DNA from: Patiriisocius sp.
GTDB lineage: Bacteria > Bacteroidota > Bacteroidia > Flavobacteriales > Flavobacteriaceae
NCBI RefSeq assembly: GCF_051252435.1
Contig: NZ_JBPOFW010000001.1
Coordinates: 888,826 to 952,825 of the forward strand
Direction: 5' to 3'
Length of the DNA: 64,000 nt
This document shows positions 1 through 64,000 of this stretch, piece by piece. The position numbers and the translations under genes were made by a program. The notes under the pieces were generated by a model. The model was not told the origin of the DNA. It was given only the letters and a program-made list of their open reading frames with translations, and made no database searches. Positions within the stretch are counted from its first letter, which is position 1. Each line of letters opens with the position of its first letter.

Positions 1-1274
1 CGAATAAATTTATAGTCAAAGCCGGGTTGAAATAAAACTGTATTTGTTTCATTGTCATAAGGACCTGCAAAATAATAGTTCCCTTTATAAGGTTCGTACA
101 AGCTAGAAAAATCTAAAGCCCTGATACGATCATAATCATTAGAGAACTCTTCAATATCCTCGTGCATGTGTATGGCTTGGCCAATAGTGAATTGGTTCCT
201 ACAGATATTCTCTGTATAGGCCATATAGTTTTGAACGTCATTAGGCTCTATGTCATATAGAGTTTCTTCACAATCTCTACCTGATCCTATATAAGTACAA
301 TTATCAATATTATAATATTGTAGATTATTTGTATTGATGGTATCAGTACATGCCTGTGATGATACTTCTGGGCTAATTCCATTGTTCCAACAATACTCTC
401 TTATAAAATTGGGAACTGCGTTTGTATCCAAAATTTTATCTCCATTTCCTTTGTTTAGAGCATCAATAGGTATTGCATTAAAGCTAGTGTCGCTCATTAT
501 TCTCGATACATGTTCACACTCTGTTGCAGTTGTTACTACACCGCCCTGTGTAATCTTACTATAATAATTACTAAAGGTGTGGGATAAACCCAAGATGTGA
601 CCTACTTCATGGACAAATGAACCTTCATTGAGTGTCGCTCTATTGATTACTATATCCTCAGAGTTAAGTCTTTGCCCACCAAAACTTGTTGTGCGACTGG
701 GAATATAAACGTTGATGGCCCCATCATCATAATTACCGGAATCTAGAGCATATGAATGTAATTCACCACTTAAGCATAAATCTAAAACACTAAACCCGTG
801 GTCATTGAAGTTGTTCAATGCTGTTTCAGAACAAGCCGGGGCAGGAAATGAAACTAGAGTACTAGGACTGTCCATTTGATCTGCGCCCCTATATTTAAAG
901 AAGATATTGTACTCGTTGAAAATTTGATTGAGCTTGGCAATAGATTTTAATGCGTCAATTTCAGTCTGTTCAAAAACAAAATCTCCGTCCACTTCATTTT
1001 CTCCATAGTTGCCATTTGCATCATTGATTTGCCAATAATACACATTAAATAATTTGGGTTCAAATGCGGCAAGATCTGCTGGATCTATACTACCAGAATT
1101 ATGAGGCTCAGCTGGCGGGCCTCCACCAGGGTCGCCAAGACCAGGGTCGTCTCCTTCATAAACACATATATAATCTTCTTGTGATAACATCTGTTGCGAA
1201 AAGAATATGCAATAGCTAGAAAGCAACATTGACAGTACTAGTACTCTTGAGGGGGGGGGTAATACTTGTCTCAT
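1..1274 (-). CDS. Secreted zinc metalloprotease, metzincin type (HExxHxxGxxH; M43/pappalysin-like). The C-terminus is truncated by the window edge.
   Basis: My own minus-strand translation from the ATG at 1274..1272: MRQVLPPPPSRVLVLSMLLSSYCIFFSQQ..., with GSFVHEVGHILGLSHTF encoded around 570..620 in the same frame. I saw no stop before position 1. It is absent from the ORF track because it runs off the window. Confidence 0.7.
   Translation of the reverse strand, partial: MRQVLPPPSRVLVLSMLLSSYCIFFSQQMLSQEDYICVYEGDDPGLGDPGGGPPAEPHNSGSIDPADLAAFEPKLFNVYYWQINDANGNYGENEVDGDFVFEQTEIDALKSIAKLNQIFNEYNIFFKYRGADQMDSPSTLVSFPAPACSETALNNFNDHGFSVLDLCLSGELHSYALDSGNYDDGAINVYIPSRTTSFGGQRLNSEDIVINRATLNEGSFVHEVGHILGLSHTFSNYYSKITQGGVVTTATECEHVSRIMSDTSFNAIPIDALNKGNGDKILDTNAVPNFIREYCWNNGISPEVSSQACTDTINTNNLQYYNIDNCTYIGSGRDCEETLYDIEPNDVQNYMAYTENICRNQFTIGQAIHMHEDIEEFSNDYDRIRALDFSSLYEPYKGNYYFAGPYDNETNTVLFQPGFDYKFI
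1251..1259 (-). repeat. G9 (coding-strand C9) homopolymer in codons 6-9 of the metzincin gene
   Basis: The sequence reads ...cttgagggggggggtaatacttgtctcat. It encodes PPPP just after the start codon. Confidence 0.9.
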
Positions 1275-1310
1275 AAACAAAAAATTTAATTATTAAATAT
1301 AGGTATTTAA

Positions 1311-1356
1311 AATTTATTAAAAAAACCTCTCAGATTAATAAAAATCTAAGAGGTTT
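1311..1356 (-). terminator. Rho-independent terminator after the TonB receptor gene
   Basis: aaacctctcagatt / aatctaagaggttt forms a 14-bp stem with 1 mismatch. A T-run follows on the minus strand, 54 nt after the stop at 1410. Confidence 0.7.
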
Positions 1357-1409
1357 CAATATTTATTAACAAACTCCCTTTCCCTTTGGAGAGGGCTATA
1401 GAGGCTTCT

Positions 1410-3635
1410 TTAAAAATTAACTGTCACTTTTCCTCTCAAAAAGAAAGGCGTTCCCGGTGTAAAATGAATTTCCTCCACAGGTTCGGGTTCATTGAACAAT
1501 CGGCTTTCTGTGGCAAATTGCGTTTCGTTCCATTCTGTGTCAAATAGGTTTTCGATAATGATTCCGAAATCTATATTTCTGAAAGAATAATTTACGTTAA
1601 AATCTGTTACAAAATAGCCTTCGGCAATAATGCTGTTGTCTTCGTTGGCAGCGCGGTCTTTTAAATAACGGTAGTTGAGTCCGCCAGAAAAACCTTGTAA
1701 ATCCTCAAATGTCACACCACCGGTGCTCGTTAAATCTGGAGCCAACGGAATATAATCTTGTCCGCTGGGTTCTTCGGTGCTTCTTGCGTAGGTGTAGTTA
1801 ATATCTCCAAAAAAGTACAACCAGTCCAGTGCTTCAAAACGAGCGCCAACGTCAACACCTAATCTTCTTGTTTTTCCGCTGGGTTCAACGATACCAGCAT
1901 CTCCCACGTACACAAATTCTTGGTCTAAAAATAACGTCCATAGAGCCGCATTAAAAATTAAGCGGTCGTTGGCTCTAAAAATTCCACCCAAATCTGCGCC
2001 ATAGGCAGCAGGCAAAATATCCTCGCCACTATTGGCAACCACCACACGCGCATCGTTGGAGTGAAACCCGATTCCCGATTTTAAAAATAGCTGTATGTTT
2101 TGATTTGCTTTGTAAAAAAAGTTCAGTTTTGGGGTTGCAAATACTTTGCTCTCACTCTTATTGTCATACAATTCGCTCAATCTATTTACATAATCAAATT
2201 TAAAATAATCAAGACGCACGCCTGGGTTGAGTTTAAAATTTCCGAAGTCAAACTCCGTATTCAAAAACGCAAACGCATTCATTTGATTGACATCGCCAAA
2301 GGCAAGTCGCTCCAGTAATTCCTGTCTGTTTTTTGTGCGTGACAACTGTATGTCATTCACATCGTCATAGCGCAACCCACCTCCGGCTGTATATTCAAAA
2401 GGAGTTTCCAGTAATGAGGTTTGTTCTGTAAACGCCGTTTGAAAGCCCATTAAATTTCGGTCTTCAAATTGACGAATCTGATCACCATTTACAGGATCTT
2501 CGAGGAAAAATGTAAAGTTTGAAAACAGCTCAAAATCATAGTGCGAAAAATAAGCGCTACTCACTAGTTTTTTGGTTTCTGAAATTTGCTTTTCATGAGC
2601 AATCAAGATATTTGAACGACTCGTATTACCGCCTTCGGTATCATCGATGGCGCCAAAACGGCCAATCAACCCAGCAGCATCTACAGCACGTTGCGGAATC
2701 TGCCCGCTAGCATCCCACTTACTTTGAAAATGCGAAGCCGTAATACTTACCTTTTGGTCCTGCGGAAGTTTGTAGGTGTATTTCCCCATTAAATTGATAC
2801 GGTTAAAATTTTGAGGCGACACATAAGGCCCATCAAAAGTATTAAACGAACCTGCGATGTATGCATCGCTTTTTTCGGTATCCAAAACGTTGAATAGTCC
2901 TACCGTTCTAAAAGAATCGAAATCGCCATATTCAACAGAAATACTACTCTTGTCAATGCGTTCTTTTGTGCGGAAATCAACATATCCAGCCGTTGTAAAA
3001 TCTCCTTTTTTTGCATAGTACGGTCCTTTTCCAAACTCAATGTTCTTTACCGTTTCGGGGATTAAAAAGTGAAGGTCGCTATAGCCTTGACCGTGCGCGT
3101 GCGATACCATGTTTACAGGCATCCCATCAACGGTGAGGCTGATGTCTGTTCCGTGGTCAATGTCAAATCCGCGTAGAAAAATCTGTTCTGCTTTTCCGCC
3201 GCCTGCGTGCTGTCCAATAAATAATCCCGGAACTTGTCGCAATACTTCCTGCGTGTTTTTTACGGGATTTTTGTTGAGGTCAACGACTGCAATTTGGTTG
3301 AGCGTATTTATTTCGTTGGTGAGTACAATTTGAGATAACGAAACAGCACCTTGCGTTAATGTAATAGTAACAGGGTTGTTAAAATCGGTTGCTTTTACAG
3401 TATAATAAACGGTGCCGTAGCCCAAATATGAGCACGAAATTTTATCGTTGACGTCTACGTTTTCGAGCGTGAATTCTCCTGCTTGGTTTGTATGTGAGTG
3501 ATTGCCTTTTGTGGCGTTAAATATGGCCACATCTGCGAGCGGTATATTGTTTTGGGTTACTACAACACCATTGAACGTTTGCGCTTGCATCGCGAAACAG
3601 CAAAGTAGTACACTCCATAATAATGATAGTTTCAT
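1410..3635 (-). CDS. TonB-dependent outer-membrane receptor with a CarboxypepD_reg-like N-terminal domain
   Basis: 741 aa with a signal peptide (MKLSLLWSVLLCCFAMQAQ). Plug-like segment VLRQVPGLFIGQHAGGGKAEQIFLRGFDIDHGTDISLTVDGMPVN. Long beta-barrel ending in ...LRGKVTVNF (terminal aromatic). Confidence 0.85.
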   Translation of the reverse strand: MKLSLLWSVLLCCFAMQAQTFNGVVVTQNNIPLADVAIFNATKGNHSHTNQAGEFTLENVDVNDKISCSYLGYGTVYYTVKATDFNNPVTITLTQGAVSLSQIVLTNEINTLNQIAVVDLNKNPVKNTQEVLRQVPGLFIGQHAGGGKAEQIFLRGFDIDHGTDISLTVDGMPVNMVSHAHGQGYSDLHFLIPETVKNIEFGKGPYYAKKGDFTTAGYVDFRTKERIDKSSISVEYGDFDSFRTVGLFNVLDTEKSDAYIAGSFNTFDGPYVSPQNFNRINLMGKYTYKLPQDQKVSITASHFQSKWDASGQIPQRAVDAAGLIGRFGAIDDTEGGNTSRSNILIAHEKQISETKKLVSSAYFSHYDFELFSNFTFFLEDPVNGDQIRQFEDRNLMGFQTAFTEQTSLLETPFEYTAGGGLRYDDVNDIQLSRTKNRQELLERLAFGDVNQMNAFAFLNTEFDFGNFKLNPGVRLDYFKFDYVNRLSELYDNKSESKVFATPKLNFFYKANQNIQLFLKSGIGFHSNDARVVVANSGEDILPAAYGADLGGIFRANDRLIFNAALWTLFLDQEFVYVGDAGIVEPSGKTRRLGVDVGARFEALDWLYFFGDINYTYARSTEEPSGQDYIPLAPDLTSTGGVTFEDLQGFSGGLNYRYLKDRAANEDNSIIAEGYFVTDFNVNYSFRNIDFGIIIENLFDTEWNETQFATESRLFNEPEPVEEIHFTPGTPFFLRGKVTVNF

Positions 3636-3671
3636 GGGTATAATTTTTAAAAAGAATGAATAGTTGCCCAG

Positions 3672-3696
3672 CCAAAATACATTGCGAGTATTTTGG
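3672..3696. promoter_or_regulatory. Perfect 9-bp inverted repeat (CCAAAATAC-7nt-GTATTTTGG) between the His-rich gene and the TonB receptor gene
   Basis: Read directly from the sequence. No T-run follows on the minus strand, so it is not a classical terminator. It could be an operator or an RNA stem-loop. Confidence 0.5.
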
Positions 3697-3722
3697 GAAT
3701 TTGGGGTTTTTCTAGATAAAAA

Positions 3723-4118
3723 TTATACTTCGGGGGGAGGGGATTCTAATAGCTGCAGACATGTAACTTCGGCAAAACTGTAGTTAAAGTTGGGAAAAAT
3801 AAATGTTCTTTGAGGCGTTTTTAATGTGTAAGAAATTTCAGAAAAATGCTTATCGATTTTAACCGTGGCTATTTTCTCGTTGGAATCTGATTGTTGTTTT
3901 TCAGAAAAAATTTCGGCTATAAATGAGATGGTTTCGTGGTCATGACCATGGGAATGTGCGTTGTGACCATGATGATGATGGTGTGTGGTAGACTGTGAAA
4001 CCGCATGCGAAATTTTATGCAAGCCTTCAAGAATAGCGCCCGAAAGTGGGGTCAATAAATAGAACGCCGCCAGCAGGACGATAATTGAGCTTTTGAAATA
4101 AGCGAGCGGTTGGTTCAT
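3723..4118 (-). CDS. Small membrane-anchored histidine-rich protein (putative metal-binding)
   Basis: 131 aa with an N-terminal hydrophobic helix (SSIIVLLAAFYLLTPLSGAIL), followed by HKISHAV...THHHHHGHNAHSHGHDHE. It is co-directional with, and 87 nt upstream of, the TonB receptor gene. Confidence 0.6.
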   Translation of the reverse strand: MNQPLAYFKSSIIVLLAAFYLLTPLSGAILEGLHKISHAVSQSTTHHHHHGHNAHSHGHDHETISFIAEIFSEKQQSDSNEKIATVKIDKHFSEISYTLKTPQRTFIFPNFNYSFAEVTCLQLLESPPPEV

Positions 4119-4302
4119 TGAGTTTTTGTACTTAGTAAAAGTACGTAAGGGCAGTAGTTTAGGTTTTATCTTCTGGATATTTAACCCTACATTAACAGAT
4201 ATATTGAATGATAACTGCTCGTTTCATGCGTAGCAAAAGAAGTAAGTTTTAACGTTTTTGCCAATTGAAATGTTCAATAAATTAACAAAACTTTCCACCA
4301 GT

Positions 4303-4315
4303 CACATTTCCGAAG
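4303..4315 (+). repeat. Intergenic copy of the iterated word CACATTTCCGAAG
   Basis: Read directly. Lies 27 nt upstream of the uvrC ATG. Confidence 0.9.
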
Positions 4316-4342
4316 CCTTAAAAATGCCATTATCTTTACGCT

Positions 4343-6145
4343 ATGGCTCAAGCTTCTGTCACATTACAAATTTCCACACTTCCTGACGCTCCCGGCGTGT
4401 ATCAATATTATGATAAAGAAGGGAAATTATTGTACGTGGGTAAGGCGAAGAATTTGAAAAAACGGGTAAATAGCTATTTTACTAAAAAGCACGATAACGC
4501 CCGCACGCGCATGCTTGTTAAGCGCATTGTAGATATAAAACACATTGTTGTTGCCACGGAAACCGATGCCCTTTTGCTGGAAAATAACTTGATAAAAAAG
4601 TACCAGCCCAAGTATAATGTGATGTTGAAAGATGACAAATCCTATCCATGGATTTGTATTAAAAACGAACGTTTTCCGCGGGTATTCCCCACACGCCGAC
4701 TCATAAAAGACGGCAGTGAATATTATGGGCCTTACACCAGTATGAAAACCGTGCATACGCTGTTGGATTTAATAAAAGGTTTGTATCCATTACGCACCTG
4801 CAATTATGATTTGGCCGAAGATAAAATTAGAGATGGTAAGTACAAAGTATGTTTGGAATATCATTTAGGCAATTGTTCTGGGCCTTGTGAGGGGCTTTAT
4901 TCTGAAACTGAATACAATGAAAATATTGAAGCCATCCGAAACATCGTAAAAGGGAATTTTAAGGAGTCACTCGTTCGGTTTAAAAACCAAATGAAAGCGT
5001 ATGCAGAAAAAATGCTTTATGAAGATGCACAGCGAATCAAAGAAAAAATAGACATTCTTGAAAATTACCAAGCAAAATCTACGGTTGTAAATCCAAAAAT
5101 TAATAATGTAGATGTTTTCAGCGTTATCAGTGACGAGAGTTATGGGTATGTCAATTTTTTGCAATTGAGCTTTGGAGCAATTATAAGAAGCCACACATTG
5201 GAAATCAAAAAGAAATTGGACGAGAGCGACGAAGAACTATTAGAGCTCGCTGTGGTGGAATTGAGACAACGATTTAATTCGCAATCCAAAGAAATTTACG
5301 TACCATTTCCTATTACCACCGAGGAAGGAGTAAAGTTCCACATTCCAAAATTGGGAGACAAAAAGAAAATCCTCGACCTCTCCATTCGTAATGCTAAGTA
5401 TTACAGGATGGAGCGCTTTAAACAAGCTAAAATTGTTGATCCAGATCGGCATGAAAAACGCATCATGGCACAAATGAAAAAAGATTTGCGGTTGAGTGAA
5501 GAGCCAAGGCATATAGAGTGTTTTGACAACAGTAACATTCAAGGAACAAATCCCGTAGCGGCCTGTGTTGTTTTTAAAAACGGAAAACCCAGTAAAAAAG
5601 ATTATCGTAAATTTAATATCAAAACGGTTGTGGGGCCAGACGATTTTGCATCCATGGAAGAAGTGGTGTACCGCCGGTACAAAAGGTTAAAAGAAGAAGA
5701 GCAACCGCTGCCACAGCTCATTATTATTGACGGAGGAAAAGGACAATTATCCTCCTCTTTAAAAGCACTGGATTCATTAGGATTACGAGGTAAAATTGCC
5801 ATTATTGGAATAGCGAAAAGATTAGAAGAATTATTTTACCCAAACGACCCAATCCCTTTGTATCTTGATAAAAAAAGTGAAACTTTAAAAATCATACAAC
5901 AATTAAGGAATGAGGCACACCGTTTTGGTATCACCTTTCACAGGCAAAAAAGAAGTAAAGAAGCACTGAATACCGCACTAGAAACCATTCCTGGCATAGG
6001 AGAAAAAACAGTTATAGAATTGCTTCGGAAATTTAAAAGTACAAAGCGAATTGGGCAGGCAAGTTTTGAAGACCTGGCCAAGGTAGTGGGAGCGAGTAGG
6101 GCAAAGAAAATTATAACACATTTCCAAAATAAAAACACCGAATAG
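4343..6145 (+). CDS. uvrC: Excinuclease ABC subunit C
   Basis: 600 aa. GIY-YIG N-terminus (GVYQYYDKEGKLLYVGKAKNLKKRVNSYF), a UvrBC-interaction region, and a C-terminal endonuclease plus HhH region (IPGIGEKTVIELLRKF). Confidence 0.95.
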   Translation: MAQASVTLQISTLPDAPGVYQYYDKEGKLLYVGKAKNLKKRVNSYFTKKHDNARTRMLVKRIVDIKHIVVATETDALLLENNLIKKYQPKYNVMLKDDKSYPWICIKNERFPRVFPTRRLIKDGSEYYGPYTSMKTVHTLLDLIKGLYPLRTCNYDLAEDKIRDGKYKVCLEYHLGNCSGPCEGLYSETEYNENIEAIRNIVKGNFKESLVRFKNQMKAYAEKMLYEDAQRIKEKIDILENYQAKSTVVNPKINNVDVFSVISDESYGYVNFLQLSFGAIIRSHTLEIKKKLDESDEELLELAVVELRQRFNSQSKEIYVPFPITTEEGVKFHIPKLGDKKKILDLSIRNAKYYRMERFKQAKIVDPDRHEKRIMAQMKKDLRLSEEPRHIECFDNSNIQGTNPVAACVVFKNGKPSKKDYRKFNIKTVVGPDDFASMEEVVYRRYKRLKEEEQPLPQLIIIDGGKGQLSSSLKALDSLGLRGKIAIIGIAKRLEELFYPNDPIPLYLDKKSETLKIIQQLRNEAHRFGITFHRQKRSKEALNTALETIPGIGEKTVIELLRKFKSTKRIGQASFEDLAKVVGASRAKKIITHFQNKNTE

Positions 6146-6146
6146 A

Positions 6147-8387
6147 TTGAAGTTATTCGTACACATAATAATGTTGCTGATTTGCACAATGACCATTGCG
6201 CAAGTTCCCGAAAGCACTCCTAAAAAAGATTTAAAAGTAGGTCTTGTTTTAAGTGGTGGTGGTGCCAAAGGACTTGCACATATTGGGGTTCTTAAGGCGA
6301 TTGATTCTGCTGGGGTGCGCTTGGATTATATTGGTGGTACCAGTATGGGAGCCATCATTGGTGGACTATATGCTTCGGGATATTCTGGAAAACAGATTGA
6401 TTCGATTTTTAAGGAAGTAGATTTCAATAGATTAATACAAGATGATATCCCTAGAAGTGCTACTACTTTCTATGAAAAAGCGGAGGACGAAAAATACGGG
6501 GTAACGCTTCCGTTTGATGGATTTAAAATACGTTTTCCTTCGGGGCTTTCTAAAGGACAGAATGTGTATAATTTACTTTCCAAATTAATGGCGCACGTTG
6601 ACACAACCGATGATTTTTCGCAGCTACCCATTCCGTTTTTCTGCATGGCGACTAACCTTGAAACAGGAAAGGAAGTATTGCTTGAAAATGGATATCTCCC
6701 CAGGGCAATTTTGGCGAGTGGTGCTTTACCTTCGCTGTTTTCTCCAGTTATTATAAATGACCAAGTACTTATCGATGGAGGTGTAGTTAATAACTACCCC
6801 ATTGAGCAATTAAGAAAAAAGGGAGTCGACGTAATCATTGGCGTTGACGTTCAAGATGTGCTACGTGATAAAGATGGGCTTCGGTCTGCTTTTGATGCAT
6901 TAGTGCAAATAAATAATTATCGCACCATCGAAGCTATGGTGGCTAAAAAAGCAGCTACTGACGTGTACATTCGGCCTGAAATTAGAGACTTTAGCGTTGT
7001 TTCTTTTGATGAAGGAAGAAGAATTATAAAAAATGGTTACGAAGCTGCAATGGTATTTGAAGATGTCTTGAACAACTATTCGAGCCAACAACAAACCTCT
7101 GCCCGTGAGGTTGTTAAATTTCAGCAAAATGATAATATAGAGATTAGAAGTGTAGAAGTCAATGGCACAAATAAATACACTGAAAAGTATGTGCTGGGTA
7201 AGTTAAAATTAAAACTGCCTGCTTTGACAACTTTTAGAGATTTCAGTAATGGAGTCAATAATCTTTCGGCTACGGGTAATTACAACAGTATTGACTACCG
7301 CTTTATTGAGGATGAGGATGGAAGCTACAAGGTGGTTTTCAATGTGAATGAAACAAAACAACGAATGTCATTGCGCTTTGGGGTTCATTATGACGACTTA
7401 TATCGCACATCTGCGTTAGTGAATTTAACCTATAAAAGGTTATTGACCAATAATGATGTAGCAAGTGTAGATGTTATTATTGGGGATAATTTTCGCTACA
7501 ATGCCAACTACTATATTGACAAAGGCTATTATTGGAGTATTGGGTTGAATAGTTCGTTTGATTTTTTTGAAAAGGATATCCCCATTTCTTTGGTAAATGA
7601 CCCAGGTTTTATCGCTCCCGAAGGCCTCAACCAATTGGAGTTACAATATAACGACTTTACAAATAGGCTGTTTTTTGAAACGTTATTTAAGCGAACATTT
7701 ACCATTGGAACAGGTGTTGAGCATAAATATTTGAGATTACTTTCTGAAACGTTAGGAATTGACGAACAAAATAACCTGCGCACAGTTTTTGAAAGTACTA
7801 ACTATTATAGCGCTTTTGGGTACGCTAAATACGATAGTCTCGATGACCCATTTTTTCCATCTAGCGGTTTCTTTTTAGATGGTGATATTCATTTTTATGC
7901 TTTCGCCGAAGGGCGGAATAATGACTTTGAGCAATTTGCAATTCCAAAGGCAAAATTTGGTTATGCCACAAAAATATTTGATAAATTTTCAATGTATGTT
8001 ACGGCCGGAGGAGGCTTTAAAATAGGTGATGACACTACAAAATCGTTAGATTTTTTATTGGGCGGATACGGTTTTAAAAATCTAAATAACATCATTCCAT
8101 TTTATGGCTATGAGGCATTGAGCATTCGCGGTGACACGTATTTAAAATCTATGTTGTCAATTGACTATGAAATTTTTAAGAAGAGCCATATTCAAATCTT
8201 CGGAAATATAGCAAACGTGGGAGATGATTTGCTTGTTGACGCTCAGTGGATTGACGGAATAGATTACAGTGGTTTCGGAATCGGTTACGGTCTTGAAACT
8301 TTTATGGGTCCCGTCGAAGTGAGATACGCCCACTCGCCAGAAAGAAGCACAGGAGAGTGGCACGTGAGTGCGGGGTTTAGGTTTTGA
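6147..8387 (+). CDS. Patatin-like phospholipase with a C-terminal Omp85/surface-antigen-like beta-barrel (PlpD-like architecture)
   Basis: 746 aa. Motifs GLVLSGGGAKGLAHIGVL and GTSMGA (serine lipase motif) and DGGVVNNYP (catalytic Asp). The C-terminal region is beta-rich and ends ...WHVSAGFRF. The ORF-track start at 6147 is TTG; an ATG alternative lies at 6171. Confidence 0.8.
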   Translation: MKLFVHIIMLLICTMTIAQVPESTPKKDLKVGLVLSGGGAKGLAHIGVLKAIDSAGVRLDYIGGTSMGAIIGGLYASGYSGKQIDSIFKEVDFNRLIQDDIPRSATTFYEKAEDEKYGVTLPFDGFKIRFPSGLSKGQNVYNLLSKLMAHVDTTDDFSQLPIPFFCMATNLETGKEVLLENGYLPRAILASGALPSLFSPVIINDQVLIDGGVVNNYPIEQLRKKGVDVIIGVDVQDVLRDKDGLRSAFDALVQINNYRTIEAMVAKKAATDVYIRPEIRDFSVVSFDEGRRIIKNGYEAAMVFEDVLNNYSSQQQTSAREVVKFQQNDNIEIRSVEVNGTNKYTEKYVLGKLKLKLPALTTFRDFSNGVNNLSATGNYNSIDYRFIEDEDGSYKVVFNVNETKQRMSLRFGVHYDDLYRTSALVNLTYKRLLTNNDVASVDVIIGDNFRYNANYYIDKGYYWSIGLNSSFDFFEKDIPISLVNDPGFIAPEGLNQLELQYNDFTNRLFFETLFKRTFTIGTGVEHKYLRLLSETLGIDEQNNLRTVFESTNYYSAFGYAKYDSLDDPFFPSSGFFLDGDIHFYAFAEGRNNDFEQFAIPKAKFGYATKIFDKFSMYVTAGGGFKIGDDTTKSLDFLLGGYGFKNLNNIIPFYGYEALSIRGDTYLKSMLSIDYEIFKKSHIQIFGNIANVGDDLLVDAQWIDGIDYSGFGIGYGLETFMGPVEVRYAHSPERSTGEWHVSAGFRF

Positions 8388-8612
8388 TTATCTTTTTTAT
8401 GAAGAGGGTATATGGTAGAATTTTTTTTAGGAAGCATTTCTGAAAATCTAAATCATTTAAGTACCGAAATTATTTGCAAAGTCTCATTTAAAGTTTACAA
8501 TTGAGATTTGGATTTTGTTAAGGTTTGAGGTTTCTGGTCGTATTTCAACTTTCCCATCCTTAATATTGAGATTTATTTTTCCGATATTTGTTATTCAACA
8601 AAAGAAAATTTT

Positions 8613-9773
8613 ATGCCATTATACCACACGCTAGGGAAGATACCGCCCAAACGACATACACAATTTAGAAAACCTGACGGCTCTTTATACAGTGAGCAGC
8701 TTTTTGGTACAATTGGTTTTGATGGAATGTACAGCAATAGCTACCACGAGCATCGTCCAACAATGGTCAAAGAAATTAAACGGCAGTACAGTGTTAAACC
8801 AAAAATTGCAAAAGAAAATAACATTCAATCCTACCGTTTTAGAGGTTTTCAAGTACAACCCGAAAATGACTATTTGGAAAGCAGGAAAGCAGTGTTGACT
8901 AATAGCGATTGCACCATTATTCTGGCAGCGCCCAAGCATAGCATAAAAGATTATTTTTATAAAAACACAGATGCAGATGAGTTGTTGTTTATTCACAAAG
9001 GCAGCGGAAAACTGCGAACACATTTAGGAAATCTAGATTTCAAATACGGCGATTATTTGTTGATTCCACGCGGGATAATTTATCAAATAGATTTTGATAC
9101 TGAGGACAATCGTCTTTTTATAGTTGAATCTCGCAGACCTATTTATACTCCTAAAAGATATAGAAATTGGTTTGGGCAATTACTGGAACATTCCCCATTT
9201 TGCGAACGTGATATTCGTAAGCCTTATGAATTAGAAACCAATGATGAGATGGGCGAGTTTTTAATGAAAGTAAAAAAGAAAGACGAAATTATTGAAATGG
9301 TCTATGCCTCTCATCCATTTGATGTTGTTGGATATGATGGGTATAATTATCCGTATGCCTTTTCAATTCACGATTTTGAGCCGATAACTGGGCGCATTCA
9401 TCAACCGCCACCAGTGCATCAAACTTTTGAGACAGATGCTTTTGTAGTGTGTTCTTTTTGCCCACGATTATACGATTATCACCCAGATAGTATTCCTGCG
9501 CCGTACAACCATAGCAATATTGACAGCGATGAGGTGTTATATTATGTGGATGGCGATTTTATGAGCCGCAACGATATTGATGCAGGTCATATTTCTTTGC
9601 ATCCTGCTGGAATTCCGCACGGTCCTCACCCGGGAGCTGTGGAACGAAGTATAGGTAAAAAAGGAAGTGACGAACTTGCCGTTATGGTGGATACTTTTAA
9701 ACCGTTAATGGTTACCGAAGAGGCGATGAAAATTGCAGACGAAGATTATTTTAAGAGTTGGTTAGATCATTAA
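8613..9773 (+). CDS. hmgA: Homogentisate 1,2-dioxygenase
   Basis: 386 aa. N-terminus MPLYHTLGKIPPKRHTQF is typical of the short bacterial HGO form. Cupin-like core with HPAGIPHGPHPG. Confidence 0.8.
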   Translation: MPLYHTLGKIPPKRHTQFRKPDGSLYSEQLFGTIGFDGMYSNSYHEHRPTMVKEIKRQYSVKPKIAKENNIQSYRFRGFQVQPENDYLESRKAVLTNSDCTIILAAPKHSIKDYFYKNTDADELLFIHKGSGKLRTHLGNLDFKYGDYLLIPRGIIYQIDFDTEDNRLFIVESRRPIYTPKRYRNWFGQLLEHSPFCERDIRKPYELETNDEMGEFLMKVKKKDEIIEMVYASHPFDVVGYDGYNYPYAFSIHDFEPITGRIHQPPPVHQTFETDAFVVCSFCPRLYDYHPDSIPAPYNHSNIDSDEVLYYVDGDFMSRNDIDAGHISLHPAGIPHGPHPGAVERSIGKKGSDELAVMVDTFKPLMVTEEAMKIADEDYFKSWLDH

Positions 9774-9845
9774 AATATCATTTTGAGAATTATTTTCTTC
9801 TGAAATATAACAGATTTGAAAACTGTGCAGTTATAATAAACCCTG

Positions 9846-9858
9846 TACATTTCCGAAG
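9846..9858 (+). repeat. Intergenic copy of the iterated word TACATTTCCGAAG
   Basis: Read directly. Lies between hmgA and the DUF3108-like gene, 64 nt upstream of the ATG at 9923. Confidence 0.9.
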
Positions 9859-9922
9859 AGAAAATTAATATTGAAAAATTGGAACAACTATTGTAATTGG
9901 TGATGACATCAAATAGAATACT

Positions 9923-10693
9923 ATGAAAAAATATGTTACAATAGCATTGTTGGCTATCACCACAGCGGTCTTTTCACAAGAAAGGGCTTATGATACAGGA
10001 GAGTGGTTTAAATTTAGAATTCACTATGGATTAATTACCGCAGGCTATGCAACACTCACTGTAGAAAATGCTACTGTGAACGGAAAGCAAGTACATCATG
10101 TCAAGGGCGTGGGTAAAACCACGGGTATGACTGATTGGGTTTTTCCCGTCGAGGATCATTACCAGTCTTACATTGACAAAGACAAAAATATTCCATACCG
10201 TTTTATCCGTAAGATTGATGAAGGTGGATACACAAAAGATATTGAAATTAATTTTGACTATAAAACGCAAATGGCGAGGGTCAATAATAAAAAACACGGT
10301 ACCATTGAAGAGGTAGCATTGCCATCAAATGCACAGGATATGGTCTCTTCGTTCTATTATTTACGTAATAAATTAGACACAAAAAATATTCAAATAGGCG
10401 ATGTGATTGATATGAATATGTTTTTTGACCGTGGCACGCATAAATTCCGTTTAAAATTTTTGGGTAGGGAAACCTTAAACACTAATTTTGGCAAAGTGCC
10501 CACACTTATATTTAGACCTTATGTGGAGAGCGGAAGAGTCTTTAAAGAAGAAGAGAGTTTAACGGTTTGGGTGACAGACGATGATAACAAGATGCCCATT
10601 TTAATCAAGGCAGATTTAATGGTAGGGTCTCTTAAAGCAACATTGACAGAGTATAAAGGATTACAGCATCAATTTAAGATTATTGTAGACTAA
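9923..10693 (+). CDS. Secreted DUF3108-like protein
   Basis: 256 aa with a signal peptide. GEWFKFRIHYGLITAGYATLTVE resembles the DUF3108 N-terminal signature as I recall it. No HMM was run. Confidence 0.5.
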   Translation: MKKYVTIALLAITTAVFSQERAYDTGEWFKFRIHYGLITAGYATLTVENATVNGKQVHHVKGVGKTTGMTDWVFPVEDHYQSYIDKDKNIPYRFIRKIDEGGYTKDIEINFDYKTQMARVNNKKHGTIEEVALPSNAQDMVSSFYYLRNKLDTKNIQIGDVIDMNMFFDRGTHKFRLKFLGRETLNTNFGKVPTLIFRPYVESGRVFKEEESLTVWVTDDDNKMPILIKADLMVGSLKATLTEYKGLQHQFKIIVD

Positions 10694-10696
10694 CAA

Positions 10697-11635
10697 ATGA
10701 AAATAGAAAAAACAACCAAAGATCTTTTAGCTCAACTAGAAAAAAAATTTGATGCCATAGGGCAGGATTTAGATACACATCTTGAAGGGTTGTTGCATTC
10801 AGAACCTATCACGTATTGGGATTATATTCAAACAGATGCCCTACTCAATTTACAAATACAACGTACCACATTACCCGATGAAATGGTGTTCATTATGTAC
10901 CACCAAATCAACGAGTTGCTTTTTAAAATGATTTTATGGGAAATTGAGCAAGTTTCAAAAGAGGCGGAAATTTCCGTAGCATTCTTTTCTCAAAAGTTGA
11001 TGCGTATAAGTAGGTATTTTGATATGTTAACCTCTTCCTTTACCATTATGCAGCACGGCATGGACCGTGAGCAATATATGAAATTTAGAATGACGCTGAC
11101 CCCAGCGAGTGGTTTTCAAAGTGCACAATACCGAAAAATAGAATTTGCTTCAACTGATTTGATTAATTTGATTGATGCACGTTTCAGAAAAACGATTGAC
11201 CGCGACACATCTTACGAGCACGCGCTTGACCATCTGTATTGGCAAGCAGCTGGAAAAGATTTTGAAACCGGTAAAAAGAGCTATTTGTTGACAGCTTTTG
11301 AGGAGCGTTATAAAGACGAATTTATCATCTTTACGCAAGAATATAATACCACAAATTTATACGCCAAGTTTAAAGAATTACCAGAAAATGTAAAACAAAA
11401 TGAAACACTTGTAAAAGCCATGCGTCATTACGATTATACGGTAAATGTTACTTGGGTGATGGCACATTACAATGCTGCAAAATTTTACATAGGTGGTGAT
11501 GATACCCTTAAAGAAATCGAAGCGACGGGTGGCAGCGATTGGAAAAAATATATGCACCCCAAATATCAAAAACGCGTTTTTTTCCCCAGCGTTTGGAGCG
11601 ATAAAGAGCTCTCAGAATGGGGAACAGATATTTAA
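10697..11635 (+). CDS. kynA: Tryptophan 2,3-dioxygenase family protein
   Basis: 312 aa. YWDYIQTDALLNLQ and MYHQINELLFKMILWE match the TDO helical-core motifs. Confidence 0.8.
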   Translation: MKIEKTTKDLLAQLEKKFDAIGQDLDTHLEGLLHSEPITYWDYIQTDALLNLQIQRTTLPDEMVFIMYHQINELLFKMILWEIEQVSKEAEISVAFFSQKLMRISRYFDMLTSSFTIMQHGMDREQYMKFRMTLTPASGFQSAQYRKIEFASTDLINLIDARFRKTIDRDTSYEHALDHLYWQAAGKDFETGKKSYLLTAFEERYKDEFIIFTQEYNTTNLYAKFKELPENVKQNETLVKAMRHYDYTVNVTWVMAHYNAAKFYIGGDDTLKEIEATGGSDWKKYMHPKYQKRVFFPSVWSDKELSEWGTDI

Positions 11636-11656
11636 TAATTTAAAGAATAATAACAT

Positions 11657-12922
11657 TTGATTCTGAAGTTTTTCTTCGGAAATATTAAACGAATTTCCCT
11701 TTTGAAATACCTACTATATATACTGCCGGCGCTATTTTTACTACTATCATGTGAAGAGGAAATCAAAGAAGACGACTCCATTGTTCCTCTTTCCGAAGAA
11801 GAAATAATAACAAGAGAATACGGTTATACGTTGAATGATTTCAACGTAGTGCGTGATACCATTAGAAAAGGAGACACCTTTGGAGGAATTTTAAACGAAA
11901 ATGGCGTCAACAACTCGAAGATTTTTGAAGTTGCTACACGCTTTAAAGATAGTTTTGATGTACGTAGGATCGTGGTGGGCAAGCCTTACGTATTGTTAAA
12001 TTCTAAAGACACTTTAAATACTACCCAAGTTTTCATATATGAAAAGAGTAAAGTGGATTATGCGGTAATTGATTTTAGAGATGATGTGTCGGTAAACTTA
12101 TTTCAGAAACCCATAAAATATGTTGAGCGCGAGGATTCTGGGATTATTACAAATTCGCTTTCAGTCACGATGGAAGAGAACAATCTAAGTCCGGCGATGA
12201 CTGAACGATTGGCAAATATTTATGCTTGGACGGTCAACTTTTTTAAACTCCAAAAGGGCGACCGCTTTAAGGTTGTTTATACTGAAAAATATATTGACGA
12301 TACCATACCTGCAGGGATTGACAAGATAAAAGCCGCATATTTTGAACATAAGGGAGTGCCTTTGTATGCATTTGGATATAATAATGACAGCCTGCACGGA
12401 TTTGATTTTTATGACGAAAAAGCCGAAAATTTACGACGAGCATTCTTAAAGGCTCCGGTAAAATTTAGTCGTATTTCTTCAAAATATAATCTTAAAAGGC
12501 GTATTAAATATTATGGATATAAACTGCGTCCTCACAAAGGGACAGATTTTGCCGCACCTATAGGAACCCCCATTTTAGCAACAGCAGACGGTACCGTAAC
12601 CGAATCTGAGCGTCGTGGCGGTAATGGTAATTATGTAAAAATTAAACATAATAGCACTTACGATACACAATATTTACACATGAAAAGCCGCAATGTTCGT
12701 GTTGGTAATTATGTTCGTCAAGGAGATGTCATTGGTTGGATAGGAATGACAGGAAATACTGGGGGCCCACATGTATGTTATCGTTTTTGGAAAAATGGAA
12801 AGCAAGTTGATCCTTTTCAGGAAGATTTGCCGGCTTCAAAACCGCTACCAACAGAATTTCGTGAAGACTATTACGCGAAAATAGAGCCTTTAAAAACGCA
12901 GTTAGATTGTATCAAATTTTAG
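11657..12922 (+). CDS. M23 family metallopeptidase (lipoprotein). The start codon is uncertain.
   Basis: HKGTDFAAPIGTPILATADGTV ... GMTGNTGGPHVCYRF (LytM/M23 motifs). There is no ATG near the 5' end. The track start at 11657 is TTG. An in-frame TTG at 11702 would give (M)KYLLYILPALFLLLSC, a clean lipoprotein signal. Confidence 0.8.
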   Translation: MILKFFFGNIKRISLLKYLLYILPALFLLLSCEEEIKEDDSIVPLSEEEIITREYGYTLNDFNVVRDTIRKGDTFGGILNENGVNNSKIFEVATRFKDSFDVRRIVVGKPYVLLNSKDTLNTTQVFIYEKSKVDYAVIDFRDDVSVNLFQKPIKYVEREDSGIITNSLSVTMEENNLSPAMTERLANIYAWTVNFFKLQKGDRFKVVYTEKYIDDTIPAGIDKIKAAYFEHKGVPLYAFGYNNDSLHGFDFYDEKAENLRRAFLKAPVKFSRISSKYNLKRRIKYYGYKLRPHKGTDFAAPIGTPILATADGTVTESERRGGNGNYVKIKHNSTYDTQYLHMKSRNVRVGNYVRQGDVIGWIGMTGNTGGPHVCYRFWKNGKQVDPFQEDLPASKPLPTEFREDYYAKIEPLKTQLDCIKF

Positions 12923-13057
12923 TATAATGTGTTGATAAACTTGTTATTAACTCCACTTTCCTAGTTCTTCTATTGGGATAAAAATCATTTACTTTTAGAT
13001 TAATAAATTAGTATCATTTTCTTAACATTGATGTTGTGTCAATGTATAAGTTAACCG

Positions 13058-13065
13058 TACTTTTG
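13058..13065 (+). promoter_or_regulatory. Candidate Bacteroidetes -7 promoter box (TACTTTTG = TAnnTTTG), with a TTG 21 nt upstream
   Basis: Lies 31 nt upstream of the TonB receptor ATG at 13097. The consensus comes from the published Bacteroidetes sigma-A promoter motif. Confidence 0.4.
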
Positions 13066-13096
13066 CAAAATAATTCTAAATTAAAAAAACAAACAC

Positions 13097-15742
13097 ATGA
13101 AAAAACTATTACTAATTACTTTTATGGCAATAGCAGGGATGGCTTCATCGTTTGCTCAAGGTACCGTAACAGGAACTGTTGTTGATGCAGATCTTGGTGG
13201 ACCTTTGCCGGGCGCTAATGTTCTTGTAACAGGAACAACAAATGGAACCATTACAGATTTTGATGGTAACTTTACATTAGAGGTAGCAAATAATACGGGT
13301 ACTCTTACACTAAGCTACGTAGGTTTTACAGGAAGAACTGTTAAGTACACGCTTCAAAATGGTGTTGCAAATTTAGGGTCACTTGATATTACTCCAGATG
13401 CAGCTTCACTTGATGAGGTTATCATTGTAGGAAGTGGAGTTATTCAAGTAGCAGAAGGACGTACAACTCCAGTTGCCGTTTCAACAATTAGAGAGGAAGA
13501 AATCCGCTTGAAAGTTGCTGGTAATGCAGAATTTACTGAGTCATTTAAAAACACACCTTCGGTTTATGTTGCAAACCAAGGAAGTGGTTTTGGTGATAGT
13601 GAGGTTTTCTTAAGAGGATTTGATGACACTAACACAGCATTTTTATTGAACGGTCAACCTATCAATAGCCAGGAAGATGGTCGTATGTTTTGGTCAAACT
13701 GGTCTGGTATGAGTGATGTAGCTAATGCTGTGCAGGTACAAAGAGGACTTGGTGCTTCTAAGCTTGCCATTTCTTCAGTAGGTGGTACCGTGAACATTAT
13801 ATCTAAGACTACAGATAAACAACAAGGTGGGTCTGTGCGTGTACTTGGCGGTAATGATAGTTACTTTAAAGGTACTGTTTCATATGATTCAGGATTGAAC
13901 GAAAATGGTTGGGCATTTTCAGTATTATTAGATCACTGGCAAGCACACAGAAAATATGCTATTGGTACTGCTGGGCAAGGACAAAATTATTTGTTTGCAG
14001 TAGGTTATAAGCCAAGTGATAGAAGTTCTTTCAACTTTTTACTTACTGGTGCTCCACAGTTTCACGATCAAAACTTCAGCAATAGACAAGAGGTGTATGA
14101 TGAGTTTGGTGGAAAACACAATACTCAAACAGGTTTCTTAGACGGAGAGCGTTACACAGAACGCCGTAATTACTACCACAAGCCAGTGGCAAACTTAAAC
14201 TGGGATTATGAGGTTAGTGATAAAACGGATTTATCTACAGTGGCATATGCTTCATGGGGCCGCGGTGGTGGTACAGGAGGTTTGGGTTCAAGTTCAAATC
14301 GTGTACGAATTAACAACAATCCAAACCAAGAAATCGATTTTGAGCAAATAAGAGATAACAACATCGCAAGAGCTGATAATGGTGTTGGAAACTTTGGTGA
14401 TTCTTTTATTAGGAGAGCTTCAGTGAACAATCACAACTGGTATGGATTACTTTCTAACTTAAATTATGAAGCAAATGAAAACTGGGATTTAAGTATTGGT
14501 GTTGACGCAAGACTTTATAAAGGAGATCATTTCCGTCAGGTAAATGATTTATTGGGTCTTACAGGATTTAATGACAACTTTGGAACGGATCGTCCAGATG
14601 GTTACACGTTTCAAAATGAATATGATGCAGATCCATGGTCAGCCTTATTTGACTATGCAAATGAAGCAAACCGTACGCAATATGATTATAGTGAGAACAT
14701 TAATTATGTAGGTGGTTTTGGTCAAGCAGAATATGTTTCTGGTGGATTCTCAGCTTTTGTGCAAGGTGCCGTTTCTACACAATCTTTTCAAAGAACGGGA
14801 CGTTTTACAGGAACTACGATTGATGGTGTTGACGGTTTAGGAGAATCTGAAAAAATCAGCAAACTAGGTTATAATGCTAAAGGTGGATTGGGTTATGCAA
14901 TTAATGATGCAAGTACTTTCTTCGGAAACGCTGGATATTATTCAAAGCAACCTTATTTAGATAATATTTTTCAAGATATCAGAAATTCAAATGCATTAGT
15001 TCAACCAGAAGTTGAGAATGAAGAAATTTTAGGATTTGAAGCAGGATATCGTTATAAAGCAGGAAACCTTAGAATAAATCTTGATGTTTATAGAACAGAG
15101 TGGGGAAATCGTTATGTAGCTTCTAGTGGAAGAACTACTGATTTAAGTGATCCAGAAAATCCAGTTGATGTGTTTTTTACAGATCGTTTTACAGACGTTA
15201 CTCAAATACACCAAGGATTTGAATTTGACTTTGAATACCGTCCAGATAGTGACCTTTACAGACTTAAAGGATATGGTTCATTAGGAAACTGGAAATATGA
15301 CGGAGCAACTCCATTTACACGTCAAAATGATGACACTTTAGAATTTATAACTCCCGAAGATAATACACTTGATCTTTCTGGGGTTAAAGTAGGTCGTGCG
15401 CCACAAACATCTTTCGGAGCTGGACTTATGATTAAATTATGTGAAGGACTTTCTATCGATGGTGATTACAATGTATATACAGACTTATATGCAAGAGTTG
15501 ATGCTGATCAAGTAATTGAAGCTGCACAAGACGGTGTAAGATTTCAGTCAGAAAGACTTGATCCTTACGGATTATTAGATTTAGGTCTTACTTACAAATT
15601 TAACTTTAGCGGAAACAAATTAACTTTCCGTGCTAATGCTTATAATGCAACTAATGAGGCATTCATAACTAGAAAAGATAATTTTGGTGTTGGACTTGGA
15701 AACGGTAGAACGTATAACGCAAGTTTACGTTATGCTTTCTAA
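13097..15742 (+). CDS. TonB-dependent outer-membrane receptor (CarboxypepD_reg + plug + barrel)
   Basis: 881 aa. Signal peptide, then GTVTGTVVDADLGGPLPGANVLVTGTTNGTITDFDGNFTL, FLRGFDDTNTAFLLNGQPIN, and a terminal ...ASLRYAF. Confidence 0.85.
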   Translation: MKKLLLITFMAIAGMASSFAQGTVTGTVVDADLGGPLPGANVLVTGTTNGTITDFDGNFTLEVANNTGTLTLSYVGFTGRTVKYTLQNGVANLGSLDITPDAASLDEVIIVGSGVIQVAEGRTTPVAVSTIREEEIRLKVAGNAEFTESFKNTPSVYVANQGSGFGDSEVFLRGFDDTNTAFLLNGQPINSQEDGRMFWSNWSGMSDVANAVQVQRGLGASKLAISSVGGTVNIISKTTDKQQGGSVRVLGGNDSYFKGTVSYDSGLNENGWAFSVLLDHWQAHRKYAIGTAGQGQNYLFAVGYKPSDRSSFNFLLTGAPQFHDQNFSNRQEVYDEFGGKHNTQTGFLDGERYTERRNYYHKPVANLNWDYEVSDKTDLSTVAYASWGRGGGTGGLGSSSNRVRINNNPNQEIDFEQIRDNNIARADNGVGNFGDSFIRRASVNNHNWYGLLSNLNYEANENWDLSIGVDARLYKGDHFRQVNDLLGLTGFNDNFGTDRPDGYTFQNEYDADPWSALFDYANEANRTQYDYSENINYVGGFGQAEYVSGGFSAFVQGAVSTQSFQRTGRFTGTTIDGVDGLGESEKISKLGYNAKGGLGYAINDASTFFGNAGYYSKQPYLDNIFQDIRNSNALVQPEVENEEILGFEAGYRYKAGNLRINLDVYRTEWGNRYVASSGRTTDLSDPENPVDVFFTDRFTDVTQIHQGFEFDFEYRPDSDLYRLKGYGSLGNWKYDGATPFTRQNDDTLEFITPEDNTLDLSGVKVGRAPQTSFGAGLMIKLCEGLSIDGDYNVYTDLYARVDADQVIEAAQDGVRFQSERLDPYGLLDLGLTYKFNFSGNKLTFRANAYNATNEAFITRKDNFGVGLGNGRTYNASLRYAF

Positions 15743-15767
15743 TTTGAAATGTAACTGAAAATTAAAA

Positions 15768-15796
15768 CTGCCTCTAAAAAGGGGCAGTTTTTTTTA
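15768..15796 (+). terminator. Rho-independent terminator after the TonB receptor gene
   Basis: ctgcctc-taaaaa-ggggcag followed by T9. Confidence 0.75.
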
Positions 15797-15860
15797 TTAG
15801 TGAAACTCATTTTGAATATTTTGCCAATGAACAATTCCTCAAAATGAAAAGTTAAACTAA

Positions 15861-15890
15861 CCCCGCTACTTTAGCGGGTTCTTTTATTTT
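15861..15890 (+). terminator. Second terminator-like hairpin about 90 nt downstream of the first
   Basis: cccgct-acttt-agcggg followed by ttcttttatttt. Confidence 0.5.
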
Positions 15891-15921
15891 GTACCTTTGG
15901 GTCACCAACTTAAAACTTATA

Positions 15922-16365
15922 ATGATGTACGATGCTGTTCAAATAATTCATTCCTATTGGGCTTATTTAGTGGTCCTCGTTGTTTTCTTAGCCACAATCA
16001 ATGCGGTTGTTGGGCATTTCAGTAAAAAGGAGTACAGTTATAAGGATTTCAGGATTTCTTTGTTTGCGTTAATCGTCACTCATATTCAGTTGTTGATTGG
16101 TCTTGTGCTCTATTTTATATCGCCACTAGGATTTCAATCAATAAAGAATAATGGAATGTCTGTAGTGATGAAAGATTCAATGTTGCGCCTATATGCGGTT
16201 GAACACATTACAGTGATGATACTTGCAACTGTGTTTATTACCATAGGATATTCAAAACATAAAAAGAAATTGACATCTGCACCCAAATTGAAAACATTGG
16301 CAATTTTTTATACAATTGCTTTGGTGCTTATCTTGAGCAGAATTCCTTGGGCACAGTGGTTTTAA
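15922..16365 (+). CDS. Small integral membrane protein (4 predicted TM helices), function unknown
   Basis: The ORF track starts at a TTG (15889). The first ATG is at 15922 (MMYDAVQIIHSYWAYLVVLVVFLATI...). The protein is hydrophobic throughout. Confidence 0.5.
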   Translation: MMYDAVQIIHSYWAYLVVLVVFLATINAVVGHFSKKEYSYKDFRISLFALIVTHIQLLIGLVLYFISPLGFQSIKNNGMSVVMKDSMLRLYAVEHITVMILATVFITIGYSKHKKKLTSAPKLKTLAIFYTIALVLILSRIPWAQWF

Positions 16366-16404
16366 ATAGTTATTAGTTTTTAGGACGCTCCACTTGTAGC
16401 TATT

Positions 16405-16453
16405 AAAAAAAAAAGCATCCAAATTTCATTTTGAAATTTGGATGCTTTTTTTT
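16405..16453. terminator. Bidirectional terminator between convergent genes
   Basis: A10-gcatccaaatttca-tttt-tgaaatttggatgc-T8. Confidence 0.85.
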
Positions 16454-16468
16454 ATTGATAACCCAAAG

Positions 16469-17527
16469 CTAATTGCTTTCCTTTTCTTTAATTAAATAAA
16501 CGAATACAGGAAAGTGATCACTGTATCCACCAGTAAAAGCACCATTCCCAAAAGAACGATACGGATATCCTTTGTACTGTCCTCTTGAGTTTGCTAAATA
16601 CGATTTGTTATAAATACCTGCTTTGTAAAACCGGTAGCTGCTGTAATCCTCTTTTGTAAACTCGGTAGAAAGAATCATTTGGTCAAATAAATTCCAACCA
16701 TCTCTATAAGCAAGCGTTCCTAAACCGTCTTTGAACATATTATACATAGGGTTATATAATTCTTTCATTTTCATTCCTTCTTTTTCGGCTTTAGGCTGCA
16801 ATACATCACGCACACTTGGGCTGGTTGGGTCATCGTTTAAATCACCCATGGTAATGATTTTTGCATAAGGTTCATCAACAAAAATAGAGTCCATGATATG
16901 TTTGTTCAATTTTGCTGCGCTTATTCTCTTTTTGCGACTACGCGCTTCGCCACCACTTCTTGATGGCCAGTGGTTGACTATAAAGTGGATTTTTTCTCCG
17001 TCGAGCATTCCGCTAACTACAAGTTGGTCCCGTGTAAAAATTCTTTTAGTAGGTTCGTCGTTATCATAAATAACTAACTCGTGCGCCTTATAGTTTGTAG
17101 GATTGAAAAGACGTTTTTGATATAAAAGCGCGACATCAATTCCGCGACGATCTGGAGAATCAAATTGGATGATTCCATAATCCTTAAGTAATAATGGTTC
17201 TTGGTTTACAAGATCTTCCAATACTTTTCTGTTTTCGGTTTCACAAACACCTATTATTGCTGGAGAAGTTCCTGTAATATCTTTTCCTATTTCTGAAATT
17301 ACCTTCGCCATATTTTTCAATTTGGCCTGATAGATTTCTTCTGTCCAATGATCTTTTCCGTCTGGAGTTCTATCATCATCAAAAGTGATGGGGTCGTTTT
17401 CTGTGTCAAATAAATTCTCGAGGTTGTAAAAGGCAATAGTATTCACTTTGTATTCTTTCTTTTTTTGCCCGAGTGCTACTGAGAAAGACAATAATAATAG
17501 GGGTAAAATGTACTTCGGAAATTTCAT
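16469..17527 (-). CDS. Secreted endonuclease/exonuclease/phosphatase (EEP) family protein, putative extracellular nuclease
   Basis: Signal peptide MKFPKYILPLLLLSFSVALGQ from the ATG at 17527 (the track start at 17578 is an upstream TTG). EEP motifs FYNLENLFD, VNHWPSRSGGE, GDLNDDP and GYSDHFPV. Confidence 0.8.
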   Translation of the reverse strand: MKFPKYILPLLLLSFSVALGQKKKEYKVNTIAFYNLENLFDTENDPITFDDDRTPDGKDHWTEEIYQAKLKNMAKVISEIGKDITGTSPAIIGVCETENRKVLEDLVNQEPLLLKDYGIIQFDSPDRRGIDVALLYQKRLFNPTNYKAHELVIYDNDEPTKRIFTRDQLVVSGMLDGEKIHFIVNHWPSRSGGEARSRKKRISAAKLNKHIMDSIFVDEPYAKIITMGDLNDDPTSPSVRDVLQPKAEKEGMKMKELYNPMYNMFKDGLGTLAYRDGWNLFDQMILSTEFTKEDYSSYRFYKAGIYNKSYLANSRGQYKGYPYRSFGNGAFTGGYSDHFPVFVYLIKEKESN

Positions 17528-17659
17528 TGAATGTGTAATATTAAGTTTATGTAAAGGATTCTGTAATTGAAGATTCAAAAGTAAATAATTGAATTGAAAG
17601 TCCTACTTTTGCTCGCATTTCATAACAATTTAATAATTATAACTCTTTAAAATTTCAGA

Positions 17660-20518
17660 ATGAAAAAATTCATTTTTACTTTTTTTACACTTTTTGTTGC
17701 GACAAGTTCAACCTTGGCGCAGGAAGCAGTTGTAAAAGGAAGGGTAGTGGATACCAATTCTAGCGATGTGATTCCAGATGTGTCTATTAGCATCGAGTCT
17801 AGTATTTACAGCACAGAAACTGATGCTGAAGGCCTTTTTTTAATTAGCAGTACAGAATTACCTCAAGGTGAACAAGTACTTCGGGTGACAAAACAAGGAT
17901 ACGTTGCAAAACGAATTCCCATCACTATCCAAAGCGGAAACACGTTAAATCTTGATCCGCTACAATTGGAACTTGACTTAACCGAAATTGAAGCTCAAAT
18001 AGGGATTATTAGTTTGAGCGATAACGAACTTGACCAAGATGAAGGAACATCTTTCAATACTTCAGGATTATTGCAAGCGAACAATGACGCATTTTTAAAT
18101 GCCGCGGCTTTTGATTTTAGCGCTACATTTTTTAGACCAAGAGGTCTTGACAATGCGGACGGTAAATTGTTGATCAATGGAATTGAAATGAACAAACAAC
18201 TTACCGGTCGCCCACAATGGAGCAATTGGGGAGGTTTAAACGATGTTCAAAGAAACAGAGAATTTTCAATGGGTCTTAGCGCAAACGATGCCAGTTTTGG
18301 TGGTGTTGCAGGAACGACAAATATTATCATGAGAGCTTCTCAATACAGAGAAGGAGGAAGAGTGTCTTTTGCATCGTCAGACAGAAGCTACCGTGGAAGA
18401 ATTATGGGAACGTATAATAGTGGATTACTTCAAAGTGGATGGGCGTATTCATTTTCCCTAGCGCGCCGTTTTGGTGATGAAGGTTATCAAGATGGAACGT
18501 TGTACGATGCTAATTCGTTCTTCGTTTCCGTAGAAAAGAAAATAAATGACGCGCATAGCTTAAACTTTACCGGTTTTTATACGCCTAATCGTAGAGGTCG
18601 TTCAACAGCAATCACTCAAGAAATGCGCGATTTAAGAGGGATTCGTTACAACCCTAATTGGGGATTTCAAGATGGTGATCAGAGAAATAGTCGTATCCGC
18701 GAAATCGAGGAACCTGTGTTGATGTTAAATCACTATTGGAATATGGGTGAAAATACAACGTTGAATACGAACGTAGCGTACCAATTTGGAAAATCTGGTC
18801 AAACTAGAATTGACAATGGAGGGACAAGACTTGTCATCATAGATGGTCAGGAATCATATATTGGAGGAGCTCGTAATCCCTTCGGAAATTACTATCAAAG
18901 ACTACCTAGTTATTTTTTAAGAGAAGATAGTCCTTCACCCTATGATTACCAACTGGCATATCAAGCACAACAAGAATTTATCAATGACGGACAATTGGAC
19001 TGGAACTCATTATACTTTGCCAACACAACGGCTACCAACGTGGCCAACGGTGGAAACTCCATTTACGCAATTCAAGAAGATAGAACAGATGACACGCAGA
19101 TAACGCTAAATTCTATTTTGAATACTGAAATTTCAGAAAATATTATTTTGAACGCTGCTGTTAATTACCGAAGCCTTAAAAGTGAAAATTTTGCTGAGCT
19201 TTCTGATTTACTTGGAGGAGCAGGATACTTGGATGTTGATTTCTTCGCAGGAGATGATGAGCAAGCACAAGAAGTTGTTGTAGGCGATATTGCGCAGAGT
19301 GATTTAAGAAACCGTAATCGTATTGCTCAGGAAGGCGATCGTTATAAGTATAATTATGAAATGAAAGCCGATGTGATTTCTGGATTTGCGCAAGGTCAAT
19401 TTAAATATCAAAAAGTTGATTTTTATGCTGCGGTTACAGGTTCGAACACAACTTATCAACGTAACGGATTGTTTGAAAACGGAAATTACCCAGGAGCAGC
19501 TTCCTTTGGTGAAAGTGAGCAATTGAGTTTTACAAATTTTGGTTTAAAGGCTGGTGCTACGTATAAAGTTTCGGGACGTCACTTAGTGGATTTAAATTTA
19601 GGTAGCTATTCAAAGGCACCAAACCTTAGAAACTCTTTTAGCAATGCCCGTATCAATAACGAAACTGTTTTTGGACTAGAAAGCGAGAAAGTGAATAGTG
19701 TTGACCTAAGTTATATTTTTAGGTCTCCTATAGTAAAAGCTAGATTGACAGGTTTCTATACTCAGATGAGCGATAAAACAGATATAGGGTTTTACTTTAC
19801 GGAGAATATTTCAGGAATAGGCATTGAGCAAGATGCTTTTGTGCAAGAAGTAATGACAGGAATTGATCAACGTCATGTAGGTGCAGAGCTTGGTATAGAA
19901 GCACAGGTAACACCCACTATTAAATTAAAAGGAGCCGCGAGTATGGGTAATTATACATTTAGCAACAACCCTAATCTTTATTTAACGAGTGATGATATTG
20001 ATGGCCGTGTAACTTTTGGAGATGGGACTGCAAAATTAAAAGATTACCATGTAGCGGGTGGTCCTGAGAGAGCATATCAAATAGGTTTTGAATACCGCGA
20101 TCCAGATTTTTGGTGGGTTGGCGTAACAGGAAACTTTTTTTCAAATGCGTATATTGATGTAAATAATTTGGCGAGAACGTCAAACTTTACGTCAGATTTT
20201 GATGGAAATACCTTCAATGATTATGACGAGACAGAAGCTAGAGAACTATTACAACAAGAACAGTTTGACAGTTATTCATTGGTCAATGTTGTAGGTGGTA
20301 AATCTTGGAAAATAGGAGATTATTACACGGGTTTTTTTGCCACCATTAACAACGTATTTGATCAGGAATACAAAACAGGTGGTTTTGAACAAGGGAGAAA
20401 AACAAATTATAGAGACGTACAAGAAGACACAAATTCGCCAGGAGGTAGAATTTTTGGCAATCGTTATTTCTTCGGAAACGGTACCACGTATTACCTTAAT
20501 TTATACGTAAGATTTTAA
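17660..20518 (+). CDS. TonB-dependent outer-membrane receptor (CarboxypepD_reg + plug + large barrel)
   Basis: 952 aa. Signal peptide, then VVKGRVVDTNSSDVIPDVSISIE, RGLDNADGKLLINGIEMN, and a terminal ...YLNLYVRF. Confidence 0.85.
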   Translation: MKKFIFTFFTLFVATSSTLAQEAVVKGRVVDTNSSDVIPDVSISIESSIYSTETDAEGLFLISSTELPQGEQVLRVTKQGYVAKRIPITIQSGNTLNLDPLQLELDLTEIEAQIGIISLSDNELDQDEGTSFNTSGLLQANNDAFLNAAAFDFSATFFRPRGLDNADGKLLINGIEMNKQLTGRPQWSNWGGLNDVQRNREFSMGLSANDASFGGVAGTTNIIMRASQYREGGRVSFASSDRSYRGRIMGTYNSGLLQSGWAYSFSLARRFGDEGYQDGTLYDANSFFVSVEKKINDAHSLNFTGFYTPNRRGRSTAITQEMRDLRGIRYNPNWGFQDGDQRNSRIREIEEPVLMLNHYWNMGENTTLNTNVAYQFGKSGQTRIDNGGTRLVIIDGQESYIGGARNPFGNYYQRLPSYFLREDSPSPYDYQLAYQAQQEFINDGQLDWNSLYFANTTATNVANGGNSIYAIQEDRTDDTQITLNSILNTEISENIILNAAVNYRSLKSENFAELSDLLGGAGYLDVDFFAGDDEQAQEVVVGDIAQSDLRNRNRIAQEGDRYKYNYEMKADVISGFAQGQFKYQKVDFYAAVTGSNTTYQRNGLFENGNYPGAASFGESEQLSFTNFGLKAGATYKVSGRHLVDLNLGSYSKAPNLRNSFSNARINNETVFGLESEKVNSVDLSYIFRSPIVKARLTGFYTQMSDKTDIGFYFTENISGIGIEQDAFVQEVMTGIDQRHVGAELGIEAQVTPTIKLKGAASMGNYTFSNNPNLYLTSDDIDGRVTFGDGTAKLKDYHVAGGPERAYQIGFEYRDPDFWWVGVTGNFFSNAYIDVNNLARTSNFTSDFDGNTFNDYDETEARELLQQEQFDSYSLVNVVGGKSWKIGDYYTGFFATINNVFDQEYKTGGFEQGRKTNYRDVQEDTNSPGGRIFGNRYFFGNGTTYYLNLYVRF

Positions 20519-20552
20519 ACAATAAAAATTAGAACACTTTAATATATTTCAG

Positions 20553-21959
20553 ATGAAAACATTAAATTTTTACAAACTAATCGTATTGCTTTCAGTAGCA
20601 GTATTTGTATCATCTTGTGTACAGGATGATGATTTTGACACGCCAGACACAACTGTTGTTGCGCCAAATATTCAAGGGAATATTATTTCAATAAATGCGA
20701 TGTATGACGCATTTTTGCAAAATGGGGGAGCTATAACCTTTGAGGGTACTGATAATTATATATCCGGATATGTTGTCTCTAGTGATGAAGGAGGAAACTT
20801 CTTTGAAGAATTAATCATCCAAGATGCACCCTCTAATCCTACACGTGGAGTGCGTGTGTTAGTAGATGTAAATCCATTGTTTACTTCTTTTGAGTTTGGC
20901 CGTAAAGTTTTTATAAAACTTGATGGATTGACTGCGGGTTTTGTTAATTCTGGCGACTTAGCGGGTAATTTTACTTTGGGAATATTAAACGGAGGTACGA
21001 CTGCAGAAAAAATTGCCGAGTCTAGGTTAGAAGAATTCGTCATTAGAGATGTTGAGGTAGCAGATATTGTAGCAAAGCCAATAACTCCTGCAGAATTTAG
21101 CATAGCAAATACAAATACGTATGTTCAATTAAACGATGTGCAATTTAACCGTAACATAGTATTGGGTGCCAATCGTCAAACATTTGCGGGTGAGCCAGGA
21201 GACATGTTTGATGGAGAACGTATTTTAGAAAGCTGTGAAACTGGAGGCACTGCTACTTTAAGCACGAGCACCTTTGCTGATTTTAAAAGTGTTTTATTGC
21301 CTGACGGAAGAGGTTCTTTAAATGCCGTTTTATCAACAGACTTTGAAGGAGATAACTTTATAGTTTCAGTAAACAGTCCAGAAGATATTAACTTTGATAG
21401 TACAGACCGTTGTGATCCAGACTCTTTCAATTGTACAGGCCCAAGTGGCGGAGGTACAGCATTTTTCTCTGAGGATTTTGAAGCCTTTGAAGCAATTGAA
21501 GATTATGTAGCTGCAGGATGGACTAATGTTAATGTTGGCGATGGGTCTGAGGTATGGGTCATTGGAAACTTTAGTAATAATAATTATGCACAGGTTAGTG
21601 GGTTTAACTCTGGGGAAGATGATATTCAAGCGTGGTTGGTTACACCTCCAATTAATATGGACAACACTATTGAAGAGGAGTTAAATTTCAATATTGAAGC
21701 TGCTTACGATAATGGATTGATTTTAACTGTTCTAGCATCTACAAACTTTACAGGAGATGTAACAACGGCAGATTGGGTTCAGTTAGACGCAAATGTGCCC
21801 GTTGGACCTTCTGGAGGTTTTGGAGGCTTTCAAGTTGCGGGCCCTATTAATGTATCGTGTATTGATGGAACTGTAAATTTTGCATTTTTCTATCAAGGTA
21901 ATGATCCAGATGCAACAACACGTTACCATGTTGACAACATTGTCCTAACTGGAAATTAA
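20553..21959 (+). CDS. Surface lipoprotein with an OB-like N-terminal domain (DUF5689-like) and a choice-of-anchor-J-like C-terminal domain
   Basis: 468 aa with a lipoprotein signal (LLSVAVFVSSC). YISGYVVSSDEGGNFFEELIIQD...GVRVLVD...GRKVFIKLDGL resembles the N-terminal domain of ExeM/NucH-type nucleases and DUF5689. The C-terminal part reads FSEDFEAFE...GWTNVNVGDGSEVW. Family names are from memory. Confidence 0.5.
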   Translation: MKTLNFYKLIVLLSVAVFVSSCVQDDDFDTPDTTVVAPNIQGNIISINAMYDAFLQNGGAITFEGTDNYISGYVVSSDEGGNFFEELIIQDAPSNPTRGVRVLVDVNPLFTSFEFGRKVFIKLDGLTAGFVNSGDLAGNFTLGILNGGTTAEKIAESRLEEFVIRDVEVADIVAKPITPAEFSIANTNTYVQLNDVQFNRNIVLGANRQTFAGEPGDMFDGERILESCETGGTATLSTSTFADFKSVLLPDGRGSLNAVLSTDFEGDNFIVSVNSPEDINFDSTDRCDPDSFNCTGPSGGGTAFFSEDFEAFEAIEDYVAAGWTNVNVGDGSEVWVIGNFSNNNYAQVSGFNSGEDDIQAWLVTPPINMDNTIEEELNFNIEAAYDNGLILTVLASTNFTGDVTTADWVQLDANVPVGPSGGFGGFQVAGPINVSCIDGTVNFAFFYQGNDPDATTRYHVDNIVLTGN

Positions 21960-21997
21960 ATTTCTTTTTGGAATAAAACTGAAATTTTAAATACATT

Positions 21998-22030
21998 AAA
22001 AAAGGCTCCCATTGTTGGGAGCCTTTTTTT
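21998..22030. terminator. Bidirectional terminator
   Basis: A6-ggctccc-attgtt-gggagcc-T7, between convergent genes. Confidence 0.85.
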
Positions 22031-22096
22031 AGTTAAACTAATTATATCTTTTGAGTAGGATGATTTTGCTGAGGAAATATGAGTTAGCTAACTTAA

Positions 22097-22843
22097 TTAT
22101 TCAATTTCCTTCAATAATCGAAGCACTTGCAAATCGCCAAAACCATAAATCGCCTCACGTTCACTAAAAGCGCTATATAGCGTACCGAAATTTCCGGTAT
22201 TCAATTCTCTTTTTAATTCAATCAGGGCTTCTTTTGGGCGTCCTAAAGATGATTTGGTAGGAAAGCTTTCAATGAGCGCTTCCGTAGCTTTAAAAATGAA
22301 TGGATATTTTGTTTTTAGTTTTAAGGATTCTTTGTGCAATGATTTTAATTCAGAGTTACGATACAACATCCAAAGCTGGGCAATATTTGCGATATGATGT
22401 GTAATATTTAAGGGGTTATTGTAAATTTCTAAAAGTTGTTCATTTGAATGGTGCGAGAAAGAATAGGGAGAATGTTCCTGGGGACGAATTAAAAATATAT
22501 TATTAGGATTTGTTTCAGACTCATGTAATAAAGAGACAGCAAACCAAAAATTAACTTGACAAAATACATCATCTTCAAACCATAAAAATACGTTTGATTT
22601 TTCTGGCAGTTTCTGTATCATTTCAAATTGCGAGACTGTTTTTGAATTATAGGAAGCTTCGGTAACTTCTCCATAATTTTCGTTTAAAAATTTCGCTCTG
22701 TTCTTGTATAATTCTTCAAGTGTTTCGCCTTTAATATTTCCGTCGACAAAACATTCTCTAAAAACTATTTTTTCTCCATTGATGGATTTAGGGAAACGTT
22801 CGAGCAGTGAATCTCCGTTTAAAATATGAAATGTTTTCTGCAT
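22097..22843 (-). CDS. Cytoplasmic protein, DUF1835-like, function unknown
   Basis: 248 aa with no signal peptide. The N-terminus TFHILNGDSLLERFP resembles DUF1835 starts as I recall them. This is a weak call. Confidence 0.35.
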   Translation of the reverse strand: MQKTFHILNGDSLLERFPKSINGEKIVFRECFVDGNIKGETLEELYKNRAKFLNENYGEVTEASYNSKTVSQFEMIQKLPEKSNVFLWFEDDVFCQVNFWFAVSLLHESETNPNNIFLIRPQEHSPYSFSHHSNEQLLEIYNNPLNITHHIANIAQLWMLYRNSELKSLHKESLKLKTKYPFIFKATEALIESFPTKSSLGRPKEALIELKRELNTGNFGTLYSAFSEREAIYGFGDLQVLRLLKEIE

Positions 22844-22854
22844 ACTGTATTAAA

Positions 22855-22894
22855 ATAAAAAACCCTCATTTCCCGATAAATCGTTCTATGAGGG
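22855..22894 (-). terminator. Terminator of the T9SS adhesin operon
   Basis: On the minus strand: ccctcat-18nt-atgaggg followed by T-rich ttttttatttt, 37 nt after the OmpA-family stop. Confidence 0.6.
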
Positions 22895-22930
22895 CCTAGC
22901 TTCTTGGTTGGTTAAGCTAATTTTTACATC

Positions 22931-24826
22931 TTATCTTTTTGTTATTGTAAACTCAGATCTTCTGTTTAATTGGTGTTCTTCTTCGGTGCAATTGTCACCA
23001 CATGCAACACGTGGTTTAGTTTCACCGTATCCTTTAGCTGTCAATCGCTTTCCATCGATTCCTTTCGATATAATGTATTGGCGCGTAGATTGCGCTCTTC
23101 TTTCTGAAAGTGCAAGGTTATACTCATCTTTTCCTCTAAAGTCAGTATGACTGGCAATATCGATTTCCATATTTGGATATTTCGTCATTATTGAAACTAC
23201 TTTGTCTAATTCAAAAGCTGCTTGAGGCTTTATATTTGATTTATCTAAATCAAATAAAATAGGATTCAAAACAATTTTATCTTCCACAATAATTTCTTCG
23301 ATAGGACGCAATGATATAGTTGCGGATACCGTTTCATCATTAGCTGAAGCTACTTTTGTTGCATTACTTTCAAAATCACTTATTACTGCTTGTAATTCGT
23401 GCTCTTGGTCACATGCAGTTTCAAAAGTTGCTTTTCCATCTGCTCCAGTAGTTTTAGTGCTTAATTTGTTTTCCATCGTATCATACAAGTCAACTCTTGC
23501 TCCTACAATTGGCGCTTTGGTGTACTCGTTAACAACCATAACGTTGATTTTAACTACACATGGAATCTCAACAGCTTTTACCATATAGATATCATCACTT
23601 CCTTTTCCACCTTTACGGTTTGAAGATACATATCCTGTTTCGGTTGCAGGGTCATATTTATATGCGAAATCATCGTCTGATGTATTTACTCCAGAACCTA
23701 AATTACTAACAGTACCGAAAGAACTTCCTTGCGTTTCAGCCATAAAAACATCTAGACCACCAATACCCAAATGTCCATCGCTTGAAAAATATAATGTTCC
23801 GTTGCTATCTACATAAGGAAACAATTCTTTTCCTTCTGTATTAATATTATCTCCCAATCGTTGAGGAGTTCCTAAAGTTCCATCTGCATTGATACTCGTT
23901 TTGTAGATATCAGACATTCCTTTTCCTCCTGGCATATCACTTACAAAATAAAGAGTTTTTCCATCAGGGCTCAACGCTGGGTGTCCCACTGAATATTCAT
24001 CACTATTAAATGGCACAGAAACTATTCCAGACCAACCCTTACCAGCAATTTGCTCAGCATAGTATAAGTTAATTTGGTTTACACCCTCTTCACTTTTGTC
24101 ATAGTCTCCTTCAAAATAATCGTTACGGTCAAAATACATTCTTTTCCCATCTGCTGAAATTACTGCATTTGATTCGTGATATTTTGTATTTACATCCCCG
24201 TCTACAAGAACTGGGTTTTTCATAGTACCACCTACATCAGTTGCTTTGTATAAGTCAAGATACGGCTCTTCATTCCACTGGTATTTTTTTCGGCTTGTAT
24301 TGCGTCCAGATGCAAAGTAGAAATCCTTCCCATAGACAATTCCACCAAAATCAGCATACTTACTGTTTATTTCTTCCATGTTCGTTGCAGTATAACGCGC
24401 CATATTCTCAATAATTTGAGGAACATAGTTTGGGTTCTTCATAAAATCTTTAGCACGAGTGTCATTTGGCTTCATAGAAGCAAACTGCTTCATATACGTG
24501 TTATAATCTGAAAATTTCCCGTTTGCTTTAAGTGTTTGAGCATAATTGTAAACAGCCTCAGGATTTGCGTCTTTCGACTTTACTACACGTTTGTAATATG
24601 TCTCCGCCTTTTTTGTGTCATTGATAAAATAATAGCTGTTCGCTAACCTTTCAAAAACATAAAGGTCTCCGTCTCCTCTTTTTAAGAGCTTTTGGTATGC
24701 TTCGGCAGCGTCTGTATAGGCAAGGTTTGCATATAATTTATCTGCTTTTTTTGTTTTACTATTTTGAGCAGTAACGAATGAGGTACTTACTGCAAGAAGT
24801 AGAAATATGGTATATATTTTTTTCAT
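22931..24826 (-). CDS. OmpA-family protein with TPR, TolB-like beta-propeller and a C-terminal OmpA/peptidoglycan-binding domain
   Basis: 631 aa with a signal peptide. TPR-like N-terminus (YANLAYTDAAEAYQKLL) and repeated PALSPDGKTLYFVSD-type propeller blades. C-terminal NILFDLDKSNIKPQAAFELDK...LSERRAQSTRQYI is the OmpA motif. Confidence 0.85.
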   Translation of the reverse strand: MKKIYTIFLLLAVSTSFVTAQNSKTKKADKLYANLAYTDAAEAYQKLLKRGDGDLYVFERLANSYYFINDTKKAETYYKRVVKSKDANPEAVYNYAQTLKANGKFSDYNTYMKQFASMKPNDTRAKDFMKNPNYVPQIIENMARYTATNMEEINSKYADFGGIVYGKDFYFASGRNTSRKKYQWNEEPYLDLYKATDVGGTMKNPVLVDGDVNTKYHESNAVISADGKRMYFDRNDYFEGDYDKSEEGVNQINLYYAEQIAGKGWSGIVSVPFNSDEYSVGHPALSPDGKTLYFVSDMPGGKGMSDIYKTSINADGTLGTPQRLGDNINTEGKELFPYVDSNGTLYFSSDGHLGIGGLDVFMAETQGSSFGTVSNLGSGVNTSDDDFAYKYDPATETGYVSSNRKGGKGSDDIYMVKAVEIPCVVKINVMVVNEYTKAPIVGARVDLYDTMENKLSTKTTGADGKATFETACDQEHELQAVISDFESNATKVASANDETVSATISLRPIEEIIVEDKIVLNPILFDLDKSNIKPQAAFELDKVVSIMTKYPNMEIDIASHTDFRGKDEYNLALSERRAQSTRQYIISKGIDGKRLTAKGYGETKPRVACGDNCTEEEHQLNRRSEFTITKR

Positions 24827-24849
24827 TTTGAATGAAATTAAAGTTGTTA

Positions 24850-25776
24850 TTAGAAGTATCTAGGTGAACGTAGTGTACGCTTCTTAGTGAATAAATCAAA
24901 AGTTAAGACAATTTCGTGTGAGGAGTCTGAAACTACATTGATGTCAGAAACTACGCGGTCATAAGCATATCCTATTCTTAATTCAGGTAATACTTGGAAT
25001 CCAACAAGACCACTGAAAGAATCATCCAATCTATATGAAACTCCCAATTCAAATTTGTCATAGAACAATGCATTTATGTTTCCGTCGAAAGACACAGGTG
25101 CATCAAAGGCACTTTTCACTAAAACAGAAGGTTTTAGTTTAAAGTTATCATTTAATTGGAATACATAACCAGCAGTACCAAAATAATGGTTTGTTTCATT
25201 TCCGTAGCGAATTCCATTTTCGTCAAGGTGAACGGTATTCAATAAGTTAGGTACCGAGAAACCTATATAGAAGTTTTCTGCATACAAAAATGCTCCAGCT
25301 CCAATATTAGGATATGTATTGTTTATGTCCTGAGAGAAAAACGGGTCATTAGGGTCTTGAGAATTGATACCTACATCCACTAGTCCCACATCATGAAATG
25401 TCGCTCCGGCTTTTAAACCTAAGGCCAGTTTAGTTTCTGAACCTACTTGTAATGTATATGAGAAATCTGCATAAACGTTAGTCTCACTAATTGGACCAAG
25501 CTCATCTTTAATCGCAGAAAGTCCTAAGCCTACTTTGTCACTCAAAGGGCCATGAGCAGAAAATGTAAAAGTTTCTGGGGCTCCATCGAATCCTGACCAT
25601 TGTTTACGATATAAAGCTGTAAATGATATGCTTTCTTTAGAACCTGCATACGCTGGGTTTACAACGTTCATGTTGTACATGTATTGGGTATACTGTGGGT
25701 CTTGCTGCGCAGTTGCTTCTTCGGTACACAGTACAATACATAGGAGTACTAATAATAGCGATAGTTGTTTTTTCAT
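24850..25776 (-). CDS. PorP/SprF family type IX secretion system membrane protein
   Basis: 308 aa. AQQDPQYTQYMYNMNVVNPAYAG is the family signature. The rest is a beta-barrel-like sequence. Confidence 0.9.
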   Translation of the reverse strand: MKKQLSLLLVLLCIVLCTEEATAQQDPQYTQYMYNMNVVNPAYAGSKESISFTALYRKQWSGFDGAPETFTFSAHGPLSDKVGLGLSAIKDELGPISETNVYADFSYTLQVGSETKLALGLKAGATFHDVGLVDVGINSQDPNDPFFSQDINNTYPNIGAGAFLYAENFYIGFSVPNLLNTVHLDENGIRYGNETNHYFGTAGYVFQLNDNFKLKPSVLVKSAFDAPVSFDGNINALFYDKFELGVSYRLDDSFSGLVGFQVLPELRIGYAYDRVVSDINVVSDSSHEIVLTFDLFTKKRTLRSPRYF

Positions 25777-25810
25777 TAGATTGGTATTTATTTTTTTATT
25801 GTTTACTTTC

Positions 25811-27934
25811 TTATTTGTTCAAATACACCCATCCTGTGATAGATTCTTCTGCTTGTAATTCTATTACGTAAAAGTAGTTTCCTACTGGAAGTATATTTTC
25901 ATCATCACTTTGACCTCTCCATTCGTTAGTATATTGAGGTTTTTGGTATACTAATCGTCCTAGACGGTTAAAGACTGAAAAATTTGTAATTGTACTTTTA
26001 TCATTTAAAAACTCAAGGTCAAGGTTGTCATTCATTCCGTCACCGTTAGGGGAAATTCCTTGACTGATTATACAATTTTGATTTTCGTAAAATGTAACCG
26101 AAACGCTGCTCGAAGAAATACAGCCATTATCATTAAGTTCTACAGCATAAATTCCTTCTTCAATAACCTCTATAGTACTGTTATTTTCTCCTGCTAAAAG
26201 CCCTCCATCTTTAAACCATTGATATTCATAAACCGTTGAGTCACCATCTGGAACATTTGCAGTTAAGATTGAAATTTCAGAAGCACATTTACTTACGGTA
26301 GGCCCTAAATCAACTTGAGCAAAGCTTCTAAAGATAATCTCTACAGAGTCACTAATTGTACAATTGTCAATAGTAACATCAAGTGTATAAATTCCATCTT
26401 GGGTAACGGTAATAGTCGGTGTAGTTTCTCCAGTACTCCATAAATATGTAGCAGAAGGAATATTTGCTGACCCAGTGATTTCCGGTACTATTGTAAAAGA
26501 TTCTTCACCACACAATGCAATGACATCTCCTATATTGACATTAAAGACAACAATTTCTATAGAAATTTCATCAGTCGTAACACAGTTATTACCTGTTACT
26601 TCTGCGGTGTAAACCCCGTTTTCACTCACAGTGAGTGTTGCATTTGTTTCACCAACAAGTTCTACCGAATCTTTAAACCATTTGTATGAAACATTGTCAA
26701 GTTCACTAGGATTTGTTACGGTTGCATCAAGAACTAAAAAATTATTTTCGCAAACTAGTTGGTCCGGACCTAGTTCAAATTCTGGATTAGAAAAGAATTC
26801 AACTAGTTTTTCATCAGAAATTAGACAATCTGGTGACTGTGGAAATGTTAAATCAACTCTATACAATCCAGTTTCTGAAACATCTAATGTTGAATTTGTC
26901 TCTCCGGGAATTAATACATTGTCTTTAAACCATTGGTAATCACCGTTTGGATTGTTTCCAGCATCAAGTGTTATAACATCTCCTTCACAAACTGCTTCTG
27001 GATCCCCAAGTGTTATGTCATCTCCCAAATCTACATTTCCAATATTAAAACTCCCTGCATTCAAAAATACAGCAGAATCAAAACCACCGTCTCCTCTGTC
27101 TGCAATGACCATTTTTATGGTATAAATTTCATTAGGAACAATAGAAACCGTAGCTGTCGTTAATGTTGAGGTAAGGCCGTCAAATTGAATTTCATTAGTA
27201 TTGTTTGCATCTTCATTGCTTACATAAAATTCAGGAAAGAAGTTGACTCCTGGGTTTTCAAAACCACACGTAAAATAGTCTGCATGAATAGATGCTGTTG
27301 TTACAGGCACATTGTTTGAACCCGTAACAGAAGCAATATTGGTGCCTCCAAATGGAGCACCCGAATCATTTGGTATACCTGGGCCGCTAACTAAAAAAGC
27401 GAATCCGTCTCTAAAGTCTTGAGTACATTCCCATTGGTCTTCATACTCTTCAGATGCAAAAATAAATTCAAATTCTACTTCAGAAAGGCTTGATGAGAAT
27501 GTAAATTCAAAAACAGTTGCATTGAAAGTATCCTCGTTGTCACCATACTCATTATTCAAAATAGTGGTTAGATCAGAGTCTCCTAACCAACTAAATTGAT
27601 CTCCATCTGAGGTTCCACCATTATCATTTGGGCCTTGTGCGCTTGTAGCGAATCCAGTAGACAATATGATACCTTCTTGAAAAGGAAATGAAGTATTGTT
27701 GTTCTTAAAATAACCCCAGCTTTTCTCCGCATTATTTGTCGCCCCGTTTGGATTGTCAAACAAATCTGTTAGTGTAATATCCACACAAGAGTTTCCGCTT
27801 ACAAGAACCTCTGAAATAAGTTCCTCCGCAGTAAAAGCTGATTGAGGGTCTGCTGGGTCATTGACAATAATTGTTTGTGACCACATAACAGATGTACTCA
27901 AAAGCAACAGTATAAATGTTGAAAAAGATTTCAT
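25811..27934 (-). CDS. T9SS type-B sorting-domain cell-surface protein with an N-terminal choice-of-anchor-L domain and Ig-like repeats
   Basis: 707 aa. FEFIFASEEYEDQWECTQDFRDGFAFLVSGPG and VIADRGDGGFDSAVFLNAGSF are choice-of-anchor-L-like. There are five Y-WFKD/W-type Ig-like repeats. The C-terminal GISPNGDGMNDNLDLEFL...WVYLNK is a gliding-motility type-B CTD. Confidence 0.85.
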   Translation of the reverse strand: MKSFSTFILLLLSTSVMWSQTIIVNDPADPQSAFTAEELISEVLVSGNSCVDITLTDLFDNPNGATNNAEKSWGYFKNNNTSFPFQEGIILSTGFATSAQGPNDNGGTSDGDQFSWLGDSDLTTILNNEYGDNEDTFNATVFEFTFSSSLSEVEFEFIFASEEYEDQWECTQDFRDGFAFLVSGPGIPNDSGAPFGGTNIASVTGSNNVPVTTASIHADYFTCGFENPGVNFFPEFYVSNEDANNTNEIQFDGLTSTLTTATVSIVPNEIYTIKMVIADRGDGGFDSAVFLNAGSFNIGNVDLGDDITLGDPEAVCEGDVITLDAGNNPNGDYQWFKDNVLIPGETNSTLDVSETGLYRVDLTFPQSPDCLISDEKLVEFFSNPEFELGPDQLVCENNFLVLDATVTNPSELDNVSYKWFKDSVELVGETNATLTVSENGVYTAEVTGNNCVTTDEISIEIVVFNVNIGDVIALCGEESFTIVPEITGSANIPSATYLWSTGETTPTITVTQDGIYTLDVTIDNCTISDSVEIIFRSFAQVDLGPTVSKCASEISILTANVPDGDSTVYEYQWFKDGGLLAGENNSTIEVIEEGIYAVELNDNGCISSSSVSVTFYENQNCIISQGISPNGDGMNDNLDLEFLNDKSTITNFSVFNRLGRLVYQKPQYTNEWRGQSDDENILPVGNYFYVIELQAEESITGWVYLNK

Positions 27935-27952
27935 TTTACTTGAGTTATATTT

Positions 27953-30900
27953 TTAGTTTGCTTCTCTATTTATATAAATCCAATGAGAATACGTTTGCTC
28001 AAATACTGGGTCTGGTTGGCTCATTTTAAGAACCATGAAGTAAGTTCCAGTTGGAAGTTCTTCACCATCTGTAGTTTGTCCCTCCCATTGGTTTGTGTAT
28101 CCTTGTCCAAACACATAAACTTCACGTCCAAGTCTGTTGAATATTTGAAGACTTTCAATTCCTGTTCTAGCATTTAAGAACGAAAGGTCAAGAGTATCAT
28201 TGATACCATCACCGTTTGCTGAAATACCTTGCGAAATAACACAATTGGCGTTGTCTGAATATAAGTTTACATCTACTGATGTCATTCCCATACATCCATT
28301 ATTGTCGACAACAACAGAATAGGTTTGTGTTCCCATAGTGTTTGCTGGCAAGCTTACTTCAATGGTGTTTGATGTTTCACCGTCAAGTAATACATCGTTT
28401 AAAAACCATTGGTATGTAACACCATCCACACTTGCAGTTGCTACTAATGTATTTACAAATTCTGGACAAGTTTCAAAATTATCTGTGTCTGAAACGAGCT
28501 CTCCATTAATTTCTATGAAAGCAGTAACTGGGTCTGAAATTACAACAACTACCTCATCTGTAACTGTACATCCATCATCAGTAGTTAGGGTTAAAGAATA
28601 AGTACCCGATGCATTAACGGTTAACATGTCTGATGTTTCACCAGGCAATATATTACCATTTAAAAACCATTGATAAGAAGCTCCTGCTGTATCTCCTATT
28701 ATGTCAGGTATTATAGTATAGTCTTCTCCATCGCATACTGTAGTGTCTGGGCCTAAATCAACGTCTGGGGTAGGATTTACGATTACATTTACAGCTAGCA
28801 TCAAAGTACTACAAGGAGGAACCGTAATTGTTACCGTATACGTTCCAGACATGGTTGGTGTAAATAATGCATCAGTCGAAACTATATTCCCAGCAGCGTC
28901 CATCCAAGAGTATGTTACTGTAGTAAGATCAATACCTGGATTAGTAGGTGTAGCATCAAGCGGTGTAAATGCATCCCCATCACAAAATTCTACTTGTGCT
29001 GGTAAACCAGTTGTGATTACAATGGCATCTGTTATATTCAACATAAAACTAACGGTACTGTAACAATTAGGTTGATTGATTTTCTCAACTCTAACAAAAA
29101 TTGTTTCAGGATTTGTTGTGTTTACATAAGCAGCTGGCGTTGCAATGTCATTGTCTCCACTATCAGCATCTACTTGATTGTTATGGAATGTAATAACATG
29201 TAAAGCTGGATCTAAACCATCTAGTAATTCAGTAATTGTAGATGTTAAATCAAATGTTGCTTCTTCATTTCCTGTTTCATCGCATGCTTCAAGATCTGTT
29301 GGAGCTATAATTGCTGGTGGAGTACCATCGGTAAAAACAACAATATCGTCAACTGCAAGGTCATTTCCGCAGCCACCTGTAATATCATTTGTTATTACAA
29401 TTTGTACTTGTGTATTTGTACCACTATCAAAAACTACCGAGAAATTTATCCATTCAGGGTCTGATTGATTAGGAACCTCTCCTGTATTTGCAGTAGCAAT
29501 TACATTTCCTGCGGAATCTTCAACTTGATAAACTAATCTAGTTGGATCCCCACCAGCTGGACAAATGTTTGTATCGATGTCATAAACTGTTGACATCCAA
29601 AAAGCAAAAGCGTATTGAGTATTTGCAGCTACGGTAACATCACGACGATAAAGTTCAAACTCGCTAGGATCCTGAGAGGGGTTAAAGAAAATCATTTGAC
29701 CATTTGTATCTCCAGGGGTGTGGTCTTCCATACCTACATGCCATCCAGTATTTAGGTTGTCAGAAATACTTGTTACGGTGTATTCATTTCCTTCAATTTG
29801 AACAGTACCATCATTAAAATCTAATTGGGTAAATGGATGCGTTTCAAATCCAGTTCCAGTACCAAAGTCTTCATACAATACATTTTCAGCACAATCAAAA
29901 ATGCCACATCCTGCTTCTTTAGTTATTGTAACATCATCAGTAATTTCGTCAAAACCTCCGCCTGGCAACTCGACAACTAAGGCTGCTGTGTATGTAGTTG
30001 TTTCAGTAGGGCATACTTCAAAAATAGGATCATTACTTAATACAGTACCAGCAGCGTCTCTCCACTCAAATGTACTTGCGTTTGTAGGAGCACCACTAGG
30101 TACAAATCTCCAACTTTCATTTTGTGCTGACCATGGACCAACATTTCTGTCTTCCGGTACAGCAAATTGAGTAACATTGTTACCTTGAAGTCCAACCACA
30201 GCAAGACCATCATTCCATGCAGTACAGGTAGGTTTGTCTATTAGGTTAACATCAATAACATTAAGAGATTCATACAACAATATTTGTTGTGATGTGAAGA
30301 AAGTATCTTGGCAAGCAGTCCCAAAATGAGGTACTTCGTTGAAATTCAAAACAAAGATTCGATATGGAGCTGTTCCTGTGACAAAATAATTTATTCTATC
30401 AGGATCTGGATTAACTCCTGGATTTAAATCGTGAAATGCTCCAAAAATTGTGTTTAAAGGAAATTCATTATCGTTCATTGGAATCATGTCTGTTGGATCC
30501 ATGTTCCATCCATTATTTTGACCTGCAAGAGCTGTGTTAAATGATATTTGTCCATTGGCTCCCACTACGATATCTGTATATGCATTTCCGTAGTAATTGA
30601 ATTCAAAATCAATAGCTATTACGTTAGACCATCTATCGTCAATTGTAATATTTGTAGGTGCTCCACCATCAATAGGCGGTAAATCACAAATAGGACCTTG
30701 AATAGCATAACTTGTAGTATCTAAGAAAGGAGTTGTTAAGAAAGTTCCGTTTAAATCTATACAGGTTGTATCACAATCAAGAAAGGCATCATCACCTGCG
30801 CTCAAAATATCACAACTTCCACTAGAAACGCAATTAATAATTCCACTATCAATAACACAGTCAGTTGCACCACCATCTATCGTAATAATTGGAGTTACTC

Positions 30901-32314
30901 CTGGAGCATAGGTTCCAAAAGTAAACATACCTGGTGCAGTTGCCGTTTGTGCTGGGCTTCCTTGGTCATCGGTAATTGTTAATGTTGACGCACCTCCTAA
31001 ATCTGTAATATCAACTAAGACTGAAAATTCTTCACCAACTTCACACATTCCATCTTGAGTAAAGGTTGCAGTTGGAGGAACACATTCGCAATCAATAGGT
31101 CCACTTGGAACAATACAGTCTGGTACACCACCATCAACAATAATATTTACAATAGTATTAGGGTCATAGGGGCCAAATGTAAAAGTTCCAGGTGCCGTTG
31201 CTGTTTGATTTGGACTTCCTGCGGTATCAAAAATAGTTAAACTAGCTGCTCCACCTAAATCTGTTATAACAACGTCAATATTCCATATTTGTCCTGGGAA
31301 ACACATATCGTTAGACACAAAATCTACGGTTGGGGGAACACAGTCACATGCAATAGGTCCACTTGGAACGATACAATCGGTCACTCCACCATCTACAATA
31401 ATATTTACAACAGTTCCTGGTGCATAAGGTCCAAAAGTGAATGTTCCAGGTGCCATCGCCGTTTGGTTAGGGCTTCCGTTTGTGTCAAAAATAGTTAAAC
31501 TCGACGCACCACCTAAGTCGGTAATTACTACATCAATATTCCACATTTGCCCTGGGAAACACATATCGTTAGACACAAAATCCACGGTTGGCGGTACACA
31601 TTCACATGCGATTGGGTCACTTATTATCAAACAATTTGCATCACCATTGTCAACTGTAAAGATTACATCCATATTAGGGTCGTAAGGGCCAAAAGTTGTC
31701 GTGCCTATAGCAGTAACGACAACAGGAGCAGAACCTTGGTTGTCTGTAATGGTCATCGTGCCTGTACTTCCTAGGTCAGTTACATTTACGTCAATTTCAA
31801 AATCTTGACCTGTAAAACACATGTTGTTACTTACAAAATCAATTGTAGGAGGATTACATGTTTGACAAAATACATCCCAATCCCATTCAGTCTGTGATCC
31901 ACTTTGACAGCTCACTGATACATCAGAATCAATCATTAAGGTAATTGTATCACCTGAAGATTGAAAGGTAAGTCCTGCAAGTTGTCCTCCAGCACCATAA
32001 GGTGCGCCTGCATTTAAATTTGTTACGCCATCGCTATCAAGAACAATGACTTCATCAAAACTGACCTCAGTTGTACCTGCATTAAAGGTTAAAACTAGAG
32101 GAAATCCAGTGTCACTAGAATATTCGAATGCTGTTGTGTCAAAATTGCCATAACAATACGTGTCATTTATAGGGCCATCTGCACAGACTACAGTCGTTTG
32201 TGCATAACTAAAACCAACAAAGAAAAAAGCTAAAACAAAAAGCAATTGAGAACGCTTTATTTTAGCAAGAGAATTTATATTGTTAGAATTTTCGGAAGGT
32301 AATTGTAGCTTCAT
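27953..32314 (-). CDS. Large T9SS type-B sorting-domain surface protein (adhesin-like) with four ~86-aa tandem repeats
   Basis: 1453 aa from the ATG at 32314 (the track start at 32317 is TTG). Signal peptide, then four Cys-bounded repeats (aa ~151-496) and a segment resembling a NIDO-like fold (FEFNYYGNAYTDIVVGANGQISFN). Next come a jelly-roll/CBM-like domain ending GGCGNDLAVDDIVVF, Ig-like repeats, and a C-terminal GISANGDGINDTLDLSFL...WIYINRE type-B CTD. Confidence 0.85.
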   Translation of the reverse strand: MKLQLPSENSNNINSLAKIKRSQLLFVLAFFFVGFSYAQTTVVCADGPINDTYCYGNFDTTAFEYSSDTGFPLVLTFNAGTTEVSFDEVIVLDSDGVTNLNAGAPYGAGGQLAGLTFQSSGDTITLMIDSDVSVSCQSGSQTEWDWDVFCQTCNPPTIDFVSNNMCFTGQDFEIDVNVTDLGSTGTMTITDNQGSAPVVVTAIGTTTFGPYDPNMDVIFTVDNGDANCLIISDPIACECVPPTVDFVSNDMCFPGQMWNIDVVITDLGGASSLTIFDTNGSPNQTAMAPGTFTFGPYAPGTVVNIIVDGGVTDCIVPSGPIACDCVPPTVDFVSNDMCFPGQIWNIDVVITDLGGAASLTIFDTAGSPNQTATAPGTFTFGPYDPNTIVNIIVDGGVPDCIVPSGPIDCECVPPTATFTQDGMCEVGEEFSVLVDITDLGGASTLTITDDQGSPAQTATAPGMFTFGTYAPGVTPIITIDGGATDCVIDSGIINCVSSGSCDILSAGDDAFLDCDTTCIDLNGTFLTTPFLDTTSYAIQGPICDLPPIDGGAPTNITIDDRWSNVIAIDFEFNYYGNAYTDIVVGANGQISFNTALAGQNNGWNMDPTDMIPMNDNEFPLNTIFGAFHDLNPGVNPDPDRINYFVTGTAPYRIFVLNFNEVPHFGTACQDTFFTSQQILLYESLNVIDVNLIDKPTCTAWNDGLAVVGLQGNNVTQFAVPEDRNVGPWSAQNESWRFVPSGAPTNASTFEWRDAAGTVLSNDPIFEVCPTETTTYTAALVVELPGGGFDEITDDVTITKEAGCGIFDCAENVLYEDFGTGTGFETHPFTQLDFNDGTVQIEGNEYTVTSISDNLNTGWHVGMEDHTPGDTNGQMIFFNPSQDPSEFELYRRDVTVAANTQYAFAFWMSTVYDIDTNICPAGGDPTRLVYQVEDSAGNVIATANTGEVPNQSDPEWINFSVVFDSGTNTQVQIVITNDITGGCGNDLAVDDIVVFTDGTPPAIIAPTDLEACDETGNEEATFDLTSTITELLDGLDPALHVITFHNNQVDADSGDNDIATPAAYVNTTNPETIFVRVEKINQPNCYSTVSFMLNITDAIVITTGLPAQVEFCDGDAFTPLDATPTNPGIDLTTVTYSWMDAAGNIVSTDALFTPTMSGTYTVTITVPPCSTLMLAVNVIVNPTPDVDLGPDTTVCDGEDYTIIPDIIGDTAGASYQWFLNGNILPGETSDMLTVNASGTYSLTLTTDDGCTVTDEVVVVISDPVTAFIEINGELVSDTDNFETCPEFVNTLVATASVDGVTYQWFLNDVLLDGETSNTIEVSLPANTMGTQTYSVVVDNNGCMGMTSVDVNLYSDNANCVISQGISANGDGINDTLDLSFLNARTGIESLQIFNRLGREVYVFGQGYTNQWEGQTTDGEELPTGTYFMVLKMSQPDPVFEQTYSHWIYINREAN
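30830..31867 (-). repeat. Four in-frame tandem repeats of ~258 bp inside the 1453-aa gene; the two central copies (31088..31603) are near-identical
   Basis: The protein repeat CxCVPPTVDFVSNDMCFPGQxWNIDVVITDLGGAxSLTIFDTxGSPNQTAxAPGTFTFGPYxPxTxVNIIVDGGVxDCIVPSGPIxC occurs twice almost verbatim, flanked by two diverged copies. By eye the central copies are about 90% identical at the DNA level. Confidence 0.9.
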
Positions 32315-32433
32315 CAAGAATCTTTTTGGAGTTATTTTTCGGCTAAATTTAGTTAAAATATGTTAATGAAAATTGGATCCTTTGACTTTTAGATGAAGTG
32401 CATAAATTTACGACGAAACGCATATCTACCATA

Positions 32434-33414
32434 CTAATCATGTATGGTAAAAACACCATAAATGGGGAAGTGATCGCTTGTTCCCCCTAAATACCTAGGC
32501 CCCACGTATGTACGAAAAGGATGACCCTTATATACCCCTTCTAATACCCTTACGTCATTAATATTGAATATTTTAGCGGACTCAAATCTAAAGTTATTTC
32601 CATAGCTTTGAAGGAAATTTTGACATAATTATTTGATCAAAAAGCTTCCATTTTCCTTGGAAAATAAGACTGCCATCTTCTTTTGTTAATAACAACTCCA
32701 TAGGGTTGTACACATTTAAACCACTTATGGTTTTGATACTCTCGCTTTTAGGGTCGTCTTTGAAATCCCCAAGAACAATAATTTTAGCGTTTGAATTTGT
32801 ATTTCTAATTGCAGTAATGATTTCAACGTTTTTTGATGCGGCAATCAATCTGCTATATTCAGTAAGTTTTTCACCTGCTCTTCTGGAAGGCCAGTGATTT
32901 ACCAGAATATCAACAATTTCTCCCTCAAGCCTTCCTTTAACGTGAAGCACATCACGGGTATAATCCTGCGTACCGTCCTCTTTTTTAAGATATACCTCGT
33001 GAGTTCTCGTTTCAAAAATCTCAAAACAATCTGCATTATATAAAAGTGCCGTATCTATGCCTCGCTCGTCACGTGAATCAACATGTGCAAACTTATAATT
33101 GGTGTTTTTTAAATATTCAGAATCTATGAGTTGTTGAAGCACGAAGGCGTTTTCAATTTCGGCAACTCCTAGGAGGGAAGGAGGTTTTTGTGTGTCTTCA
33201 AACCCTATTTGGTTTATAATATGCCCGAGGTTGCGCACCTTCTTCTCAAACCGCGCTTGGTTCCATCGACGGTGAGATTCTGAAATCGACGGTGAGATTC
33301 TGAAGTAAAATCGTCATCATACGTATAGGGGTCATCAACTGTGTCAAATAGATTTTAAGGTTGTAAAAACCAATGTTATGTTTGATGATGTTCGCTTCGG
33401 AAATTTTAGACATT
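32434..33414 (-). pseudogene. Decayed paralogue of the EEP nuclease gene at 16469..17527, with at least three frame-disrupting lesions
   Basis: The central ORF 32594..33238 carries VNHWPSRRAGE and GDFKDDP. The N-terminal part (MSKISEANIIKHNIGFYNL / NLFDTVDDPYTYDDDFTSESHRR / WNQARFEKKVRNLGHIINQIG) and the C-terminal part (FRFESAKIF...GHPFRTYVGPRYLGGTSDHFPIYGVF) lie in other frames. Confidence 0.8.
33265..33304. repeat. Perfect 20-bp tandem duplication (atcgacggtgagattctgaa x2) that frameshifts the EEP pseudogene
   Basis: Read directly. Removing one copy restores ...SESHRRWNQARFEKK... in frame. Confidence 0.9.
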
Positions 33415-33501
33415 TGAAAAATAATTTAGATAAAAAACCAAGATACTAAAATTGCATAAGTACTAAATTATGTAGGAAAAAACAGCTCAATTTTTAATGT
33501 A

Positions 33502-33515
33502 ACATATTTCCGAAG
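33502..33515 (+). repeat. Intergenic copy of the iterated word ACATATTTCCGAAG
   Basis: Read directly. Lies 6 nt from the terminator at 33522..33553. Confidence 0.9.
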
Positions 33516-33521
33516 AACCCA

Positions 33522-33553
33522 TAAAAAAGACCGCCTTGTAGAAAAGCGGTCTT
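33522..33553 (-). terminator. Rho-independent terminator of the small lipoprotein gene
   Basis: On the minus strand: aagaccgc-11nt-gcggtctt followed by tttttt. Confidence 0.8.
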
Positions 33554-33576
33554 TAGTATTTGTAAAAATCGTTTTT

Positions 33577-33831
33577 TTAATTACAATCTAAATCATCCAA
33601 TGCTGCTTGAAATTGAGTAGATTGAGCACCCGTACAACCATTGTTTAAGAATGACTGTAATGACGCTCTGTAAGCAAGGCAATTAGCATTTGAGTCGTCT
33701 TCAATAAAAGCAGTTAATTTTGTTGAAATATCTTGACTAGCTGCAACACAGTCAAAACCTGCGTCGTCGTCACCACCACATGATGTTAATACCACTCCAA
33801 ATACTGCTAAACTTAAAATAAATTTTTTCAT
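33577..33831 (-). CDS. Small Cys-rich lipoprotein, function unknown
   Basis: 84 aa. Lipobox LTSC, then five further Cys in a helical-looking mature part. Confidence 0.5.
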   Translation of the reverse strand: MKKFILSLAVFGVVLTSCGGDDDAGFDCVAASQDISTKLTAFIEDDSNANCLAYRASLQSFLNNGCTGAQSTQFQAALDDLDCN

Positions 33832-34061
33832 TGTTTTTGTTTTTATGAAATGCTAAAATATACTTATTTACTTATTGAACAAAATTTATAGTTTTTTTAA
33901 CATTTTAAATTTTCTGCAATTTAATTTACTGGTTTGGAGTCTGATTAGTGAATAGAAATTTATGAAAAACTTGAGATAGTCATTTGTAGCTCTTTACTAC
34001 CTTTACAAGATGTACTTTATTACTATATGTTAATAAGAAACCAGCCAACAAGGCTATATAT

Positions 34062-35270
34062 ATGATTGAAGAAAAAAATATAGATTACGAGAGGACAATT
34101 TTAATAGGGTTGATTACCCAACAACAAGATGAGGAAAAGTCCAAAGAATATTTGGACGAGCTGGAGTTTTTGGCATATACCGCCGGTGGTGAAGTGTACA
34201 AACGCTTTATCCAAAAAATGGAAAAACCAAATCCCAAAACATTTATAGGTACAGGTAAATTAGAAGAAGTCTTGACCTATGTACAACAACACGATATTGG
34301 TACAGCCATCTTTGATGACGAATTATCCCCTGCGCAACAAAAGAACATAGAAAAAATTCTTGATATCAAAATTATTGACCGTACTCACCTCATCCTCGAT
34401 ATTTTTGCCCAACGCGCCCAGACAAGTTACGCCCGCACACAAGTTGAGCTAGCGCAATATCAATACTTACTCCCAAGATTAACTGGAATGTGGACTCACT
34501 TAGAGCGTCAACGAGGGGGCATTGGAATGCGCGGACCGGGTGAAACCGAAATTGAAACCGATAGGCGTATTGTAAGAGATCGTATTTCTTTGCTTAAAAA
34601 GAAAATTGAAAAAATTGATAAGCAAATGGAAGTACAACGTGGCAATCGGGGTGCCTTGGTAAGAGTTGCGCTCGTGGGATATACCAACGTAGGGAAGTCA
34701 ACCCTGATGAACGCCATTAGTAAAAGTGAGGTGTTTGCCGAAAACAAACTTTTCGCAACACTTGACACAACAGTGCGTAAAGTAGTGATTGGCAATATGC
34801 CGTTTTTGCTCAGTGATACGGTGGGATTTATACGAAAACTCCCCACACAATTAGTGGAATCATTTAAAAGTACGCTTGATGAGGTTCGGGAAGCAGATTT
34901 GCTGTTGCACGTTGTGGATATTTCGCATGAAACATTTGAAGATCACATCGCTTCGGTGAATAAAATTCTTGACGAAATTGACAGCGCTGACAAACCCACG
35001 ATTATGGTGTTCAATAAAATTGATGCTTATGAAAATGAAACGATTGACGATGACGATTTGGTCACAGAGAAAACAAAGGTACACTACACTATTGAAGAAT
35101 GGGAAAATACTTGGATGAATAAAATGGATGGTGATGTTATATTCATTTCAGCATTAGAAAAAGAAAATTTTGAGGCTTTTAGAAAACTGGTATATGATAA
35201 GGTTAGAGATATTCATGTCACTAGATTTCCGTATAACAACTTTTTATATCCAGAAGAGTTTGTAGAATAG
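34062..35270 (+). CDS. hflX: GTPase HflX
   Basis: 402 aa. HflX N-terminal domain (LILDIFAQRAQTSYARTQVELAQYQYLLPRL) and G-domain motifs GYTNVGKST, DTVGFI and NKID. Confidence 0.95.
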   Translation: MIEEKNIDYERTILIGLITQQQDEEKSKEYLDELEFLAYTAGGEVYKRFIQKMEKPNPKTFIGTGKLEEVLTYVQQHDIGTAIFDDELSPAQQKNIEKILDIKIIDRTHLILDIFAQRAQTSYARTQVELAQYQYLLPRLTGMWTHLERQRGGIGMRGPGETEIETDRRIVRDRISLLKKKIEKIDKQMEVQRGNRGALVRVALVGYTNVGKSTLMNAISKSEVFAENKLFATLDTTVRKVVIGNMPFLLSDTVGFIRKLPTQLVESFKSTLDEVREADLLLHVVDISHETFEDHIASVNKILDEIDSADKPTIMVFNKIDAYENETIDDDDLVTEKTKVHYTIEEWENTWMNKMDGDVIFISALEKENFEAFRKLVYDKVRDIHVTRFPYNNFLYPEEFVE

Positions 35271-35291
35271 TAAATGTATTTTAATGTATAG

Positions 35292-35331
35292 AAAAAGCCT
35301 CGATAGTATATACTATCGAGGCTTTTTTTTT
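35292..35331. terminator. Bidirectional terminator between hflX and the DUF3078-like gene
   Basis: aaaaagcctcgatagtata|tactatcgaggcttttttttt is a perfect palindromic stem. Confidence 0.9.
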
Positions 35332-35386
35332 AGGTTTATTTAAACTTTCTCTTCAGAAATTTTAGACAACCAATTATTTAGTGCTA

Positions 35387-36298
35387 CTAAAATCCGTAAG
35401 TCAAACCAATAGCAAGCGCTTCTCTAATTTGAAATCCCTGTACAGCGTTGTCATCGTAGATAGCTTGAAACGTAGTGTTTGCAGTAATCCATTTGTTTAC
35501 CGTCATTACTAGATTCATTGTATAATCGATGTCCACATTTTGTGGGTCTTCAAGGTAATTGCTATAAAGGTTCAATACGTTTTCCATTGAAACATTTTCA
35601 AGAAGGGTAAATTTGCCATAAGCGCCTATAGAAGCACCAAATTCAAAACGAGTTGACTCATTTGCATCTACACCAAAGTAAGGCTCATATGCTGCAAGTG
35701 CAACGGCATCATTAGCATCAACTTCTGTAAATTGACTATCCACAACGATTAAACGAGCAGTAGCAGGTGCAATATTTACTTTTAGGTTATCGCTATCTTT
35801 CCACAACATGCCAGGACCTGCTTGAAAGTATCCAGGAGATAAAAATTTAGTTGTTTCTGTTCTTGTTTCATTTCCATCGGCATCTTCGCCAAAAACATAT
35901 CCGCTTGCAATCTGTGATCTAAAGTTAAAGAAAAATGAATAGTACCATTTACTTGTGTCGCTTAATTGCTTCCCAACAATAGAGTTGAATTCTAAACGGT
36001 CATTTGTTTTCTTTGAAAACTCTTGATTTCTTTGATTTGTAATTCCATAATCAACCATTAAACGGTTATCCCAAGCCACACGTCCCTTTTTATAGTTTGC
36101 GTCGTACGAACCGGTAAGGTTTACTGAGTAATTTGTTGTTCCACCACCTTGCCACTCAGCGTTGAATGCTGACTGACTAAAAAGAAGGGACACATTTCCA
36201 GCTTTTGACCATCCTTCTTTAGGAGCCTCTTCTTCATCTTGTGCAAAACCAAAGTACGGTACTGCTGCGATTGCAAGGCTAAGTAAAATTTTTTTCAT
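35387..36298 (-). CDS. Outer-membrane beta-barrel protein, DUF3078-like
   Basis: 303 aa with a signal peptide. WSKAGNVSLLFSQSAFNAEWQGGG resembles the DUF3078 signature as I recall it. Ends in ...LTYGF. Confidence 0.55.
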   Translation of the reverse strand: MKKILLSLAIAAVPYFGFAQDEEEAPKEGWSKAGNVSLLFSQSAFNAEWQGGGTTNYSVNLTGSYDANYKKGRVAWDNRLMVDYGITNQRNQEFSKKTNDRLEFNSIVGKQLSDTSKWYYSFFFNFRSQIASGYVFGEDADGNETRTETTKFLSPGYFQAGPGMLWKDSDNLKVNIAPATARLIVVDSQFTEVDANDAVALAAYEPYFGVDANESTRFEFGASIGAYGKFTLLENVSMENVLNLYSNYLEDPQNVDIDYTMNLVMTVNKWITANTTFQAIYDDNAVQGFQIREALAIGLTYGF

Positions 36299-36406
36299 TT
36301 TTATTTTTTAAAAGTTTTTGCAAATGTAAAAGAACTTTAGCAATTAAATAAAAAAGGATTATTTGAAACGGGTGCTTTCGTTGAAAGTGAAGAAAATTTA
36401 GGCTAA

Positions 36407-36913
36407 TTACTTGCGTTTAAAAAGAGGCACCGAAGAACAAGCTTCCCCAAACATAATACTCTTTGCAACAGGTTGCAGTTTTTGAATCAACATAGTATAG
36501 GCAGAGGGTGGAATAGGTTTGTTTGAACACCCTTTTATGATAACAGGAATATCTTTAAAAGGATATATATCTAATTCTGAAATTACTCTTGTAAATAAAA
36601 CAGTTTCTAAAGTTTGTAAATCACCAGTAATAATTTCATTCGCAAAAGGAGCTAAATGCGAAGCAATTAACATAAATGCCCAAGACGGAATGATGGCATC
36701 TGTACTACAATGCAAAGCTACGTAAGAGTTGTCATATTGCGACCAATCGTGATTGGACGCTGAAGCTCTAAAATCATGTTCTTTTAATATAATACCTTCT
36801 AATAGCCATTCTGAAATATCAAAATACACACGCTTACCTTTAGGATAATAATCTTCCAAGTCTAAGGTGACAAGTTTGCTTTGTGCAACTCTATTTATAA
36901 TTTCGTTTTCCAA
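36407..36913 (-). CDS. DUF2480 family protein (commonly suf-linked in Flavobacteriia)
   Basis: 168 aa. IINRVAQSKLVTLDLEDYYPKGKRVYFDISEWL...CSTDAIIPSWAFMLI matches my memory of DUF2480. TTG start. Confidence 0.55.
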   Translation of the reverse strand: MENEIINRVAQSKLVTLDLEDYYPKGKRVYFDISEWLLEGIILKEHDFRASASNHDWSQYDNSYVALHCSTDAIIPSWAFMLIASHLAPFANEIITGDLQTLETVLFTRVISELDIYPFKDIPVIIKGCSNKPIPPSAYTMLIQKLQPVAKSIMFGEACSSVPLFKRK

Positions 36914-36936
36914 ATTTTACTTTTTATATCTTTCTT

Positions 36937-37263
36937 TTATAGCATCCCTAACTCCAACTTAGCTTCGTCGCTCATTAAATCTTGTGTCCAAGGTGGATCG
37001 AATGTGATTTCAACTTCGGCATCATTGACCATTTTTAATGATTTAACTTTTTCCTCTACTTCCAACGGAAGTGTTTCTGCAACTGGGCAATTGGGTGTGG
37101 TTAATGTCATTAATATTTTTACGTCGTTATCTTCATTGACAAAAACATCATAGATAAGCCCCAATTCATATATATCTACTGGAATTTCTGGGTCAAAAAT
37201 AGTCTTTAAAACTTTCACTACTTTTTCTCCCAATTCAGCTGTATCTCTTTCTTTTGTTTCCAT
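36937..37263 (-). CDS. SUF-system Fe-S assembly protein, DUF59/MIP18 family
   Basis: From the ATG at 37263 (METKERD...). IFDPEIPVDIYELGLIY...LTTPNCPVAETL is the DUF59 motif. The track start at 37278 is an upstream TTG. Confidence 0.8.
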   Translation of the reverse strand: METKERDTAELGEKVVKVLKTIFDPEIPVDIYELGLIYDVFVNEDNDVKILMTLTTPNCPVAETLPLEVEEKVKSLKMVNDAEVEITFDPPWTQDLMSDEAKLELGML

Positions 37264-37312
37264 ATTCGTTACCCTCAAAAGGGTGTGTTTTATTATAAAG
37301 TAATTTTGTAGT

Positions 37313-37325
37313 CACATTTCCGAAG
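37313..37325 (+). repeat. Intergenic copy of the iterated word CACATTTCCGAAG
   Basis: Read directly. Lies between sufE and the DUF59 gene, both of which are on the minus strand. Confidence 0.9.
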
Positions 37326-37348
37326 AAATTATTTTAGATCACAAACAA

Positions 37349-37774
37349 CTAACTATTTATCTGCGCTTGATAGCCAAGCGCGTATAATTTTAATTTTTTA
37401 ATCATGGATACAAGTCCGTTGGCTCGAGTGGGAGAGAGGTGTTCTTTTAATCCAATCTCATCAATAAAATCCATATTTGCGCTCAATATATCTTCTGGAG
37501 CTTGGTTATTAAAAACCCGGATCAAAATCGCAATAATTCCTTTAGTAATGATGGCGTCACTATCGGCTGTGAATTTTACTTTACCACCTTCGAGTCCTGC
37601 ATCCAGCCATACTTTTGACTGACAGCCTTTGATTATTTTATCTTCGGTTTTTTTTGATTCATCAATGAGCGGTAATGATTTTCCAAGGTCAATCATATAT
37701 TCATAACGCTGCATCCAATCGTCAAACATGGAAAACTCATCAATCAATTCTTCTTGTATTTCTTCAATCGTCAT
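37349..37774 (-). CDS. sufE: SufE-family sulfur acceptor protein
   Basis: 141 aa. IKGCQSKVWL is the conserved Cys motif. Confidence 0.85.
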   Translation of the reverse strand: MTIEEIQEELIDEFSMFDDWMQRYEYMIDLGKSLPLIDESKKTEDKIIKGCQSKVWLDAGLEGGKVKFTADSDAIITKGIIAILIRVFNNQAPEDILSANMDFIDEIGLKEHLSPTRANGLVSMIKKLKLYALGYQAQINS

Positions 37775-37790
37775 GTATTTCTTTTTTCAA

Positions 37791-38219
37791 CTATCCGTTT
37801 CGCTTTGCCTTAAGTAGTGCGCTACGGTCTGTTTTTGAATATAATGTTAATATTCCGTCTTCTATATTAAAAGAACCTGTTTCTTTTAAGGCTTTCATAA
37901 ATGCTCTTTCGACAACCATAACTGGTTCATCACAGTACATCTCTGTAGCCATAAGTTGTCCAACGCTAATAGCAAGAACATCGATGCTATAATTTCCTGA
38001 AAATTCATTGCATCCACTGTTTCCGGTAACCATTTTATCAAGGGCTGTAAATGCCAATGACATATCTTTATTTTCTAAAGGAGTGCCGGTAATTTGTGTT
38101 ACCGTATAATTGCCAGTCAATCTTACGGTTCCTGCGGTTTCAATAACTTTTTTAGTTTCATTGCATCCGGTCATAAGTACTGCGGAAATAAGTGCTGTTA
38201 CTAAAAGTATTTTTTTCAT
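37791..38219 (-). CDS. META-domain (HslJ-like) lipoprotein embedded in the suf operon
   Basis: 142 aa. Lipobox LMTGC and GNSGCNEFSGNY...ATEMYCDEP are META domain hallmarks. Confidence 0.65.
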   Translation of the reverse strand: MKKILLVTALISAVLMTGCNETKKVIETAGTVRLTGNYTVTQITGTPLENKDMSLAFTALDKMVTGNSGCNEFSGNYSIDVLAISVGQLMATEMYCDEPVMVVERAFMKALKETGSFNIEDGILTLYSKTDRSALLKAKRNG

Positions 38220-38325
38220 AATAGTGTTTGTTAATTCTGTTTAAAAATCTCCAGTTTGCTTTTACAAAGAGGTCAATAAAATTACGGTTAAAAAGGTATA
38301 ATTGTGTTAAAATTTCCTTAGAAAA

Positions 38326-39540
38326 CTATTGCAACATCATTTTTGCACGTTCAACGGCGCTTACTAATTTGTCAACTTCTTCCTTAGTATTGTAAAACGC
38401 AAACGATGCTCTCACCGTACCTGGAATTTTGAAAAAATCCATAATGGGCTGTGCACAATGGTGTCCCGTTCTTACTGCTATACCTAATTTGTCAACAATA
38501 GTACCAATATCGTACGGATGAATTCCCTCGATGTTAAATGAAATTACCGACGTCTTTTCAGAACCAGTTCCATAAATTTTCAGTCCTTCAATTGCTAATA
38601 ATTTTTGTGTCGCGTATTCTAAAAGATGCGCTTCATGTTTTTCTATGGAATCAAATCCAATTTTGTTTAGATAGTCGATGGCCGCTCCAAAAGCAATTCC
38701 ACCACAAATATTAGGGGTTCCCGCCTCGAATTTGTGGGGCAAGCCTGCGTAGGTAGTTTTTTCAAAAGAGACTTGGTCAATCATCTCCCCACCACCTTGA
38801 TACGGAGGTAGTTTTTCTAACCACTTCTCTTTTCCGTAGAGCATTCCAACCCCAGTTGGCCCGCACATTTTGTGGGCTGAAGTGACGTAAAAATCGCAAT
38901 CAAGCTCGGTGAGGTTTGGTTTAACATGAGAACATGATTGTGCTCCATCAATCAAAACAGCCGCATCATATTTATGTGCTTGATCAATTATATATTTAAT
39001 AGGATTGATAATCCCAAGTGCATTTGAAATATGATTTACAAAAACAAGTTTTGTTTTTTCTGAAAGCAAATTGTCATAAACATCCATTTTCAAAACACCG
39101 TTTTCATCTATTGGGATAACTATTAAAATAGCACCCGTACGTTCGCAAAGCATTTGCCAAGGCACAATATTACTGTGGTGCTCTAGTGCCGAAACGATAA
39201 TCTCATCGCCCTTTTCAAGCAACGATGAAAATCCGTTAGCCACTAAATTGATACCATGCGTTGTCCCCGAAGTCATTATCACTTCATGAGATTTATCAAT
39301 ACCGAAATGCTCTTGAATTTTTTTCCTCGCCGCCTCATAAGCATCTGTTGCTTCTTGAGAAAGTGTATGCACACCACGGTGTATGTTAGCATTATAATTA
39401 GAATAATAATCTACAATAACATCTATAACGTATTGCGGTTTTTGAGATGTGGCCGCATTGTCAAGATAGACCAAAGGATAACCATTGACCTCTCTTGATA
39501 GGATGGGGAATTGTTTTCTTATCTCGTTTACGTCAAACAT
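38326..39540 (-). CDS. sufS: Cysteine desulfurase, SufS subfamily
   Basis: 404 aa. YLDNAATSQKP, SAHKMCGPTGVG (PLP lysine) and RTGHHCAQP (active-site Cys). Confidence 0.95.
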   Translation of the reverse strand: MFDVNEIRKQFPILSREVNGYPLVYLDNAATSQKPQYVIDVIVDYYSNYNANIHRGVHTLSQEATDAYEAARKKIQEHFGIDKSHEVIMTSGTTHGINLVANGFSSLLEKGDEIIVSALEHHSNIVPWQMLCERTGAILIVIPIDENGVLKMDVYDNLLSEKTKLVFVNHISNALGIINPIKYIIDQAHKYDAAVLIDGAQSCSHVKPNLTELDCDFYVTSAHKMCGPTGVGMLYGKEKWLEKLPPYQGGGEMIDQVSFEKTTYAGLPHKFEAGTPNICGGIAFGAAIDYLNKIGFDSIEKHEAHLLEYATQKLLAIEGLKIYGTGSEKTSVISFNIEGIHPYDIGTIVDKLGIAVRTGHHCAQPIMDFFKIPGTVRASFAFYNTKEEVDKLVSAVERAKMMLQ

Positions 39541-39579
39541 AGTGTATTCCTAATTTTAATCTTTGATACTTTGAACATG

Positions 39580-39618
39580 AAAAAAAAGCCTTTCGGTTAC
39601 TACAGAAAGGCTTTTTTA
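39580..39618 (-). terminator. Terminator-like hairpin between sufD and sufS (possible intra-operon attenuation or mRNA-stabilising structure)
   Basis: A8-agcctttc-10nt-gaaaggct-T6, with U-runs on both strands. Confidence 0.55.
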
Positions 39619-39630
39619 AGATTTTAAGTG

Positions 39631-40944
39631 TTAGACTTGAAATCCTAAGCTTACCCCTATTTTTTTGGCGATGAGTTTATTTATTCTTGTTTTTAATTCT
39701 GGGATTTTCACAGTTTCTAGCACTGTGTTTGCAAAGGCGTACATAAGCAAAGCTCTTGCTTCTTTTTTGGCAATTCCGCGAGAGCGCAAGTAGAATAATG
39801 CATCTTCATCCAATTGCCCAATGGTACAACCATGCGAACAGCGAACATCATCAGCAAAGATTTCTAATTGTGGTTTTGCATTGATTGTGGCTTTGTCGCT
39901 AATCAATATGTTGTTGTTCTGCTGAAATGCATCCAATTTTTGAGCATCTTTTTCAACATATACTTTTCCGTTAAAAACTCCTGTCGAACTTTCGTCGAAA
40001 ATACCTTTGTAGTCTTGGTGGCTCTCACAGTTTTCAGCAATATGATGTACTAAAGTATTGTGGTCCACATGTTGCTTTCCTTCAATAATAGTTACACCAT
40101 TTAGAATTGAATCACATCCTTCTCCCAATTGTCTAAAATTAAGATTGTTTCTTGTGAGCTTTCCTCCAAAAGAAAACGTGTGCACGCTACAAATACTATC
40201 ACGCTCTTGAGAGACATACGTACTGTCAATCAATGATGCATTTTCTTTGTCGTTCTGTATTTTATAGTAATCTATATTAGCTCTTTTTTCAGCAAAAATT
40301 TCAGTAACACTATTGGTAAGTACTGCATTGTCACTCAAACTTTGATGACGTTCTATAATTTGAACATGTGCATTTTCCTCTACAACAATCAAATTACGTG
40401 GTTGTAATAAAGTCGCCGCTTCATTTCCTGTTGCGAAATTGATAATCTCAATAGGTTTTTGTGCTTCTTTATGTTTTGGGATTCTAATGTATGCTCCTTC
40501 TTTAGTGAATGCAGTATTCAATGAAGTCAAGCTCTCTTTTGTAGCTACTTTATTAAAATACGCCTCAATCATCGGTTTGTATTTTGCTTTGTTCAAAGCA
40601 GACGACATTAAACAAACATCAATAGTATCGTGCGTAGTTTCTGAAAGAAATGAACTATAAACGCCATCTATAAAAACAAGTTTGTATGTGTCAATTTCAT
40701 GTAAAAAATACTTTTTCACATCCTTGAGTTCGATAGCATTTTCTCCATCAGGGAAAACATTATAATCTACTTTTAGTAAAGCGTTAAGCGATGTATATTT
40801 CCATGCCTCATCTTTTTTGCTTGGGAAACCTTGGGTTTCAAAGCTCTTCATCGCAGCAGATCTTAAATCGTGCAACGGTGAGTCTGCTTCCAAATGATCT
40901 TCGAAAGCAATGTATGAGGATTGTAATTTTTCTTTTAAGCTCAT
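39631..40944 (-). CDS. sufD: Fe-S cluster assembly protein SufD
   Basis: 437 aa. Right-handed beta-helix-type sequence with QLEIFADDVRCSHGCTIGQLDEDALFYLRSRGI. Confidence 0.9.
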   Translation of the reverse strand: MSLKEKLQSSYIAFEDHLEADSPLHDLRSAAMKSFETQGFPSKKDEAWKYTSLNALLKVDYNVFPDGENAIELKDVKKYFLHEIDTYKLVFIDGVYSSFLSETTHDTIDVCLMSSALNKAKYKPMIEAYFNKVATKESLTSLNTAFTKEGAYIRIPKHKEAQKPIEIINFATGNEAATLLQPRNLIVVEENAHVQIIERHQSLSDNAVLTNSVTEIFAEKRANIDYYKIQNDKENASLIDSTYVSQERDSICSVHTFSFGGKLTRNNLNFRQLGEGCDSILNGVTIIEGKQHVDHNTLVHHIAENCESHQDYKGIFDESSTGVFNGKVYVEKDAQKLDAFQQNNNILISDKATINAKPQLEIFADDVRCSHGCTIGQLDEDALFYLRSRGIAKKEARALLMYAFANTVLETVKIPELKTRINKLIAKKIGVSLGFQV

Positions 40945-41025
40945 GTGTCAATTTATGAGTTTTAAGTTATGAAGTAATTAAAGGCGAAAATTTATTCGCT
41001 TTTAGGGTCTCAAAAAACTTAAAAC

Positions 41026-41778
41026 TTATTTTACTAATTCTTCTTTAATCCAGTCGTATCCTTTTTCTTCTAACTCATACGCTAGTTCTTTTGTGCCAGA
41101 TTTTACGATTTTTCCATCCATTAAAACGTGAACAAAATCTGGGACAATATGGTCGAGCAAACGCTGGTAATGCGTAATAACTATAACAGCATTGTCTTTG
41201 TTCTTCAATTTGTTTACACCATTGGCAACAACCTTTAATGCGTCAATGTCTAATCCAGAATCTGTTTCGTCAAGGATGGCGAGTTTAGGTTCTAGCATCG
41301 CCATTTGAAATATTTCGTTACGTTTTTTCTCACCTCCCGAAAAACCTTCGTTCAAGGAACGGGATAAAAATTTACGATCAATTTCTAATAAATCTGCTTT
41401 CTCACGAATCATCTTCAACATTTCACTCGCAGGCATATCTTTCAAACCTTTTGCTTTTCGGTTTTCGTTGATTGCTGTTTTAATGAAATTTGTTACTGAA
41501 ACCCCTGGGATTTCAATGGGGTATTGAAATGAAAGAAAAATACCTTTATGGGCTCTCTCCTCTGGGTCAAGCTCAGTAATATCTTCATTGTTAAGGGTAA
41601 TTTCGCCTTGCGTTAATTCAAACTCTTCTTTACCGGCAATAATAGACGCTAGTGTGCTTTTTCCAGAACCATTTGGTCCCATAATAGCATGTACTTCTCC
41701 TGCATTAACTTGAAGTGAAATACCTCTTAAAATATCTTTTTCCTCTACACGTGCGTGTACATTTTTTATCTGTAACAT
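41026..41778 (-). CDS. sufC: Fe-S cluster assembly ATPase SufC
   Basis: 250 aa. Walker A GPNGSGKST, signature FSGGEKKRNEI, Walker B ILDETDSGLD. Confidence 0.95.
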   Translation of the reverse strand: MLQIKNVHARVEEKDILRGISLQVNAGEVHAIMGPNGSGKSTLASIIAGKEEFELTQGEITLNNEDITELDPEERAHKGIFLSFQYPIEIPGVSVTNFIKTAINENRKAKGLKDMPASEMLKMIREKADLLEIDRKFLSRSLNEGFSGGEKKRNEIFQMAMLEPKLAILDETDSGLDIDALKVVANGVNKLKNKDNAVIVITHYQRLLDHIVPDFVHVLMDGKIVKSGTKELAYELEEKGYDWIKEELVK

Positions 41779-41779
41779 A

Positions 41780-42193
41780 TTATTTTGTCTGCTTTGCTTT
41801 CGCTTTTTTGTCTTCTATTTTTACATCTGCCTTCGCTGGGGTTTTACTCACTTGTACGATATCTATAATCGTTAAAATTTCATCCCAACCTTCTGTTCCT
41901 TCTGGTTTGTTTGCCAGTGTTCCAGTAACTACAACTGGTACCATATCATAATCATCTTTTTTTACGGGAGCGACTTTATCTGCTAACTCGTGCATTTTTT
42001 CATCGATTGCCACGCCATAAATAAAATCTTTACCTTTTAAAACCGCTGCATCTGCAGTATAAATAAACTCTCCTTTATAAACAGCAAGGTTTGAATTTGC
42101 AGTTGTTACTAGGTCTTCATTAACTTTGGTTTCGTTGTTTTTACATGATGCAATCGTTAATACAGCAATTGCAATGAATACTAACTTTTTCAT
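41780..42193 (-). CDS. Small lipoprotein of unknown function inserted between sufB and sufC
   Basis: 137 aa. Lipobox IASC, with a Lys/Ala-rich C-terminal tail. Its stop is 1 nt from the sufC start. Confidence 0.5.
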   Translation of the reverse strand: MKKLVFIAIAVLTIASCKNNETKVNEDLVTTANSNLAVYKGEFIYTADAAVLKGKDFIYGVAIDEKMHELADKVAPVKKDDYDMVPVVVTGTLANKPEGTEGWDEILTIIDIVQVSKTPAKADVKIEDKKAKAKQTK

Positions 42194-42228
42194 TTTTAAA
42201 AATAATGTTTAGGTTGTTTATTTATTGA

Positions 42229-43677
42229 TTATCCAACGGAGCCTTCTAGGCTTATTTCTAACAATTTTTGAGCCTCTACAGCAAATTCCATCGGGAGTTT
42301 ATTTAAAACCTCTTTGCTGAAACCATTTACAATTAACGCAATTGCTTTTTCGGTGTCAATTCCTCTTTGGTTACAGTAGAAAATTTGGTCTTCACCAATT
42401 TTACTTGTAGTTGCTTCATGCTCAACTTGAGCAGTTTTGTTTTTTGCTTCTATGTACGGAAATGTGTGCGCACCACAAGCATTGCCCATTAGTAGAGAAT
42501 CACATTGTGAAAAATTACGCGCATTATCTGCAGTTGAATTAATTTTCACCAAACCACGATAACTGTTTTGAGATTGTCCTGCTGAAATTCCCTTTGAAAT
42601 AATAGTGCTCTTGGTGTTTTTCCCAATATGAACCATTTTTGTCCCTGTATCTGCTTGCTGAAAGTTATTCGTTACAGCGATAGAATAAAATTCGCCTACA
42701 CTGTTGTCTCCTTTCAAAATACAGCTTGGATATTTCCATGTAACGGCGCTTCCAGTTTCAACTTGCGTCCAAGAAATTTTTGCGTTTTTCTCGCAAATTC
42801 CTCTTTTGGTCACAAAATTATAAACGCCACCTTTACCTTCTTTGTTTCCTGGATACCAGTTTTGAACTGTAGAGTATTTTATTTCGGCATCGTCTAAGGC
42901 AATTAATTCAACCACAGCTGCGTGTAATTGGTTTTCATCGCGGCTTGGTGCCGTACATCCTTCAAGATAACTTACATAACTTCCTTCATCTGCAATGACG
43001 AGTGTTCTTTCAAACTGTCCCGTTCCCGCTTGATTGATTCTAAAATACGTTGAAAGTTCCATTGGGCAACGAACGCCTTTAGGAATATAACAAAAAGACC
43101 CATCACTAAAAACCGCACTGTTTAATGCCGCGTAAAAATTATCTCTTTGTGGAACAACGGTACCTAAATATTTTTTAACAAGTTCAGGATGCTCTTTTAT
43201 GGCTTCAGAAATACTCATAAAAATAATCCCTTTTTCGGCCAAAGTCTTTTTAAATGTAGTTGCAACCGAAACAGAATCAACAACAATATCCATTGCTACG
43301 TTGTTCATTTTTTTCTGTTCATCTACTGAAATTCCTAGCTTTTTATACATCGCTAGCAATTCAGGATCTACATCGTCCAAAGTTTTGTTGGGATCCATTT
43401 TTGTTGGGGCAGAATAATATGCAATTGCTTGAAAATCTGGTTTTGCATAATTTACATTTGCCCAATCTGGTTCTTCCATTGATTGCCAATGACGAAAGGC
43501 TTCCAATCTCCAATCTGTCATCCATTGTGGCTCTTCTTTTTTTGCTGAGATAGCGCGCACAATATCCTCATTCAATCCAATAGGGAATGTTTCAGATTTA
43601 ATATCTGTATAAAATCCGTACTCGTATTCTTTCGTTTCGAGCTCTTTCTTTAAATCATCTTCAGTATACTTACTCAT
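42229..43677 (-). CDS. sufB: Fe-S cluster assembly scaffold SufB
   Basis: 482 aa. Highly conserved C-terminal half ([18 protein letters not shown]...[16 protein letters not shown]). Confidence 0.95.
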
Positions 43678-43696
43678 AGCTTTTTTTCAGGCATTA

Positions 43697-44026
43697 TTAA
43701 AGTGAAAAACTTTCACCGCAACCGCATGTGCGATTTGCATTTGGATTATTAAAAACAAATCCTTTTCCGTTAAGACCACCACTAAATTCTAGTGTTGTTC
43801 CTACGAGATATAAAAAACTCTTTTTGTCAACGGCAATTTTCACTTCGTTTTCTTCAAAAATTTTATCGTTTTCTCCCACAGTTCCATCAAAATTTAGCTC
43901 GTAAGATAATCCAGAACACCCTCCGCTTTTTACGCCTACGCGTACGTAGTCTTTGGCAATGCTGAAACCATCTTCGGCCATCAGTTGCGCAATCTTTGTT
44001 TTTGCAGTATCGCTTACTTTAATCAT
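43697..44026 (-). CDS. sufA: HesB/IscA-family Fe-S carrier (A-type carrier)
   Basis: 109 aa. GGCSG and C-terminal CGCGESF motifs. It is the first gene of the suf cluster. Confidence 0.85.
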   Translation of the reverse strand: MIKVSDTAKTKIAQLMAEDGFSIAKDYVRVGVKSGGCSGLSYELNFDGTVGENDKIFEENEVKIAVDKKSFLYLVGTTLEFSGGLNGKGFVFNNPNANRTCGCGESFSL

Positions 44027-44141
44027 ATATTTAGATTTATTCTAAATTAGATGGCAAAGATACGTTAAAAACGGCATTTTTTCAATAAGATGGGATAATT
44101 TAAAAAGATAGGTTAATAGGCTTTAATTATAGACATTATAG

Positions 44142-44154
44142 CACATTTCCGAAG
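44142..44154 (+). repeat. Intergenic copy of the iterated word CACATTTCCGAAG
   Basis: Read directly. Lies between the peroxidase stop (44192) and the sufA start (44026). Confidence 0.9.
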
Positions 44155-44191
44155 TAAAAAATGAAAAAAAAAATTGAATCAACGACGTTGG

Positions 44192-45262
44192 TTAATTTGG
44201 TCTTTGATAGTCGGGATTGTTTGCCAAAGACGGATCGGATAAGCTCAATAGAAAGGCTTTCAAATCTGCTTTATCCTCCTCGGTCAATTGAACACCACCT
44301 TGTGCCACTGTTTTCATAAGTGGGTCAATGGTTTCAGAAAAAACTAGTCCTTCACTGTAGTGGTTGATAACTTCATCTAAAGTTTCAAAACGCCCGTCGT
44401 GCATGTAAGGGGCGGTATAAGCAAGATTGCGTAAAGACGGTGATTTGAACCATCCAAATTGCGCGGGATCTCCTGTGACTAAGCCAAGACCTCGATCATT
44501 AAATACTTCGTCAAGACCGTTGTTATGAAAATCGTTGTCTGTCCACGTAGGGTTACTATCACTACCGTGGCAATGAAAGCAGTCTCCTCTGTTCTCATCT
44601 AAAAAAACTGCAAGTCCATTTGCTTCGGCTTCTGTTAATGTAGCTTCGCCTCTTAAATGTTTATCAAATTTTGAATTACCGGAAACAATGGTTCTTAAAA
44701 ACTGTGCAATTGCTTTGGTTACAAGCTCTTTTGAAATGTTAGATGTCCCAAATGCTTGCTCAAAAAGCAAAGGATAATCAGATTGAGCTTGTAATGTAGC
44801 TACAGCATTAGGCCACGTATTATGCATTTCAATCTCGTTGATGACAGGTTCGAGTATTTGTTCTTCTAATGAAGAAGCACTTCCATCCCAATTAAATTTT
44901 TTGTTTGTATTGTAAGCAAGATTAACAAGCGGCATTGAATTTCTAAATCCTGCAATACCATCAATCCCTACGCTAAATTGTCTCTGGTCTGAAAATCCTT
45001 GATTTGGCGCGTGACAACCTGCACATGCTAGCGTATTGTCTGCTGAGAGTTTTCTGTCGTAAAATAGTTTGCGCCCTAAAGAAACTCCTTCTACAGTTTG
45101 CGGATTATCCGCAGGAAAAATGGGGCTTGTTAAAAGCTGTTCAAAAATTGCTGGACCTTGAAAAGCAAGTGGGGTAGGGATGTATCCTTCTTGTTCGTCA
45201 TCTTCATTGCAGGATACAAACGTGATTGTAATTAAAACAAGAAGAATTCCCTTTTTAAACAT
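44192..45262 (-). CDS. Di-heme cytochrome c peroxidase family protein (MauG/MbnH-like)
   Basis: 356 aa with a lipoprotein-like signal (FVSC). Two CxxCH haem motifs (CAGCH, CFHCH) and PSLRNLAYTAPYMHDGRF. Confidence 0.85.
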   Translation of the reverse strand: MFKKGILLVLITITFVSCNEDDEQEGYIPTPLAFQGPAIFEQLLTSPIFPADNPQTVEGVSLGRKLFYDRKLSADNTLACAGCHAPNQGFSDQRQFSVGIDGIAGFRNSMPLVNLAYNTNKKFNWDGSASSLEEQILEPVINEIEMHNTWPNAVATLQAQSDYPLLFEQAFGTSNISKELVTKAIAQFLRTIVSGNSKFDKHLRGEATLTEAEANGLAVFLDENRGDCFHCHGSDSNPTWTDNDFHNNGLDEVFNDRGLGLVTGDPAQFGWFKSPSLRNLAYTAPYMHDGRFETLDEVINHYSEGLVFSETIDPLMKTVAQGGVQLTEEDKADLKAFLLSLSDPSLANNPDYQRPN

Positions 45263-45264
45263 AG

Positions 45265-46017
45265 TTATTCTATTGTAAAAACAGTTTGACCATTTGTTTC
45301 CATATCCAGTTGTGCTTGATAATTACCCATTAACATGCCATCGCGCTCATTCAAGTTCCATGGTTTGAACCATTCGGCGATATTCATTTTGATATCGACT
45401 GTGTCATTATCATTCGATATCACAATATTATTTGCAGAAAAAGGAATAGAAGTATCTTCTCTTGTTACATTTGGTGTCATAGCATCTTGTGCCGCACTAA
45501 TTGTATGATACGCATATCCAGTAGTGACTCCTATGTCATTGATGTATTGTCCTTCCAGCTGCATGTAGTGATATCCTCCACCCATTGGCTCAGGAACATT
45601 CCAAGACGCGGCATTCAAATCATTATAAGCATTTGTAGTGTTTTTTTCCTCAGTAAAACCAAATCTTGCAGATACTGTATAAGTTCCAGCAGGTAAAGAT
45701 ATGTTCTCAATACTAGCTCCCATTCCTGCACCGACATCCACAAAATTATATTCATCTACGATTGTCGAAACTCCATCTGCATTCGTAAACGTAATATCAG
45801 TAATTAAATAGCGCATCCTTGAAAAACTAATCATTTCGCCATGCTCAACAGTATAGTCTAGAGAATTAAAGTCAGCACTTGTAACTTCTGTACCGTCAAA
45901 GTTTTGACTAAAGTTAATGTCAATTGCTACGTTTGGTGTCACTGTTTCGTTATCATCGTCCTTATCACACGCCATCAGAGCAACGGCTGCGAATAGCGTT
46001 ATTGCAATTTTTTTCAT
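45265..46017 (-). CDS. MbnP-like lipoprotein (putative partner of the di-heme peroxidase)
   Basis: 250 aa with lipobox LMAC. FSRMRYLITDITF and WNVPEPMGGGYHYMQLEG resemble MbnP-family motifs as I recall them. A 2-nt gap to the peroxidase gene suggests translational coupling. Confidence 0.5.
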   Translation of the reverse strand: MKKIAITLFAAVALMACDKDDDNETVTPNVAIDINFSQNFDGTEVTSADFNSLDYTVEHGEMISFSRMRYLITDITFTNADGVSTIVDEYNFVDVGAGMGASIENISLPAGTYTVSARFGFTEEKNTTNAYNDLNAASWNVPEPMGGGYHYMQLEGQYINDIGVTTGYAYHTISAAQDAMTPNVTREDTSIPFSANNIVISNDNDTVDIKMNIAEWFKPWNLNERDGMLMGNYQAQLDMETNGQTVFTIE

Positions 46018-46042
46018 AATATTTTTTAAATTTAAGTGGGGA

Positions 46043-47410
46043 TTATTTAATCTTAATGATTAACGCATCTTTTATTCCTTTATTTTCTGAAATATCAGCG
46101 TCATTACTTTCTGTGTTTCCAACGAAAATAATTTCGTTGTTTTGGGTTTGAATAGCACCTTCTGCAAAATCTAGACTTGTGCCACCTATTGTTTTCTGAA
46201 ATTGAATAGCTCCACTTTCATCGATAACAAAAACCCAAGCATCATTTTGACCCGCTCCACCCGTAACATCACCGCTAGAACTTCTTGTATTGCCAGAAAT
46301 AATATAAGTACCATTCTGTCCTTTGGTAACTGATCTAGCAGAATCAAACTCAGGTCCTCCGTAGGTTTTTTGCCAAATAATATTTCCGTTATCATCAAAT
46401 TTGATAACCCAAGCATCTGCATTACCTTTAGGATTTGTAACATCAAAATCAGAACTTCTAGTGTCTCCAACCATCATATAATTTCCATCGGTGGTCATAG
46501 TCAAGGCATATCCATTATCTATTTCACTTCCGCCAAATGATTTCGCCCATACGATATCACCTGTTGGTGTTAAGCGTACTGCCCAAAAATCGTAAGAACC
46601 TTTTCCGTCAGTAATGTCAAAATCATTACTTTCTGATGAGCCTACCATTAAAATCCCGCCATCGGCAGTTTCTAATGCATCATAGCTACGGTCATTGTTT
46701 GATCCTCCAAAATATCTTCTCCACAAAGTGGTGCCAGTATTATCTAACAAAATACCCCAAAACTCACCAACTCCGTGCAAGGCTCCTCTATTGCTGCCAT
46801 TTCCGTCATTACCTTGTTGATTGCTCGCTGTTACGTCTAGAAAGCCCGTTACAAAATAGTTTCCAGTTGAGGTCTCTATAATTTTAAAAGCTTGATCACT
46901 CCCTGGAAATCCAAAACTTTTTTGCCATTGCAAATCGCCTAAACTGTTTAATTTGACTATCCAATAGTCATGAAACCCTTGATTTTGAGTTACATCGCCA
47001 TCATTGCTACGCGTGTAACCACTAACGATATATCCTCCGTCGCTAGTTTTGGATATTGCCGTCGCTGTATCATCTGCGGATCCACCATAGATTTTTGTAT
47101 AGTCTATGGTTCCATCTGCGTTTAATTTCAGCAGCCAATAATCTCTATCGGTTGTTGTTTTTCCAGTAACATCTCCATCGTTGCTTTCTGTATTCCCTAT
47201 TATCATATAGCCTCCGTCAGAGGTTGAAAGTAAATCAACTGCGGTGTCAATGCCAGACCCACCATAGGTTTTAATGTATTCTACCTCACCTAAAAAAGAA
47301 CTTGGTTCGGGTTCAGGATTCATAGGTTCACTCTCATCATTTTTTTCACAGCTTATAAAAACTGTTAAGCCGATGAGTGCAAGAATTCTTAAGTATGTGG
47401 GGATGTTCAA
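46043..47410 (-). CDS. Lipoprotein built from ~7-8 tandem ~55-aa repeats (probable beta-propeller)
   Basis: 455 aa with lipobox FISC. The repeating unit is YGGSxxDxAxxxxxTSDGGYxxxGxTxSNDGDVTxxxGxxDxWxxKLxxxGxxxWxK. TTG start at 47410, with no ATG available. Confidence 0.6.
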   Translation of the reverse strand: MNIPTYLRILALIGLTVFISCEKNDESEPMNPEPEPSSFLGEVEYIKTYGGSGIDTAVDLLSTSDGGYMIIGNTESNDGDVTGKTTTDRDYWLLKLNADGTIDYTKIYGGSADDTATAISKTSDGGYIVSGYTRSNDGDVTQNQGFHDYWIVKLNSLGDLQWQKSFGFPGSDQAFKIIETSTGNYFVTGFLDVTASNQQGNDGNGSNRGALHGVGEFWGILLDNTGTTLWRRYFGGSNNDRSYDALETADGGILMVGSSESNDFDITDGKGSYDFWAVRLTPTGDIVWAKSFGGSEIDNGYALTMTTDGNYMMVGDTRSSDFDVTNPKGNADAWVIKFDDNGNIIWQKTYGGPEFDSARSVTKGQNGTYIISGNTRSSSGDVTGGAGQNDAWVFVIDESGAIQFQKTIGGTSLDFAEGAIQTQNNEIIFVGNTESNDADISENKGIKDALIIKIK

Positions 47411-47422
47411 AATATTTAATTT

Positions 47423-48835
47423 TTATTTTACGATAAGTCGTTTTGTAGTGTTACCGTTGATTTTTACAAGATACATTCCTGCATTTAATGAAGTAACATC
47501 AATTGATTTGTTACTAGTTTCAGTAAAAGATTCCATAACTACTTGTTGACCAAGAATGTTAAAAATCTCAATTGATGTAATTGGATTTGCAGAAGATTTA
47601 ATGGAGAAAGTACCTGTCGCAGGATTGGGAGATAATGTAAAATCATTAGTAGTTACCTCATTAGTTCCTAGAAGCGGGTCTTTTACGATAAGAAGACCTC
47701 TATTGATGTCGCTAATTACAATATTGCCGCTAGCAAAATAAGGATATACGCTCCAAGCTCCTTCAAATTCGGCGCTATTAGATTCTGGATAAGAATCGAA
47801 AGATGCAATTTCTTCGATATTACCATTAGCAATATCAGAAATATCTATTACTCTTAAACCTGCAGTGTAATTGGCCATGTAATATTTATCACCTAAAACA
47901 TAACCGTTATGGTCGATTGCATTGGTTGGTCCTTCATACTCAAAATCTAATTGAGGATTGTCTAAATCTTCAAAATCAAAAATAATTGTTCTTGTAGGGA
48001 AGCCATTAAATTGTTCATCCAACTCATCTCCTAAAATAAAATAACGCTGGTCTTCAGTAAACCAACCTTGGTGTGTGTAACCTAAGTTTGGATAATCTAT
48101 CGTTTCAATCTGAACAGGGGTATTTTTATTTGTTACGTCTAGTATTACAATTTCATCTGCATTGCTACTTATTAAAATTTCTCTTCCTGTATAATCTGTG
48201 TCAGGACCATTATATGTAACTACTTGTGCATCGTGGCTATAACCATCACCTGCGTATCCTCCTGCAGCAACCGGATTTTGTGGGTCTTGGATGTTGATAA
48301 AATGAGGTCCACCATTATTAAAAGTACTTGTGCCTACTGCGTAAGCAAAACCAGTGTCTTCATTGATAATAATATTGTGACAGTTACCAAATCCACCATA
48401 AAATGCATCAGTATCAAAAGATTCTGGCGGATTAGATACATTTCTTAGTCTTCTTAAATCAAATACTTGCATTCCATGACCGCTTGCTTCACTTACAATG
48501 AATGCGTGATCTTGATAAACTTTAATGTCTCTCCATGAACTAGAGTCTGTTTCAGTATCAAGTTTTCCTAGATAAATAGGGTTGATTGGGTCTGAAATAT
48601 CTACAAATGCTGTACCATTGTTCAATCCCATTAAAGCGTATTCTTTTCCTGTAGTCGGGTCTGTCCATCCCCAAGAGTCATTTCCACTACCAGCGTTCAT
48701 GTCTGCCAGTGAGATTCTAGATTGCAAATCATATCCGTCACAATCGAAAGGCCCTGCTGAGCCTCCTGAGCAGGGAGTTTGTGCCGTCAATGAAAATGAT
48801 GCAATTGCTAATACTAAAGGGAATAGTTTTTTCAT
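47423..48835 (-). CDS. Choice-of-anchor-B / LVIVD-repeat beta-propeller protein with a T9SS type-A C-terminal sorting domain
   Basis: 470 aa with a signal peptide. CSGGSAGPFDCDGYDL...NDSWGWTDPTTGKEYALMG is the choice-of-anchor-B start. C-terminal LSPNPATGTFSIK...LNAGMYLVKINGNTTKRLIVK is a Por secretion tail. Confidence 0.75.
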   Translation of the reverse strand: MKKLFPLVLAIASFSLTAQTPCSGGSAGPFDCDGYDLQSRISLADMNAGSGNDSWGWTDPTTGKEYALMGLNNGTAFVDISDPINPIYLGKLDTETDSSSWRDIKVYQDHAFIVSEASGHGMQVFDLRRLRNVSNPPESFDTDAFYGGFGNCHNIIINEDTGFAYAVGTSTFNNGGPHFINIQDPQNPVAAGGYAGDGYSHDAQVVTYNGPDTDYTGREILISSNADEIVILDVTNKNTPVQIETIDYPNLGYTHQGWFTEDQRYFILGDELDEQFNGFPTRTIIFDFEDLDNPQLDFEYEGPTNAIDHNGYVLGDKYYMANYTAGLRVIDISDIANGNIEEIASFDSYPESNSAEFEGAWSVYPYFASGNIVISDINRGLLIVKDPLLGTNEVTTNDFTLSPNPATGTFSIKSSANPITSIEIFNILGQQVVMESFTETSNKSIDVTSLNAGMYLVKINGNTTKRLIVK

Positions 48836-49101
48836 ATTTAATTTTTTTTTGAAATTTTATTTTATGTAAACCTATTGTTAATAAGGTGAAGCTACGAATC
48901 TAATGAGTTTAATGTGAGACGCAAATTTCACTAATTAATTACACAATGACTGTTAAAGTTTTCTATTTAATTAGCCTTAGCACACAATAATTCTATAAAT
49001 TACTTTTTTCAAAATGTGCTAATTAATTGGCAGGTGTTGATTTAATTACTACATCGTTTTATTCTTAAGATGTACCTTTGCATTCCTTAATTGAATTCAT
49101 A

Positions 49102-50151
49102 ATGCTAGAAAATAAAAATACATCAAGAACAGATATAAGCTCAATGGGAGAATTTGGTCTTATTGACCACTTGACAAAAGTATTCACTATTGAACATTCG
49201 TCAACCATAAGAGGTATTGGTGACGACGCAGCTGTTCTCGAATTAAAAAACCAACAAGTGGTAACCACCGATTTGCTTGTTGAAGGAGTTCATTTTGATA
49301 TGAGCTATATGCCCTTAAAACATCTAGGGTACAAAGCCGTGGTTGTGAATGTAAGCGATGTATATGCCATGAATGCTATTCCATCGCAAATTACCGTTTC
49401 AATTGCGGTTTCCAATAGATTCCCCGTAGAAGCGCTCGAGGAATTATATGAAGGTATTAATGCGGCTGTAAAACAATACAATGTTGATGTTGTGGGTGGA
49501 GACACTACATCCTCCACGAGTGGTTTGATAATTAGTATTACTGCAATAGGTTCAGCAAAAAAAGAAGAAATTGTATATCGAAGTAACGCAAAAGAAAATG
49601 ACTTACTCGTTGTGAGCGGTGATTTGGGCGCGGCTTATTTAGGACTGCAAATTTTAGAAAGAGAACGCCAGGTTTTTCAGGTGAACCCTAATGCACAACC
49701 AGATTTAGAACCTTATTCTTACCTTATTGAGCGACAATTGAAGCCTGAAGCACGGAAAGACATCCCAAAATTATTAAAAGATCTCGGCGTTTTGCCAACA
49801 TCAATGATTGATATAAGTGACGGATTATCGAGCGAGGTAATTCATTTGTGCAAACAATCCAAAGTGGGTTGTACGGTTTATGAAGATAAAATTCCTTTGG
49901 ATCCACAAGTGATTACAACTTGTGAAGAATTTAATATGGAAAGTACCACCATCGCAATGAATGGCGGAGAAGATTACGAATTATTGTTTACAATATCCAT
50001 GGAGGATTTTCCTAAGATTAAAGGAAATCCTAACTTTTCGGTCATAGGTCATATGAACAAAGAAAATGAGGGAGCACATCTAGTCACTCGTGCCAATACT
50101 AAAATTCCCATTGTGGCGAGAGGCTGGAATTCATTAAAAGAAAACGATTAA
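49102..50151 (+). CDS. thiL: Thiamine-monophosphate kinase
   Basis: ATG at 49102 (MLENKNTSRTDISSMGEFGLIDHL...). GDDAAVL, DLLVEGVHF, GGDTTSS. The track start at 49078 is an upstream TTG. Confidence 0.9.
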   Translation: MLENKNTSRTDISSMGEFGLIDHLTKVFTIEHSSTIRGIGDDAAVLELKNQQVVTTDLLVEGVHFDMSYMPLKHLGYKAVVVNVSDVYAMNAIPSQITVSIAVSNRFPVEALEELYEGINAAVKQYNVDVVGGDTTSSTSGLIISITAIGSAKKEEIVYRSNAKENDLLVVSGDLGAAYLGLQILERERQVFQVNPNAQPDLEPYSYLIERQLKPEARKDIPKLLKDLGVLPTSMIDISDGLSSEVIHLCKQSKVGCTVYEDKIPLDPQVITTCEEFNMESTTIAMNGGEDYELLFTISMEDFPKIKGNPNFSVIGHMNKENEGAHLVTRANTKIPIVARGWNSLKEND

Positions 50152-50358
50152 TTATATGGCAGCCGCCTGTTGTTGATTTTGGAAATAGTTCAAAAAAACT
50201 TGGTGGTTCTTTTCCCAATAAGGAGTCAATGAAACACGTCTGCCATAACCATCGGTTGTATATTGCTTTTTGCAATGACAGCATTCATATCTCTTTATTT
50301 GTACGTGGGCGGTGGCAAGCTCGGTAAGTTCATGCCCTTTAATTTTACATCTTAACAT
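50152..50358 (-). CDS. Small zinc-ribbon-like protein (C-x4-H ... C-x2-C), paralogue of the upstream ORF
   Basis: 68 aa. CKIKGH...YECCHCKK...DGYG aligns with the CSFIGH...YKCGNCGK...DTRG of the neighbouring ORF. Confidence 0.45.
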   Translation of the reverse strand: MLRCKIKGHELTELATAHVQIKRYECCHCKKQYTTDGYGRRVSLTPYWEKNHQVFLNYFQNQQQAAAI

Positions 50359-50370
50359 AGTTCAGAGTTT

Positions 50371-50619
50371 TTATGCAGTTATTTGTCTTTTGCTTCTTTT
50401 CTTAAAAAACAATGAGAGCGTTTCGTTTACTTCTCGCTGTTTCAGAGTAAGTTCCTCAAGATAACCTCTAGTGTCATCACAAACTTCTTTTCCACAATTT
50501 CCACATTTATATTCATTGATGTGGTTGGTGATTTTGTTCGTCACCGTATAGCTATGACCTATAAAAGAGCAGAATAAAGTGGCGATTGGTCGGTTGGTTT
50601 TTTTGTTGTTTTTTAACAT
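50371..50619 (-). CDS. Small zinc-ribbon-like protein (C-x4-H ... C-x2-C)
   Basis: 82 aa. It is co-directional with and downstream of the hydrolase gene. Basic N- and C-termini. Confidence 0.45.
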   Translation of the reverse strand: MLKNNKKTNRPIATLFCSFIGHSYTVTNKITNHINEYKCGNCGKEVCDDTRGYLEELTLKQREVNETLSLFFKKRSKRQITA

Positions 50620-50681
50620 GGTAATTAGATTTGGTAGATAAATCTAGACAAACTAATCGATATTAACGTTAAAAAACATAT

Positions 50682-51452
50682 TTAATCGATAAAGTGCATA
50701 AACTTTAACATTTCAGCTTCATCAGTCATCCAGCTCATGTGACCTCCGAAAACAATTTTTAAAGGTGTTTTTGTCTCTTCGGAAATTTCTTCGGAAACCG
50801 AAATAGGAACAATCGTATCTCTTTTACCAGCAATTATCAACTTGTCACCACCAAAGTTTTTTAAAACCGAAGATCTATCTTTTCTATCCCGCATTCCTCT
50901 AATGTTTGCAATGATACCATCCGTTGGAAAATCCATCGCCTGTTTTTTCAATTCAGAAATTTCCGAAGAGAACCGCAAACGATTTTCATTGGTAAAAAGA
51001 TTGCCAATTGCCATGCTCACGATAGCATGTTTTTGGGTTTTCATAAATTTAATGGCTCGGTCGCGATTCTCTTTTCGGTCATCACTATCTTTTTGCGTTG
51101 AGGAATTGACTAACACCACTTTGTCCACACGGTTTGGAAATAATTCAATAAAAGCAAGCGCCACATAACCGCCCATTGAGTGACCAATAATTGAAGCTAC
51201 TTCGATGTTGTGTTTGTCTAAAATTTCCGCAGTTATTGCAGCCATCAGTTCCATTGTGTGGGTTTTTGAAACAACGCCACTCTTGCCGTGACCGGGGAGG
51301 TCGATGGTAATTATAGTGTGGTTTTTTTTAAATTCTTCGATGGTGCGAGCCCACATCGCGCTACTTTCTAAAAAGCCATGCAGCAATACCAGCGCGGGGC
51401 CTGTGCCTTGTATGTCATAAAAAATAGAGGCGTTGTTGTAGCTTAAGTTCAT
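50682..51452 (-). CDS. Alpha/beta-fold hydrolase
   Basis: 256 aa. LLHGFLESS (oxyanion region), nucleophile elbow GHSMGG, and a C-terminal His (GGHMSW). Confidence 0.85.
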   Translation of the reverse strand: MNLSYNNASIFYDIQGTGPALVLLHGFLESSAMWARTIEEFKKNHTIITIDLPGHGKSGVVSKTHTMELMAAITAEILDKHNIEVASIIGHSMGGYVALAFIELFPNRVDKVVLVNSSTQKDSDDRKENRDRAIKFMKTQKHAIVSMAIGNLFTNENRLRFSSEISELKKQAMDFPTDGIIANIRGMRDRKDRSSVLKNFGGDKLIIAGKRDTIVPISVSEEISEETKTPLKIVFGGHMSWMTDEAEMLKFMHFID

Positions 51453-51493
51453 TTAGTTATCTTGGCAGTAAATTTTGAGCAAAGCTATCTATT

Positions 51494-52774
51494 TTGAATA
51501 TCAAGAAACAAACTTTTATCGTCGCATTTGCGTTATTTTCGCTCTTCTTTGGAGCAGGGAATTTAATATTACCACCGTTTTTGGGATTCAATGCAGGTGA
51601 AGACTGGTTACTTGTAACTTTGGGTTTTTCAATTTCTGCGGTCATAATTCCCATTTTAGCAATATATGCGCATGCGCGCTTGCAGGGAACAATCCTTGAT
51701 TTTGCAAATAAGGTATCTCCCATATTTGCTGTTGTTTATGCGGTGTTTGTCTATTTTATTGCAATTAGTTTGCCCGCGCCAAGGACAGCCTCAGTTACTT
51801 ATGAAATGGCAATCCAACCTTATTTTGAAATTTCATCCCTTTGGGTGAGTGCCATTTATTTTACATTCGTTTTGATATTCGCTTTAAACAGAACCAAAAT
51901 ATTAAGTGTTATTGGTAAATTTCTTACTCCTTTAATAGTACTCATATTATTATGTATTATTTGCATCGGGCTTTTTACCGATGTTGAGCCTATGCGGGCC
52001 AGTATTTTTGAAAACTCATTTACTGATGGAATTCTCGAAGGATATCAAACCTTTGATGCCATTGGTGGTGTTGTAGTAGGAGCCGTAATTGTAGTTTCGC
52101 TCGCTTTGCAAGGGAAGTTTAATTATGAAGAAAAGAAATCCATGATTGCTAAAGCTGGATTGATTTCGGGTATAGGGTTATTTGTTATTTATGGAGGTCT
52201 TATTGCTCTGGGAGCTTTTTATAGCGGTACGATTTCCGTAGAAAATAGAACCGAACTACTCACACTCTTAAGTACAAAAACTTTAGGTAATGTTGGGACG
52301 GCATTTTTAGGAGTCCTCGTAGCATTAGCGTGCTTTACAACAGCGGTTGGAATCGTAACGGGAACAGCCGATTTTGTAAAAGGATTAGCGAAAAACTCAC
52401 AAAAAGCATATACAATTACGGCGATATTGGGTTGTATCATTGGTGTTGCCGTGGGTCATTATGGCGTTGCTTATATTATTGCCGCCGCTGTCCCTGCGCT
52501 TATGTTTATTTATCCAATTACAATTGTATTGATATTGTTAAATGTAGTACCATCAAAATATGCCTCTCCATGGGTGTTTAAGGCAGTAACAATTGCAACA
52601 TTGATTTTTAGTATTCCAGACTTTCTTCAATTTTTTGTTGCCGAAGGAACATTAAACGAAGTGCGTGCTATTATTCCACTTTCTAAAGAGAGCATGGGTT
52701 GGGTATTGCCTGCATTGCTGGTTTTTGTTTTAGCCAATCTAAATACTAGAGGAATTTCAAATAAAACCAATTAA
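51494..52774 (+). CDS. brnQ: Branched-chain amino acid transport system II carrier protein
   Basis: 426 aa and polytopic. FALFSLFFGAGNLILPPFLG is the LIVCS family signature. TTG start. Confidence 0.85.
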   Translation: MNIKKQTFIVAFALFSLFFGAGNLILPPFLGFNAGEDWLLVTLGFSISAVIIPILAIYAHARLQGTILDFANKVSPIFAVVYAVFVYFIAISLPAPRTASVTYEMAIQPYFEISSLWVSAIYFTFVLIFALNRTKILSVIGKFLTPLIVLILLCIICIGLFTDVEPMRASIFENSFTDGILEGYQTFDAIGGVVVGAVIVVSLALQGKFNYEEKKSMIAKAGLISGIGLFVIYGGLIALGAFYSGTISVENRTELLTLLSTKTLGNVGTAFLGVLVALACFTTAVGIVTGTADFVKGLAKNSQKAYTITAILGCIIGVAVGHYGVAYIIAAAVPALMFIYPITIVLILLNVVPSKYASPWVFKAVTIATLIFSIPDFLQFFVAEGTLNEVRAIIPLSKESMGWVLPALLVFVLANLNTRGISNKTN

Positions 52775-54063
52775 GAATTCATCAAATCCTCAATTTCCTC
52801 AACTTCAATAGGAATATTGCGCATTAAATTAAATGGCTCTCCATTTTTTTGAATCACTACATCATCTTCTAATCGAATTCCAAAACCTTCATCTGGAATA
52901 TAAATTCCTGGCTCTACGGTGAAAACATTTCCGGCTTGCATTGGTTCATATAACAATCCGTAATCATGTGTGTCAAGCCCAATATGGTGTGATGTACCGT
53001 GCATAAAATATTTTTTATAAGCTGGCCAATCTGGATTTTCGTTTTTCACATCGGCTTTATCAAGTAATCCGAGTCCTATTAATTCCGAAGTCATTATTTT
53101 TCCAACTTCTACATGATATTCTGCCCACATTGCTCCTGGAACGAGCAGTTTTGTAGCTTCGTTTTTAACACGGTTGACGGCATTATACACTTGTTTTTGT
53201 CTATCGGTAAAACGACCACTTACTGGAATCGTACGTGACATATCGCTGCTGTAGTTTGCATATTCTGCACCAACATCCAGCAAAATTAAATCTCCTGCTT
53301 TACACTCTTGATTGTTCTCAATGTAATGCAAAACGTTTGCATTGTTTCCGCTAGCAACAATAGGAGTGTAAGCAAATTTCTTTGAACGATTTCTCAAAAA
53401 CTCATGCATAAATTCAGCTTCGATATCGAATTCCGAAACGCCAGGTTTTACAAAGCCTAATACTCTTCTAAAACCTTTTTCAGTGATATCACAAGCTGTT
53501 TGCATTAAATCGATTTCAATGGGGTCTTTTACAGAACGCAATCTTTGTAAAATGGGGTTGCTCTTTGCCCAGCTATGCGCTGGAAATTTATCTTTTGTTG
53601 CTTTTATAAAACGTGCTTCGCGGGTTTCGGTCGCTACATTTGCGCGATAATGTTCATTGGTGTTAAAGTAAATGGTTTCTACTTGTGTCATTACTTCGTA
53701 GAAAACTTTGTCAAATTCCTTGAGCCAAAAAACGGTTTTCACACCGCTAGTTTCAAAAGCTCTCTCTTTTGTCAATTTTTCGCCTTCCCAAACAGCAATA
53801 TGCTCATTGGTTTCAGTTAAAAAAAGCATTTCTCGATGCTTTGGGTTTGGGGCATCTGGAAATAAAACCAAAATACTTTCCTCTTGATCTACGCCACTTA
53901 AGTAAAATATATCTCTCGACTGCTCAAAAGGCATTGTGCTGTCTGCGCTAACAGGATAGATGTCATTACTGTTAAAAACAGCAAGGCTCGATGGCTTCAT
54001 TTTAGCCATAAAGTTTTTACGGTTTTTAATAAAGAGTGCGCGGTCAATTGGATGATATTTCAT
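52771..54063 (-). CDS. Xaa-Pro aminopeptidase (M24B family)
   Basis: 430 aa. N-terminal creatinase/AMP_N-like domain. LLDVGAEYANYSSDMSRT, HGTSHHIGLDTHD and EPGIY..IRLEDD are the metal ligands. Confidence 0.85.
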   Translation of the reverse strand: MKYHPIDRALFIKNRKNFMAKMKPSSLAVFNSNDIYPVSADSTMPFEQSRDIFYLSGVDQEESILVLFPDAPNPKHREMLFLTETNEHIAVWEGEKLTKERAFETSGVKTVFWLKEFDKVFYEVMTQVETIYFNTNEHYRANVATETREARFIKATKDKFPAHSWAKSNPILQRLRSVKDPIEIDLMQTACDITEKGFRRVLGFVKPGVSEFDIEAEFMHEFLRNRSKKFAYTPIVASGNNANVLHYIENNQECKAGDLILLDVGAEYANYSSDMSRTIPVSGRFTDRQKQVYNAVNRVKNEATKLLVPGAMWAEYHVEVGKIMTSELIGLGLLDKADVKNENPDWPAYKKYFMHGTSHHIGLDTHDYGLLYEPMQAGNVFTVEPGIYIPDEGFGIRLEDDVVIQKNGEPFNLMRNIPIEVEEIEDLMNS

Positions 54064-54170
54064 GATAATGCTCGTAAAAACGAGAGGTTTTTAATTAAAA
54101 TTTGTGATAAATTCAAAATTAAGATAAATTAATCATGGTGGCAAAGTGCAGTGATGAAATCATTCGAAAC

Positions 54171-54213
54171 AAAAAAAATAGTCTTTTCCATATTTTATGG
54201 AAAAGACTATTTT
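54171..54213 (-). terminator. Rho-independent terminator after the SYLF-like gene
   Basis: tagtcttttccat-atttt-atggaaaagacta, with a T8 run on the minus strand. Confidence 0.8.
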
Positions 54214-54229
54214 CAAAAAATTAATGATT

Positions 54230-54763
54230 TTATTGATTGATTGGGGAATATCTAAATTTTTGCCCACCAACTGAAACTTCGGCCATTAAGCCACCTTTTG
54301 TTAATGTAAATACTGCTACGCCATCGTCATAAGCACCATTGATAGTTGCATCTTTTTGCAGAGCTATTGCGCTAACTTGCGAAGTGAGCTCTAGATCATT
54401 ATCCATAAAATTCTGTACAGAAACGTCAGTGTTCATAAATATAATTTCAGAATATCCTTCGCCTCCTATTTGTGCTCCAATATCTAATTGTTTCAAATCT
54501 GCCATACCTACTAAAACCCCTCTTTCGTAAACAACGCCATTTCCAGATGCTGCACCAATAATCATTGCTCCTTTTCCTACATTTGGGAAAATTGCATACA
54601 CCTTTGCGCTATCAAAATAGCTTTGAATTTCTGGGTTACTTTTTAGCATTTCAGCTTTTGCTTCTTCCGCAGCTTTAATAATTTTCATGTCATCTTTATT
54701 TTGAGCAAAAGATGCCAATCCAACTAATAAGACTAAACTTAAAATTAAATTTTTGATTTTCAT
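54230..54763 (-). CDS. Secreted SYLF (DUF500)-domain-like lipid-binding protein
   Basis: 177 aa with a signal peptide. FPNVGKGAMIIGAASGNGVVY...DIGAQIGGEGYSEIIF...AEVSVGGQKF resembles the SYLF/Ysc84 domain. Confidence 0.55.
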   Translation of the reverse strand: MKIKNLILSLVLLVGLASFAQNKDDMKIIKAAEEAKAEMLKSNPEIQSYFDSAKVYAIFPNVGKGAMIIGAASGNGVVYERGVLVGMADLKQLDIGAQIGGEGYSEIIFMNTDVSVQNFMDNDLELTSQVSAIALQKDATINGAYDDGVAVFTLTKGGLMAEVSVGGQKFRYSPINQ

Positions 54764-54997
54764 GATTTTGAATTTTTTGTTATACTCAAAGATAAAATTT
54801 CACATCGTATTCTCTTGTTAATGAGATGTTATAGCATGTAAAACTTATCCTAAAATTTTAATTTGAATTTTCAATCCAATTTTTTGAATTTGTCATCCTT
54901 TCATAAAAACTTCCATAATCAAAGTTGTTTGGTGAAATTTTCACATATTGTGTGTGAAGTGCAAAATGGTTAATTTGTAGGTTCAAAAAACCAATCT

Positions 54998-57844
54998 ATG
55001 AAACATATTTATTATTTACTATTACTGATTTTTTTCTTCGGAAATGTTAATGCTCAACAACCTGCTACTTCAGCAGATAAAATTTTAAGTTCACTTGAAC
55101 AGAAACAGTCAATGACCGAAACTTCTTTGGTCAAAAATCTACCTTTTAAAAATATTGGCCCTACTATTATGAGTGGGCGCGTTGTGGATCTTGCCGTAAA
55201 CCCAAATAACCCCACCGAATTTTACGTGGGATATGCAAGTGGGGGCGTTTGGCACACGAAAAATAATGGAACCACATTTACTCCCGTTTTAGATTCTAGT
55301 CCAACTCAAAATGTGGGGTCGCTAGCGGTAGACTGGAAAACCAAAACTATCTGGGTAGGAACAGGAGAAGTAAATTCATCGCGATCAAGTTATGCCGGAA
55401 TCGGATTACTGAAATCTAACGACAATGGAAAGACTTGGGAAAATATGGGGCTTGCAGACAGTCATCATATTTCAAAAATCATTATCAATCCTAACAATGC
55501 AAACGAAATTTTAGTTTCAGCAGTTGGCCATCTTTATTCTAAAAACAACGAAAGAGGTATTTACAAAACAATGGACGGTGGAAAAACTTGGAAGCAAACA
55601 CTTTTTGTAGATGACCAAAGCGGAATTATTGAAATGGACGCAGACCCTAATAATTTCAACCTGGTATATGCTTCATCGTGGGATAAAGATAGAAAGGCGT
55701 GGAATTTTCGAGGAAGTGGAAGTGGGAGTGCCATCTATAAAAGCACAGATGCAGGTAATTCTTGGACAAAAGTGTCAACACTAGAAAGTGGTTTCCCCAC
55801 AGGAGAAGGTGTCGGTAGAATAGGCCTTGCCGTTGTCGATGCAAATATTGTTTACGCAGTGCATGATAATCAAGCAAGAAGAGAAGGTGGAGATAAAAAA
55901 AAGAGTGGCGATGACCTTTCAAAAGAACAGTTTAAAACGATGACCTCAAGTCAGTTTTTAGCACTTGATGATAAAAAGCTAAACGCATATTTGAAGAATA
56001 ATGGTTTTCAAGAAAAGTATAGAGCAGACAATGTAAAATCGATGGTTCGTGGTGGTACGGTAAAGCCTATTGATTTAGCGAAGTATTTAGAAGACGCAAA
56101 CTCAATGTTATTTGATACGCCAGTAATTGGTACAGAAGTTTATAAAAGCACAGACGGCGGAAAGACATGGAAAAAGACCCACGAAGGATTTCTTGACGGA
56201 ATTTATTACAGTTATGGCTATTATTTTGGAAAAATCCATGTAGATCCGAGTGATAAAGATGGGATTTATATTTACGGTGTTCCAATTTTAAAGTCAAAAG
56301 ACGGAGGAAAAACATTTACATCCATTTCGGCAGATAATGTTCATGCAGATCATCACGCTCTATGGATCAATCCAAATATGCCTGGCCACTTAATAAATGG
56401 AAACGATGGAGGTGTGAATATAAGTTATGATGACGGTGAGAATTGGATTAAAAACAATGCGCCAGCTGTGGGACAATTTTATGCTGTAAATGTTGATAAT
56501 GAAGAGCCTTATAGTGTGTATGGTGGATTACAGGATAATGGTGTTTGGGTAGGCGCACATACCAATGAAGAAAATCCCAGGTGGAAGCAAAACGGACAAT
56601 ATCCCTTTGAGTTTATTATGGGAGGTGACGGGATGCAGGTTCAGATTGACAACCGTGATAGCAATGTGGTTTACACGGGATTTCAATTTGGAAATTATTT
56701 CAGACTTAATAGAAAAACGAATGAGCAAGCATATATTCAACCCAAGCACGAATTGGGCGATAATCCGTACCGCTTTAATTGGCAGACTCCAATTTTATTG
56801 AGCTCGCACAATCAAGATATTCTTTATTTAGGCGGAAATAAATTGATGCGTTCCATGAACAAAGGGAATGACTGGACTGCGATTTCGCCAGATGTTACCA
56901 ATGGAGGAAAACAAGGAAATGTGGCGTATGGAACTATCTCGTCTTTAGACGAATCTACGTTTCAGTTTGGATTGTTATATACAGGAAGCGATGATGGCGT
57001 AGTGCAAGTGACCAAAGACGGTGGCAGTAACTGGCAAAATATTTCCAGCACTTTACCTCAAGATTTATGGGTAAGTAGAGTAATTGCTTCCACGCATAAA
57101 AAAGAACGTGTCTACCTTACATTAAATGGGTATCGCTGGGATGATTTTACTCCCTATGTTTATATGAGTGATAACTATGGCATATCTTGGGAGCCAATTT
57201 CAAATAACTTACCTGCATCTCCCGTAAATGTAATTAGGGAAGATCCATCGAATGAAAATGTGCTATACTTAGGAACGGACAACGGTGCTTATGTATCCTT
57301 CAATCGAGGAAAAAGTTGGGAAGCGTTTAGCGATGGTTTGCCCTCAGTAGCCGTTCATGATTTGGTAGTTCAAAAGCGCGATAAAGATTTGGTTGTTGGA
57401 ACACACGGAAGATCTATTTATATCGCAGATATTAGTTTGATTCAGCAAATTTCTGAAACAAATATGAATACGTTAATGCTTGCTGAAATTCCAGATCAAA
57501 GAGCCTCACGTCGTTGGGGAAGCACAGGATTTGATCAATACGGAGATGTTTTTGAACCTTCTTTAATACTTCAAATTTACGCACCCAAATCAGGCAAAGC
57601 CGAAATTTTAATCACCAATGAGGACGGAAAAGAATTAAATTCTTGGAAATTAGATTTAAAAAAGGGATTCAATATCATGGATTATAATATGGGCGTTTCT
57701 GAAAAAGGTAAAAAACAATTGGAGCGCGATGAGAAAAATGCTTTTGAAGGAGATAATGGCCAATTTTATTTAAGTAAAGGCTCTTACAAAATCATGGTTA
57801 TATTAGGTGAAAACACCGTTTCTCAGACGTTAGTTTTAGAGTAA
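54998..57844 (+). CDS. Secreted BNR/Asp-box repeat protein, sortilin/VPS10-like double beta-propeller
   Basis: 948 aa with a signal peptide. Many S-x-D-x-G-x-T-W Asp-boxes (SNDNGKTW, TMDGGKTW, STDAGNSW, STDGGKTW, SKDGGKTF, TKDGGSNW, SDNYGISW, NRGKSW). Confidence 0.7.
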   Translation: MKHIYYLLLLIFFFGNVNAQQPATSADKILSSLEQKQSMTETSLVKNLPFKNIGPTIMSGRVVDLAVNPNNPTEFYVGYASGGVWHTKNNGTTFTPVLDSSPTQNVGSLAVDWKTKTIWVGTGEVNSSRSSYAGIGLLKSNDNGKTWENMGLADSHHISKIIINPNNANEILVSAVGHLYSKNNERGIYKTMDGGKTWKQTLFVDDQSGIIEMDADPNNFNLVYASSWDKDRKAWNFRGSGSGSAIYKSTDAGNSWTKVSTLESGFPTGEGVGRIGLAVVDANIVYAVHDNQARREGGDKKKSGDDLSKEQFKTMTSSQFLALDDKKLNAYLKNNGFQEKYRADNVKSMVRGGTVKPIDLAKYLEDANSMLFDTPVIGTEVYKSTDGGKTWKKTHEGFLDGIYYSYGYYFGKIHVDPSDKDGIYIYGVPILKSKDGGKTFTSISADNVHADHHALWINPNMPGHLINGNDGGVNISYDDGENWIKNNAPAVGQFYAVNVDNEEPYSVYGGLQDNGVWVGAHTNEENPRWKQNGQYPFEFIMGGDGMQVQIDNRDSNVVYTGFQFGNYFRLNRKTNEQAYIQPKHELGDNPYRFNWQTPILLSSHNQDILYLGGNKLMRSMNKGNDWTAISPDVTNGGKQGNVAYGTISSLDESTFQFGLLYTGSDDGVVQVTKDGGSNWQNISSTLPQDLWVSRVIASTHKKERVYLTLNGYRWDDFTPYVYMSDNYGISWEPISNNLPASPVNVIREDPSNENVLYLGTDNGAYVSFNRGKSWEAFSDGLPSVAVHDLVVQKRDKDLVVGTHGRSIYIADISLIQQISETNMNTLMLAEIPDQRASRRWGSTGFDQYGDVFEPSLILQIYAPKSGKAEILITNEDGKELNSWKLDLKKGFNIMDYNMGVSEKGKKQLERDEKNAFEGDNGQFYLSKGSYKIMVILGENTVSQTLVLE

Positions 57845-57907
57845 TATAAAACGAATACAAATTAGTTTTAATAAGCCGTAATATTTGCTTAACAGCATTT
57901 TGAGCCG

Positions 57908-57915
57908 TATTTTTG
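57908..57915 (+). promoter_or_regulatory. Candidate -7 promoter box (TATTTTTG) upstream of sdhC
   Basis: Matches the Bacteroidetes TAnnTTTG consensus, 31 nt before the ATG at 57947. Confidence 0.35.
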
Positions 57916-57946
57916 TAACACTAAACATTTTGAAAACACAACGATA

Positions 57947-58612
57947 ATGGGAATAATATCCTCTTCAATTGCTAGAAAAGTTGCCATGGCGCTTTCTGGT
58001 TTGTTCTTAGTACTCTTTTTAGGACAGCACTTTACAATTAATATAACTTCTGTAATTGCTCCAGATTTGTTTAACAGCTGGTCGCATTTTATGGGAACTA
58101 ATGGTCTTGTTCAAGGAGTTTTACAGCCCATTTTAATTTTTGGAGTTGTATTTCACTTTGTGATGGGTTTTATTTTAGAAATCAGAAACCGTAATGCTCG
58201 TGCAGTTAAATATGTTTCTTACAAAGGAAGCGCAAATGCTAGCTGGGCCTCTAGAAACATGATAATTTCTGGATTGGTAATCCTTGCATTTTTAGGGTTG
58301 CACTTTTACGATTTTTGGATTCCTGAAATGATTCACAAGTATGTCGAGTCAAACCCAGAGGACCCTACAAGATATTATGCCGAGACTGTTCATAAATTTG
58401 AAAATCCAGTACGAGTTGGGTTATATGTTTTGTCGTTTATATTATTAGCAATCCACCTGTGGCATGGATTTGCTTCTTCTTTTCAAAGTGTAGGTTTCAA
58501 CAATAAATATTCAGTAGCGTTGACAAAATTCGCAAAAGTATATGCAATCGCTATACCAGCGGGTTTTATTTTTATTGCGCTTTACTTACACCTTAATCAA
58601 TTGCCACACTAA
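57947..58612 (+). CDS. sdhC: Succinate dehydrogenase/fumarate reductase cytochrome b subunit (b558 family)
   Basis: 221 aa with 5 TM helices and conserved His residues. It is the first gene of the sdhCAB order typical of Bacteroidota. Confidence 0.85.
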   Translation: MGIISSSIARKVAMALSGLFLVLFLGQHFTINITSVIAPDLFNSWSHFMGTNGLVQGVLQPILIFGVVFHFVMGFILEIRNRNARAVKYVSYKGSANASWASRNMIISGLVILAFLGLHFYDFWIPEMIHKYVESNPEDPTRYYAETVHKFENPVRVGLYVLSFILLAIHLWHGFASSFQSVGFNNKYSVALTKFAKVYAIAIPAGFIFIALYLHLNQLPH

Positions 58613-58624
58613 ACACATCAAGCT

Positions 58625-60640
58625 ATGTCGATATTAGATTCAAAAATACCTGAAGGACCCTTAGCAGATAAGTGGACAAATCATAAAAACAATATAAACC
58701 TTGTAAACCCTGCTAATAAGCGTAACATTGATGTTATTGTTGTTGGTACTGGTCTTGCAGGAGGAAGTGCTGCCGCAACGCTTGCAGAACTTGGCTATAA
58801 TGTAAAAACATTTTGTTATCAAGATTCGCCGCGTCGTGCACACTCTATTGCAGCTCAAGGAGGAATTAATGCAGCAAAAAATTATCAGGGAGATGGAGAT
58901 AGTAATTACCGTCTTTTTTACGACACCGTAAAAGGTGGTGATTATCGCTCAAGAGAAGCAAACGTATATCGTCTTGCAGAGGTTTCGGCAAATATTATTG
59001 ATCAATGCGTGGCTCAAGGAGTTCCTTTTGCTCGTGAATACGGGGGATTGTTAGATAACCGTTCTTTTGGAGGCGTATTGGTTTCAAGAACTTTTTACGC
59101 AAAAGGCCAAACAGGACAACAATTATTGTTAGGTGCTTATTCAGCAATGAATCGCCAAATAAATCGTGGAAAAATCCAACCTTTTAACCGTCATGAAATG
59201 CTCGACGTTGTAAAAGTTGGAGGAAAAGCAAGAGGTATTATTGCTCGGGATTTAGTAACAGGAAAAATTGAAAGACATTCTGCTCACGCAGTGGTTCTTG
59301 CTACTGGTGGCTACGGAAATGTATTTTTCCTTTCCACAAACGCCATGGGAAGTAATGTAACAGCGGCATGGAAAGCACACCGAAGAGGAGCATTTATGGC
59401 AAACCCTTGTTACACACAAATCCACCCTACCTGTATTCCAGTTTCAGGGGACCATCAATCAAAATTAACGTTGATGTCTGAATCTCTTCGTAACGACGGT
59501 AGAATTTGGGTTCCGAAGAAAAAAGAAGATGCGGAAGCTATTAGAGCTGGAAGGAAAAAACCAACACAACTTTCAGAAGAAGAAAGAGATTATTATCTAG
59601 AACGCAGATATCCTGCTTTTGGTAACTTAGTACCTCGTGATGTTGCATCTAGAGCTGCAAAAGAACGTTGTGACGCCGGTTTTGGTGTAAATAAAACAGG
59701 TGAGGCAGTGTATTTAGATTTCGCAAGTGCTATTAAGCGCTACGGAAAAGAGCAAGCCTTGATAAATCATAATGAAAATCCAACAGAAGAAGAAATCTAC
59801 GATTTAGGAAAAGCCGTTATTGAAAACAAATACGGTAACCTTTTTCAGATGTATGAGAAAATTGTTGACGAAAACCCATATAAAACTCCAATGATGATTT
59901 ACCCAGCGGTACATTACACAATGGGAGGTCTTTGGGTTGATTACAATTTACAAACCACAGTTGAAGGTTTATATGCGGCGGGAGAAGCTAACTTTAGTGA
60001 TCATGGCGCAAATAGACTAGGAGCTTCGGCATTAATGCAAGGCTTAGCCGATGGTTATTTTGTATTGCCATATACAATAGGAGATTACCTTTCTCATGAT
60101 ATTAGAACTGGAAAAATACCAACAAACACTCCAGAATTTGACCAAGCAGAAAAGGATGTCGAAGACCGTATCAATAAACTAATGAGCGGAAGCGGAAAGC
60201 ATTCAGTAGATCATTACCACAAAATTTTAGGTAAAATTATGTGGAACAAATGTGGAATGTCCCGTAATGCAAAAGATTTGCAAGCTGCCATTGATGAAAT
60301 TTCAGCATTAAGAGCAGATTTCTGGGAAAATGTAAAAGTGCCTGGGACTAAAGATGGATTAAATCAGGAGCTAGAAAAAGCAGGAAGAGTAGCAGATTTT
60401 CTTGAATTGGGAGAGCTGTTTGCTAAAGATGCTTTGAACCGAAACGAATCTGCTGGAGGTCACTTTAGAGAAGAAAGTGTTGAGCAGAGTGGAGAACAAA
60501 AAGGAGAAGCATTACGCGATGATGAAAACTTTAAATACGTAGCTGCTTGGGAATACAAAGGTGAACCCAAAGATGCAGTATTGCATAAGGAAGAGTTAGT
60601 ATTTGAAAACATTGAGTTAAAAACACGATCGTATAAATAA
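58625..60640 (+). CDS. sdhA: Succinate dehydrogenase/fumarate reductase flavoprotein subunit
   Basis: 671 aa. FAD-binding [26 protein letters not shown] (FAD-linked His) and [10 protein letters not shown]. Confidence 0.95.
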
Positions 60641-60690
60641 GATGATTTTATGTTGAAAAACATATATCAATCTTAAAAAATAACATACAG

Positions 60691-61437
60691 ATGAAATTAA
60701 ATTTAAAAATTTGGAGACAAGCAAATGCAACTGCTAAAGGAAGCATGCAAACATATCCTATTGATGGTGTAGAAGGAGATATGTCATTCTTAGAAATGCT
60801 TGACGTGTTAAACGAAAAACTAATCAATGATGGTGACGAACCCGTAGTTTTTGATCACGATTGTCGCGAAGGGATTTGCGGAAGCTGTTCCCTGCAGATC
60901 AACGGTGAACCCCATGGGCCAGATAGATTGGTTACTACCTGCCAATTGCACATGCGCAAGTTCAGCGATGGAGATACCTTAACCATTGAACCCTTTAGAG
61001 CAAAGGCATTTCCGGTAATAAAAGATTTGATGATTGACCGTTCTGCGTTTGATCGTATTCAACAAGCTGGAGGTTATATTTCGGTAAATACTTCTGGAAA
61101 TACAATTGATGCAAATGCCATTCCGGTTGAAAAGGAAAACGCAGACGATGCCTTTTACGCAGCAACCTGTATAGGTTGTGGAGCGTGTGTTGCAGCGTGC
61201 AAAAATGCGAGTGCCATGCTGTTTACTTCGGCAAAAGTTTCGCAATATGCGTTATTGCCACAAGGACAAGTTGAGGCGACTACCCGTGTTTTGAACATGG
61301 TAGAGCAAATGGATAATGAAGGTTTCGGTAATTGTACAAATACAGGTGCTTGCGAGGTGGAATGCCCTAAAGGAATTTCGTTAGAAAACATTGCTAGAAT
61401 GAACCGCGAATATCTTTCTGCGAGTTTAAAAGGCTAA
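60691..61437 (+). CDS. sdhB: Succinate dehydrogenase/fumarate reductase iron-sulfur subunit
   Basis: 248 aa. [15 protein letters not shown] (2Fe-2S), [11 protein letters not shown] and [12 protein letters not shown] (4Fe-4S / 3Fe-4S). Confidence 0.95.
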
Positions 61438-61475
61438 AAGGTCTATTTCGCTTTCGCGGAAATTTTAAATACATG

Positions 61476-61517
61476 AAAAATCCTTAATCCATTACATATG
61501 GGTTTAGGATTTTTTTC
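61476..61517 (+). terminator. Rho-independent terminator of sdhCAB
   Basis: aaaaatcct-t-aatccat/tac/atgggtt-t-aggattttttt. Confidence 0.7.
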
Positions 61518-61524
61518 ATTTTGG

Positions 61525-61537
61525 CATATTTCCGAAG
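61525..61537 (+). repeat. Intergenic copy of the iterated word CATATTTCCGAAG
   Basis: Read directly. Lies 8 nt after the sdh terminator and 84 nt upstream of vsr. Confidence 0.9.
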
Positions 61538-61621
61538 TTCAAATAATTCTATTTTCATCGAAAGGAAACTTGTAATTCCTTTAACAGAAATAATCCGAAT
61601 TCATCCGTATTTTTAAATCGA

Positions 61622-62101
61622 ATGATTAAATACGACGATAACGGAAAAATAATTGTCCCTCGTTTTAATGAGGAATCTGGTTTTTATACCACGAAAAAAC
61701 GCTCAAAGATTATGAGTAAAATTCGAGGAAAAAACACAAAGCCAGAGATGCTCCTTCGCAGAGCGCTTTGGAAAAATGGCCTGCGATACCGCGTCAATAA
61801 TAAAAAGCTTCCCGGCACGCCAGATGTTTCTATCACAAAATATAAACTCGCCATATTTGTGGATGGCGAATATTGGCACGGTTATGATTGGGATGTTCGG
61901 AGAGATAAAATTAAAACCAATAGAGAATTTTGGATTCCAAAAATTGAACGAAATATGCAAAAAGATACTGAGGTAAATAAAAAACTCAGCGAATTAGATT
62001 TCACAGTTTTTAGATTTTGGGAAAGCGAAATCAAGAACGATTTACAAAAATGTGTGAATGATATTTTGCAATACATTTCTGTATATCCGTATTTAATTTA
62101 G
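61622..62101 (+). CDS. vsr: Very-short-patch-repair endonuclease
   Basis: 159 aa. RSKIMSKIRGKNTKPEMLLRRALWKNGLRYRVNNKKLPGTPDVSITKYKLAIFVDGEYWHG is the canonical Vsr core. Confidence 0.9.
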   Translation: MIKYDDNGKIIVPRFNEESGFYTTKKRSKIMSKIRGKNTKPEMLLRRALWKNGLRYRVNNKKLPGTPDVSITKYKLAIFVDGEYWHGYDWDVRRDKIKTNREFWIPKIERNMQKDTEVNKKLSELDFTVFRFWESEIKNDLQKCVNDILQYISVYPYLI

Positions 62102-62154
62102 TGCATTAAGCAACACTCAAAAGTTTAACTATCTTAGCAAAAAGCTGTGTTTCT

Positions 62155-63291
62155 ATGAAATTTAAATTACCCGAAATTCCAACGTCCATATTTTCAGTGA
62201 TGAGTAAAATGGCAACCGATTATAATGCCATTAATCTCTCGCAGGGATTTCCAAACTTCCCCAGCGACCCTAAATTAATTGCATTGGTTACAAAAGCAAT
62301 GAAAGAGGGTAACAATCAATATGCTCCAATGGCGGGAACATTTGCTTTGCGAGAAATCATTGCTCAAAAAGTGGATTCACTTTACAATAAAAAATACGAC
62401 CCAGCGACCGAAATCACAATAACAGCCGGTGCAACTCAAGCAATTTTTACAGCAATCGCAGCAACAATTTCCAAAGGGGATGAGGTTATCATTTTTACGC
62501 CGGCGTATGATTGTTATGCGCCCACGATTGAGCTGTTTGGTGGCGTTGTAAAATCCATTCAACTGCAATCACCACATTATGCGCCAGATTGGGATTTGGT
62601 GCGAGATACCATTTCAGGAAAAACAAAAATGATTATTATCAACAGTCCCCACAATCCAAGTGGCATGCTTTTTAAGGAAAACGATATGTTACAATTACAG
62701 CAAATTTCCGAAGCGAATAATGTACTCGTTATTAGTGATGAGGTTTATGAGCATATCATTTTTGACGGTCACGTGCATCAAAGCGCAGCGAAGTTTGAGG
62801 CACTCTCAAAAAGGACGTTCATTACCGCTTCTTTTGGAAAAACATTCCACAATACGGGTTGGAAAATGGGGTATTGCTTGGCGCCTCAAAAATTGATGAA
62901 AGAGTTTCAAAAAGTACATCAGTACAATGTATTTTGCGTCAATCATCCTATGCAAATTGCATTTTCGGAATATCTCAAAACACCCGCTCATTATTTGGGT
63001 TTGCCCAAATTCTACCAGCAGAAAAGGGATTATTTTTTAGCAAAGCTGAAATCATCCAGATTTAAAATAATTCCGTCAAAAGGTACTTATTTTCAGCTAT
63101 TGGATTTTAGTGACATTTCAGAAGAAAGTGATATTGCATTTGCAGAACGGTTGACAAAAGAAAACGGAATTGCCACAATACCTACTTCGGTTTTTAACGC
63201 CGACAAAAAAGACTTTAAACAGATACGTGTTTGTTTTGCTAAAACCAACGATACACTCGAAGCCGCTGCTGCTATTTTGAATAGCATTTAA
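62155..63291 (+). CDS. PLP-dependent aminotransferase, class I/II (YbdL-type methionine aminotransferase-like)
   Basis: 378 aa. INLSQGFPNF, NSPHNPSG and SFGKTFHNTGWKMGY (PLP Lys). Confidence 0.8.
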   Translation: MKFKLPEIPTSIFSVMSKMATDYNAINLSQGFPNFPSDPKLIALVTKAMKEGNNQYAPMAGTFALREIIAQKVDSLYNKKYDPATEITITAGATQAIFTAIAATISKGDEVIIFTPAYDCYAPTIELFGGVVKSIQLQSPHYAPDWDLVRDTISGKTKMIIINSPHNPSGMLFKENDMLQLQQISEANNVLVISDEVYEHIIFDGHVHQSAAKFEALSKRTFITASFGKTFHNTGWKMGYCLAPQKLMKEFQKVHQYNVFCVNHPMQIAFSEYLKTPAHYLGLPKFYQQKRDYFLAKLKSSRFKIIPSKGTYFQLLDFSDISEESDIAFAERLTKENGIATIPTSVFNADKKDFKQIRVCFAKTNDTLEAAAAILNSI

Positions 63292-63413
63292 TTAGCCTAT
63301 GTTAAAATGATTTAAGTATAACGAATATCAATTGCTTTATTAATACTTACAATCAATTTCAAAAATTATAGCTAACAAGAATATGTATCTTTAGTTTTTG
63401 AGAAATAATTTAA

Positions 63414-64000
<587 letters not shown>

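Follow-up and report, generated by a model that had tools for sequence, protein, structure and literature searches.

The 64-kb stretch of DNA analysed here (the window, at its whole length), from a MAG of Patiriisocius sp., a marine member of the Flavobacteriaceae, raises the question of why a nine-letter word, TTTCCGAAG, should occur in it 21 times, 10 times on the forward strand and 11 times on the reverse. A sequence-only reading had listed these copies and compared them with the DNA-uptake signals of Neisseria (DUS) and of the Pasteurellaceae (USS). On recount every one of the 21 positions and strands was exact, as was the number of copies (17 of 21) that extend to the 10-letter ATTTCCGAAG, which the window carries on either strand, at about one copy per 3,000 bases. 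The sequence behind the counts comprised the window and about 42 kb of a sister species. The Patiriisocius sequence examined comes entirely from a single syntenic region, about 55 kb long and seen in two species, so that enrichment across the genome is an extrapolation.

Enrichment and shape of the word

In 100 dinucleotide shuffles of the window, TTTCCGAAG appeared 0.52 times on average and at most twice, against the 21 copies seen. A second-order Markov model predicted 0.62 copies of the 9-mer and 0.18 of the 10-mer, and a fourth-order model 1.7 and 0.54; under both models the word ranked first in the window at k = 8, 9 and 10. Spacing between copies was no more regular than random (CV 1.0), and the two orientations were interleaved with no single switch point. 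One 12.9-kb cluster of T9SS adhesin genes in the window held no copies (P = 0.015 at window density). This cluster is absent at the syntenic Marixanthomonas locus.

The motif is roughly A-n-A-TTTCCGAAG-a-a-a, i.e., an exact core, ATTTCCGAAG, within a weaker, longer A-rich (AT-rich) part, and has the same form in the window and in the sister species, P. marinistellae. It is non-palindromic, carries information across at least 12 positions, and has a more symmetric, more palindromic relative, TTTCCGAAA, of which the window holds no copy. One-off variants were slightly enriched in the window (33 seen, 18 expected), and one of them, TTTCCGTAG, appears to be tolerated (8 copies, 0.55 expected). Flanks were not conserved among copies past about ±4 bases, so the copies are not pieces of a longer or dispersed repeat; such a repeat, with conserved flanks, had been named beforehand as the finding that would count against a signal. 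No Rfam family or tRNA overlapped any copy.

Could the word be a Chi-like hotspot, at which a helicase-nuclease of the AddAB/RecBCD type halts degradation and loads RecA? An over-represented word that is short and asymmetric, has a density of about one per 3-4 kb and is kept between related species would suit that role, E. coli Chi occurring about once per 4.5 kb. However, Chi words are co-oriented with replication, one strand carrying at least about 75% of them, and a 10:11 split has P(≤11 of 21) = 0.02 given a true 75% bias. Known Chi sites are also only 5-8 nt long, fewer than the informative positions of this word, and the 4-fold intergenic enrichment described below is no property of Chi. 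We regard a Chi function as very improbable.

A further proposal is that biased repair or gene conversion generates the word as a functionless side product, either through very-short-patch repair by Vsr, which would restore methylated CpG contexts, or through some unknown HIP1-like process. The window does encode a Vsr endonuclease, with a copy of the word 84 bp upstream of the gene (at 61529), the word contains a CpG, and cyanobacterial HIP1 is a precedent for extreme word enrichment without known function. Vsr, however, acts on T:G mismatches only, in contexts of about 5 bp; its substrates would be limited to TTTCTGAAG or TTTCCAAAG, which were undepleted (3 and 2 copies, against a combined expectation of about 3.4), and the near-exclusive bases at most core positions would be left unexplained. 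The window lacks a cytosine methyltransferase gene, and words of the HIP type are palindromic, whereas this word is not and TTTCCGAAA is missing. A repair origin is, in our estimation, very improbable.

Constraint on the DNA word within and between genes

By our own gene calls, 14 copies were coding, compared with about 0.7 (about 0.5-0.9) under codon-aware nulls, i.e., synonymous shuffles (within genes or pooled) and codon-order shuffles, 200 of each. Five were sense and nine antisense, in five classes of orientation and frame, and the earlier tally of frames was reproduced: FGN seven times, [LIV]SE[EA] five times, and LRK, KFPK and SSEI once each. By contrast, 41 of the 53 copies of TTTCWGAA, a peptide-driven word, fell in Ser-Glu frames. 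Seven of 13 FGN tripeptides were spelled cTTC GGA AAy, with TTC accounting for just 19% of Phe codons; taking 0.2 as the assumed probability of a C at the end of the codon before, 0.30 such spellings were expected across 18 FGN/FGK sites (p about 1e-8). Other rare codons recruited by the word were TCC (6% of Ser), CGG (4% of Arg) and CCG (10% of Pro).

Five coding sites (in uvrC, the patatin gene, the M23 peptidase gene and two TonB-receptor genes) could be compared with other genera, and the word was in none of the aligned orthologues. The differences include amino-acid replacements. The uvrC site reads CTT CGG AAA (LRK) in the window and TTG AAG CAT (LKH) in most of 80 aligned relatives, none of which has the word. 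At the 2239 site, in a TonB-dependent receptor gene, orthologues have TTT GGT GAC, and at the 8198 site, in the patatin/Omp85 gene, chiefly NI[AS]ANI. What is constrained is the DNA word, not a peptide: this claim of the sequence-only reading is fully upheld by the codon-aware nulls, the rare codons, the changes relative to orthologues and the conservation in the sister species. The word has been maintained despite rare codons and altered amino acids.

Density was about 4 times higher between genes than in coding DNA. Six copies, the same number as reported before, were intergenic, in 8.4% of the window (p = 0.006), and all six lay 27-120 bp 5' of a start codon. The coding copies crowded at protein ends, where the terminal 15% held 9 of the 14 (p = 0.008). 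The earlier statement that copies stand beside terminators applies to those at 33507 and 61529, which adjoin terminator-like hairpins, but not to the other four intergenic copies; the window contained no inverted-pair terminators made of the word.

Conservation in relatives

In P. marinistellae, 42.5 kb of sequence held 10 copies of the word, where 0.19 were expected. Whether the word, rather than its flanks, is conserved in a sister species had been suggested as a check; 8 of 13 comparable window sites were intact, in flanks that were 57-81% identical (mean 70%), and retention of the word amid such diverged flanks has a p of about 1e-8 to 1e-5. At 37317 the word was intact in the least similar flanks (57%), which also contain indels. 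Five sites were specific to the window and two to P. marinistellae.

Positions of the word copies and of genes discussed in the text
Feature	Position	Strand	Context
word copy	2239..2247	+	antisense in TonB-dependent receptor gene (FDFGNF)
word copy	4307..4315	+	intergenic; uvrC begins 27 bp downstream
word copy	6023..6031	−	antisense in uvrC (LRK)
word copy	8198..8206	−	patatin/Omp85 gene (QIFGNI)
word copy	9850..9858	+	intergenic
word copy	11674..11682	−	M23 peptidase gene, signal-peptide region; intact in P. marinistellae
word copy	11790..11798	+	M23 peptidase gene, variable N-terminal linker (PLSEEE); not in P. marinistellae
word copy	14920..14928	−	TonB-dependent receptor (TFFGNA); P. marinistellae: CTTTGCAAA
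word copy	17513..17521	−	EEP nuclease N-terminus (MKFPKY); intact in P. marinistellae
word copy	18880..18888	−	within DdbC-like transporter gene; P. marinistellae: TTTTGGAAA
word copy	20470..20478	−	DdbC-like gene, 3' end; P. marinistellae: CTTTGGATA
word copy	33395..33403	−	frameshifted EEP nuclease paralogue, N-terminus (MSKISEA); intact in P. marinistellae
word copy	33507..33515	+	intergenic, adjoining terminator-like hairpin; P. marinistellae: TTTCCGCAG
word copy	37317..37325	+	intergenic inside suf cluster; intact in P. marinistellae
word copy	44146..44154	+	intergenic, 5' of suf cluster; intact in P. marinistellae (flanks 68% identical)
word copy	50777..50785	−	alpha/beta hydrolase gene (ISEE), tandem pair with 50789; intact in P. 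marinistellae
word copy	50789..50797	−	alpha/beta hydrolase gene (VSEE), tandem pair with 50777; intact in P. marinistellae
word copy	50960..50968	+	antisense in alpha/beta hydrolase gene (SSEI); intact in P. marinistellae
word copy	55036..55044	−	sortilin/BNR protein gene, signal-peptide region (FFFGNV)
word copy	61529..61537	+	intergenic, directly past hairpin 3' of succinate dehydrogenase Fe-S subunit gene
word copy	62705..62713	+	aminotransferase gene (QISEAN)
secreted EEP-family nuclease (Exo_endo_phos_3)	16469..17578	−	Pfam E = 6e-119
952-aa outer-membrane protein	17660..20518	+	signal peptide and CarboxypepD_reg; architecture as RA0C_RS04915 / DdbC
DUF5689 lipoprotein, candidate receptor	20553..21959	+	PF18942 E = 1e-45; family of RA0C_RS04920 / DdbD
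Vsr endonuclease gene	61622-62101		Pfam E = 1e-30

Beyond the genus, a shorter core, TTCCGAAG, exceeded the codon-aware null 5- to 7-fold in Salinimicrobium, Christiangramia and several MAGs, and many other Flavobacteriaceae have it no more often than expected or less often; across genera TTCCGTAG co-varied with TTCCGAAG (Spearman 0.47). In one other genus (L209), TTCCGAAG lies near the 3' end of a DdbC-like gene in a context near-identical to that of the 20470 copy, the orthology being inferred from unaligned sequences.

Some of these other-genus TTCCGAAG copies share near-identical flanks and similar coordinates, as conserved coding positions would, and the NNCCGAAG words of L210 and L036 are chiefly in one frame. 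Together with the facts that one peptide, FGN, holds half of the coding copies and that TonB-receptor-like genes hold 4 of the 14, this might suggest that protein composition or codon usage produces the enrichment artefactually, or that a dispersed mobile repeat left the copies behind. Tested by nulls, codons and flanks, that explanation was not supported: the synonymous and codon-order shuffles fall far short of the number of coding copies, the rare codons are specific to word sites, six or seven copies are intergenic, and the copies share neither flanks past about ±4 bases nor any overlap with Rfam families or tRNAs. We give it almost no credence.

Conservation within diverged flanks, strand symmetry and a preference for intergenic DNA would be expected equally if the word were bound by an abundant protein of the chromosome that acts inside the cell, whether in nucleoid organisation, as a self-marking or defence-related reader or as a global regulator, with selection for that role, not uptake bias, keeping about a thousand sites. 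The position of all six intergenic copies upstream of start codons also speaks for such a protein. Against it, 14 of 21 copies lie inside genes, in either orientation, and no candidate protein was found within the window. Noc, SlmA, MatP and ParB have tens of sites, mostly palindromic, and we know of no bacterial DNA-binding protein of internal role whose site is a non-palindromic 10-mer, recurs about every 3 kb and is imposed on coding sequence at the expense of rare codons and altered amino acids. We consider this explanation unlikely, if less so than the others above.

A candidate importer and comparison with known systems

The proposal that Patiriisocius, as a genus, uses a DNA-uptake signal with ATTTCCGAAG as its core is one to which we give an even chance. 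A reading of the DUS/USS kind is the best fit to all sequence-level features tested, and Chi, HIP1, REP and repair-driven words fit them poorly; strand symmetry, the roughly 4-fold intergenic enrichment, the weak AT-rich flank and the enriched TTTCCGTAG are what an uptake signal would lead one to expect. The sequence-only reading is partly supported, its sequence features (enrichment, symmetry, DNA-level constraint) having stood.

The window (16469-21959) also encodes a homologue of a Riemerella-type DNA importer, which plausibly would give the uptake reading its receptor. The domain architecture and gene order of the trio match those of the Riemerella pair RA0C_RS04915/RS04920, a likeness drawn from domains and adjacency, and this pair is essential for natural transformation. 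In both Riemerella and B. thetaiotaomicron the uptake genes adjoin a nuclease gene, a position that the EEP nuclease takes in the window (PMC12478041). The DUF5689 protein has a lipobox, VSSC, followed by VQDDD, matching a published surface-export signal. Against the uptake reading, its AF2 model (pLDDT 86) gave best Foldseek matches to beta-sandwich carbohydrate-binding and adhesin domains, with no DNA-binding fold among the top matches. Also against it, the related system in B. thetaiotaomicron has a role in DNA catabolism, and DdbD has been likened to a non-specific DNA binder. DdbCD homologues are reported to be widespread in the Flavobacteriaceae, and in three other genera (L209-L211) the locus is present and the word shows little enrichment or none, so that presence of the importer is not discriminating.

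We infer competence, sequence-biased uptake and a role for the DUF5689/DdbC proteins as reader in Patiriisocius. Extracellular double-stranded DNA would enter through a Bacteroidota-type outer-membrane importer, composed of the DdbC-like TonB-dependent transporter with the DUF5689 surface lipoprotein as its cap and the nuclease alongside, all encoded in the window. Word-bearing fragments would be bound or passed more readily, and as conspecific DNA recombined into the chromosome they would be over-transmitted, with the proposed result that the word builds up and stays on both strands. It would settle where the cost is lowest, i.e., in intergenic DNA, signal peptides and protein termini, with FGN and [LIV]SE[EA] peptides as cheap sites at which codon swaps may suffice. 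Uptake tags of the Neisseria or Haemophilus kind have not been described before in this phylum, and the earlier remark that nothing equivalent is on record for Flavobacteriia is consistent with our literature searches.

Among known words, HIP1 (GCGATCGC), which has been linked to methyltransferases, is likewise short, extremely over-represented, and both coding and non-coding. It is a palindrome, however, and the comparison once drawn with it fails because the present word is asymmetric. Chi shares asymmetry, over-representation and a density of one per several kb, but the word is longer, intergenic-enriched and free of strand skew. USS have co-evolved with the proteome, occupying cheap frames and poorly conserved segments and changing amino acids. 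Like USS, with their 9-nt core and AT-rich flanks, the word is a core with an AT-rich flank, lies in cheap frames and poorly conserved protein segments with amino acids altered, and has modestly enriched one-off variants. Unlike USS it is a candidate signal, is sparser, has no demonstrated evenness of spacing (CV 1.0), and would depend on other machinery.

The DUS of Neisseriaceae (10-12 nt, read by the minor pilin ComP) are similarly non-palindromic, with an exact core and weaker flanks, lie on both strands, within and between genes with an intergenic excess, and are common to related species with variation in related lineages. The word differs from them in a density about 3 times lower (DUS and Haemophilus USS occur at about 1 per kb), in forming no inverted-pair terminators, in belonging to another phylum, and in its candidate importer, a TonB-dependent transporter with a DUF5689 lid, which calls for neither a type IV pilus nor ComP. 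R. anatipestifer and R. columbina show a preference for self DNA, no signal having been identified; published k-mer counts yielded A-rich words only and no uptake word (PMC7965970). Patiriisocius differs from them in having an enriched word, and resembles these species, with their DdbCD-family system, in the nuclease, CarboxypepD_reg protein and DUF5689 protein that the window encodes.

Abundance, strand and placement of the word

The 9-mer TTTCCGAAG (the word) occurred 21 times in the window, with ten copies on the forward and 11 on the reverse strand, exactly where the sequence-only reading had placed them. Its statement that 17 of the copies extend further also held, in that 17 of the 21 continue to the 10-mer ATTTCCGAAG. 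The same reading had estimated that less than one copy would be expected by chance, and this agreed with 100 dinucleotide-preserving shuffles of the window (mean 0.52 copies, maximum 2) and with a Markov-2 model (0.62 copies); the expectation under a Markov-4 model was 1.7. For the 10-mer, the expected numbers were 0.18 (Markov-2) and 0.54 (Markov-4). Although it contains a CpG and the DNA is 37% G+C, the word was the most frequent 9-mer and 10-mer of the window, and it scored highest under both Markov models at k = 8, 9 and 10. All of the Patiriisocius sequence behind our counts represents one syntenic region of two species, i.e., 64 kb from the window and 42 kb from the sister species, P. 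marinistellae. As a loose control only, a metagenome background was scanned with the 14-mer ACATTTCCGAAGAA, which matched at least 120 unrelated contigs. Among the matches listed, 14 extra copies of the 9-mer were found in 779 kb of these contigs, and the few multi-copy contigs that were checked had no homology to proteins of the window.

One-off variants of the word were mildly enriched in the window overall (33 versus 18 expected), and one of them, TTTCCGTAG, was present eight times versus 0.55 expected. The 12.9-kb T9SS adhesin cluster had no copy of the word (P = 0.015); at the syntenic locus of Marixanthomonas this cluster is absent from between the DUF5689 and hflX genes. A likeness to HIP1 that had been suggested did not survive, since HIP1-type words are palindromic, whereas TTTCCGAAG differs from its reverse complement CTTCGGAAA; a symmetric relative of the word, TTTCCGAAA, had no copies in the window. 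Several palindromes were strongly depleted over the whole window relative to a Markov-2 model (TTCGAA, 8 versus 40 expected; TCCGGA, 4 versus 17; GATC, 190 versus 388), which suggests restriction-modification pressure. TCCGA was scarce in the window outside the word.

Six copies were intergenic, with a density about four times that in coding DNA (p = 0.006). The suggestion that copies are placed beside terminators was borne out for two of these six (33507 and 61529), which adjoin terminator-like hairpins, but not for the other four, and no inverted pair of copies acting as a terminator was found in the window. The copy at 33395 was intergenic by the gene calls, yet it lies at the N-terminus of a frameshift-broken nuclease paralogue. 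One frameshift in this second EEP paralogue is caused by a 20-bp tandem duplication; the paralogue is intact in P. marinistellae (320 aa, L202:19900-20862), and the broken form reflects either pseudogene formation or faulty assembly of the MAG. The terminal 15% of proteins held nine of the 14 coding copies (p = 0.008), those at protein ends being in signal peptides, linkers and C-termini.

There was no orientation bias of the word relative to transcription in the window, and copies on the two strands were interleaved along it, with no pattern suggesting replication-linked skew; GC skew in the window tracks gene orientation, and the direction of replication could not be read from it. That the word is a Chi site appears improbable. 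Chi sites co-orient strongly with replication, with a leading-strand skew, whereas the word does not: its 10:11 strand split, with no switch point, had P = 0.02 under a 75% skew. The length of the motif and its intergenic excess also argue against a Chi site.

Among the 21 copies, no conservation of flanks was seen beyond about four bases on either side, with preferences for A at −3 and −1 and for an A-rich run from +1 to +4. Because flanks were unshared beyond ±4 bases and there were no Rfam matches, a dispersed repeat of the REP or MITE type was rejected; Rfam and tRNA scans of the window gave nothing. Also rejected was a hairpin (ATTTC-CGAA-GAAAT, or a cUUCGg tetraloop on the other strand), the full dyad being present in one of the 21 copies. 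The inverted pairs at 11674/11790 and 33395/33507, each spaced by about 105 nt, do not form one element, as the intervening sequences are unrelated, i.e., M23 peptidase coding DNA in the former and a gene start plus a terminator in the latter. By a rough, uncomputed estimate, the three or four close pairs of copies are within chance.

Positions in the window of features discussed in the text
Feature	Position (strand)	Content	Basis
Three-gene cluster	16469-21959	EEP nuclease (−), CarboxypepD_reg outer-membrane protein (+), DUF5689 lipoprotein (+)	Pfam and gene order
T9SS-related cluster	22097-32317	OmpA/PD40 protein, PorP/SprF, two CHU_C adhesin-like proteins of 707 and 1454 aa	
Second EEP nuclease paralogue	32437-33412 (−)	Cytoplasmic-type, split over three reading frames	
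20-bp tandem duplication	~33267-33306	ATCGACGGTGAGATTCTGAA twice	
Orphan Vsr endonuclease gene	61622-62101		
TTTCCGTAG sites	10971, 18525, 25199, 30585, 38831, 52233 (+); 59311, 59740 (−)	Some inside the T9SS cluster, otherwise without the word	
TTTCAGAAG sites (examples)	9797, 26275, 59571, 63116		

Constraint on DNA rather than protein

Codon-aware nulls were based on 48 gene calls covering 91.6% of the window. Synonymous codons were shuffled per gene or pooled over genes, or codon order was shuffled per gene, with 200 rebuilds of each, during which intergenic copies stayed in place. The rebuilt sequences had on average 7.5-7.9 copies in total, i.e., about 0.5-0.9 coding copies (roughly 0.7) versus 14 observed. 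The coding copies (five sense and nine antisense) fell into five classes of orientation and frame. In the form cTTC GGA AAy, the word writes seven of the 13 FGN tripeptides of the window, although TTC represents merely 19% of Phe codons; TCC makes up 6% of Ser codons, yet is used in four of the 11 SE[EA] motifs, and the remaining frames draw on the rare codons CGG (4% of Arg) and CCG (10% of Pro). At FGN/FGK sites there were seven copies versus 0.30 expected (p about 1e-8), an estimate for which the probability of a C at the end of the preceding codon was taken as 0.2.

In a codon alignment of uvrC with 80 related genomes, the window alone had CTT CGG AAA (Leu-Arg-Lys) where most relatives had TTG AAG CAT (Leu-Lys-His), and none of the 80 had the word at the aligned site. 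Nor was it present in any aligned orthologue at four further coding sites (in the patatin gene, the M23-peptidase gene and two TonB-receptor genes), where the differences from orthologues include amino-acid replacements. On the evidence of the nulls, the rare codons and the orthologues, the constraint acts on DNA and not on protein, as had been proposed from the sequence. The codon-aware nulls, rare codons and flank tests exclude a composition artefact or a mobile repeat as the source of the enrichment, and we attach next to no probability to either.

The second most over-represented word of the window was TTTCWGAA(A), with 31 copies versus 7.4 expected. Because 41 of 53 copies sit in a single frame spelling x-Ser-Glu, this is a peptide effect, separate from the phenomenon of the word. 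It does supply cheap one-step precursor sites, in that a single synonymous change from TCA or TCT to TCC turns a [LIV]SE[EA] site into the word. TTTCWGAA(A) was also enriched in Jejudonia, and a related sequence, TTTCAGAAG, was found at several places in the window.

The presence of a Vsr gene in the window favours the idea that the word is a by-product of repair, but such a process cannot account for a word specified at ten positions, and no depletion of the precursors expected of it was seen in the window. We give this explanation little credence, and very-short-patch repair in particular was rejected as the cause both on that lack of depletion and on arithmetic. The Vsr gene is an orphan, with no cytosine methyltransferase adjoining, and a copy of the word lies 84 bp upstream of it.

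The word in the sister species and in other genera

Proteins of the window had 100% identity to those of an NCBI MAG assigned to Patiriisocius sp. The nearest species to the window is P. marinistellae, of which a strain genome assembly has been deposited. Two of its loci, syntenic with the window over about 10.5-55 kb, together contained ten copies of TTTCCGAAG in 42.5 kb versus 0.19 expected (p about 1e-14), and the top-ranked word of these loci was again TTTCCGAAG. Eight of the 13 alignable window sites were intact, and the 60 bases on each side of the compared sites showed 57-81% identity. The comparison with a sister species proposed in the sequence-only reading thus found the word kept amid flanks only about 70% identical (mean 70%). 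With a neutral 9-mer survival of about 0.04, p for eight of 13 is about 1e-8, and with a survival of 0.1 it is about 1e-5. The intergenic copies at 37317 and 44146 were clear islands of identity amid indel-ridden flanks. Five sites were found in the window only and two in the sister only; at four of the five window-only sites the sister was one or two mismatches off, and the fifth (11790) falls in a linker that aligns poorly.

The same conservation and symmetry would be predicted if the word were an internal binding site of an abundant chromosomal protein. This is the main rival explanation, but we know of no precedent for an internal site at the word's density and cost, and regard it as unlikely.

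In the next-nearest genera with the same gene cluster there were 0-2 copies of TTTCCGAAG, and the 9-mer was rare at 80 uvrC loci of other Flavobacteriaceae. A shorter core, TTCCGAAG, was present at 7-13 copies per ~22 kb in Salinimicrobium, Christiangramia, some Aequorivita-like MAGs and an Allomuricauda MAG, using both orientations and at five to seven times the codon-aware null; at the uvrC loci of many other Flavobacteriaceae genera there were none. TTCCGTAG co-varied with TTCCGAAG across loci, with nine copies versus 0.6 expected in Christiangramia. These findings are only suggestive of lineage dialects of the word, because some TTCCGAAG copies in other genera appear to be shared conserved coding positions, and NNCCGAAG words in two lineages were mostly in one frame.

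Two other words, TGCCGAAG (7 versus 0.4 expected) and AACCGAAG (7 versus 0.5), enriched at the loci of Marixanthomonas and Gaetbulibacter jejuensis, have a CCGAAG core in common with the word. Five or six of the seven copies were in one sense frame (nnT GCC GAA G; nnA ACC GAA G), and their enrichment may represent codon-pair effects rather than dialects. In the uvrC neighbourhood of a Dokdonia MAG, the overlapping 9-mers CGCGAAAGC, TTCGCGAAA and CGCTTTCGC had 9-10 copies each, and in that of Thermobacterium salinum ATGAGTCTA, AGACTCATA and CTATGAGTC had seven copies each; these iterated words are probably small repeat elements.

A candidate importer and the uptake-signal reading

The three-gene cluster has the same gene order in four related genomes, i.e., P. 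marinistellae, Marixanthomonas and two other relatives. Its EEP-family nuclease is secreted, its outer-membrane protein (952 aa) has a signal peptide as well as the CarboxypepD_reg domain, and the mature N-terminus of the DUF5689 lipoprotein (C-VQDDD) fits the published Bacteroidota surface-export signal. By published description and Pfam domains, the architecture and adjacency of the cluster match those of RA0C_RS04915/RS04920 and of ddbBCD of Bacteroides thetaiotaomicron. RA0C_RS04915 and RS04920 belong to the genes that Riemerella anatipestifer requires for natural transformation, and homologues were reported to be widespread in Flavobacteriaceae (PMC8459023). The pair was later related to DdbC/DdbD of B. 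thetaiotaomicron; DdbCD has been described as a TonB-dependent DNA transporter, with a lid modelled as a DNA-binding protein and an adjoining nuclease (PMC12478041). In another study, R. anatipestifer and R. columbina both favoured DNA of their own species in uptake, and the raw k-mer counts of its authors yielded only A-rich words (PMC7965970).

The DUF5689 surface lipoprotein is a candidate receptor of the word. For its AlphaFold model (pLDDT 86), the best PDB matches were beta-sandwich binding domains, with no DNA-binding fold on top; these matches to a model neither support nor exclude DNA binding. As a pointer to natural competence the cluster is circumstantial; importers of this family are found too broadly to serve as a diagnostic marker.

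Because its sequence properties resemble those of DUS and USS, and because a plausible importer is encoded in the window, we consider the word to be best explained as a DNA-uptake signal, and hold this view with moderate confidence. More specifically, we propose tentatively that ATTTCCGAAG would be a genus-level "self" tag, the first uptake signal outside the Proteobacteria, read by a TonB-dependent SusCD-like importer (DdbC plus a DUF5689 lid) and not by a type IV pilus. Marine Flavobacteriaceae would then be naturally transformable, with conspecific DNA preferred, and Salinimicrobium, Christiangramia and other genera would use dialects of this system in the form of their related TTCCGWAG cores. 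The earlier remark that nothing equivalent is described for Flavobacteriia was upheld by full-text literature searches, which found no uptake sequence or equivalent iterated word for Flavobacteriia or Bacteroidota. To our knowledge, uptake signal sequences are known from two proteobacterial families only, in which genome composition, proteomes and the barrier that species pose to gene flow all bear their mark. If the proposal is correct, such signals would extend to another phylum, this one being the first outside the Proteobacteria, and would work with another uptake machine, an outer-membrane DNA importer that differs in mechanism. It would also provide a concrete, testable explanation for the self-DNA preference of Riemerella, so far unexplained, and abundant marine flavobacteria would seem to swap genes by transformation. 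In practice, donor DNA furnished with the word might open Patiriisocius and its relatives to genetic manipulation.

The uptake signals of Neisseriaceae and Pasteurellaceae consist of a core that is exact and asymmetric between flanks that are AT-rich and weaker, and occur on both strands with an intergenic excess. In genes they occupy cheap positions, for which rare codons are used and amino acids are changed, and it is the word rather than its surroundings that is conserved, with species-specific sites and variation between lineages. The word studied here resembles them in being short and hugely over-represented versus composition- and codon-aware nulls, and in its equal use of the strands (10+/11−), in coding and non-coding DNA, with an intergenic excess and low-cost coding sites. 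It is also like them in being kept between sister species when its flanks are not, with turnover of sites (five window-only, two sister-only). It differs in its density, about three times below that of the classical cases, and whereas Neisseria has a dedicated receptor, ComP, the candidate here is the DUF5689 lipoprotein. The locus that encodes this lipoprotein resembles the Riemerella-type (DdbCD) locus in having a CarboxypepD_reg transporter adjacent to a DUF5689 protein, with a nuclease as neighbour.

What the first reader, a model, noticed from the sequence alone, without database searches (positions are those of the whole stretch)
16469..21959. Divergent module of secreted EEP nuclease / TonB receptor / OB-like surface lipoprotein: a candidate extracellular DNA or nucleotide harvesting system
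A signal-peptide-bearing EEP nuclease (16469-17527, minus strand) is transcribed divergently from a 952-aa TonB receptor. A lipoprotein follows the receptor after only 34 nt. Its N-terminal domain resembles the OB-like domain at the front of ExeM/NucH-type extracellular nucleases (DUF5689-like). Its C-terminus is choice-of-anchor-J-like.

The layout parallels a SusC/SusD pair plus an enzyme, but with a non-SusD binding protein and a nuclease in place of a glycosidase. That suggests capture and import of DNA-derived substrates as a phosphorus, nitrogen or nucleotide source.

I am not aware of an experimental description of this trio. It could also connect functionally to the iterated word described above.
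Basis: inference. Interest (0 to 1): 0.65.

Follow-up and report, generated by a model that had tools for sequence, protein, structure and literature searches.

The report
Known-type outer-membrane DNA uptake module
These three genes are a marine flavobacterium's copy of a DNA-import machine already shown by experiment in Riemerella (natural transformation) and Bacteroides (DNA breakdown), so the idea is right but not new; a short DNA word over-represented in the window may be worth a separate look as a possible uptake signal.

Summary

The trio is strongly conserved. It keeps the same order in 69 of 71 Flavobacteriaceae loci, and it recurs in Weeksellaceae, Bacteroidales, Cytophagales and Saprospirales.

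- In Riemerella anatipestifer the transporter and lipoprotein homologues are essential for natural transformation (PMC8459023).
- In Bacteroides thetaiotaomicron the ddbABCDEF locus, whose ddbBCD core is nuclease, transporter and DUF5689 protein, is required for depleting exogenous DNA (PMC12478041).

So "DNA capture and import" is supported by homology, with three corrections:
- The nuclease has only a type-I signal peptide, so it is most likely periplasmic rather than secreted.
- The closest characterised relative serves transformation.
- DNA was a poor sole C, N or P source for B. thetaiotaomicron.

Verdict: a new member of a known kind, of moderate-to-low interest.

One lead remains. The word ATTTCCGAAG occurs about 100 times more often than base composition predicts, and in coding sequence about 10-20 times more often than codon usage predicts. 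It could be a DNA uptake sequence for this machine. That idea is untested.

The parts
16469..17527 (-). DdbB-like nuclease of the EEP superfamily (PF19580) with a type-I signal peptide; predicted periplasmic
   Evidence: PF19580 at E=4.8e-119 over the full profile. The catalytic set N35, E37, D131, N185, H186, D229, N231, D232, D282 and S336-D337-H338 is invariant in 76 orthologues, including distant ones. There is no Cys lipobox and no C-terminal sorting domain (sequence). It is 39% identical to the Weeksellaceae neighbour gene.
17528..17659 (.). 132-nt divergent promoter region with two back-to-back Bacteroidota -7 boxes (TACTTTTG): 17576-17583 on the minus strand and 17604-17611 on the plus strand
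   Evidence: Sequence read. A TAnnTTTG box lies about 55-65 nt upstream of the transporter ATG in 56 of 72 loci, and usually about 50-65 nt upstream of the nuclease ATG in 58 of 72. Function is inferred from the known Bacteroidota promoter consensus.
17660..20518 (+). DdbC / RA0C_RS04915-type TonB-dependent outer-membrane transporter. It has an N-terminal CarboxypepD_reg domain, a divergent plug and a C-terminal ...YVRF barrel signature
   Evidence: The family has 2268 representatives at E<=1e-3. It is 32% identical over its full length to the Amniculibacterium (Weeksellaceae) orthologue. No PDB sequence matches, even with a profile. There is no SusC/RagA TIGR04056 hit.
20553..21959 (+). DdbD / RA0C_RS04920-type surface lipoprotein. 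The DUF5689 part (about residues 40-285) forms two small beta-barrels. The C-terminal part (about 300-468) is a choice-of-anchor-J jelly-roll
   Evidence: The Riemerella-named model NF052645 aligns over residues 1-464 at 210 bits, below its 475-bit cut-off. The AF2 model has pLDDT 83.6. Foldseek matches the C-terminal domain to gingipain adhesin, MAM and CBM folds. The lipobox Cys22 and D25/D26 are invariant or nearly so.
16409..16451 (.). Bidirectional terminator-like hairpin closing the nuclease gene (and the convergent upstream gene)
   Evidence: 20-pair stem flanked by T/A runs on both strands.
21998..22029 (.). Terminator-like hairpin closing the two-gene transporter-lipoprotein operon
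   Evidence: 14-pair stem with 6 GC pairs and a palindromic A/T-run flank.

Best explanation
The trio is a marine Flavobacteriaceae member of the DdbBCD / Riemerella-type DNA uptake module.

Proposed mechanism:
1. The lipid-anchored, surface-exported DUF5689 lipoprotein sits on the transporter as its substrate-binding partner and captures extracellular DNA.
2. The 952-aa TonB-dependent transporter, energised by TonB, moves DNA or DNA fragments across the outer membrane.
3. The EEP nuclease, which carries only a type-I signal peptide, cuts the imported DNA in the periplasm.
4. The products can then go two ways: into nucleotide salvage and catabolism, or through ComEC as single strands for natural transformation.

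Shown here: gene content, domains, signal types, operon structure, intact catalytic residues and phylum-wide synteny.
Shown elsewhere for homologues: a requirement for transformation (Riemerella), and a requirement for DNA depletion plus nuclease activity of DdbB (B. thetaiotaomicron).
Inferred: DNA as the substrate in this organism, the lid role of the lipoprotein, the periplasmic location of the nuclease, and the fate of the DNA.
For: - Domain architecture matches what the papers report for RA0C_RS04915 (only a CarboxypepD_reg domain recognised) and RA0C_RS04920 (DUF5689 plus choice-of-anchor J/DUF5017).
- The published Riemerella locus is 5.7 kb, against 5.5 kb here.
- A Weeksellaceae locus (L084) has the same divergent PF19580 / transporter / DUF5689 layout. 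Identities to the window are 39%, 32% and 28%.
- The trio is kept in 69 of 71 Flavobacteriaceae loci. It also occurs in Tenuifilaceae, Rapidithrix and Lewinellaceae.
- In Rapidithrix a DUF5689 protein is fused to Endonuclease I at E=7.6e-92, which ties the domain to DNA.
- PMC12478041 shows that ddbABCDEF is needed for DNA depletion, that DdbB is an active nuclease with a type-I signal peptide, and that a DdbC-DdbD complex is predicted with DdbD resembling the p202 HIN domain.
- PMC8459023 shows that both Riemerella genes are essential for transformation.
- PMC8383284 reports that tonBA loss inhibits transformation while iron uptake stays intact (abstract).
- The DUF5689 part of my model is two consecutive small beta-barrels.
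- The EEP catalytic residues are invariant.
Against: - I could not retrieve the Riemerella or B. thetaiotaomicron proteins, so homology to them rests on shared Pfam/NCBIfam models, architecture, synteny and a Weeksellaceae bridge.
- The mature lipoprotein is very acidic (pI 4.05, net charge -51). That is unusual for a non-specific DNA binder.
- The whole-chain fold search returned only hits to the C-terminal jelly-roll and no OB/HIN hit in the top 50.
- The transporter model is of low confidence, especially the plug (pLDDT 57.5). How a polymer would pass is unknown.
- No competence gene lies in the 64-kb window.
- F. johnsoniae was not transformable under laboratory conditions.
- DNA was a poor nutrient for B. 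thetaiotaomicron.
Confidence: 0.75

Rival explanations
1. The nuclease is secreted outside the cell and cuts extracellular DNA into oligonucleotides. The lipoprotein and transporter then import these, mainly as a phosphorus, nitrogen or nucleotide source.
For: - The overall PUL logic is endorsed by PMC12478041.
- Marine Flavobacteriaceae are polymer degraders, and the transporter family is abundant in ocean metagenomes (TARA-sourced hits).
- The module is near-universal in the family, as expected of a housekeeping nutrient system.
Against: - The nuclease has a type-I signal peptide, no lipobox and no T9SS C-terminal domain.
- In the characterised system that signal type marks the periplasmic enzyme. 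The extracellular cutting there is done by the lipoprotein nucleases DdbA and DdbF, which this locus lacks.
- Pv2-type loci without a secreted nuclease showed minimal DNA depletion.
- DNA was a poor sole C, N or P source in B. thetaiotaomicron.
Confidence: 0.2
2. A dedicated natural-transformation receptor with sequence preference. The module takes up long DNA for recombination, as in Riemerella. The surface lipoprotein preferentially binds DNA carrying the over-represented word ATTTCCGAAG, which would act as a DNA uptake sequence.
For: - The three-gene layout and the two-domain lipoprotein match what the papers report for the Riemerella locus.
- R. columbina prefers its own DNA, and no uptake sequence has been identified.
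- The 8-mer core TTCCGAAG occurs 23 times (1.46 expected). The 10-mer occurs 17 times (0.15 expected). It lies on both strands (12 and 11). Seven copies fall in the roughly 13% of the window that is non-coding.
- In coding DNA the 8-mer occurs 16 times, against 1.54 +/- 1.28 in 500 synonymous shuffles.
- The word's flanks are not conserved, so it is not a fragment of a repeat element.
- The lipoprotein evolves faster than its partners: median identity 49%, against 62-63%.
Against: - Only 64 kb of the genome could be examined.
- The density, about 0.36 per kb, is below that of Neisseria DUS or Haemophilus USS (about 1 per kb, from general knowledge).
- The 8-mer core is also about four-fold enriched across other Flavobacteriaceae loci, partly at conserved Phe-Gly-Asn sites of outer-membrane proteins.
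- No experiment links the word to uptake.
- Competence has not been shown for any marine Flavobacteriaceae in the papers found.
- The word could serve another genome-wide role.
Confidence: 0.15
3. The module handles a different substrate. Candidates are RNA, free nucleotides or other phosphoesters, or a glycan bound by the CBM-like C-terminal domain. In that case the EEP protein acts as a phosphatase or phosphodiesterase rather than a DNase.
For: - The EEP superfamily includes phosphatases and sphingomyelinases (Pfam description).
- The C-terminal domain of the lipoprotein resembles carbohydrate-binding modules and adhesin domains.
- The lipoprotein is strongly acidic.
Against: - Homologues are genetically tied to DNA in two organisms.
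- A DUF5689 protein is fused to Endonuclease I in Rapidithrix.
- Purified DdbB degrades DNA.
- There are no glycoside hydrolases or SusD-like genes next to the locus.
Confidence: 0.08

Closest known systems
Riemerella anatipestifer natural-transformation locus: RA0C_RS04915 (transporter), RA0C_RS04920 (DUF5689 lipoprotein) and the adjacent ddbB-like nuclease; NC_017045:1014432..1020133 (PMC8459023, PMC12478041)
   Same: - Same order (Flavobacteriales).
- Same three genes, with a similar total length (5.7 kb against 5.5 kb).
- The transporter is recognised only by its CarboxypepD_reg domain.
- The lipoprotein has DUF5689 plus a choice-of-anchor-J/DUF5017 C-terminal domain.
- The Riemerella-derived NCBIfam model aligns end to end with the window protein.
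   Different: - The window protein scores below the family cut-off (210 bits against 475).
- Identity to the only Weeksellaceae relative I could fetch is 28-39%.
- Competence is not known for this organism.
- No ComEC lies nearby in the window, whereas in Riemerella comEC is four locus tags away (RS04895 against RS04915).
Bacteroides thetaiotaomicron ddbABCDEF DNA-utilisation locus (PMC12478041)
   Same: - It has the same ddbB (type-I signal nuclease), ddbC (TonB-dependent transporter) and ddbD (DUF5689) core.
- It has the same PUL-like logic.
- It carries a surface-export signal C-x(1,2)-D/E-D/E on its lipoproteins.
   Different: - The window lacks the lipoprotein nucleases DdbA and DdbF and the extra surface protein DdbE.
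- The nuclease here is transcribed divergently from the transporter.
- Bacteroidales relatives of the transporter are only about 35% identical.
- The physiological output described there, deaminated nucleobases in the gut, has no evident counterpart here.
SusC/SusD polysaccharide utilisation loci
   Same: - An outer-membrane TonB-dependent transporter with an N-terminal CarboxypepD_reg extension.
- A surface lipoprotein gene immediately downstream.
- A degradative enzyme encoded next door.
   Different: - No match to the SusC/RagA model TIGR04056.
- The partner is not SusD-like.
- The enzyme is a nuclease.
- The resemblance is one of working principle, not of family membership.
DUS/USS-dependent DNA uptake in Neisseriaceae and Pasteurellaceae
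   Same: - This applies only to the over-represented word.
- It is a short non-palindromic word, present in both orientations in genes and between them.
- It is enriched far beyond what codon usage allows.
   Different: - Those systems use type IV pili and the PilQ secretin.
- In Neisseria the receptor is the minor pilin ComP.
- Here the candidate machine is a TonB-dependent transporter with a lipoprotein.
- The density is lower and no uptake bias has been shown.

Membership tests
DdbBCD / Riemerella-type DNA uptake locus | DdbC-type transporter: an outer-membrane protein of about 900-950 aa with an N-terminal CarboxypepD_reg domain and a TonB-dependent-transporter fold | tested here: met
   - Pfam detects only CarboxypepD_reg, as reported for RA0C_RS04915.
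- Foldseek hits are exclusively TonB-dependent transporters.
- Weeksellaceae and Bacteroidales family members are 32-35% identical over their full length.
DdbBCD / Riemerella-type DNA uptake locus | A DUF5689 (PF18942) lipoprotein encoded immediately downstream of the transporter | tested here: met
   - DUF5689 at E=1.1e-45.
- A 34-nt gap separates the genes.
- Lipobox plus CVQDD export signal.
- The same adjacency occurs in all five distant loci examined.
DdbBCD / Riemerella-type DNA uptake locus | An adjacent nuclease with a type-I signal peptide (DdbB-like) | tested here: met
   - PF19580 enzyme with a type-I signal and an intact catalytic set.
- A PF19580 gene flanks the transporter in the Weeksellaceae, Tenuifilaceae, Rapidithrix and Lewinellaceae loci.
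- That DdbB itself belongs to PF19580 is inferred, not checked.
DdbBCD / Riemerella-type DNA uptake locus | Direct significant sequence similarity to the characterised proteins (RA0C_RS04915/04920; WP_008767132.1, WP_008762511.1, WP_048698952.1) | not testable with these tools
   - Those sequences could not be retrieved.
- As a proxy, the Riemerella-named model NF052645 aligns over residues 1-464 at 210 bits.
DdbBCD / Riemerella-type DNA uptake locus | Required for DNA depletion or for natural transformation | not testable with these tools
   This needs genetics in this organism or a close relative.
NCBIfam NF052645, M949_1556 family lipoprotein (subfamily model) | Whole-protein score at or above the curated cut-off of 475 bits | tested here: not met
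   The score is 210.2 bits. The window protein is a homologue outside the narrow Riemerella-centred subfamily. The Amniculibacterium protein also falls short, at 276 bits.
SusC/SusD pair | The transporter matches the SusC/RagA model TIGR04056 and the partner is SusD/RagB-like | tested here: not met
   There is no TIGR04056 hit for the 952-aa protein, and no SusD family hit for the lipoprotein.
ExeM/NucH extracellular nucleases | A match to the ExeM/NucH family model, or a shared N-terminal OB-like domain | tested here: not met
   - No ExeM/NucH model appears among NCBIfam hits for either the nuclease or the lipoprotein at E<=0.01.
- The EEP domain belongs to PF19580 and only weakly matches the general PF03372.
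OB-fold / HIN-like DNA-binding domain (as claimed for DdbD) | The DUF5689 domain adopts tandem OB-like barrels similar to the p202 HIN domain (4JBM) | tested here: inconclusive
   - The model shows two consecutive small beta-barrels.
- A Tenuifilaceae DUF5689 protein has a non-significant match to the OB-fold family PF01336, at E=0.066.
- The whole-chain Foldseek list is dominated by the C-terminal domain, with no OB/HIN hit in the top 50.
- A domain-only search was not possible.
DNA uptake sequence (DUS/USS-like) - for the word ATTTCCGAAG | A short word over-represented beyond base composition and codon usage, in both orientations and without polarity | tested here: met
   (figures are given in the report).
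DNA uptake sequence (DUS/USS-like) - for the word ATTTCCGAAG | Genome-wide distribution and experimentally biased uptake | not testable with these tools
   Only 64 kb is available, and attempts to extend beyond the window returned short contigs.

The most novel reading that the evidence does not exclude
The word ATTTCCGAAG would be a DNA uptake sequence read by the surface DUF5689 lipoprotein of this TonB-dependent DNA importer. The word is about 100-fold over-represented and is enforced even against codon preference. Three copies of its 8-base core lie inside the module itself; two of them are the full 10-mer. If true, to my knowledge this would be the first uptake-sequence system outside the Proteobacteria. 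It would also be the first to use a receptor that is not a type IV pilin. It would explain the unexplained self-DNA preference reported for Riemerella columbina.
Probability: 0.15. Interest if true: 0.85.

Novelty: new member of a known kind. Interest (0 to 1): 0.38.

Why it matters
The module itself is already described, so annotating this copy mainly improves annotation. [quoted passage not shown]

Two things go beyond that:
- The nuclease/transporter/DUF5689 trio is near-universal in marine Flavobacteriaceae and present in at least four other Bacteroidota lineages. TonB-dependent DNA import is therefore probably a general trait of the phylum. That bears on dissolved-DNA turnover in the sea and on horizontal gene transfer.
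- The module co-occurs with a strongly over-represented word. This gives a concrete, cheap experiment on whether the machinery discriminates between DNA sequences.

Tried and rejected
- **Sequence searches of the PDB.** There was no hit for the nuclease or the transporter, even with a 34-sequence profile. The only lipoprotein hit was a DUF4955 protein matching the C-terminal domain.
- **Fold search for an OB/HIN fold.** The whole-chain search of the lipoprotein model returned only C-terminal jelly-roll matches.
- **Transporter model.** It came out at low confidence (pLDDT 57.5, plug below 50). I use it only to say 'TonB-dependent transporter fold'.
- **Reaching the Riemerella and B. thetaiotaomicron proteins.**
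  - The single genome scan returned only close Flavobacteriaceae.
  - The homologue searches list only the 120 best hits.
  - Labelling 30 representatives reached a Weeksellaceae genus (Amniculibacterium) but not Riemerella.
- **Extending beyond the window** to test the word out of sample returned only short contigs lying inside the window.
- **Rejected readings of the word.** It is not part of a longer repeat element, because its flanks are not conserved. It is not a by-product of the Phe-Gly-Asn protein motif, as the synonymous shuffles show. It is not a polar Chi/KOPS-like word within this window, since the strands are 12 and 11 and mixed within co-oriented gene blocks.
- **Neighbouring genes rejected as parts of the module.** The conserved upstream 158-aa membrane protein (15889-16365) and the second TonB receptor (13097-15742) are absent from the distant loci.
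- **No competence genes** were found in the window ORFs scanned.
- **Literature.** Searches for PF19580 and PF18942 found nothing.
Full report

The minus-strand ORF 16469-17527 encodes a 352-aa protein. It matches Pfam PF19580 (Exo_endo_phos_3) end to end at E=4.8e-119. It starts with a type-I signal peptide (MKFPKYILPLLLLSFSVALG|QKK), has no lipobox cysteine, and ends directly after the catalytic SDH motif. It therefore has no type-IX secretion C-terminal domain. The catalytic set of the EEP superfamily (N35, E37, D131, N185-H186, D229-N231-D232, D282, S336-D337-H338) is invariant in 76 orthologues.

After a 132-nt divergent intergenic region comes a 952-aa protein at 17660-20518. Pfam recognises only its N-terminal CarboxypepD_reg domain. 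Four results show it is nevertheless a TonB-dependent transporter:
- It aligns at 23-28% identity over up to 91% of its length with the neighbouring receptor at 13097-15742, which does score on Plug and barrel models.
- Distant members of its family carry Pfam Plug and barrel hits.
- It ends in the aromatic ...YVRF typical of outer-membrane barrels.
- Its AlphaFold model, though poor (pLDDT 57.5), matches only TonB-dependent transporters in the PDB, at E 6e-19 to 3e-13 over about 760-870 aligned columns.

It has no detectable sequence relative among solved structures, even with a profile. It does not match the SusC/RagA model.

Thirty-four nucleotides downstream lies a 468-aa lipoprotein at 20553-21959. 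It has lipobox VSSC22 followed by VQDDD, which fits the C-x(1,2)-D/E-D/E surface-export signal. It matches DUF5689 at E=1.1e-45 and choice-of-anchor J at E=2.3e-16.

Terminator-like hairpins at 16409-16451 and 21998-22029 bound a monocistronic nuclease gene and a two-gene transporter-lipoprotein operon. Two back-to-back Bacteroidota -7 boxes (TACTTTTG, at 17576-17583 minus and 17604-17611 plus) sit in the intergenic region. Their positions are conserved in about 56 of 72 related loci.

**Conservation.** A genome scan with the lipoprotein gave 80 Flavobacteriaceae loci. The nearest is Patiriisocius marinistellae at 82% identity. Of the 71 loci with enough upstream DNA, 69 keep nuclease(-)/transporter(+)/lipoprotein(+) in that order. 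The two exceptions are an extra lipoprotein copy and a split transporter hit. Median identities are 62% for the nuclease, 63% for the transporter and 49% for the lipoprotein.

The transporter family is large: 2268 representatives at E<=1e-3 and 723 at E<=1e-30, all about 900-950 aa. Labelled representatives include Lutibacter, Leptobacterium, Capnocytophaga, Flavobacterium, Amniculibacterium (Weeksellaceae) and Tenuifilaceae (Bacteroidales).

Distant loci keep the trio:
- Amniculibacterium: PF19580(-), transporter, 464-aa DUF5689 lipoprotein.
- Tenuifilaceae: PF19580(-), transporter, two DUF5689 genes.
- Rapidithrix: PF19580, transporter, two DUF5689 genes. One of these is fused to Endonuclease I at E=7.6e-92.
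- Lewinellaceae: PF19580(-), transporter, DUF5689.

The fusion independently ties DUF5689 to DNA.

**What is known.** A search for 'DUF5689' found two directly relevant papers.

Huang et al. 2021 (PMC8459023) screened R. anatipestifer transposon mutants. [quoted passage not shown] Both are essential for natural transformation. They are predicted to form an operon, and homologues are adjacent across Flavobacteriaceae.

Sharan et al. 2025 (PMC12478041) defined ddbABCDEF in B. thetaiotaomicron. DdbA, DdbB and DdbF are active nucleases, DdbC is a TonB-dependent transporter and DdbD is a DUF5689 protein. Deleting the locus abolishes DNA depletion. DdbB has a type-I signal peptide and is placed in the periplasm. 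AlphaFold3 predicts a DdbC-DdbD complex, and DdbD resembles the DNA-binding HIN domain of p202. The Riemerella genes neighbour a ddbB homologue, giving a ddbBCD-like locus of 5.7 kb. The window trio spans 5.5 kb.

In Riemerella, loss of tonBA inhibits transformation without impairing iron uptake (PMC8383284).

**Membership.** I could not fetch the characterised proteins themselves, so the argument for membership is indirect but consistent:
- The same Pfam family (DUF5689).
- The same 'only CarboxypepD_reg recognised' behaviour of the transporter.
- The same two-domain lipoprotein.
- The same neighbour nuclease.
- The NCBIfam model named after the Riemerella gene M949_1556 (NF052645) aligns with the window lipoprotein from residue 1 to 464 at 210 bits. 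That is below its narrow 475-bit cut-off.
- A Weeksellaceae locus has the identical layout, at 32% (transporter, full length), 39% (nuclease) and 28% (DUF5689 part) identity.

The window locus is not a SusCD pair and not an ExeM/NucH relative by HMM.

**Mechanism.** The best-supported reading is an outer-membrane DNA import module. The surface-exported lipoprotein captures DNA. The transporter moves it inward using TonB. The type-I-signal nuclease acts in the periplasm. The locus lacks the lipoprotein nucleases that do that job in B. thetaiotaomicron, and loci without them depleted DNA only minimally.

Whether the imported DNA is eaten, recombined or both is open. The three-gene layout and the lipoprotein architecture point to the Riemerella (transformation) type. 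The near-universality in marine polymer degraders fits a nutritional role.

Caveats:
- The mature lipoprotein is very acidic (pI 4.05, net -51), with only a handful of invariant basic residues (R101, R117, K118, R165, R200, R223, R286).
- The OB/HIN fold could be supported only by the two-barrel secondary-structure pattern of a confident model (pLDDT 83.6) and a non-significant OB-fold match in a relative. The whole-chain fold search is dominated by the C-terminal jelly-roll, which resembles gingipain adhesin, MAM and CBM folds.
- No competence genes lie in the window ORFs I scanned.

**The iterated word.** A k-mer scan found it.
- The core TTCCGAAG occurs 23 times (1.46 expected from composition). 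TTTCCGAAG occurs 21 times (0.46 expected). ATTTCCGAAG occurs 17 times (0.15 expected).
- Copies lie on both strands (12 and 11). They occur in sense and antisense within genes, and seven of the 23 fall in the roughly 13% of the window that is non-coding. The flanks are not conserved beyond A-rich positions, so this is not a fragment of a repeat element.
- In coding DNA the 8-mer occurs 16 times, against 1.54 +/- 1.28 (maximum 6) in 500 synonymous-codon shuffles. Phe-Gly-Asn is written TTCGGAAAY in 7 of 13 cases against about 1.1 expected, although TTC is the rare Phe codon at 18%.
- Three copies of the core lie in the module. One covers codons 3-5 of the nuclease (within MKFPKY; the 12-mer AAATTTCCGAAG spans codons 2-5). 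Two are in the transporter, at 18880 and 20470.
- At orthologous sites P. marinistellae often has TTT where the window has TTC.
- The 10-mer density falls from 2.7 per 10 kb in the window, to about 0.65 in the closest clade, to about 0.09 in other Flavobacteriaceae loci.

R. columbina prefers its own DNA in competition assays, and no uptake sequence has been found there (PMC7965970). An uptake-sequence role for the word is therefore a legitimate hypothesis but an untested one. I could examine only 64 kb, and attempts to extend the sample failed. The density is lower than for classical DUS/USS. The 8-mer core is also mildly enriched in other genera, partly at conserved protein sites.

**Verdict.** The locus is a new member of a known kind. 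Its main added value is the demonstration of phylum-wide synteny and the possible link to the over-represented word.

Noticed in passing
window, 23 sites incl. 2240, 4308, 6023, 8198, 9851, 11674, 11791, 14920, 17513, 18880, 20470, 33395, 33508, 37318, 44147, 50777, 50789, 50961, 55036, 59511, 61530, 62706: The word ATTTCCGAAG (core TTCCGAAG) is about 100-fold over-represented. It lies on both strands, in genes and between them, and is enforced against codon preference: 16 coding copies against 1.5 in synonymous shuffles. It is a candidate uptake sequence or some other genome-wide signal.
   Followed up: partly
window 32434-33413 (-): A second PF19580 nuclease paralogue without a signal peptide is broken. 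tblastn with intact paralogues (51-55% identity in L003, L004, L054, L063) needs three reading frames. One break coincides with a perfect 20-bp tandem duplication at 33265-33304. There is an apparent 1-nt deletion near 33355 and another shift near 32620. It is either a pseudogene or an assembly error.
   Followed up: partly
L082:11131-13290 (Rapidithrix thailandica): This is a 719-aa protein that joins DUF5689, a DUF5017/MAM-like domain and Endonuclease I (E=7.6e-92). It is encoded right after a DdbC-type transporter and another DUF5689 gene. The domain fusion links DUF5689 to DNA.
   Followed up: partly
window 20553-21959 (+): The mature lipoprotein is extremely acidic (pI 4.05; 16 K+R against 67 D+E). 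That is odd for a proposed non-specific DNA binder. It may point to cation-bridged or sequence-specific binding.
   Followed up: partly
window 61622-62101 (+): The precomputed Pfam annotation of an identical contig gives this ORF as a Vsr-type very-short-patch repair endonuclease (PF03852). Its immediate neighbours are not methyltransferases: upstream is an Fe-S protein, downstream an aminotransferase.
   Followed up: no
window 15889-16365 (+) and 13097-15742 (+): A 158-aa multi-pass membrane protein with no Pfam family precedes the nuclease gene in 55 of 80 Flavobacteriaceae loci. A second, conventional TonB receptor lies upstream in the closest relatives. Both are absent from the distant loci, so they are probably not part of the module.
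   Followed up: partly
window 31071-31696 (-), inside the 1454-aa ORF 27953-32317: There is a 258-bp tandem repeat of 2.1-2.4 copies at 77-82% identity inside a very large ORF. Neighbouring ORFs have C-terminal sequences that I read by eye as type-IX-secretion-like; I did not scan them against Pfam.
   Followed up: no
L081 (Tenuifilaceae), L082 (Rapidithrix), L056 (Winogradskyella MAG): Several lineages carry two DUF5689 genes after the transporter: a short 289-aa form plus a long form with extra C-terminal domains. This suggests modular diversification of the surface binding partner.
   Followed up: no

Follow-up and report, generated by a model that had tools for sequence, protein, structure and literature searches.

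An operon of Patiriisocius sp. joins an MbnP-fold lipoprotein and a MauG/MbnH-type di-haem enzyme to two propeller proteins and recurs in part in Proteobacteria-type loci

The window analysed here is a 64,000-nucleotide stretch of the Patiriisocius sp. genome (Flavobacteriaceae). An earlier note on this DNA had described four co-directional genes separated by gaps of 12, 25 and 2 nt, and a listing of open reading frames confirms both coordinates and gaps; the run extends on the minus strand from 48835 to 44192. The genes and the intergenic region preceding them are as follows.

47423..48835, minus strand: gene 1, choice-of-anchor-B (CoAB) protein of 470 aa; a signal peptide precedes a seven-bladed propeller (residues 21-386), and a T9SS type A C-terminal domain follows (402-470)
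46043..47410, minus strand: gene 2, SBBP/delta-60-like seven-bladed repeat lipoprotein of 455 aa with a TTG start
45265..46017, minus strand: gene 3, MbnP-fold lipoprotein of 250 aa
44192..45262, minus strand: gene 4, MauG/MbnH-type di-haem lipoprotein of 356 aa
48836..49077, no strand assigned: divergent thiL-CoAB intergenic region with a candidate Bacteroidota -7 box and repeated motifs

Together the four genes make up a single operon for an extracytoplasmic module, which probably sits at the cell surface. Its candidate -7 box, TAGGTTTA, lies at 48874-48867 on the minus strand and matches at the level of the consensus only; a TAnnTTT[GA] box is found 20-40 nt upstream of the CoAB start in many loci, and the intergenic region also holds repeated CTAATTAATT motifs. 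About 76 of 80 Flavobacteriaceae genomes retain the cluster, with its genes as closely spaced as here (median spacing 10, 8 and 10 nt over some 76 loci, with conserved start/stop overlaps and gaps below 15 nt), and because of this conservation across 80 genomes the reading frames are real genes rather than chance ORFs. The order CoAB (one to five copies)-SBBP-MbnP-MbnH is found wherever the contig of a Flavobacteriaceae locus extends far enough, and practically all of the Flavobacteriaceae loci retrieved have the four genes together, which answers the earlier question of neighbourhood conservation in the affirmative. One flavobacterial metagenome locus (L159) has CoAB and SBBP but no MbnP and MbnH.

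Family searches agree with the earlier interpretation of an MbnP-fold and MauG/MbnH-type di-haem pair joined to two propellers. Gene 4, previously described as a di-heme MauG/MbnH-like peroxidase with two CxxCH motifs, indeed matches CCP_MauG (E 5e-55) and carries the haem motifs C80AGCH and C228FHCH; its best PDB match by sequence is MbnH (6E1C, E 2e-52). The best NCBIfam match is likewise MbnH, at a score below the cut-off (TIGR04039, 253.9 bits, cut-off 362.85), and TIGR03791 gives 185 bits (cut-off 444). The inter-haem Trp, within FNWDG, lines up with its counterpart in MbnH and in cytochrome c peroxidases, and Tyr302 shares an alignment column with the Tyr in MauG 'ILFYN' and in MbnH 'DIYSEG', a position at which 2C1U and 3O5C carry Met. 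Tyr instead of Met as the distal E-haem ligand separates MauG-type enzymes from canonical peroxidases (PMC11892367). The gene 4 product thus belongs to the class whose members oxidise residues in a partner protein with H2O2, not to the peroxide-detoxifying class.

At the level of profile searches, the proposed MbnP identity of the 250-aa gene 3 product is borne out by Pfam and not by NCBIfam: it scores 84 bits with MbnP PF20243 (cut-off 27) and gives no match at E<=0.01 to TIGR04052 'MbnP_like_WxW' (cut-off 140 bits), a profile with which control proteins scored 290.9 (M. parvus), 152.6 (P. xiamenensis) and 49-52 bits (Chondrinema). HHalign aligns the protein with canonical MbnPs at 99.4-99.5% probability, and the only significant Foldseek match of its AF2 model (pLDDT 88.7) in the PDB is MbnP 7L6G (E 3e-8, probability 1.0). 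The modelled structure is that of an MbnP fold, with an invariant His/Met-rich cluster that is described below.

Gene 1 scores 569.5 bits with the choice-of-anchor-B profile TIGR04312 (cut-off 100) and 56.7 bits with the T9SS type A sorting domain TIGR04183 (cut-off 23), and its C-terminal domain also matches the solved T9SS C-terminal domains 8GLK and 8GLJ. Its earlier designation as a CoAB/LVIVD protein with a type-A T9SS tail therefore holds above cut-off for the CoAB and tail assignments, while the LVIVD match is sub-threshold (PF08309, 17.1 bits against a gathering score of 20.2); several close homologues have a precomputed PF08309 match. Gene 2 was rightly seen as a tandem-repeat propeller lipoprotein: it is built of repeat units of about 57 aa, six of them full and two half, which give seven blades, and the lipobox Cys is present. 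It matches the CylK propeller 7FH6 (E 6e-29), matched no Pfam family in the Pfam search, and falls under the cut-offs of the SBBP/LipL53/delta-60 profiles (NF047494, 41.9 against 400 bits; TIGR02608, 39.3 against 76.5 bits).

A lipobox Cys is present in the products of genes 2, 3 and 4, followed in each by an acidic stretch: C-E-K-N-D-E in the SBBP propeller (lipobox ...VFISC, then EKNDESE), C-D-K-D-D-D in the MbnP-like protein (...LMAC, then DKDDDNE) and C-N-E-D-D-E in the di-haem enzyme, with the consensus C-x-x-D-D-D across loci. The lipoprotein export signal (LES) of Bacteroidetes is a K-(D/E)2-type acidic stretch just after the lipidated Cys (PMC5080379), and the products of genes 2-4 all carry such a K-(D/E)2-like signal. 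All four products are exported and plausibly surface-located, as far as can be predicted from these signals, and for gene 4 we assume that a lipidated c-type cytochrome is flipped to the cell surface. The predicted topology has a precedent in MopE/SACCP, a kynurenine-copper protein, since both it and its di-haem partner are located at the surface (PMC3912023).

The MbnP-like protein is remodelled at the canonical WxW motif but keeps other invariant residues, as two stretches of gene 3 illustrate.

45562..45603, minus strand: remodelled counterpart of M-x-W-x-W...G-[HY]-K-F, here W139-N-V141-P-E-P-M-G-G-G-Y-H150-Y-M152
45328..45507, minus strand: candidate metal ligands and the alternative oxidation target W216, with invariant H171, M211, W216, W220 and M230

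The WxW motif of canonical MbnP holds the Trp that turns into kynurenine (PMC11951088). In the HHalign and MAFFT columns, W139 stands opposite the canonical Met, V141 opposite the first canonical Trp and E143 opposite the second. The motif reads WxV in 73 of 78 flavobacterial loci and FxV in five otherwise intact clusters; it is MxW in distant Bacteroidota relatives and WxW in intermediate ones. W139, the Trp in SWNVPEPMGGGY that the earlier note had put forward as the candidate for a conserved Trp/His site, does not hold on these grounds. The only Cys of the gene 3 product is the lipobox Cys17, whereas canonical MbnPs have 6-11, and the Cys-rich C-terminal half, with 6-8 Cys in canonical members, has no equivalent here. 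Because M-x-W-x-W has become W/F-x-V-x-E, TIGR04052 failed and the canonical Cys are absent, the chemistry of Methylosinus MbnP may not apply here. H171, M211, W216, W220 and M230 are invariant in the 78 flavobacterial loci, H150 and M152 are invariant as well, and W216 is kept in 106 of 108 distant representatives. In the alignment H171 falls on the His of canonical 'HLGS' and M230 on the Met of canonical 'C-M', which makes both candidate copper ligands.

The closest known counterparts are the MbnP/MbnH pairs of methanobactin operons (Methylosinus trichosporium OB3b; 7L6G, 6E1C), in which an MbnP-fold protein likewise adjoins a MauG-like Tyr-ligated di-haem enzyme, partner gene first and enzyme second; the 'HLGS' His and the 'C-M' Met are shared. 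The flavobacterial proteins differ in that both fall below the NCBIfam cut-offs and are lipoproteins with an acidic export-like signal, and the MbnP-like protein has W/F-x-V for WxW and lacks the Cys-rich motif. Moreover, two propeller genes are co-transcribed with them, and neither methanobactin genes nor a TonB-dependent transporter accompany them. The earlier observation that no TonB receptor is adjacent extends to about 23 kb around the cluster, and the contrast drawn with TonB-linked pairs is real: in other Bacteroidota, MbnP-like genes are accompanied by TonB-dependent transporters or ExbBD-TonB, without propellers.

New here is the adjacency of CoAB, MbnP and MbnH beyond Flavobacteriaceae, in Gammaproteobacteria-type loci. 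On the chromid of Pseudoalteromonas xiamenensis (NZ_CP099918 / NZ_CP072135), a CoAB gene (464 bits) is divergent from MbnP and MbnH genes that pass their NCBIfam cut-offs (TIGR04052, 152.6 > 140; TIGR04039, 503 > 363), unlike the flavobacterial pair. Among 72,556 plasmid records CoAB gave two matches only, both at this locus type. MbnP-MbnH adjoins CoAB in 17 of 36 metagenomic loci of the P. xiamenensis type with enough flank, in otherwise unrelated contexts; about half of the proteobacterial-type CoAB loci are without adjacent MbnPH. The proteobacterial-type CoAB is about 900 aa long, ends in a GlyGly-CTERM-like tail and is transcribed divergently, in a gene order unlike the flavobacterial one. 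It nevertheless has the same invariant His and acidic residues and, with its tail, a cell-surface sorting signal. These CoAB-MbnPH loci contain neither suf genes nor the SBBP propeller, which is limited to the flavobacterial version, and their MbnP keeps the full M-F-W-x-W motif. CoAB therefore neighbours MbnP-MbnH in two distant bacterial lineages, with different gene orders and surface anchors, and because the association recurs with another order, another anchor, no suf and no SBBP, the link between CoAB and MbnPH seems functional. As far as we have found, the proteobacterial loci are annotated but not described in the literature.

Downstream of the cluster lie sufA-sufB-(137-aa lipoprotein)-sufC-sufD-sufS, and the earlier note had pointed out this position.

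44027..44191, minus strand: mbnH-sufA spacer of 165 nt, with a weak hairpin followed by a T-run, and the suf -7 box TATCTTTG at 44062-44055

Nearly all Flavobacteriaceae loci have the cluster ahead of sufA and read in the same direction, and the spacer showed no strong terminator, so it could be argued that the cluster is an iron or Fe-S acquisition or stress system co-expressed with suf. We consider this decidedly improbable. The spacer has its own conserved Bacteroidota -7 box (TATATTTG in 59 of 71 homologous spacers, ATTTAGA in 64 of 71), and its median length is 156 nt, compared with about 10 nt inside the cluster. The upstream genes thiL, an alpha/beta hydrolase gene, brnQ and pepP are syntenic to the same degree, which indicates that the whole region is simply conserved, and in three loci (L043, L048, L057) other genes lie between cluster and suf or take the place of suf. 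Together with the suf-free proteobacterial loci, this reduces the adjacency to family-level synteny, with suf served by its own conserved, predicted promoter.

The same synteny might be taken to mean that the four genes are unrelated neighbours that have merely inherited their order, gene 4 being an ordinary periplasmic cytochrome c peroxidase that detoxifies peroxide and the propellers being adhesins. The flavobacterial evidence does come from a single family, propellers are common adhesin and scaffold folds, and the LVIVD literature offers only guesses at 'surface attachment'. Such a reading is nonetheless very hard to credit, given the Tyr in place of Met at the E-haem ligand position, the conserved overlaps and short gaps, and the recurrence of CoAB-MbnP-MbnH in another order, phylum-level lineage and flanking context. 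Nor would a mere adhesin be expected to keep the invariant constellation of four His and acidic residues found in the CoAB propeller.

47909..48379, minus strand: putative metal or catalytic centre of CoAB, with invariant H153, H201, H255 and H309 on consecutive blades; other residues in this stretch are Y199, D202, Y253, W258, D270, E271, D273, E274, D308 and N310

The four His are 100% conserved in 172 sequences (125 CoAB copies from flavobacteria, among them tandem paralogs, and 47 proteobacterial-type CoAB domains), and W55, W101, W258, W361, Y199 and Y253 are also invariant. The best PDB fold match of the CoAB AF2 model (pLDDT 86.7) is Sb-PTE, the phosphotriesterase of Sphingobium sp. TCM1 (5HRM, E 9e-12, TM 0.54), the remaining matches being generic WD40 propellers; Sb-PTE is also the sole propeller that the CoAB sequence profile touches, albeit weakly. 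Sb-PTE has a binuclear metal centre within a seven-bladed propeller, which Mabanglo and co-workers reportedly described in 2016 as four His and two Glu, and both proteins have His residues from successive blades. Identity is about 13%, the likeness being one of overall fold, and to our knowledge Sb-PTE has neither a surface anchor nor MbnPH neighbours. Four His with carboxylates are commoner in Mn, Fe or Zn hydrolase centres than in copper ones, which weakens a copper reading of the CoAB centre.

The operon conserved in marine flavobacteria, together with the recurrence of its link to one propeller in unrelated marine bacteria, points to an undescribed surface system for metal handling or enzyme maturation. 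The reading we prefer, at about even confidence, is that of a module outside the cytoplasm that relays metal (copper?) or acts in maturation, in the service of a metallo-propeller at the surface. The di-haem enzyme would oxidise an aromatic residue of the MbnP-like lipoprotein, for which W216 or W220 makes a stronger candidate than W139, and this oxidation would complete a soft-metal site, probably for Cu(I), made of H171 and M230, alone or together with H150, M152 and M211. The carrier may then deliver metal to the centre in the CoAB propeller, or take metal from it, either in the periplasm before T9SS export or at the surface. CoAB would fill the place of the TonB-dependent transporter of classical MbnPH loci, and the SBBP lipoprotein would be a flavobacterial add-on, probably a tether or scaffold for the secreted CoAB. 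The tandem CoAB paralogs, of which a flavobacterial locus may hold up to five, suggest diversified clients or specificities.

Two methanotroph systems, MopE/SACCP and CorA/CorB, resemble this arrangement, being surface kynurenine-copper proteins co-transcribed with a di-haem peroxidase homologue (PMC3912023). Their copper-binding protein is thus encoded together with a MauG-like di-haem protein, and in M. capsulatus both are surface-located. The fold of MopE and CorA differs from that of MbnP (PMC11951088); they also have no propeller partners, and their expression is copper-repressed. MauG, acting on pre-methylamine dehydrogenase, is alike in its His-Tyr haem and in oxidising, at long range, Trp residues that belong to a partner protein, although a MADH light-chain homologue and mau genes are absent here. 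The MADH substrate complex of MauG includes a seven-bladed propeller subunit.

Much as MauG builds TTQ in a complex that includes such a subunit, the di-haem enzyme could have the CoAB propeller itself as its true client, with a protein-derived cofactor or cross-link made from invariant Trp or Tyr near the His cluster and the MbnP-like protein reduced to an adaptor or docking role for which a Trp of its own is no longer required. The loss of the canonical MbnP Trp (V141), the dispensability of W139 and the retention of the di-haem gene all favour this view, as do the invariant Trp and Tyr beside the invariant His and the adjacency across lineages. We nevertheless rate it as unlikely: proteobacterial MbnP, with its intact motif and a TIGR04052 score above cut-off, should itself still be the substrate there, W216 and W220 are invariant possible targets in the flavobacterial protein, and a cross-link cannot be predicted from sequence.

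The relay or maturation reading can be taken further, in a form that we put forward tentatively as possible, if somewhat doubtful: CoAB-MbnP-MbnH would be an unrecognised three-component system across phylum-level lineages, in which a secreted four-His LVIVD metallo-propeller enzyme is matured or loaded with metal by a MauG-type di-haem enzyme working with an MbnP-fold carrier. If true, this would amount to a dedicated assembly line for an extracellular metalloenzyme; the Flavobacteriaceae carrier would have given up the kynurenine-forming Trp, implying another modified residue (W216/W220), another metal, or an oxidation that has moved to the propeller.

The cluster consists of four genes in a Patiriisocius sp. 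(Flavobacteriaceae) MAG, and the ORF coordinates bear out the co-directional array with intergenic gaps of 12, 25 and 2 nt that an earlier note had read from the sequence:

48835-47423, minus strand: gene 1, ORF of the choice-of-anchor B (CoAB) propeller; TIGR04312 and T9SS type A sorting domain
47410-46043, minus strand: gene 2, ORF of the SBBP-type propeller lipoprotein; 57-aa repeat units
46017-45265, minus strand: gene 3, ORF of the MbnP-like lipoprotein; Pfam MbnP
45262-44192, minus strand: gene 4, ORF of the MauG/MbnH-type di-haem lipoprotein; CCP_MauG
44062-44055: -7 box of the suf genes, TATCTTTG, in the spacer between the cluster and sufA

The NCBI protein names 'choice-of-anchor B family' and 'MbnP family' were already in place. 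Genes 2-4 have lipoprotein signal peptides at their N-termini, thiL is divergent upstream of gene 1, and sufA-sufB-(137-aa lipoprotein)-sufC-sufD-sufS lie downstream of gene 4. The closest genes for TonB-dependent receptors lie over 23 kb from the cluster, so the stated lack of an adjacent receptor stands, and an Rfam scan of 43600-49400 returned nothing credible. Overall, the observation made in the earlier note is confirmed and its interpretation is supported in part.

A conservation scan with an MbnP-like profile against one genome per GTDB species yielded 466 relatives, and the best 80 loci, which were examined, are all of the Flavobacteriaceae type. Wherever the contig reaches far enough, the four genes co-occur in the order thiL(-) / CoAB (1-5 tandem copies) - SBBP - MbnP-like - MbnH-like - sufA-sufB. 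The median gaps within these flavobacterial clusters are 10, 8 and 10 nt, with frequent start/stop overlaps, and the gene 4 homologue is separated from sufA by ~156 nt, a spacer in which 59 of 71 loci have the Bacteroidota -7 box TATATTTG. The tight, conserved gaps and the long spacer with its own -7 box indicate that genes 1-4 most likely form a single operon and that suf has a promoter of its own. A scan for sigma-70 promoters and terminators gave no excess over shuffles (24 vs 21.4), and k-mer footprinting recovered only the Bacteroidota -7 boxes of the thiL and sufA promoters and no metal-regulator box. It is important to point out that synteny inside the Flavobacteriaceae alone does not prove functional coupling, because thiL, brnQ and pepP are equally syntenic.

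The picture broadens outside this family. In other Bacteroidota, the MbnP-like gene is found behind a TonB-dependent transporter (loci L082 and L083), behind ExbB-ExbD-TonB together with a MauG-like gene (L084) or with a MauG-like gene only (L085), and no propeller genes are present at these four loci. With gene 4 as query, a tblastn search of plasmids pointed to a chromid of Pseudoalteromonas xiamenensis, where an 898-aa choice-of-anchor B gene (464 bits) is the divergent neighbour of a bona fide MbnP (TIGR04052, 152.6 > 140) and a bona fide MbnH (TIGR04039, 503 > 363). Among 72,556 plasmid records CoAB has two matches only, both in P. xiamenensis, and the one examined in detail adjoins MbnP-MbnH. 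A metagenome scan seeded with the P. xiamenensis CoAB provided ~62 proteobacterial-type loci, a 'type II' lineage label that rests on P. xiamenensis, a sigma-70 gene of the long proteobacterial type with a Sigma70_ner region at one locus (L095), a GC content of ~44% and GlyGly-CTERM-like tails. Their CoAB proteins are ~900 aa long and have a GlyGly-CTERM-like anchor at the C-terminus, made up of SSGGGS followed by a hydrophobic helix and then basic residues. MbnH-MbnP is divergently adjacent to CoAB in 17 of the 36 proteobacterial-type loci with at least 2.2 kb upstream, and the MbnPs of those 17 have 6-11 Cys and two canonical motifs, 'SMFWSW...GHKF' and 'HLGSxGC'. Flanking genes vary between the proteobacterial-type loci, and suf and SBBP genes are absent from them. 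The recurrence of CoAB-MbnP-MbnH in two distant lineages, in another order, with another anchor type and in another context, argues strongly that these genes are functionally linked. SBBP and the suf position are peculiar to the flavobacterial loci; the location directly upstream of suf highlighted in the earlier note is thus real, but it is lineage-specific and suf appears to be separately promoted. A plasmid of Chondrinema litorale (NZ_CP111054, 97-101 kb; L086) has two MbnP-family/di-haem pairs in mirror order (peroxidase-MbnP-hyp ... MbnP-peroxidase) adjoining an ABC/RND-type efflux set; its MbnPs, which are lipoproteins and retain WxW, form a bridge between the canonical and the Bacteroidota sequence types.

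Gene 4 encodes a di-haem protein of the CCP_MauG family, and the two CxxCH motifs of the earlier note are located at residues 80 and 228. MbnH (TIGR04039) is its best family, but the score of 254 bits lies under the cut-off of 363; the best solved relative is MbnH 6E1C (E 2e-52). Canonical bacterial cytochrome c peroxidases have a His-Met-ligated E haem, and MauG-type enzymes (MauG, MbnH, BthA), which have a His-Tyr E haem, use bis-Fe(IV) to oxidise proteins (PMC11892367). In gene 4, Tyr302 falls in the alignment column that holds the Tyr of MauG 'ILFYN' and MbnH 'DIYSEG' and the Met of 2C1U and 3O5C, and the inter-haem Trp is present. Both features suggest a protein-oxidising MauG/MbnH-type enzyme rather than a detoxifying peroxidase. 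The Tyr ligand, the proteobacterial loci and the separate suf promoter all speak against a suf- or iron-related role, which the flavobacterial gene order might suggest but which we consider improbable, and against mere synteny, for which the chances appear very slim.

The MbnP-like assignment of gene 3 holds at the level of Pfam MbnP (84 bits, cut-off 27), but not for NCBIfam TIGR04052, which gave no match. Searches of the PDB with the gene 3 sequence and two profiles found no match, and the link to MbnP 7L6G needed fold search and HHalign: 7L6G is the sole PDB fold match (E 3e-8, TM 0.5-0.58) of the AF2 model (pLDDT 88.7), and a 108-member profile, compared by HHalign with canonical MbnPs from M. 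parvus, P. xiamenensis, Trichormus and metagenomes, gave a probability of 99.4-99.5%. The Bacteroidota MbnP-like family comprises 2,363 clusters at 50% identity, with the lipobox Cys in 131/131 sampled members; two cluster representatives, P0154 (499 aa) and P0178 (520 aa), have two tandem MbnP-like domains.

In published MbnP the copper ligands are His, Met, solvent and Kyn174, whose precursor Trp sits in a conserved WxW motif (PMC11951088). M. parvus MbnP has W171/W173, either of which may correspond to Kyn174 of the Methylosinus numbering. The canonical M-x-W-x-W aligns opposite W139-N-V141-P-E143 of gene 3, and the motif reads M-x-W-P in distant Bacteroidota relatives, W-x-W-P in intermediates and W-x-V-P or F-x-V-P in the window's clade (WxV in 73/78 and FxV in 5/78 flavobacterial loci). 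The complete cluster, including the di-haem gene, is kept in four of the five FxV loci. Since W139 occupies the canonical Met position and gives way to Phe in otherwise complete clusters, it seems dispensable, and this residue, initially put forward as the candidate Trp, was rejected as the sole kynurenine precursor. H150, M152, H171, M211, W216, W220 and M230 are invariant across the flavobacterial loci; H171 aligns with the canonical 'HLGS' His and M230 with the 'C-M' Met. W/F-x-V replaces the WxW of published MbnP, and this His and Met are kept. The His/Met-rich set fits a candidate Cu(I)-type site, and W216 would be a better oxidation candidate than W139.

Gene 1 matches TIGR04312 choice-of-anchor B with 569.5 bits and the T9SS type A sorting domain with 56.7 bits, in agreement with the earlier reading except for LVIVD, which is sub-threshold. 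The AF2 model (pLDDT 86.7) is a seven-bladed propeller plus CTD; in the PDB it is closest to Sb-PTE (5HRM, E 9e-12, TM 0.54), a propeller with a binuclear metal centre, and the remaining matches are generic WD40 folds. 5HRM is also the sole propeller reached by the sequence profile (E 0.27). Four consecutive blades have one His each (H153, H201, H255, H309), and these four are conserved without exception in 125 flavobacterial copies, which include all tandem paralogs, and in 47 proteobacterial-type domains, as are Y199, D202, Y253, W258, D270, E271, D273, E274, D308, N310 and D347. This constellation of His and acidic residues marks a putative metal or catalytic centre and would not be expected of a passive adhesin. 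W55, W101, W361 and a Cys pair are invariant as well. The main rival explanation, that CoAB itself is the substrate of oxidation, would make the propeller rather than the MbnP-like protein the target of gene 4; we regard it as unlikely.

CoAB relatives number at least 8,000, are very widespread and always have a surface anchor. No mention of choice-of-anchor B was found in the literature searched, and that on LVIVD holds only generic 'surface attachment' ideas. In Ulvibacter/Altibacter-like genomes (L017, L039, L040, L045, L069, L072, L080) 4-5 tandem CoAB copies precede SBBP, every one with the four invariant His; one L017 copy of 638 aa points to an extra domain. Gene 2 matches no Pfam family, resembles the CylK propeller (E 6e-29) and is indeed a tandem-repeat lipoprotein, its six full and two half 57-aa units making up seven blades.

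CoAB is predicted to be exported by T9SS. Two neighbouring genes at 25811-32317 (minus strand) encode large proteins of 707 and 1454 aa with Ig/PKD repeats and CHU_C (type B) T9SS sorting domains, which confirms that several surface proteins of this organism depend on T9SS. The acidic stretches that follow the lipobox in gene 3 (C-D-K-D-D-D), gene 2 (C-E-K-N-D-E) and gene 4 (C-N-E-D-D-E), with a consensus of C-x-x-D-D-D across loci, conform to K-(D/E)2, the signal by which Bacteroidetes lipoproteins are exported to the surface (PMC5080379). A precedent for the surface pairing of a copper protein with a di-haem partner proposed here is MopE/SACCP, where the kynurenine-copper protein and its di-haem partner are both at the surface (PMC3912023). 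The products of genes 2-4 may thus be surface-exposed. T9SS and T2SS both export proteins already folded in the periplasm, and therefore loading or modification could equally be periplasmic.

Taken together, the genes may encode an extracytoplasmic module in which the MauG/MbnH-type enzyme would mature the MbnP-fold lipoprotein, making it a carrier of a soft metal, probably copper; this carrier would serve the metal centre of CoAB, the secreted propeller, and SBBP would act as a flavobacterial tether or scaffold; we give this reading roughly even chances. To our knowledge, the sole recognised partner of MbnP/MbnH pairs outside methanobactin operons has so far been the TonB-dependent transporter. 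The uncharacterised CoAB propeller with its invariant 4-His centre is a second partner that recurs across lineages, and the association gives both families a concrete functional context and specific residues to examine. It also suggests how abundant marine heterotrophs (Flavobacteriaceae, Pseudoalteromonas-like) handle a trace metal, or build a metalloenzyme, in the extracytoplasmic space, and the natural motif series M-x-W, W-x-W, W/F-x-V lends itself directly to asking whether the MbnP family requires kynurenine.

Several features surround the cluster. At three loci of one clade (L043, L048, L057), a pnuC-like NMN transporter, an AAA_28 kinase-like gene, a TonB-dependent receptor and a thiC/thiF block follow the di-haem gene and separate the cluster from suf or replace suf, probably as a vitamin (thiamine/NMN) uptake and synthesis island; as part of this inserted block, the receptor was rejected as a cluster member. 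The flavobacterial-type metagenome contig RCMY010000342.1 (L159) has CoAB-SBBP followed by suf genes, with MbnP-like and di-haem genes not detected, which suggests that the pair was lost naturally here. The thiL-CoAB intergenic region (48922-49054) contains repeated palindromic CTAATTAATT motifs, with direct copies at 48922-48940 and 49010-49028 and several inverted pairs; they could be a regulator site or merely AT-rich sequence, and their conservation is not obvious in other genera. At 44027-44070 and in homologous spacers, a conserved element, CTAATTTAGAA, lies just downstream of the sufA -7 box (ATTTAGA in 64/71 loci), a possible operator at which a regulator of suf would bind. Finally, the gene of the 137-aa lipoprotein between sufB and sufC (41780-42193, minus strand), which has no Pfam family, has a homologue at the equivalent place in ~60/80 Flavobacteriaceae loci and seems to have joined the suf operon specifically in this lineage.
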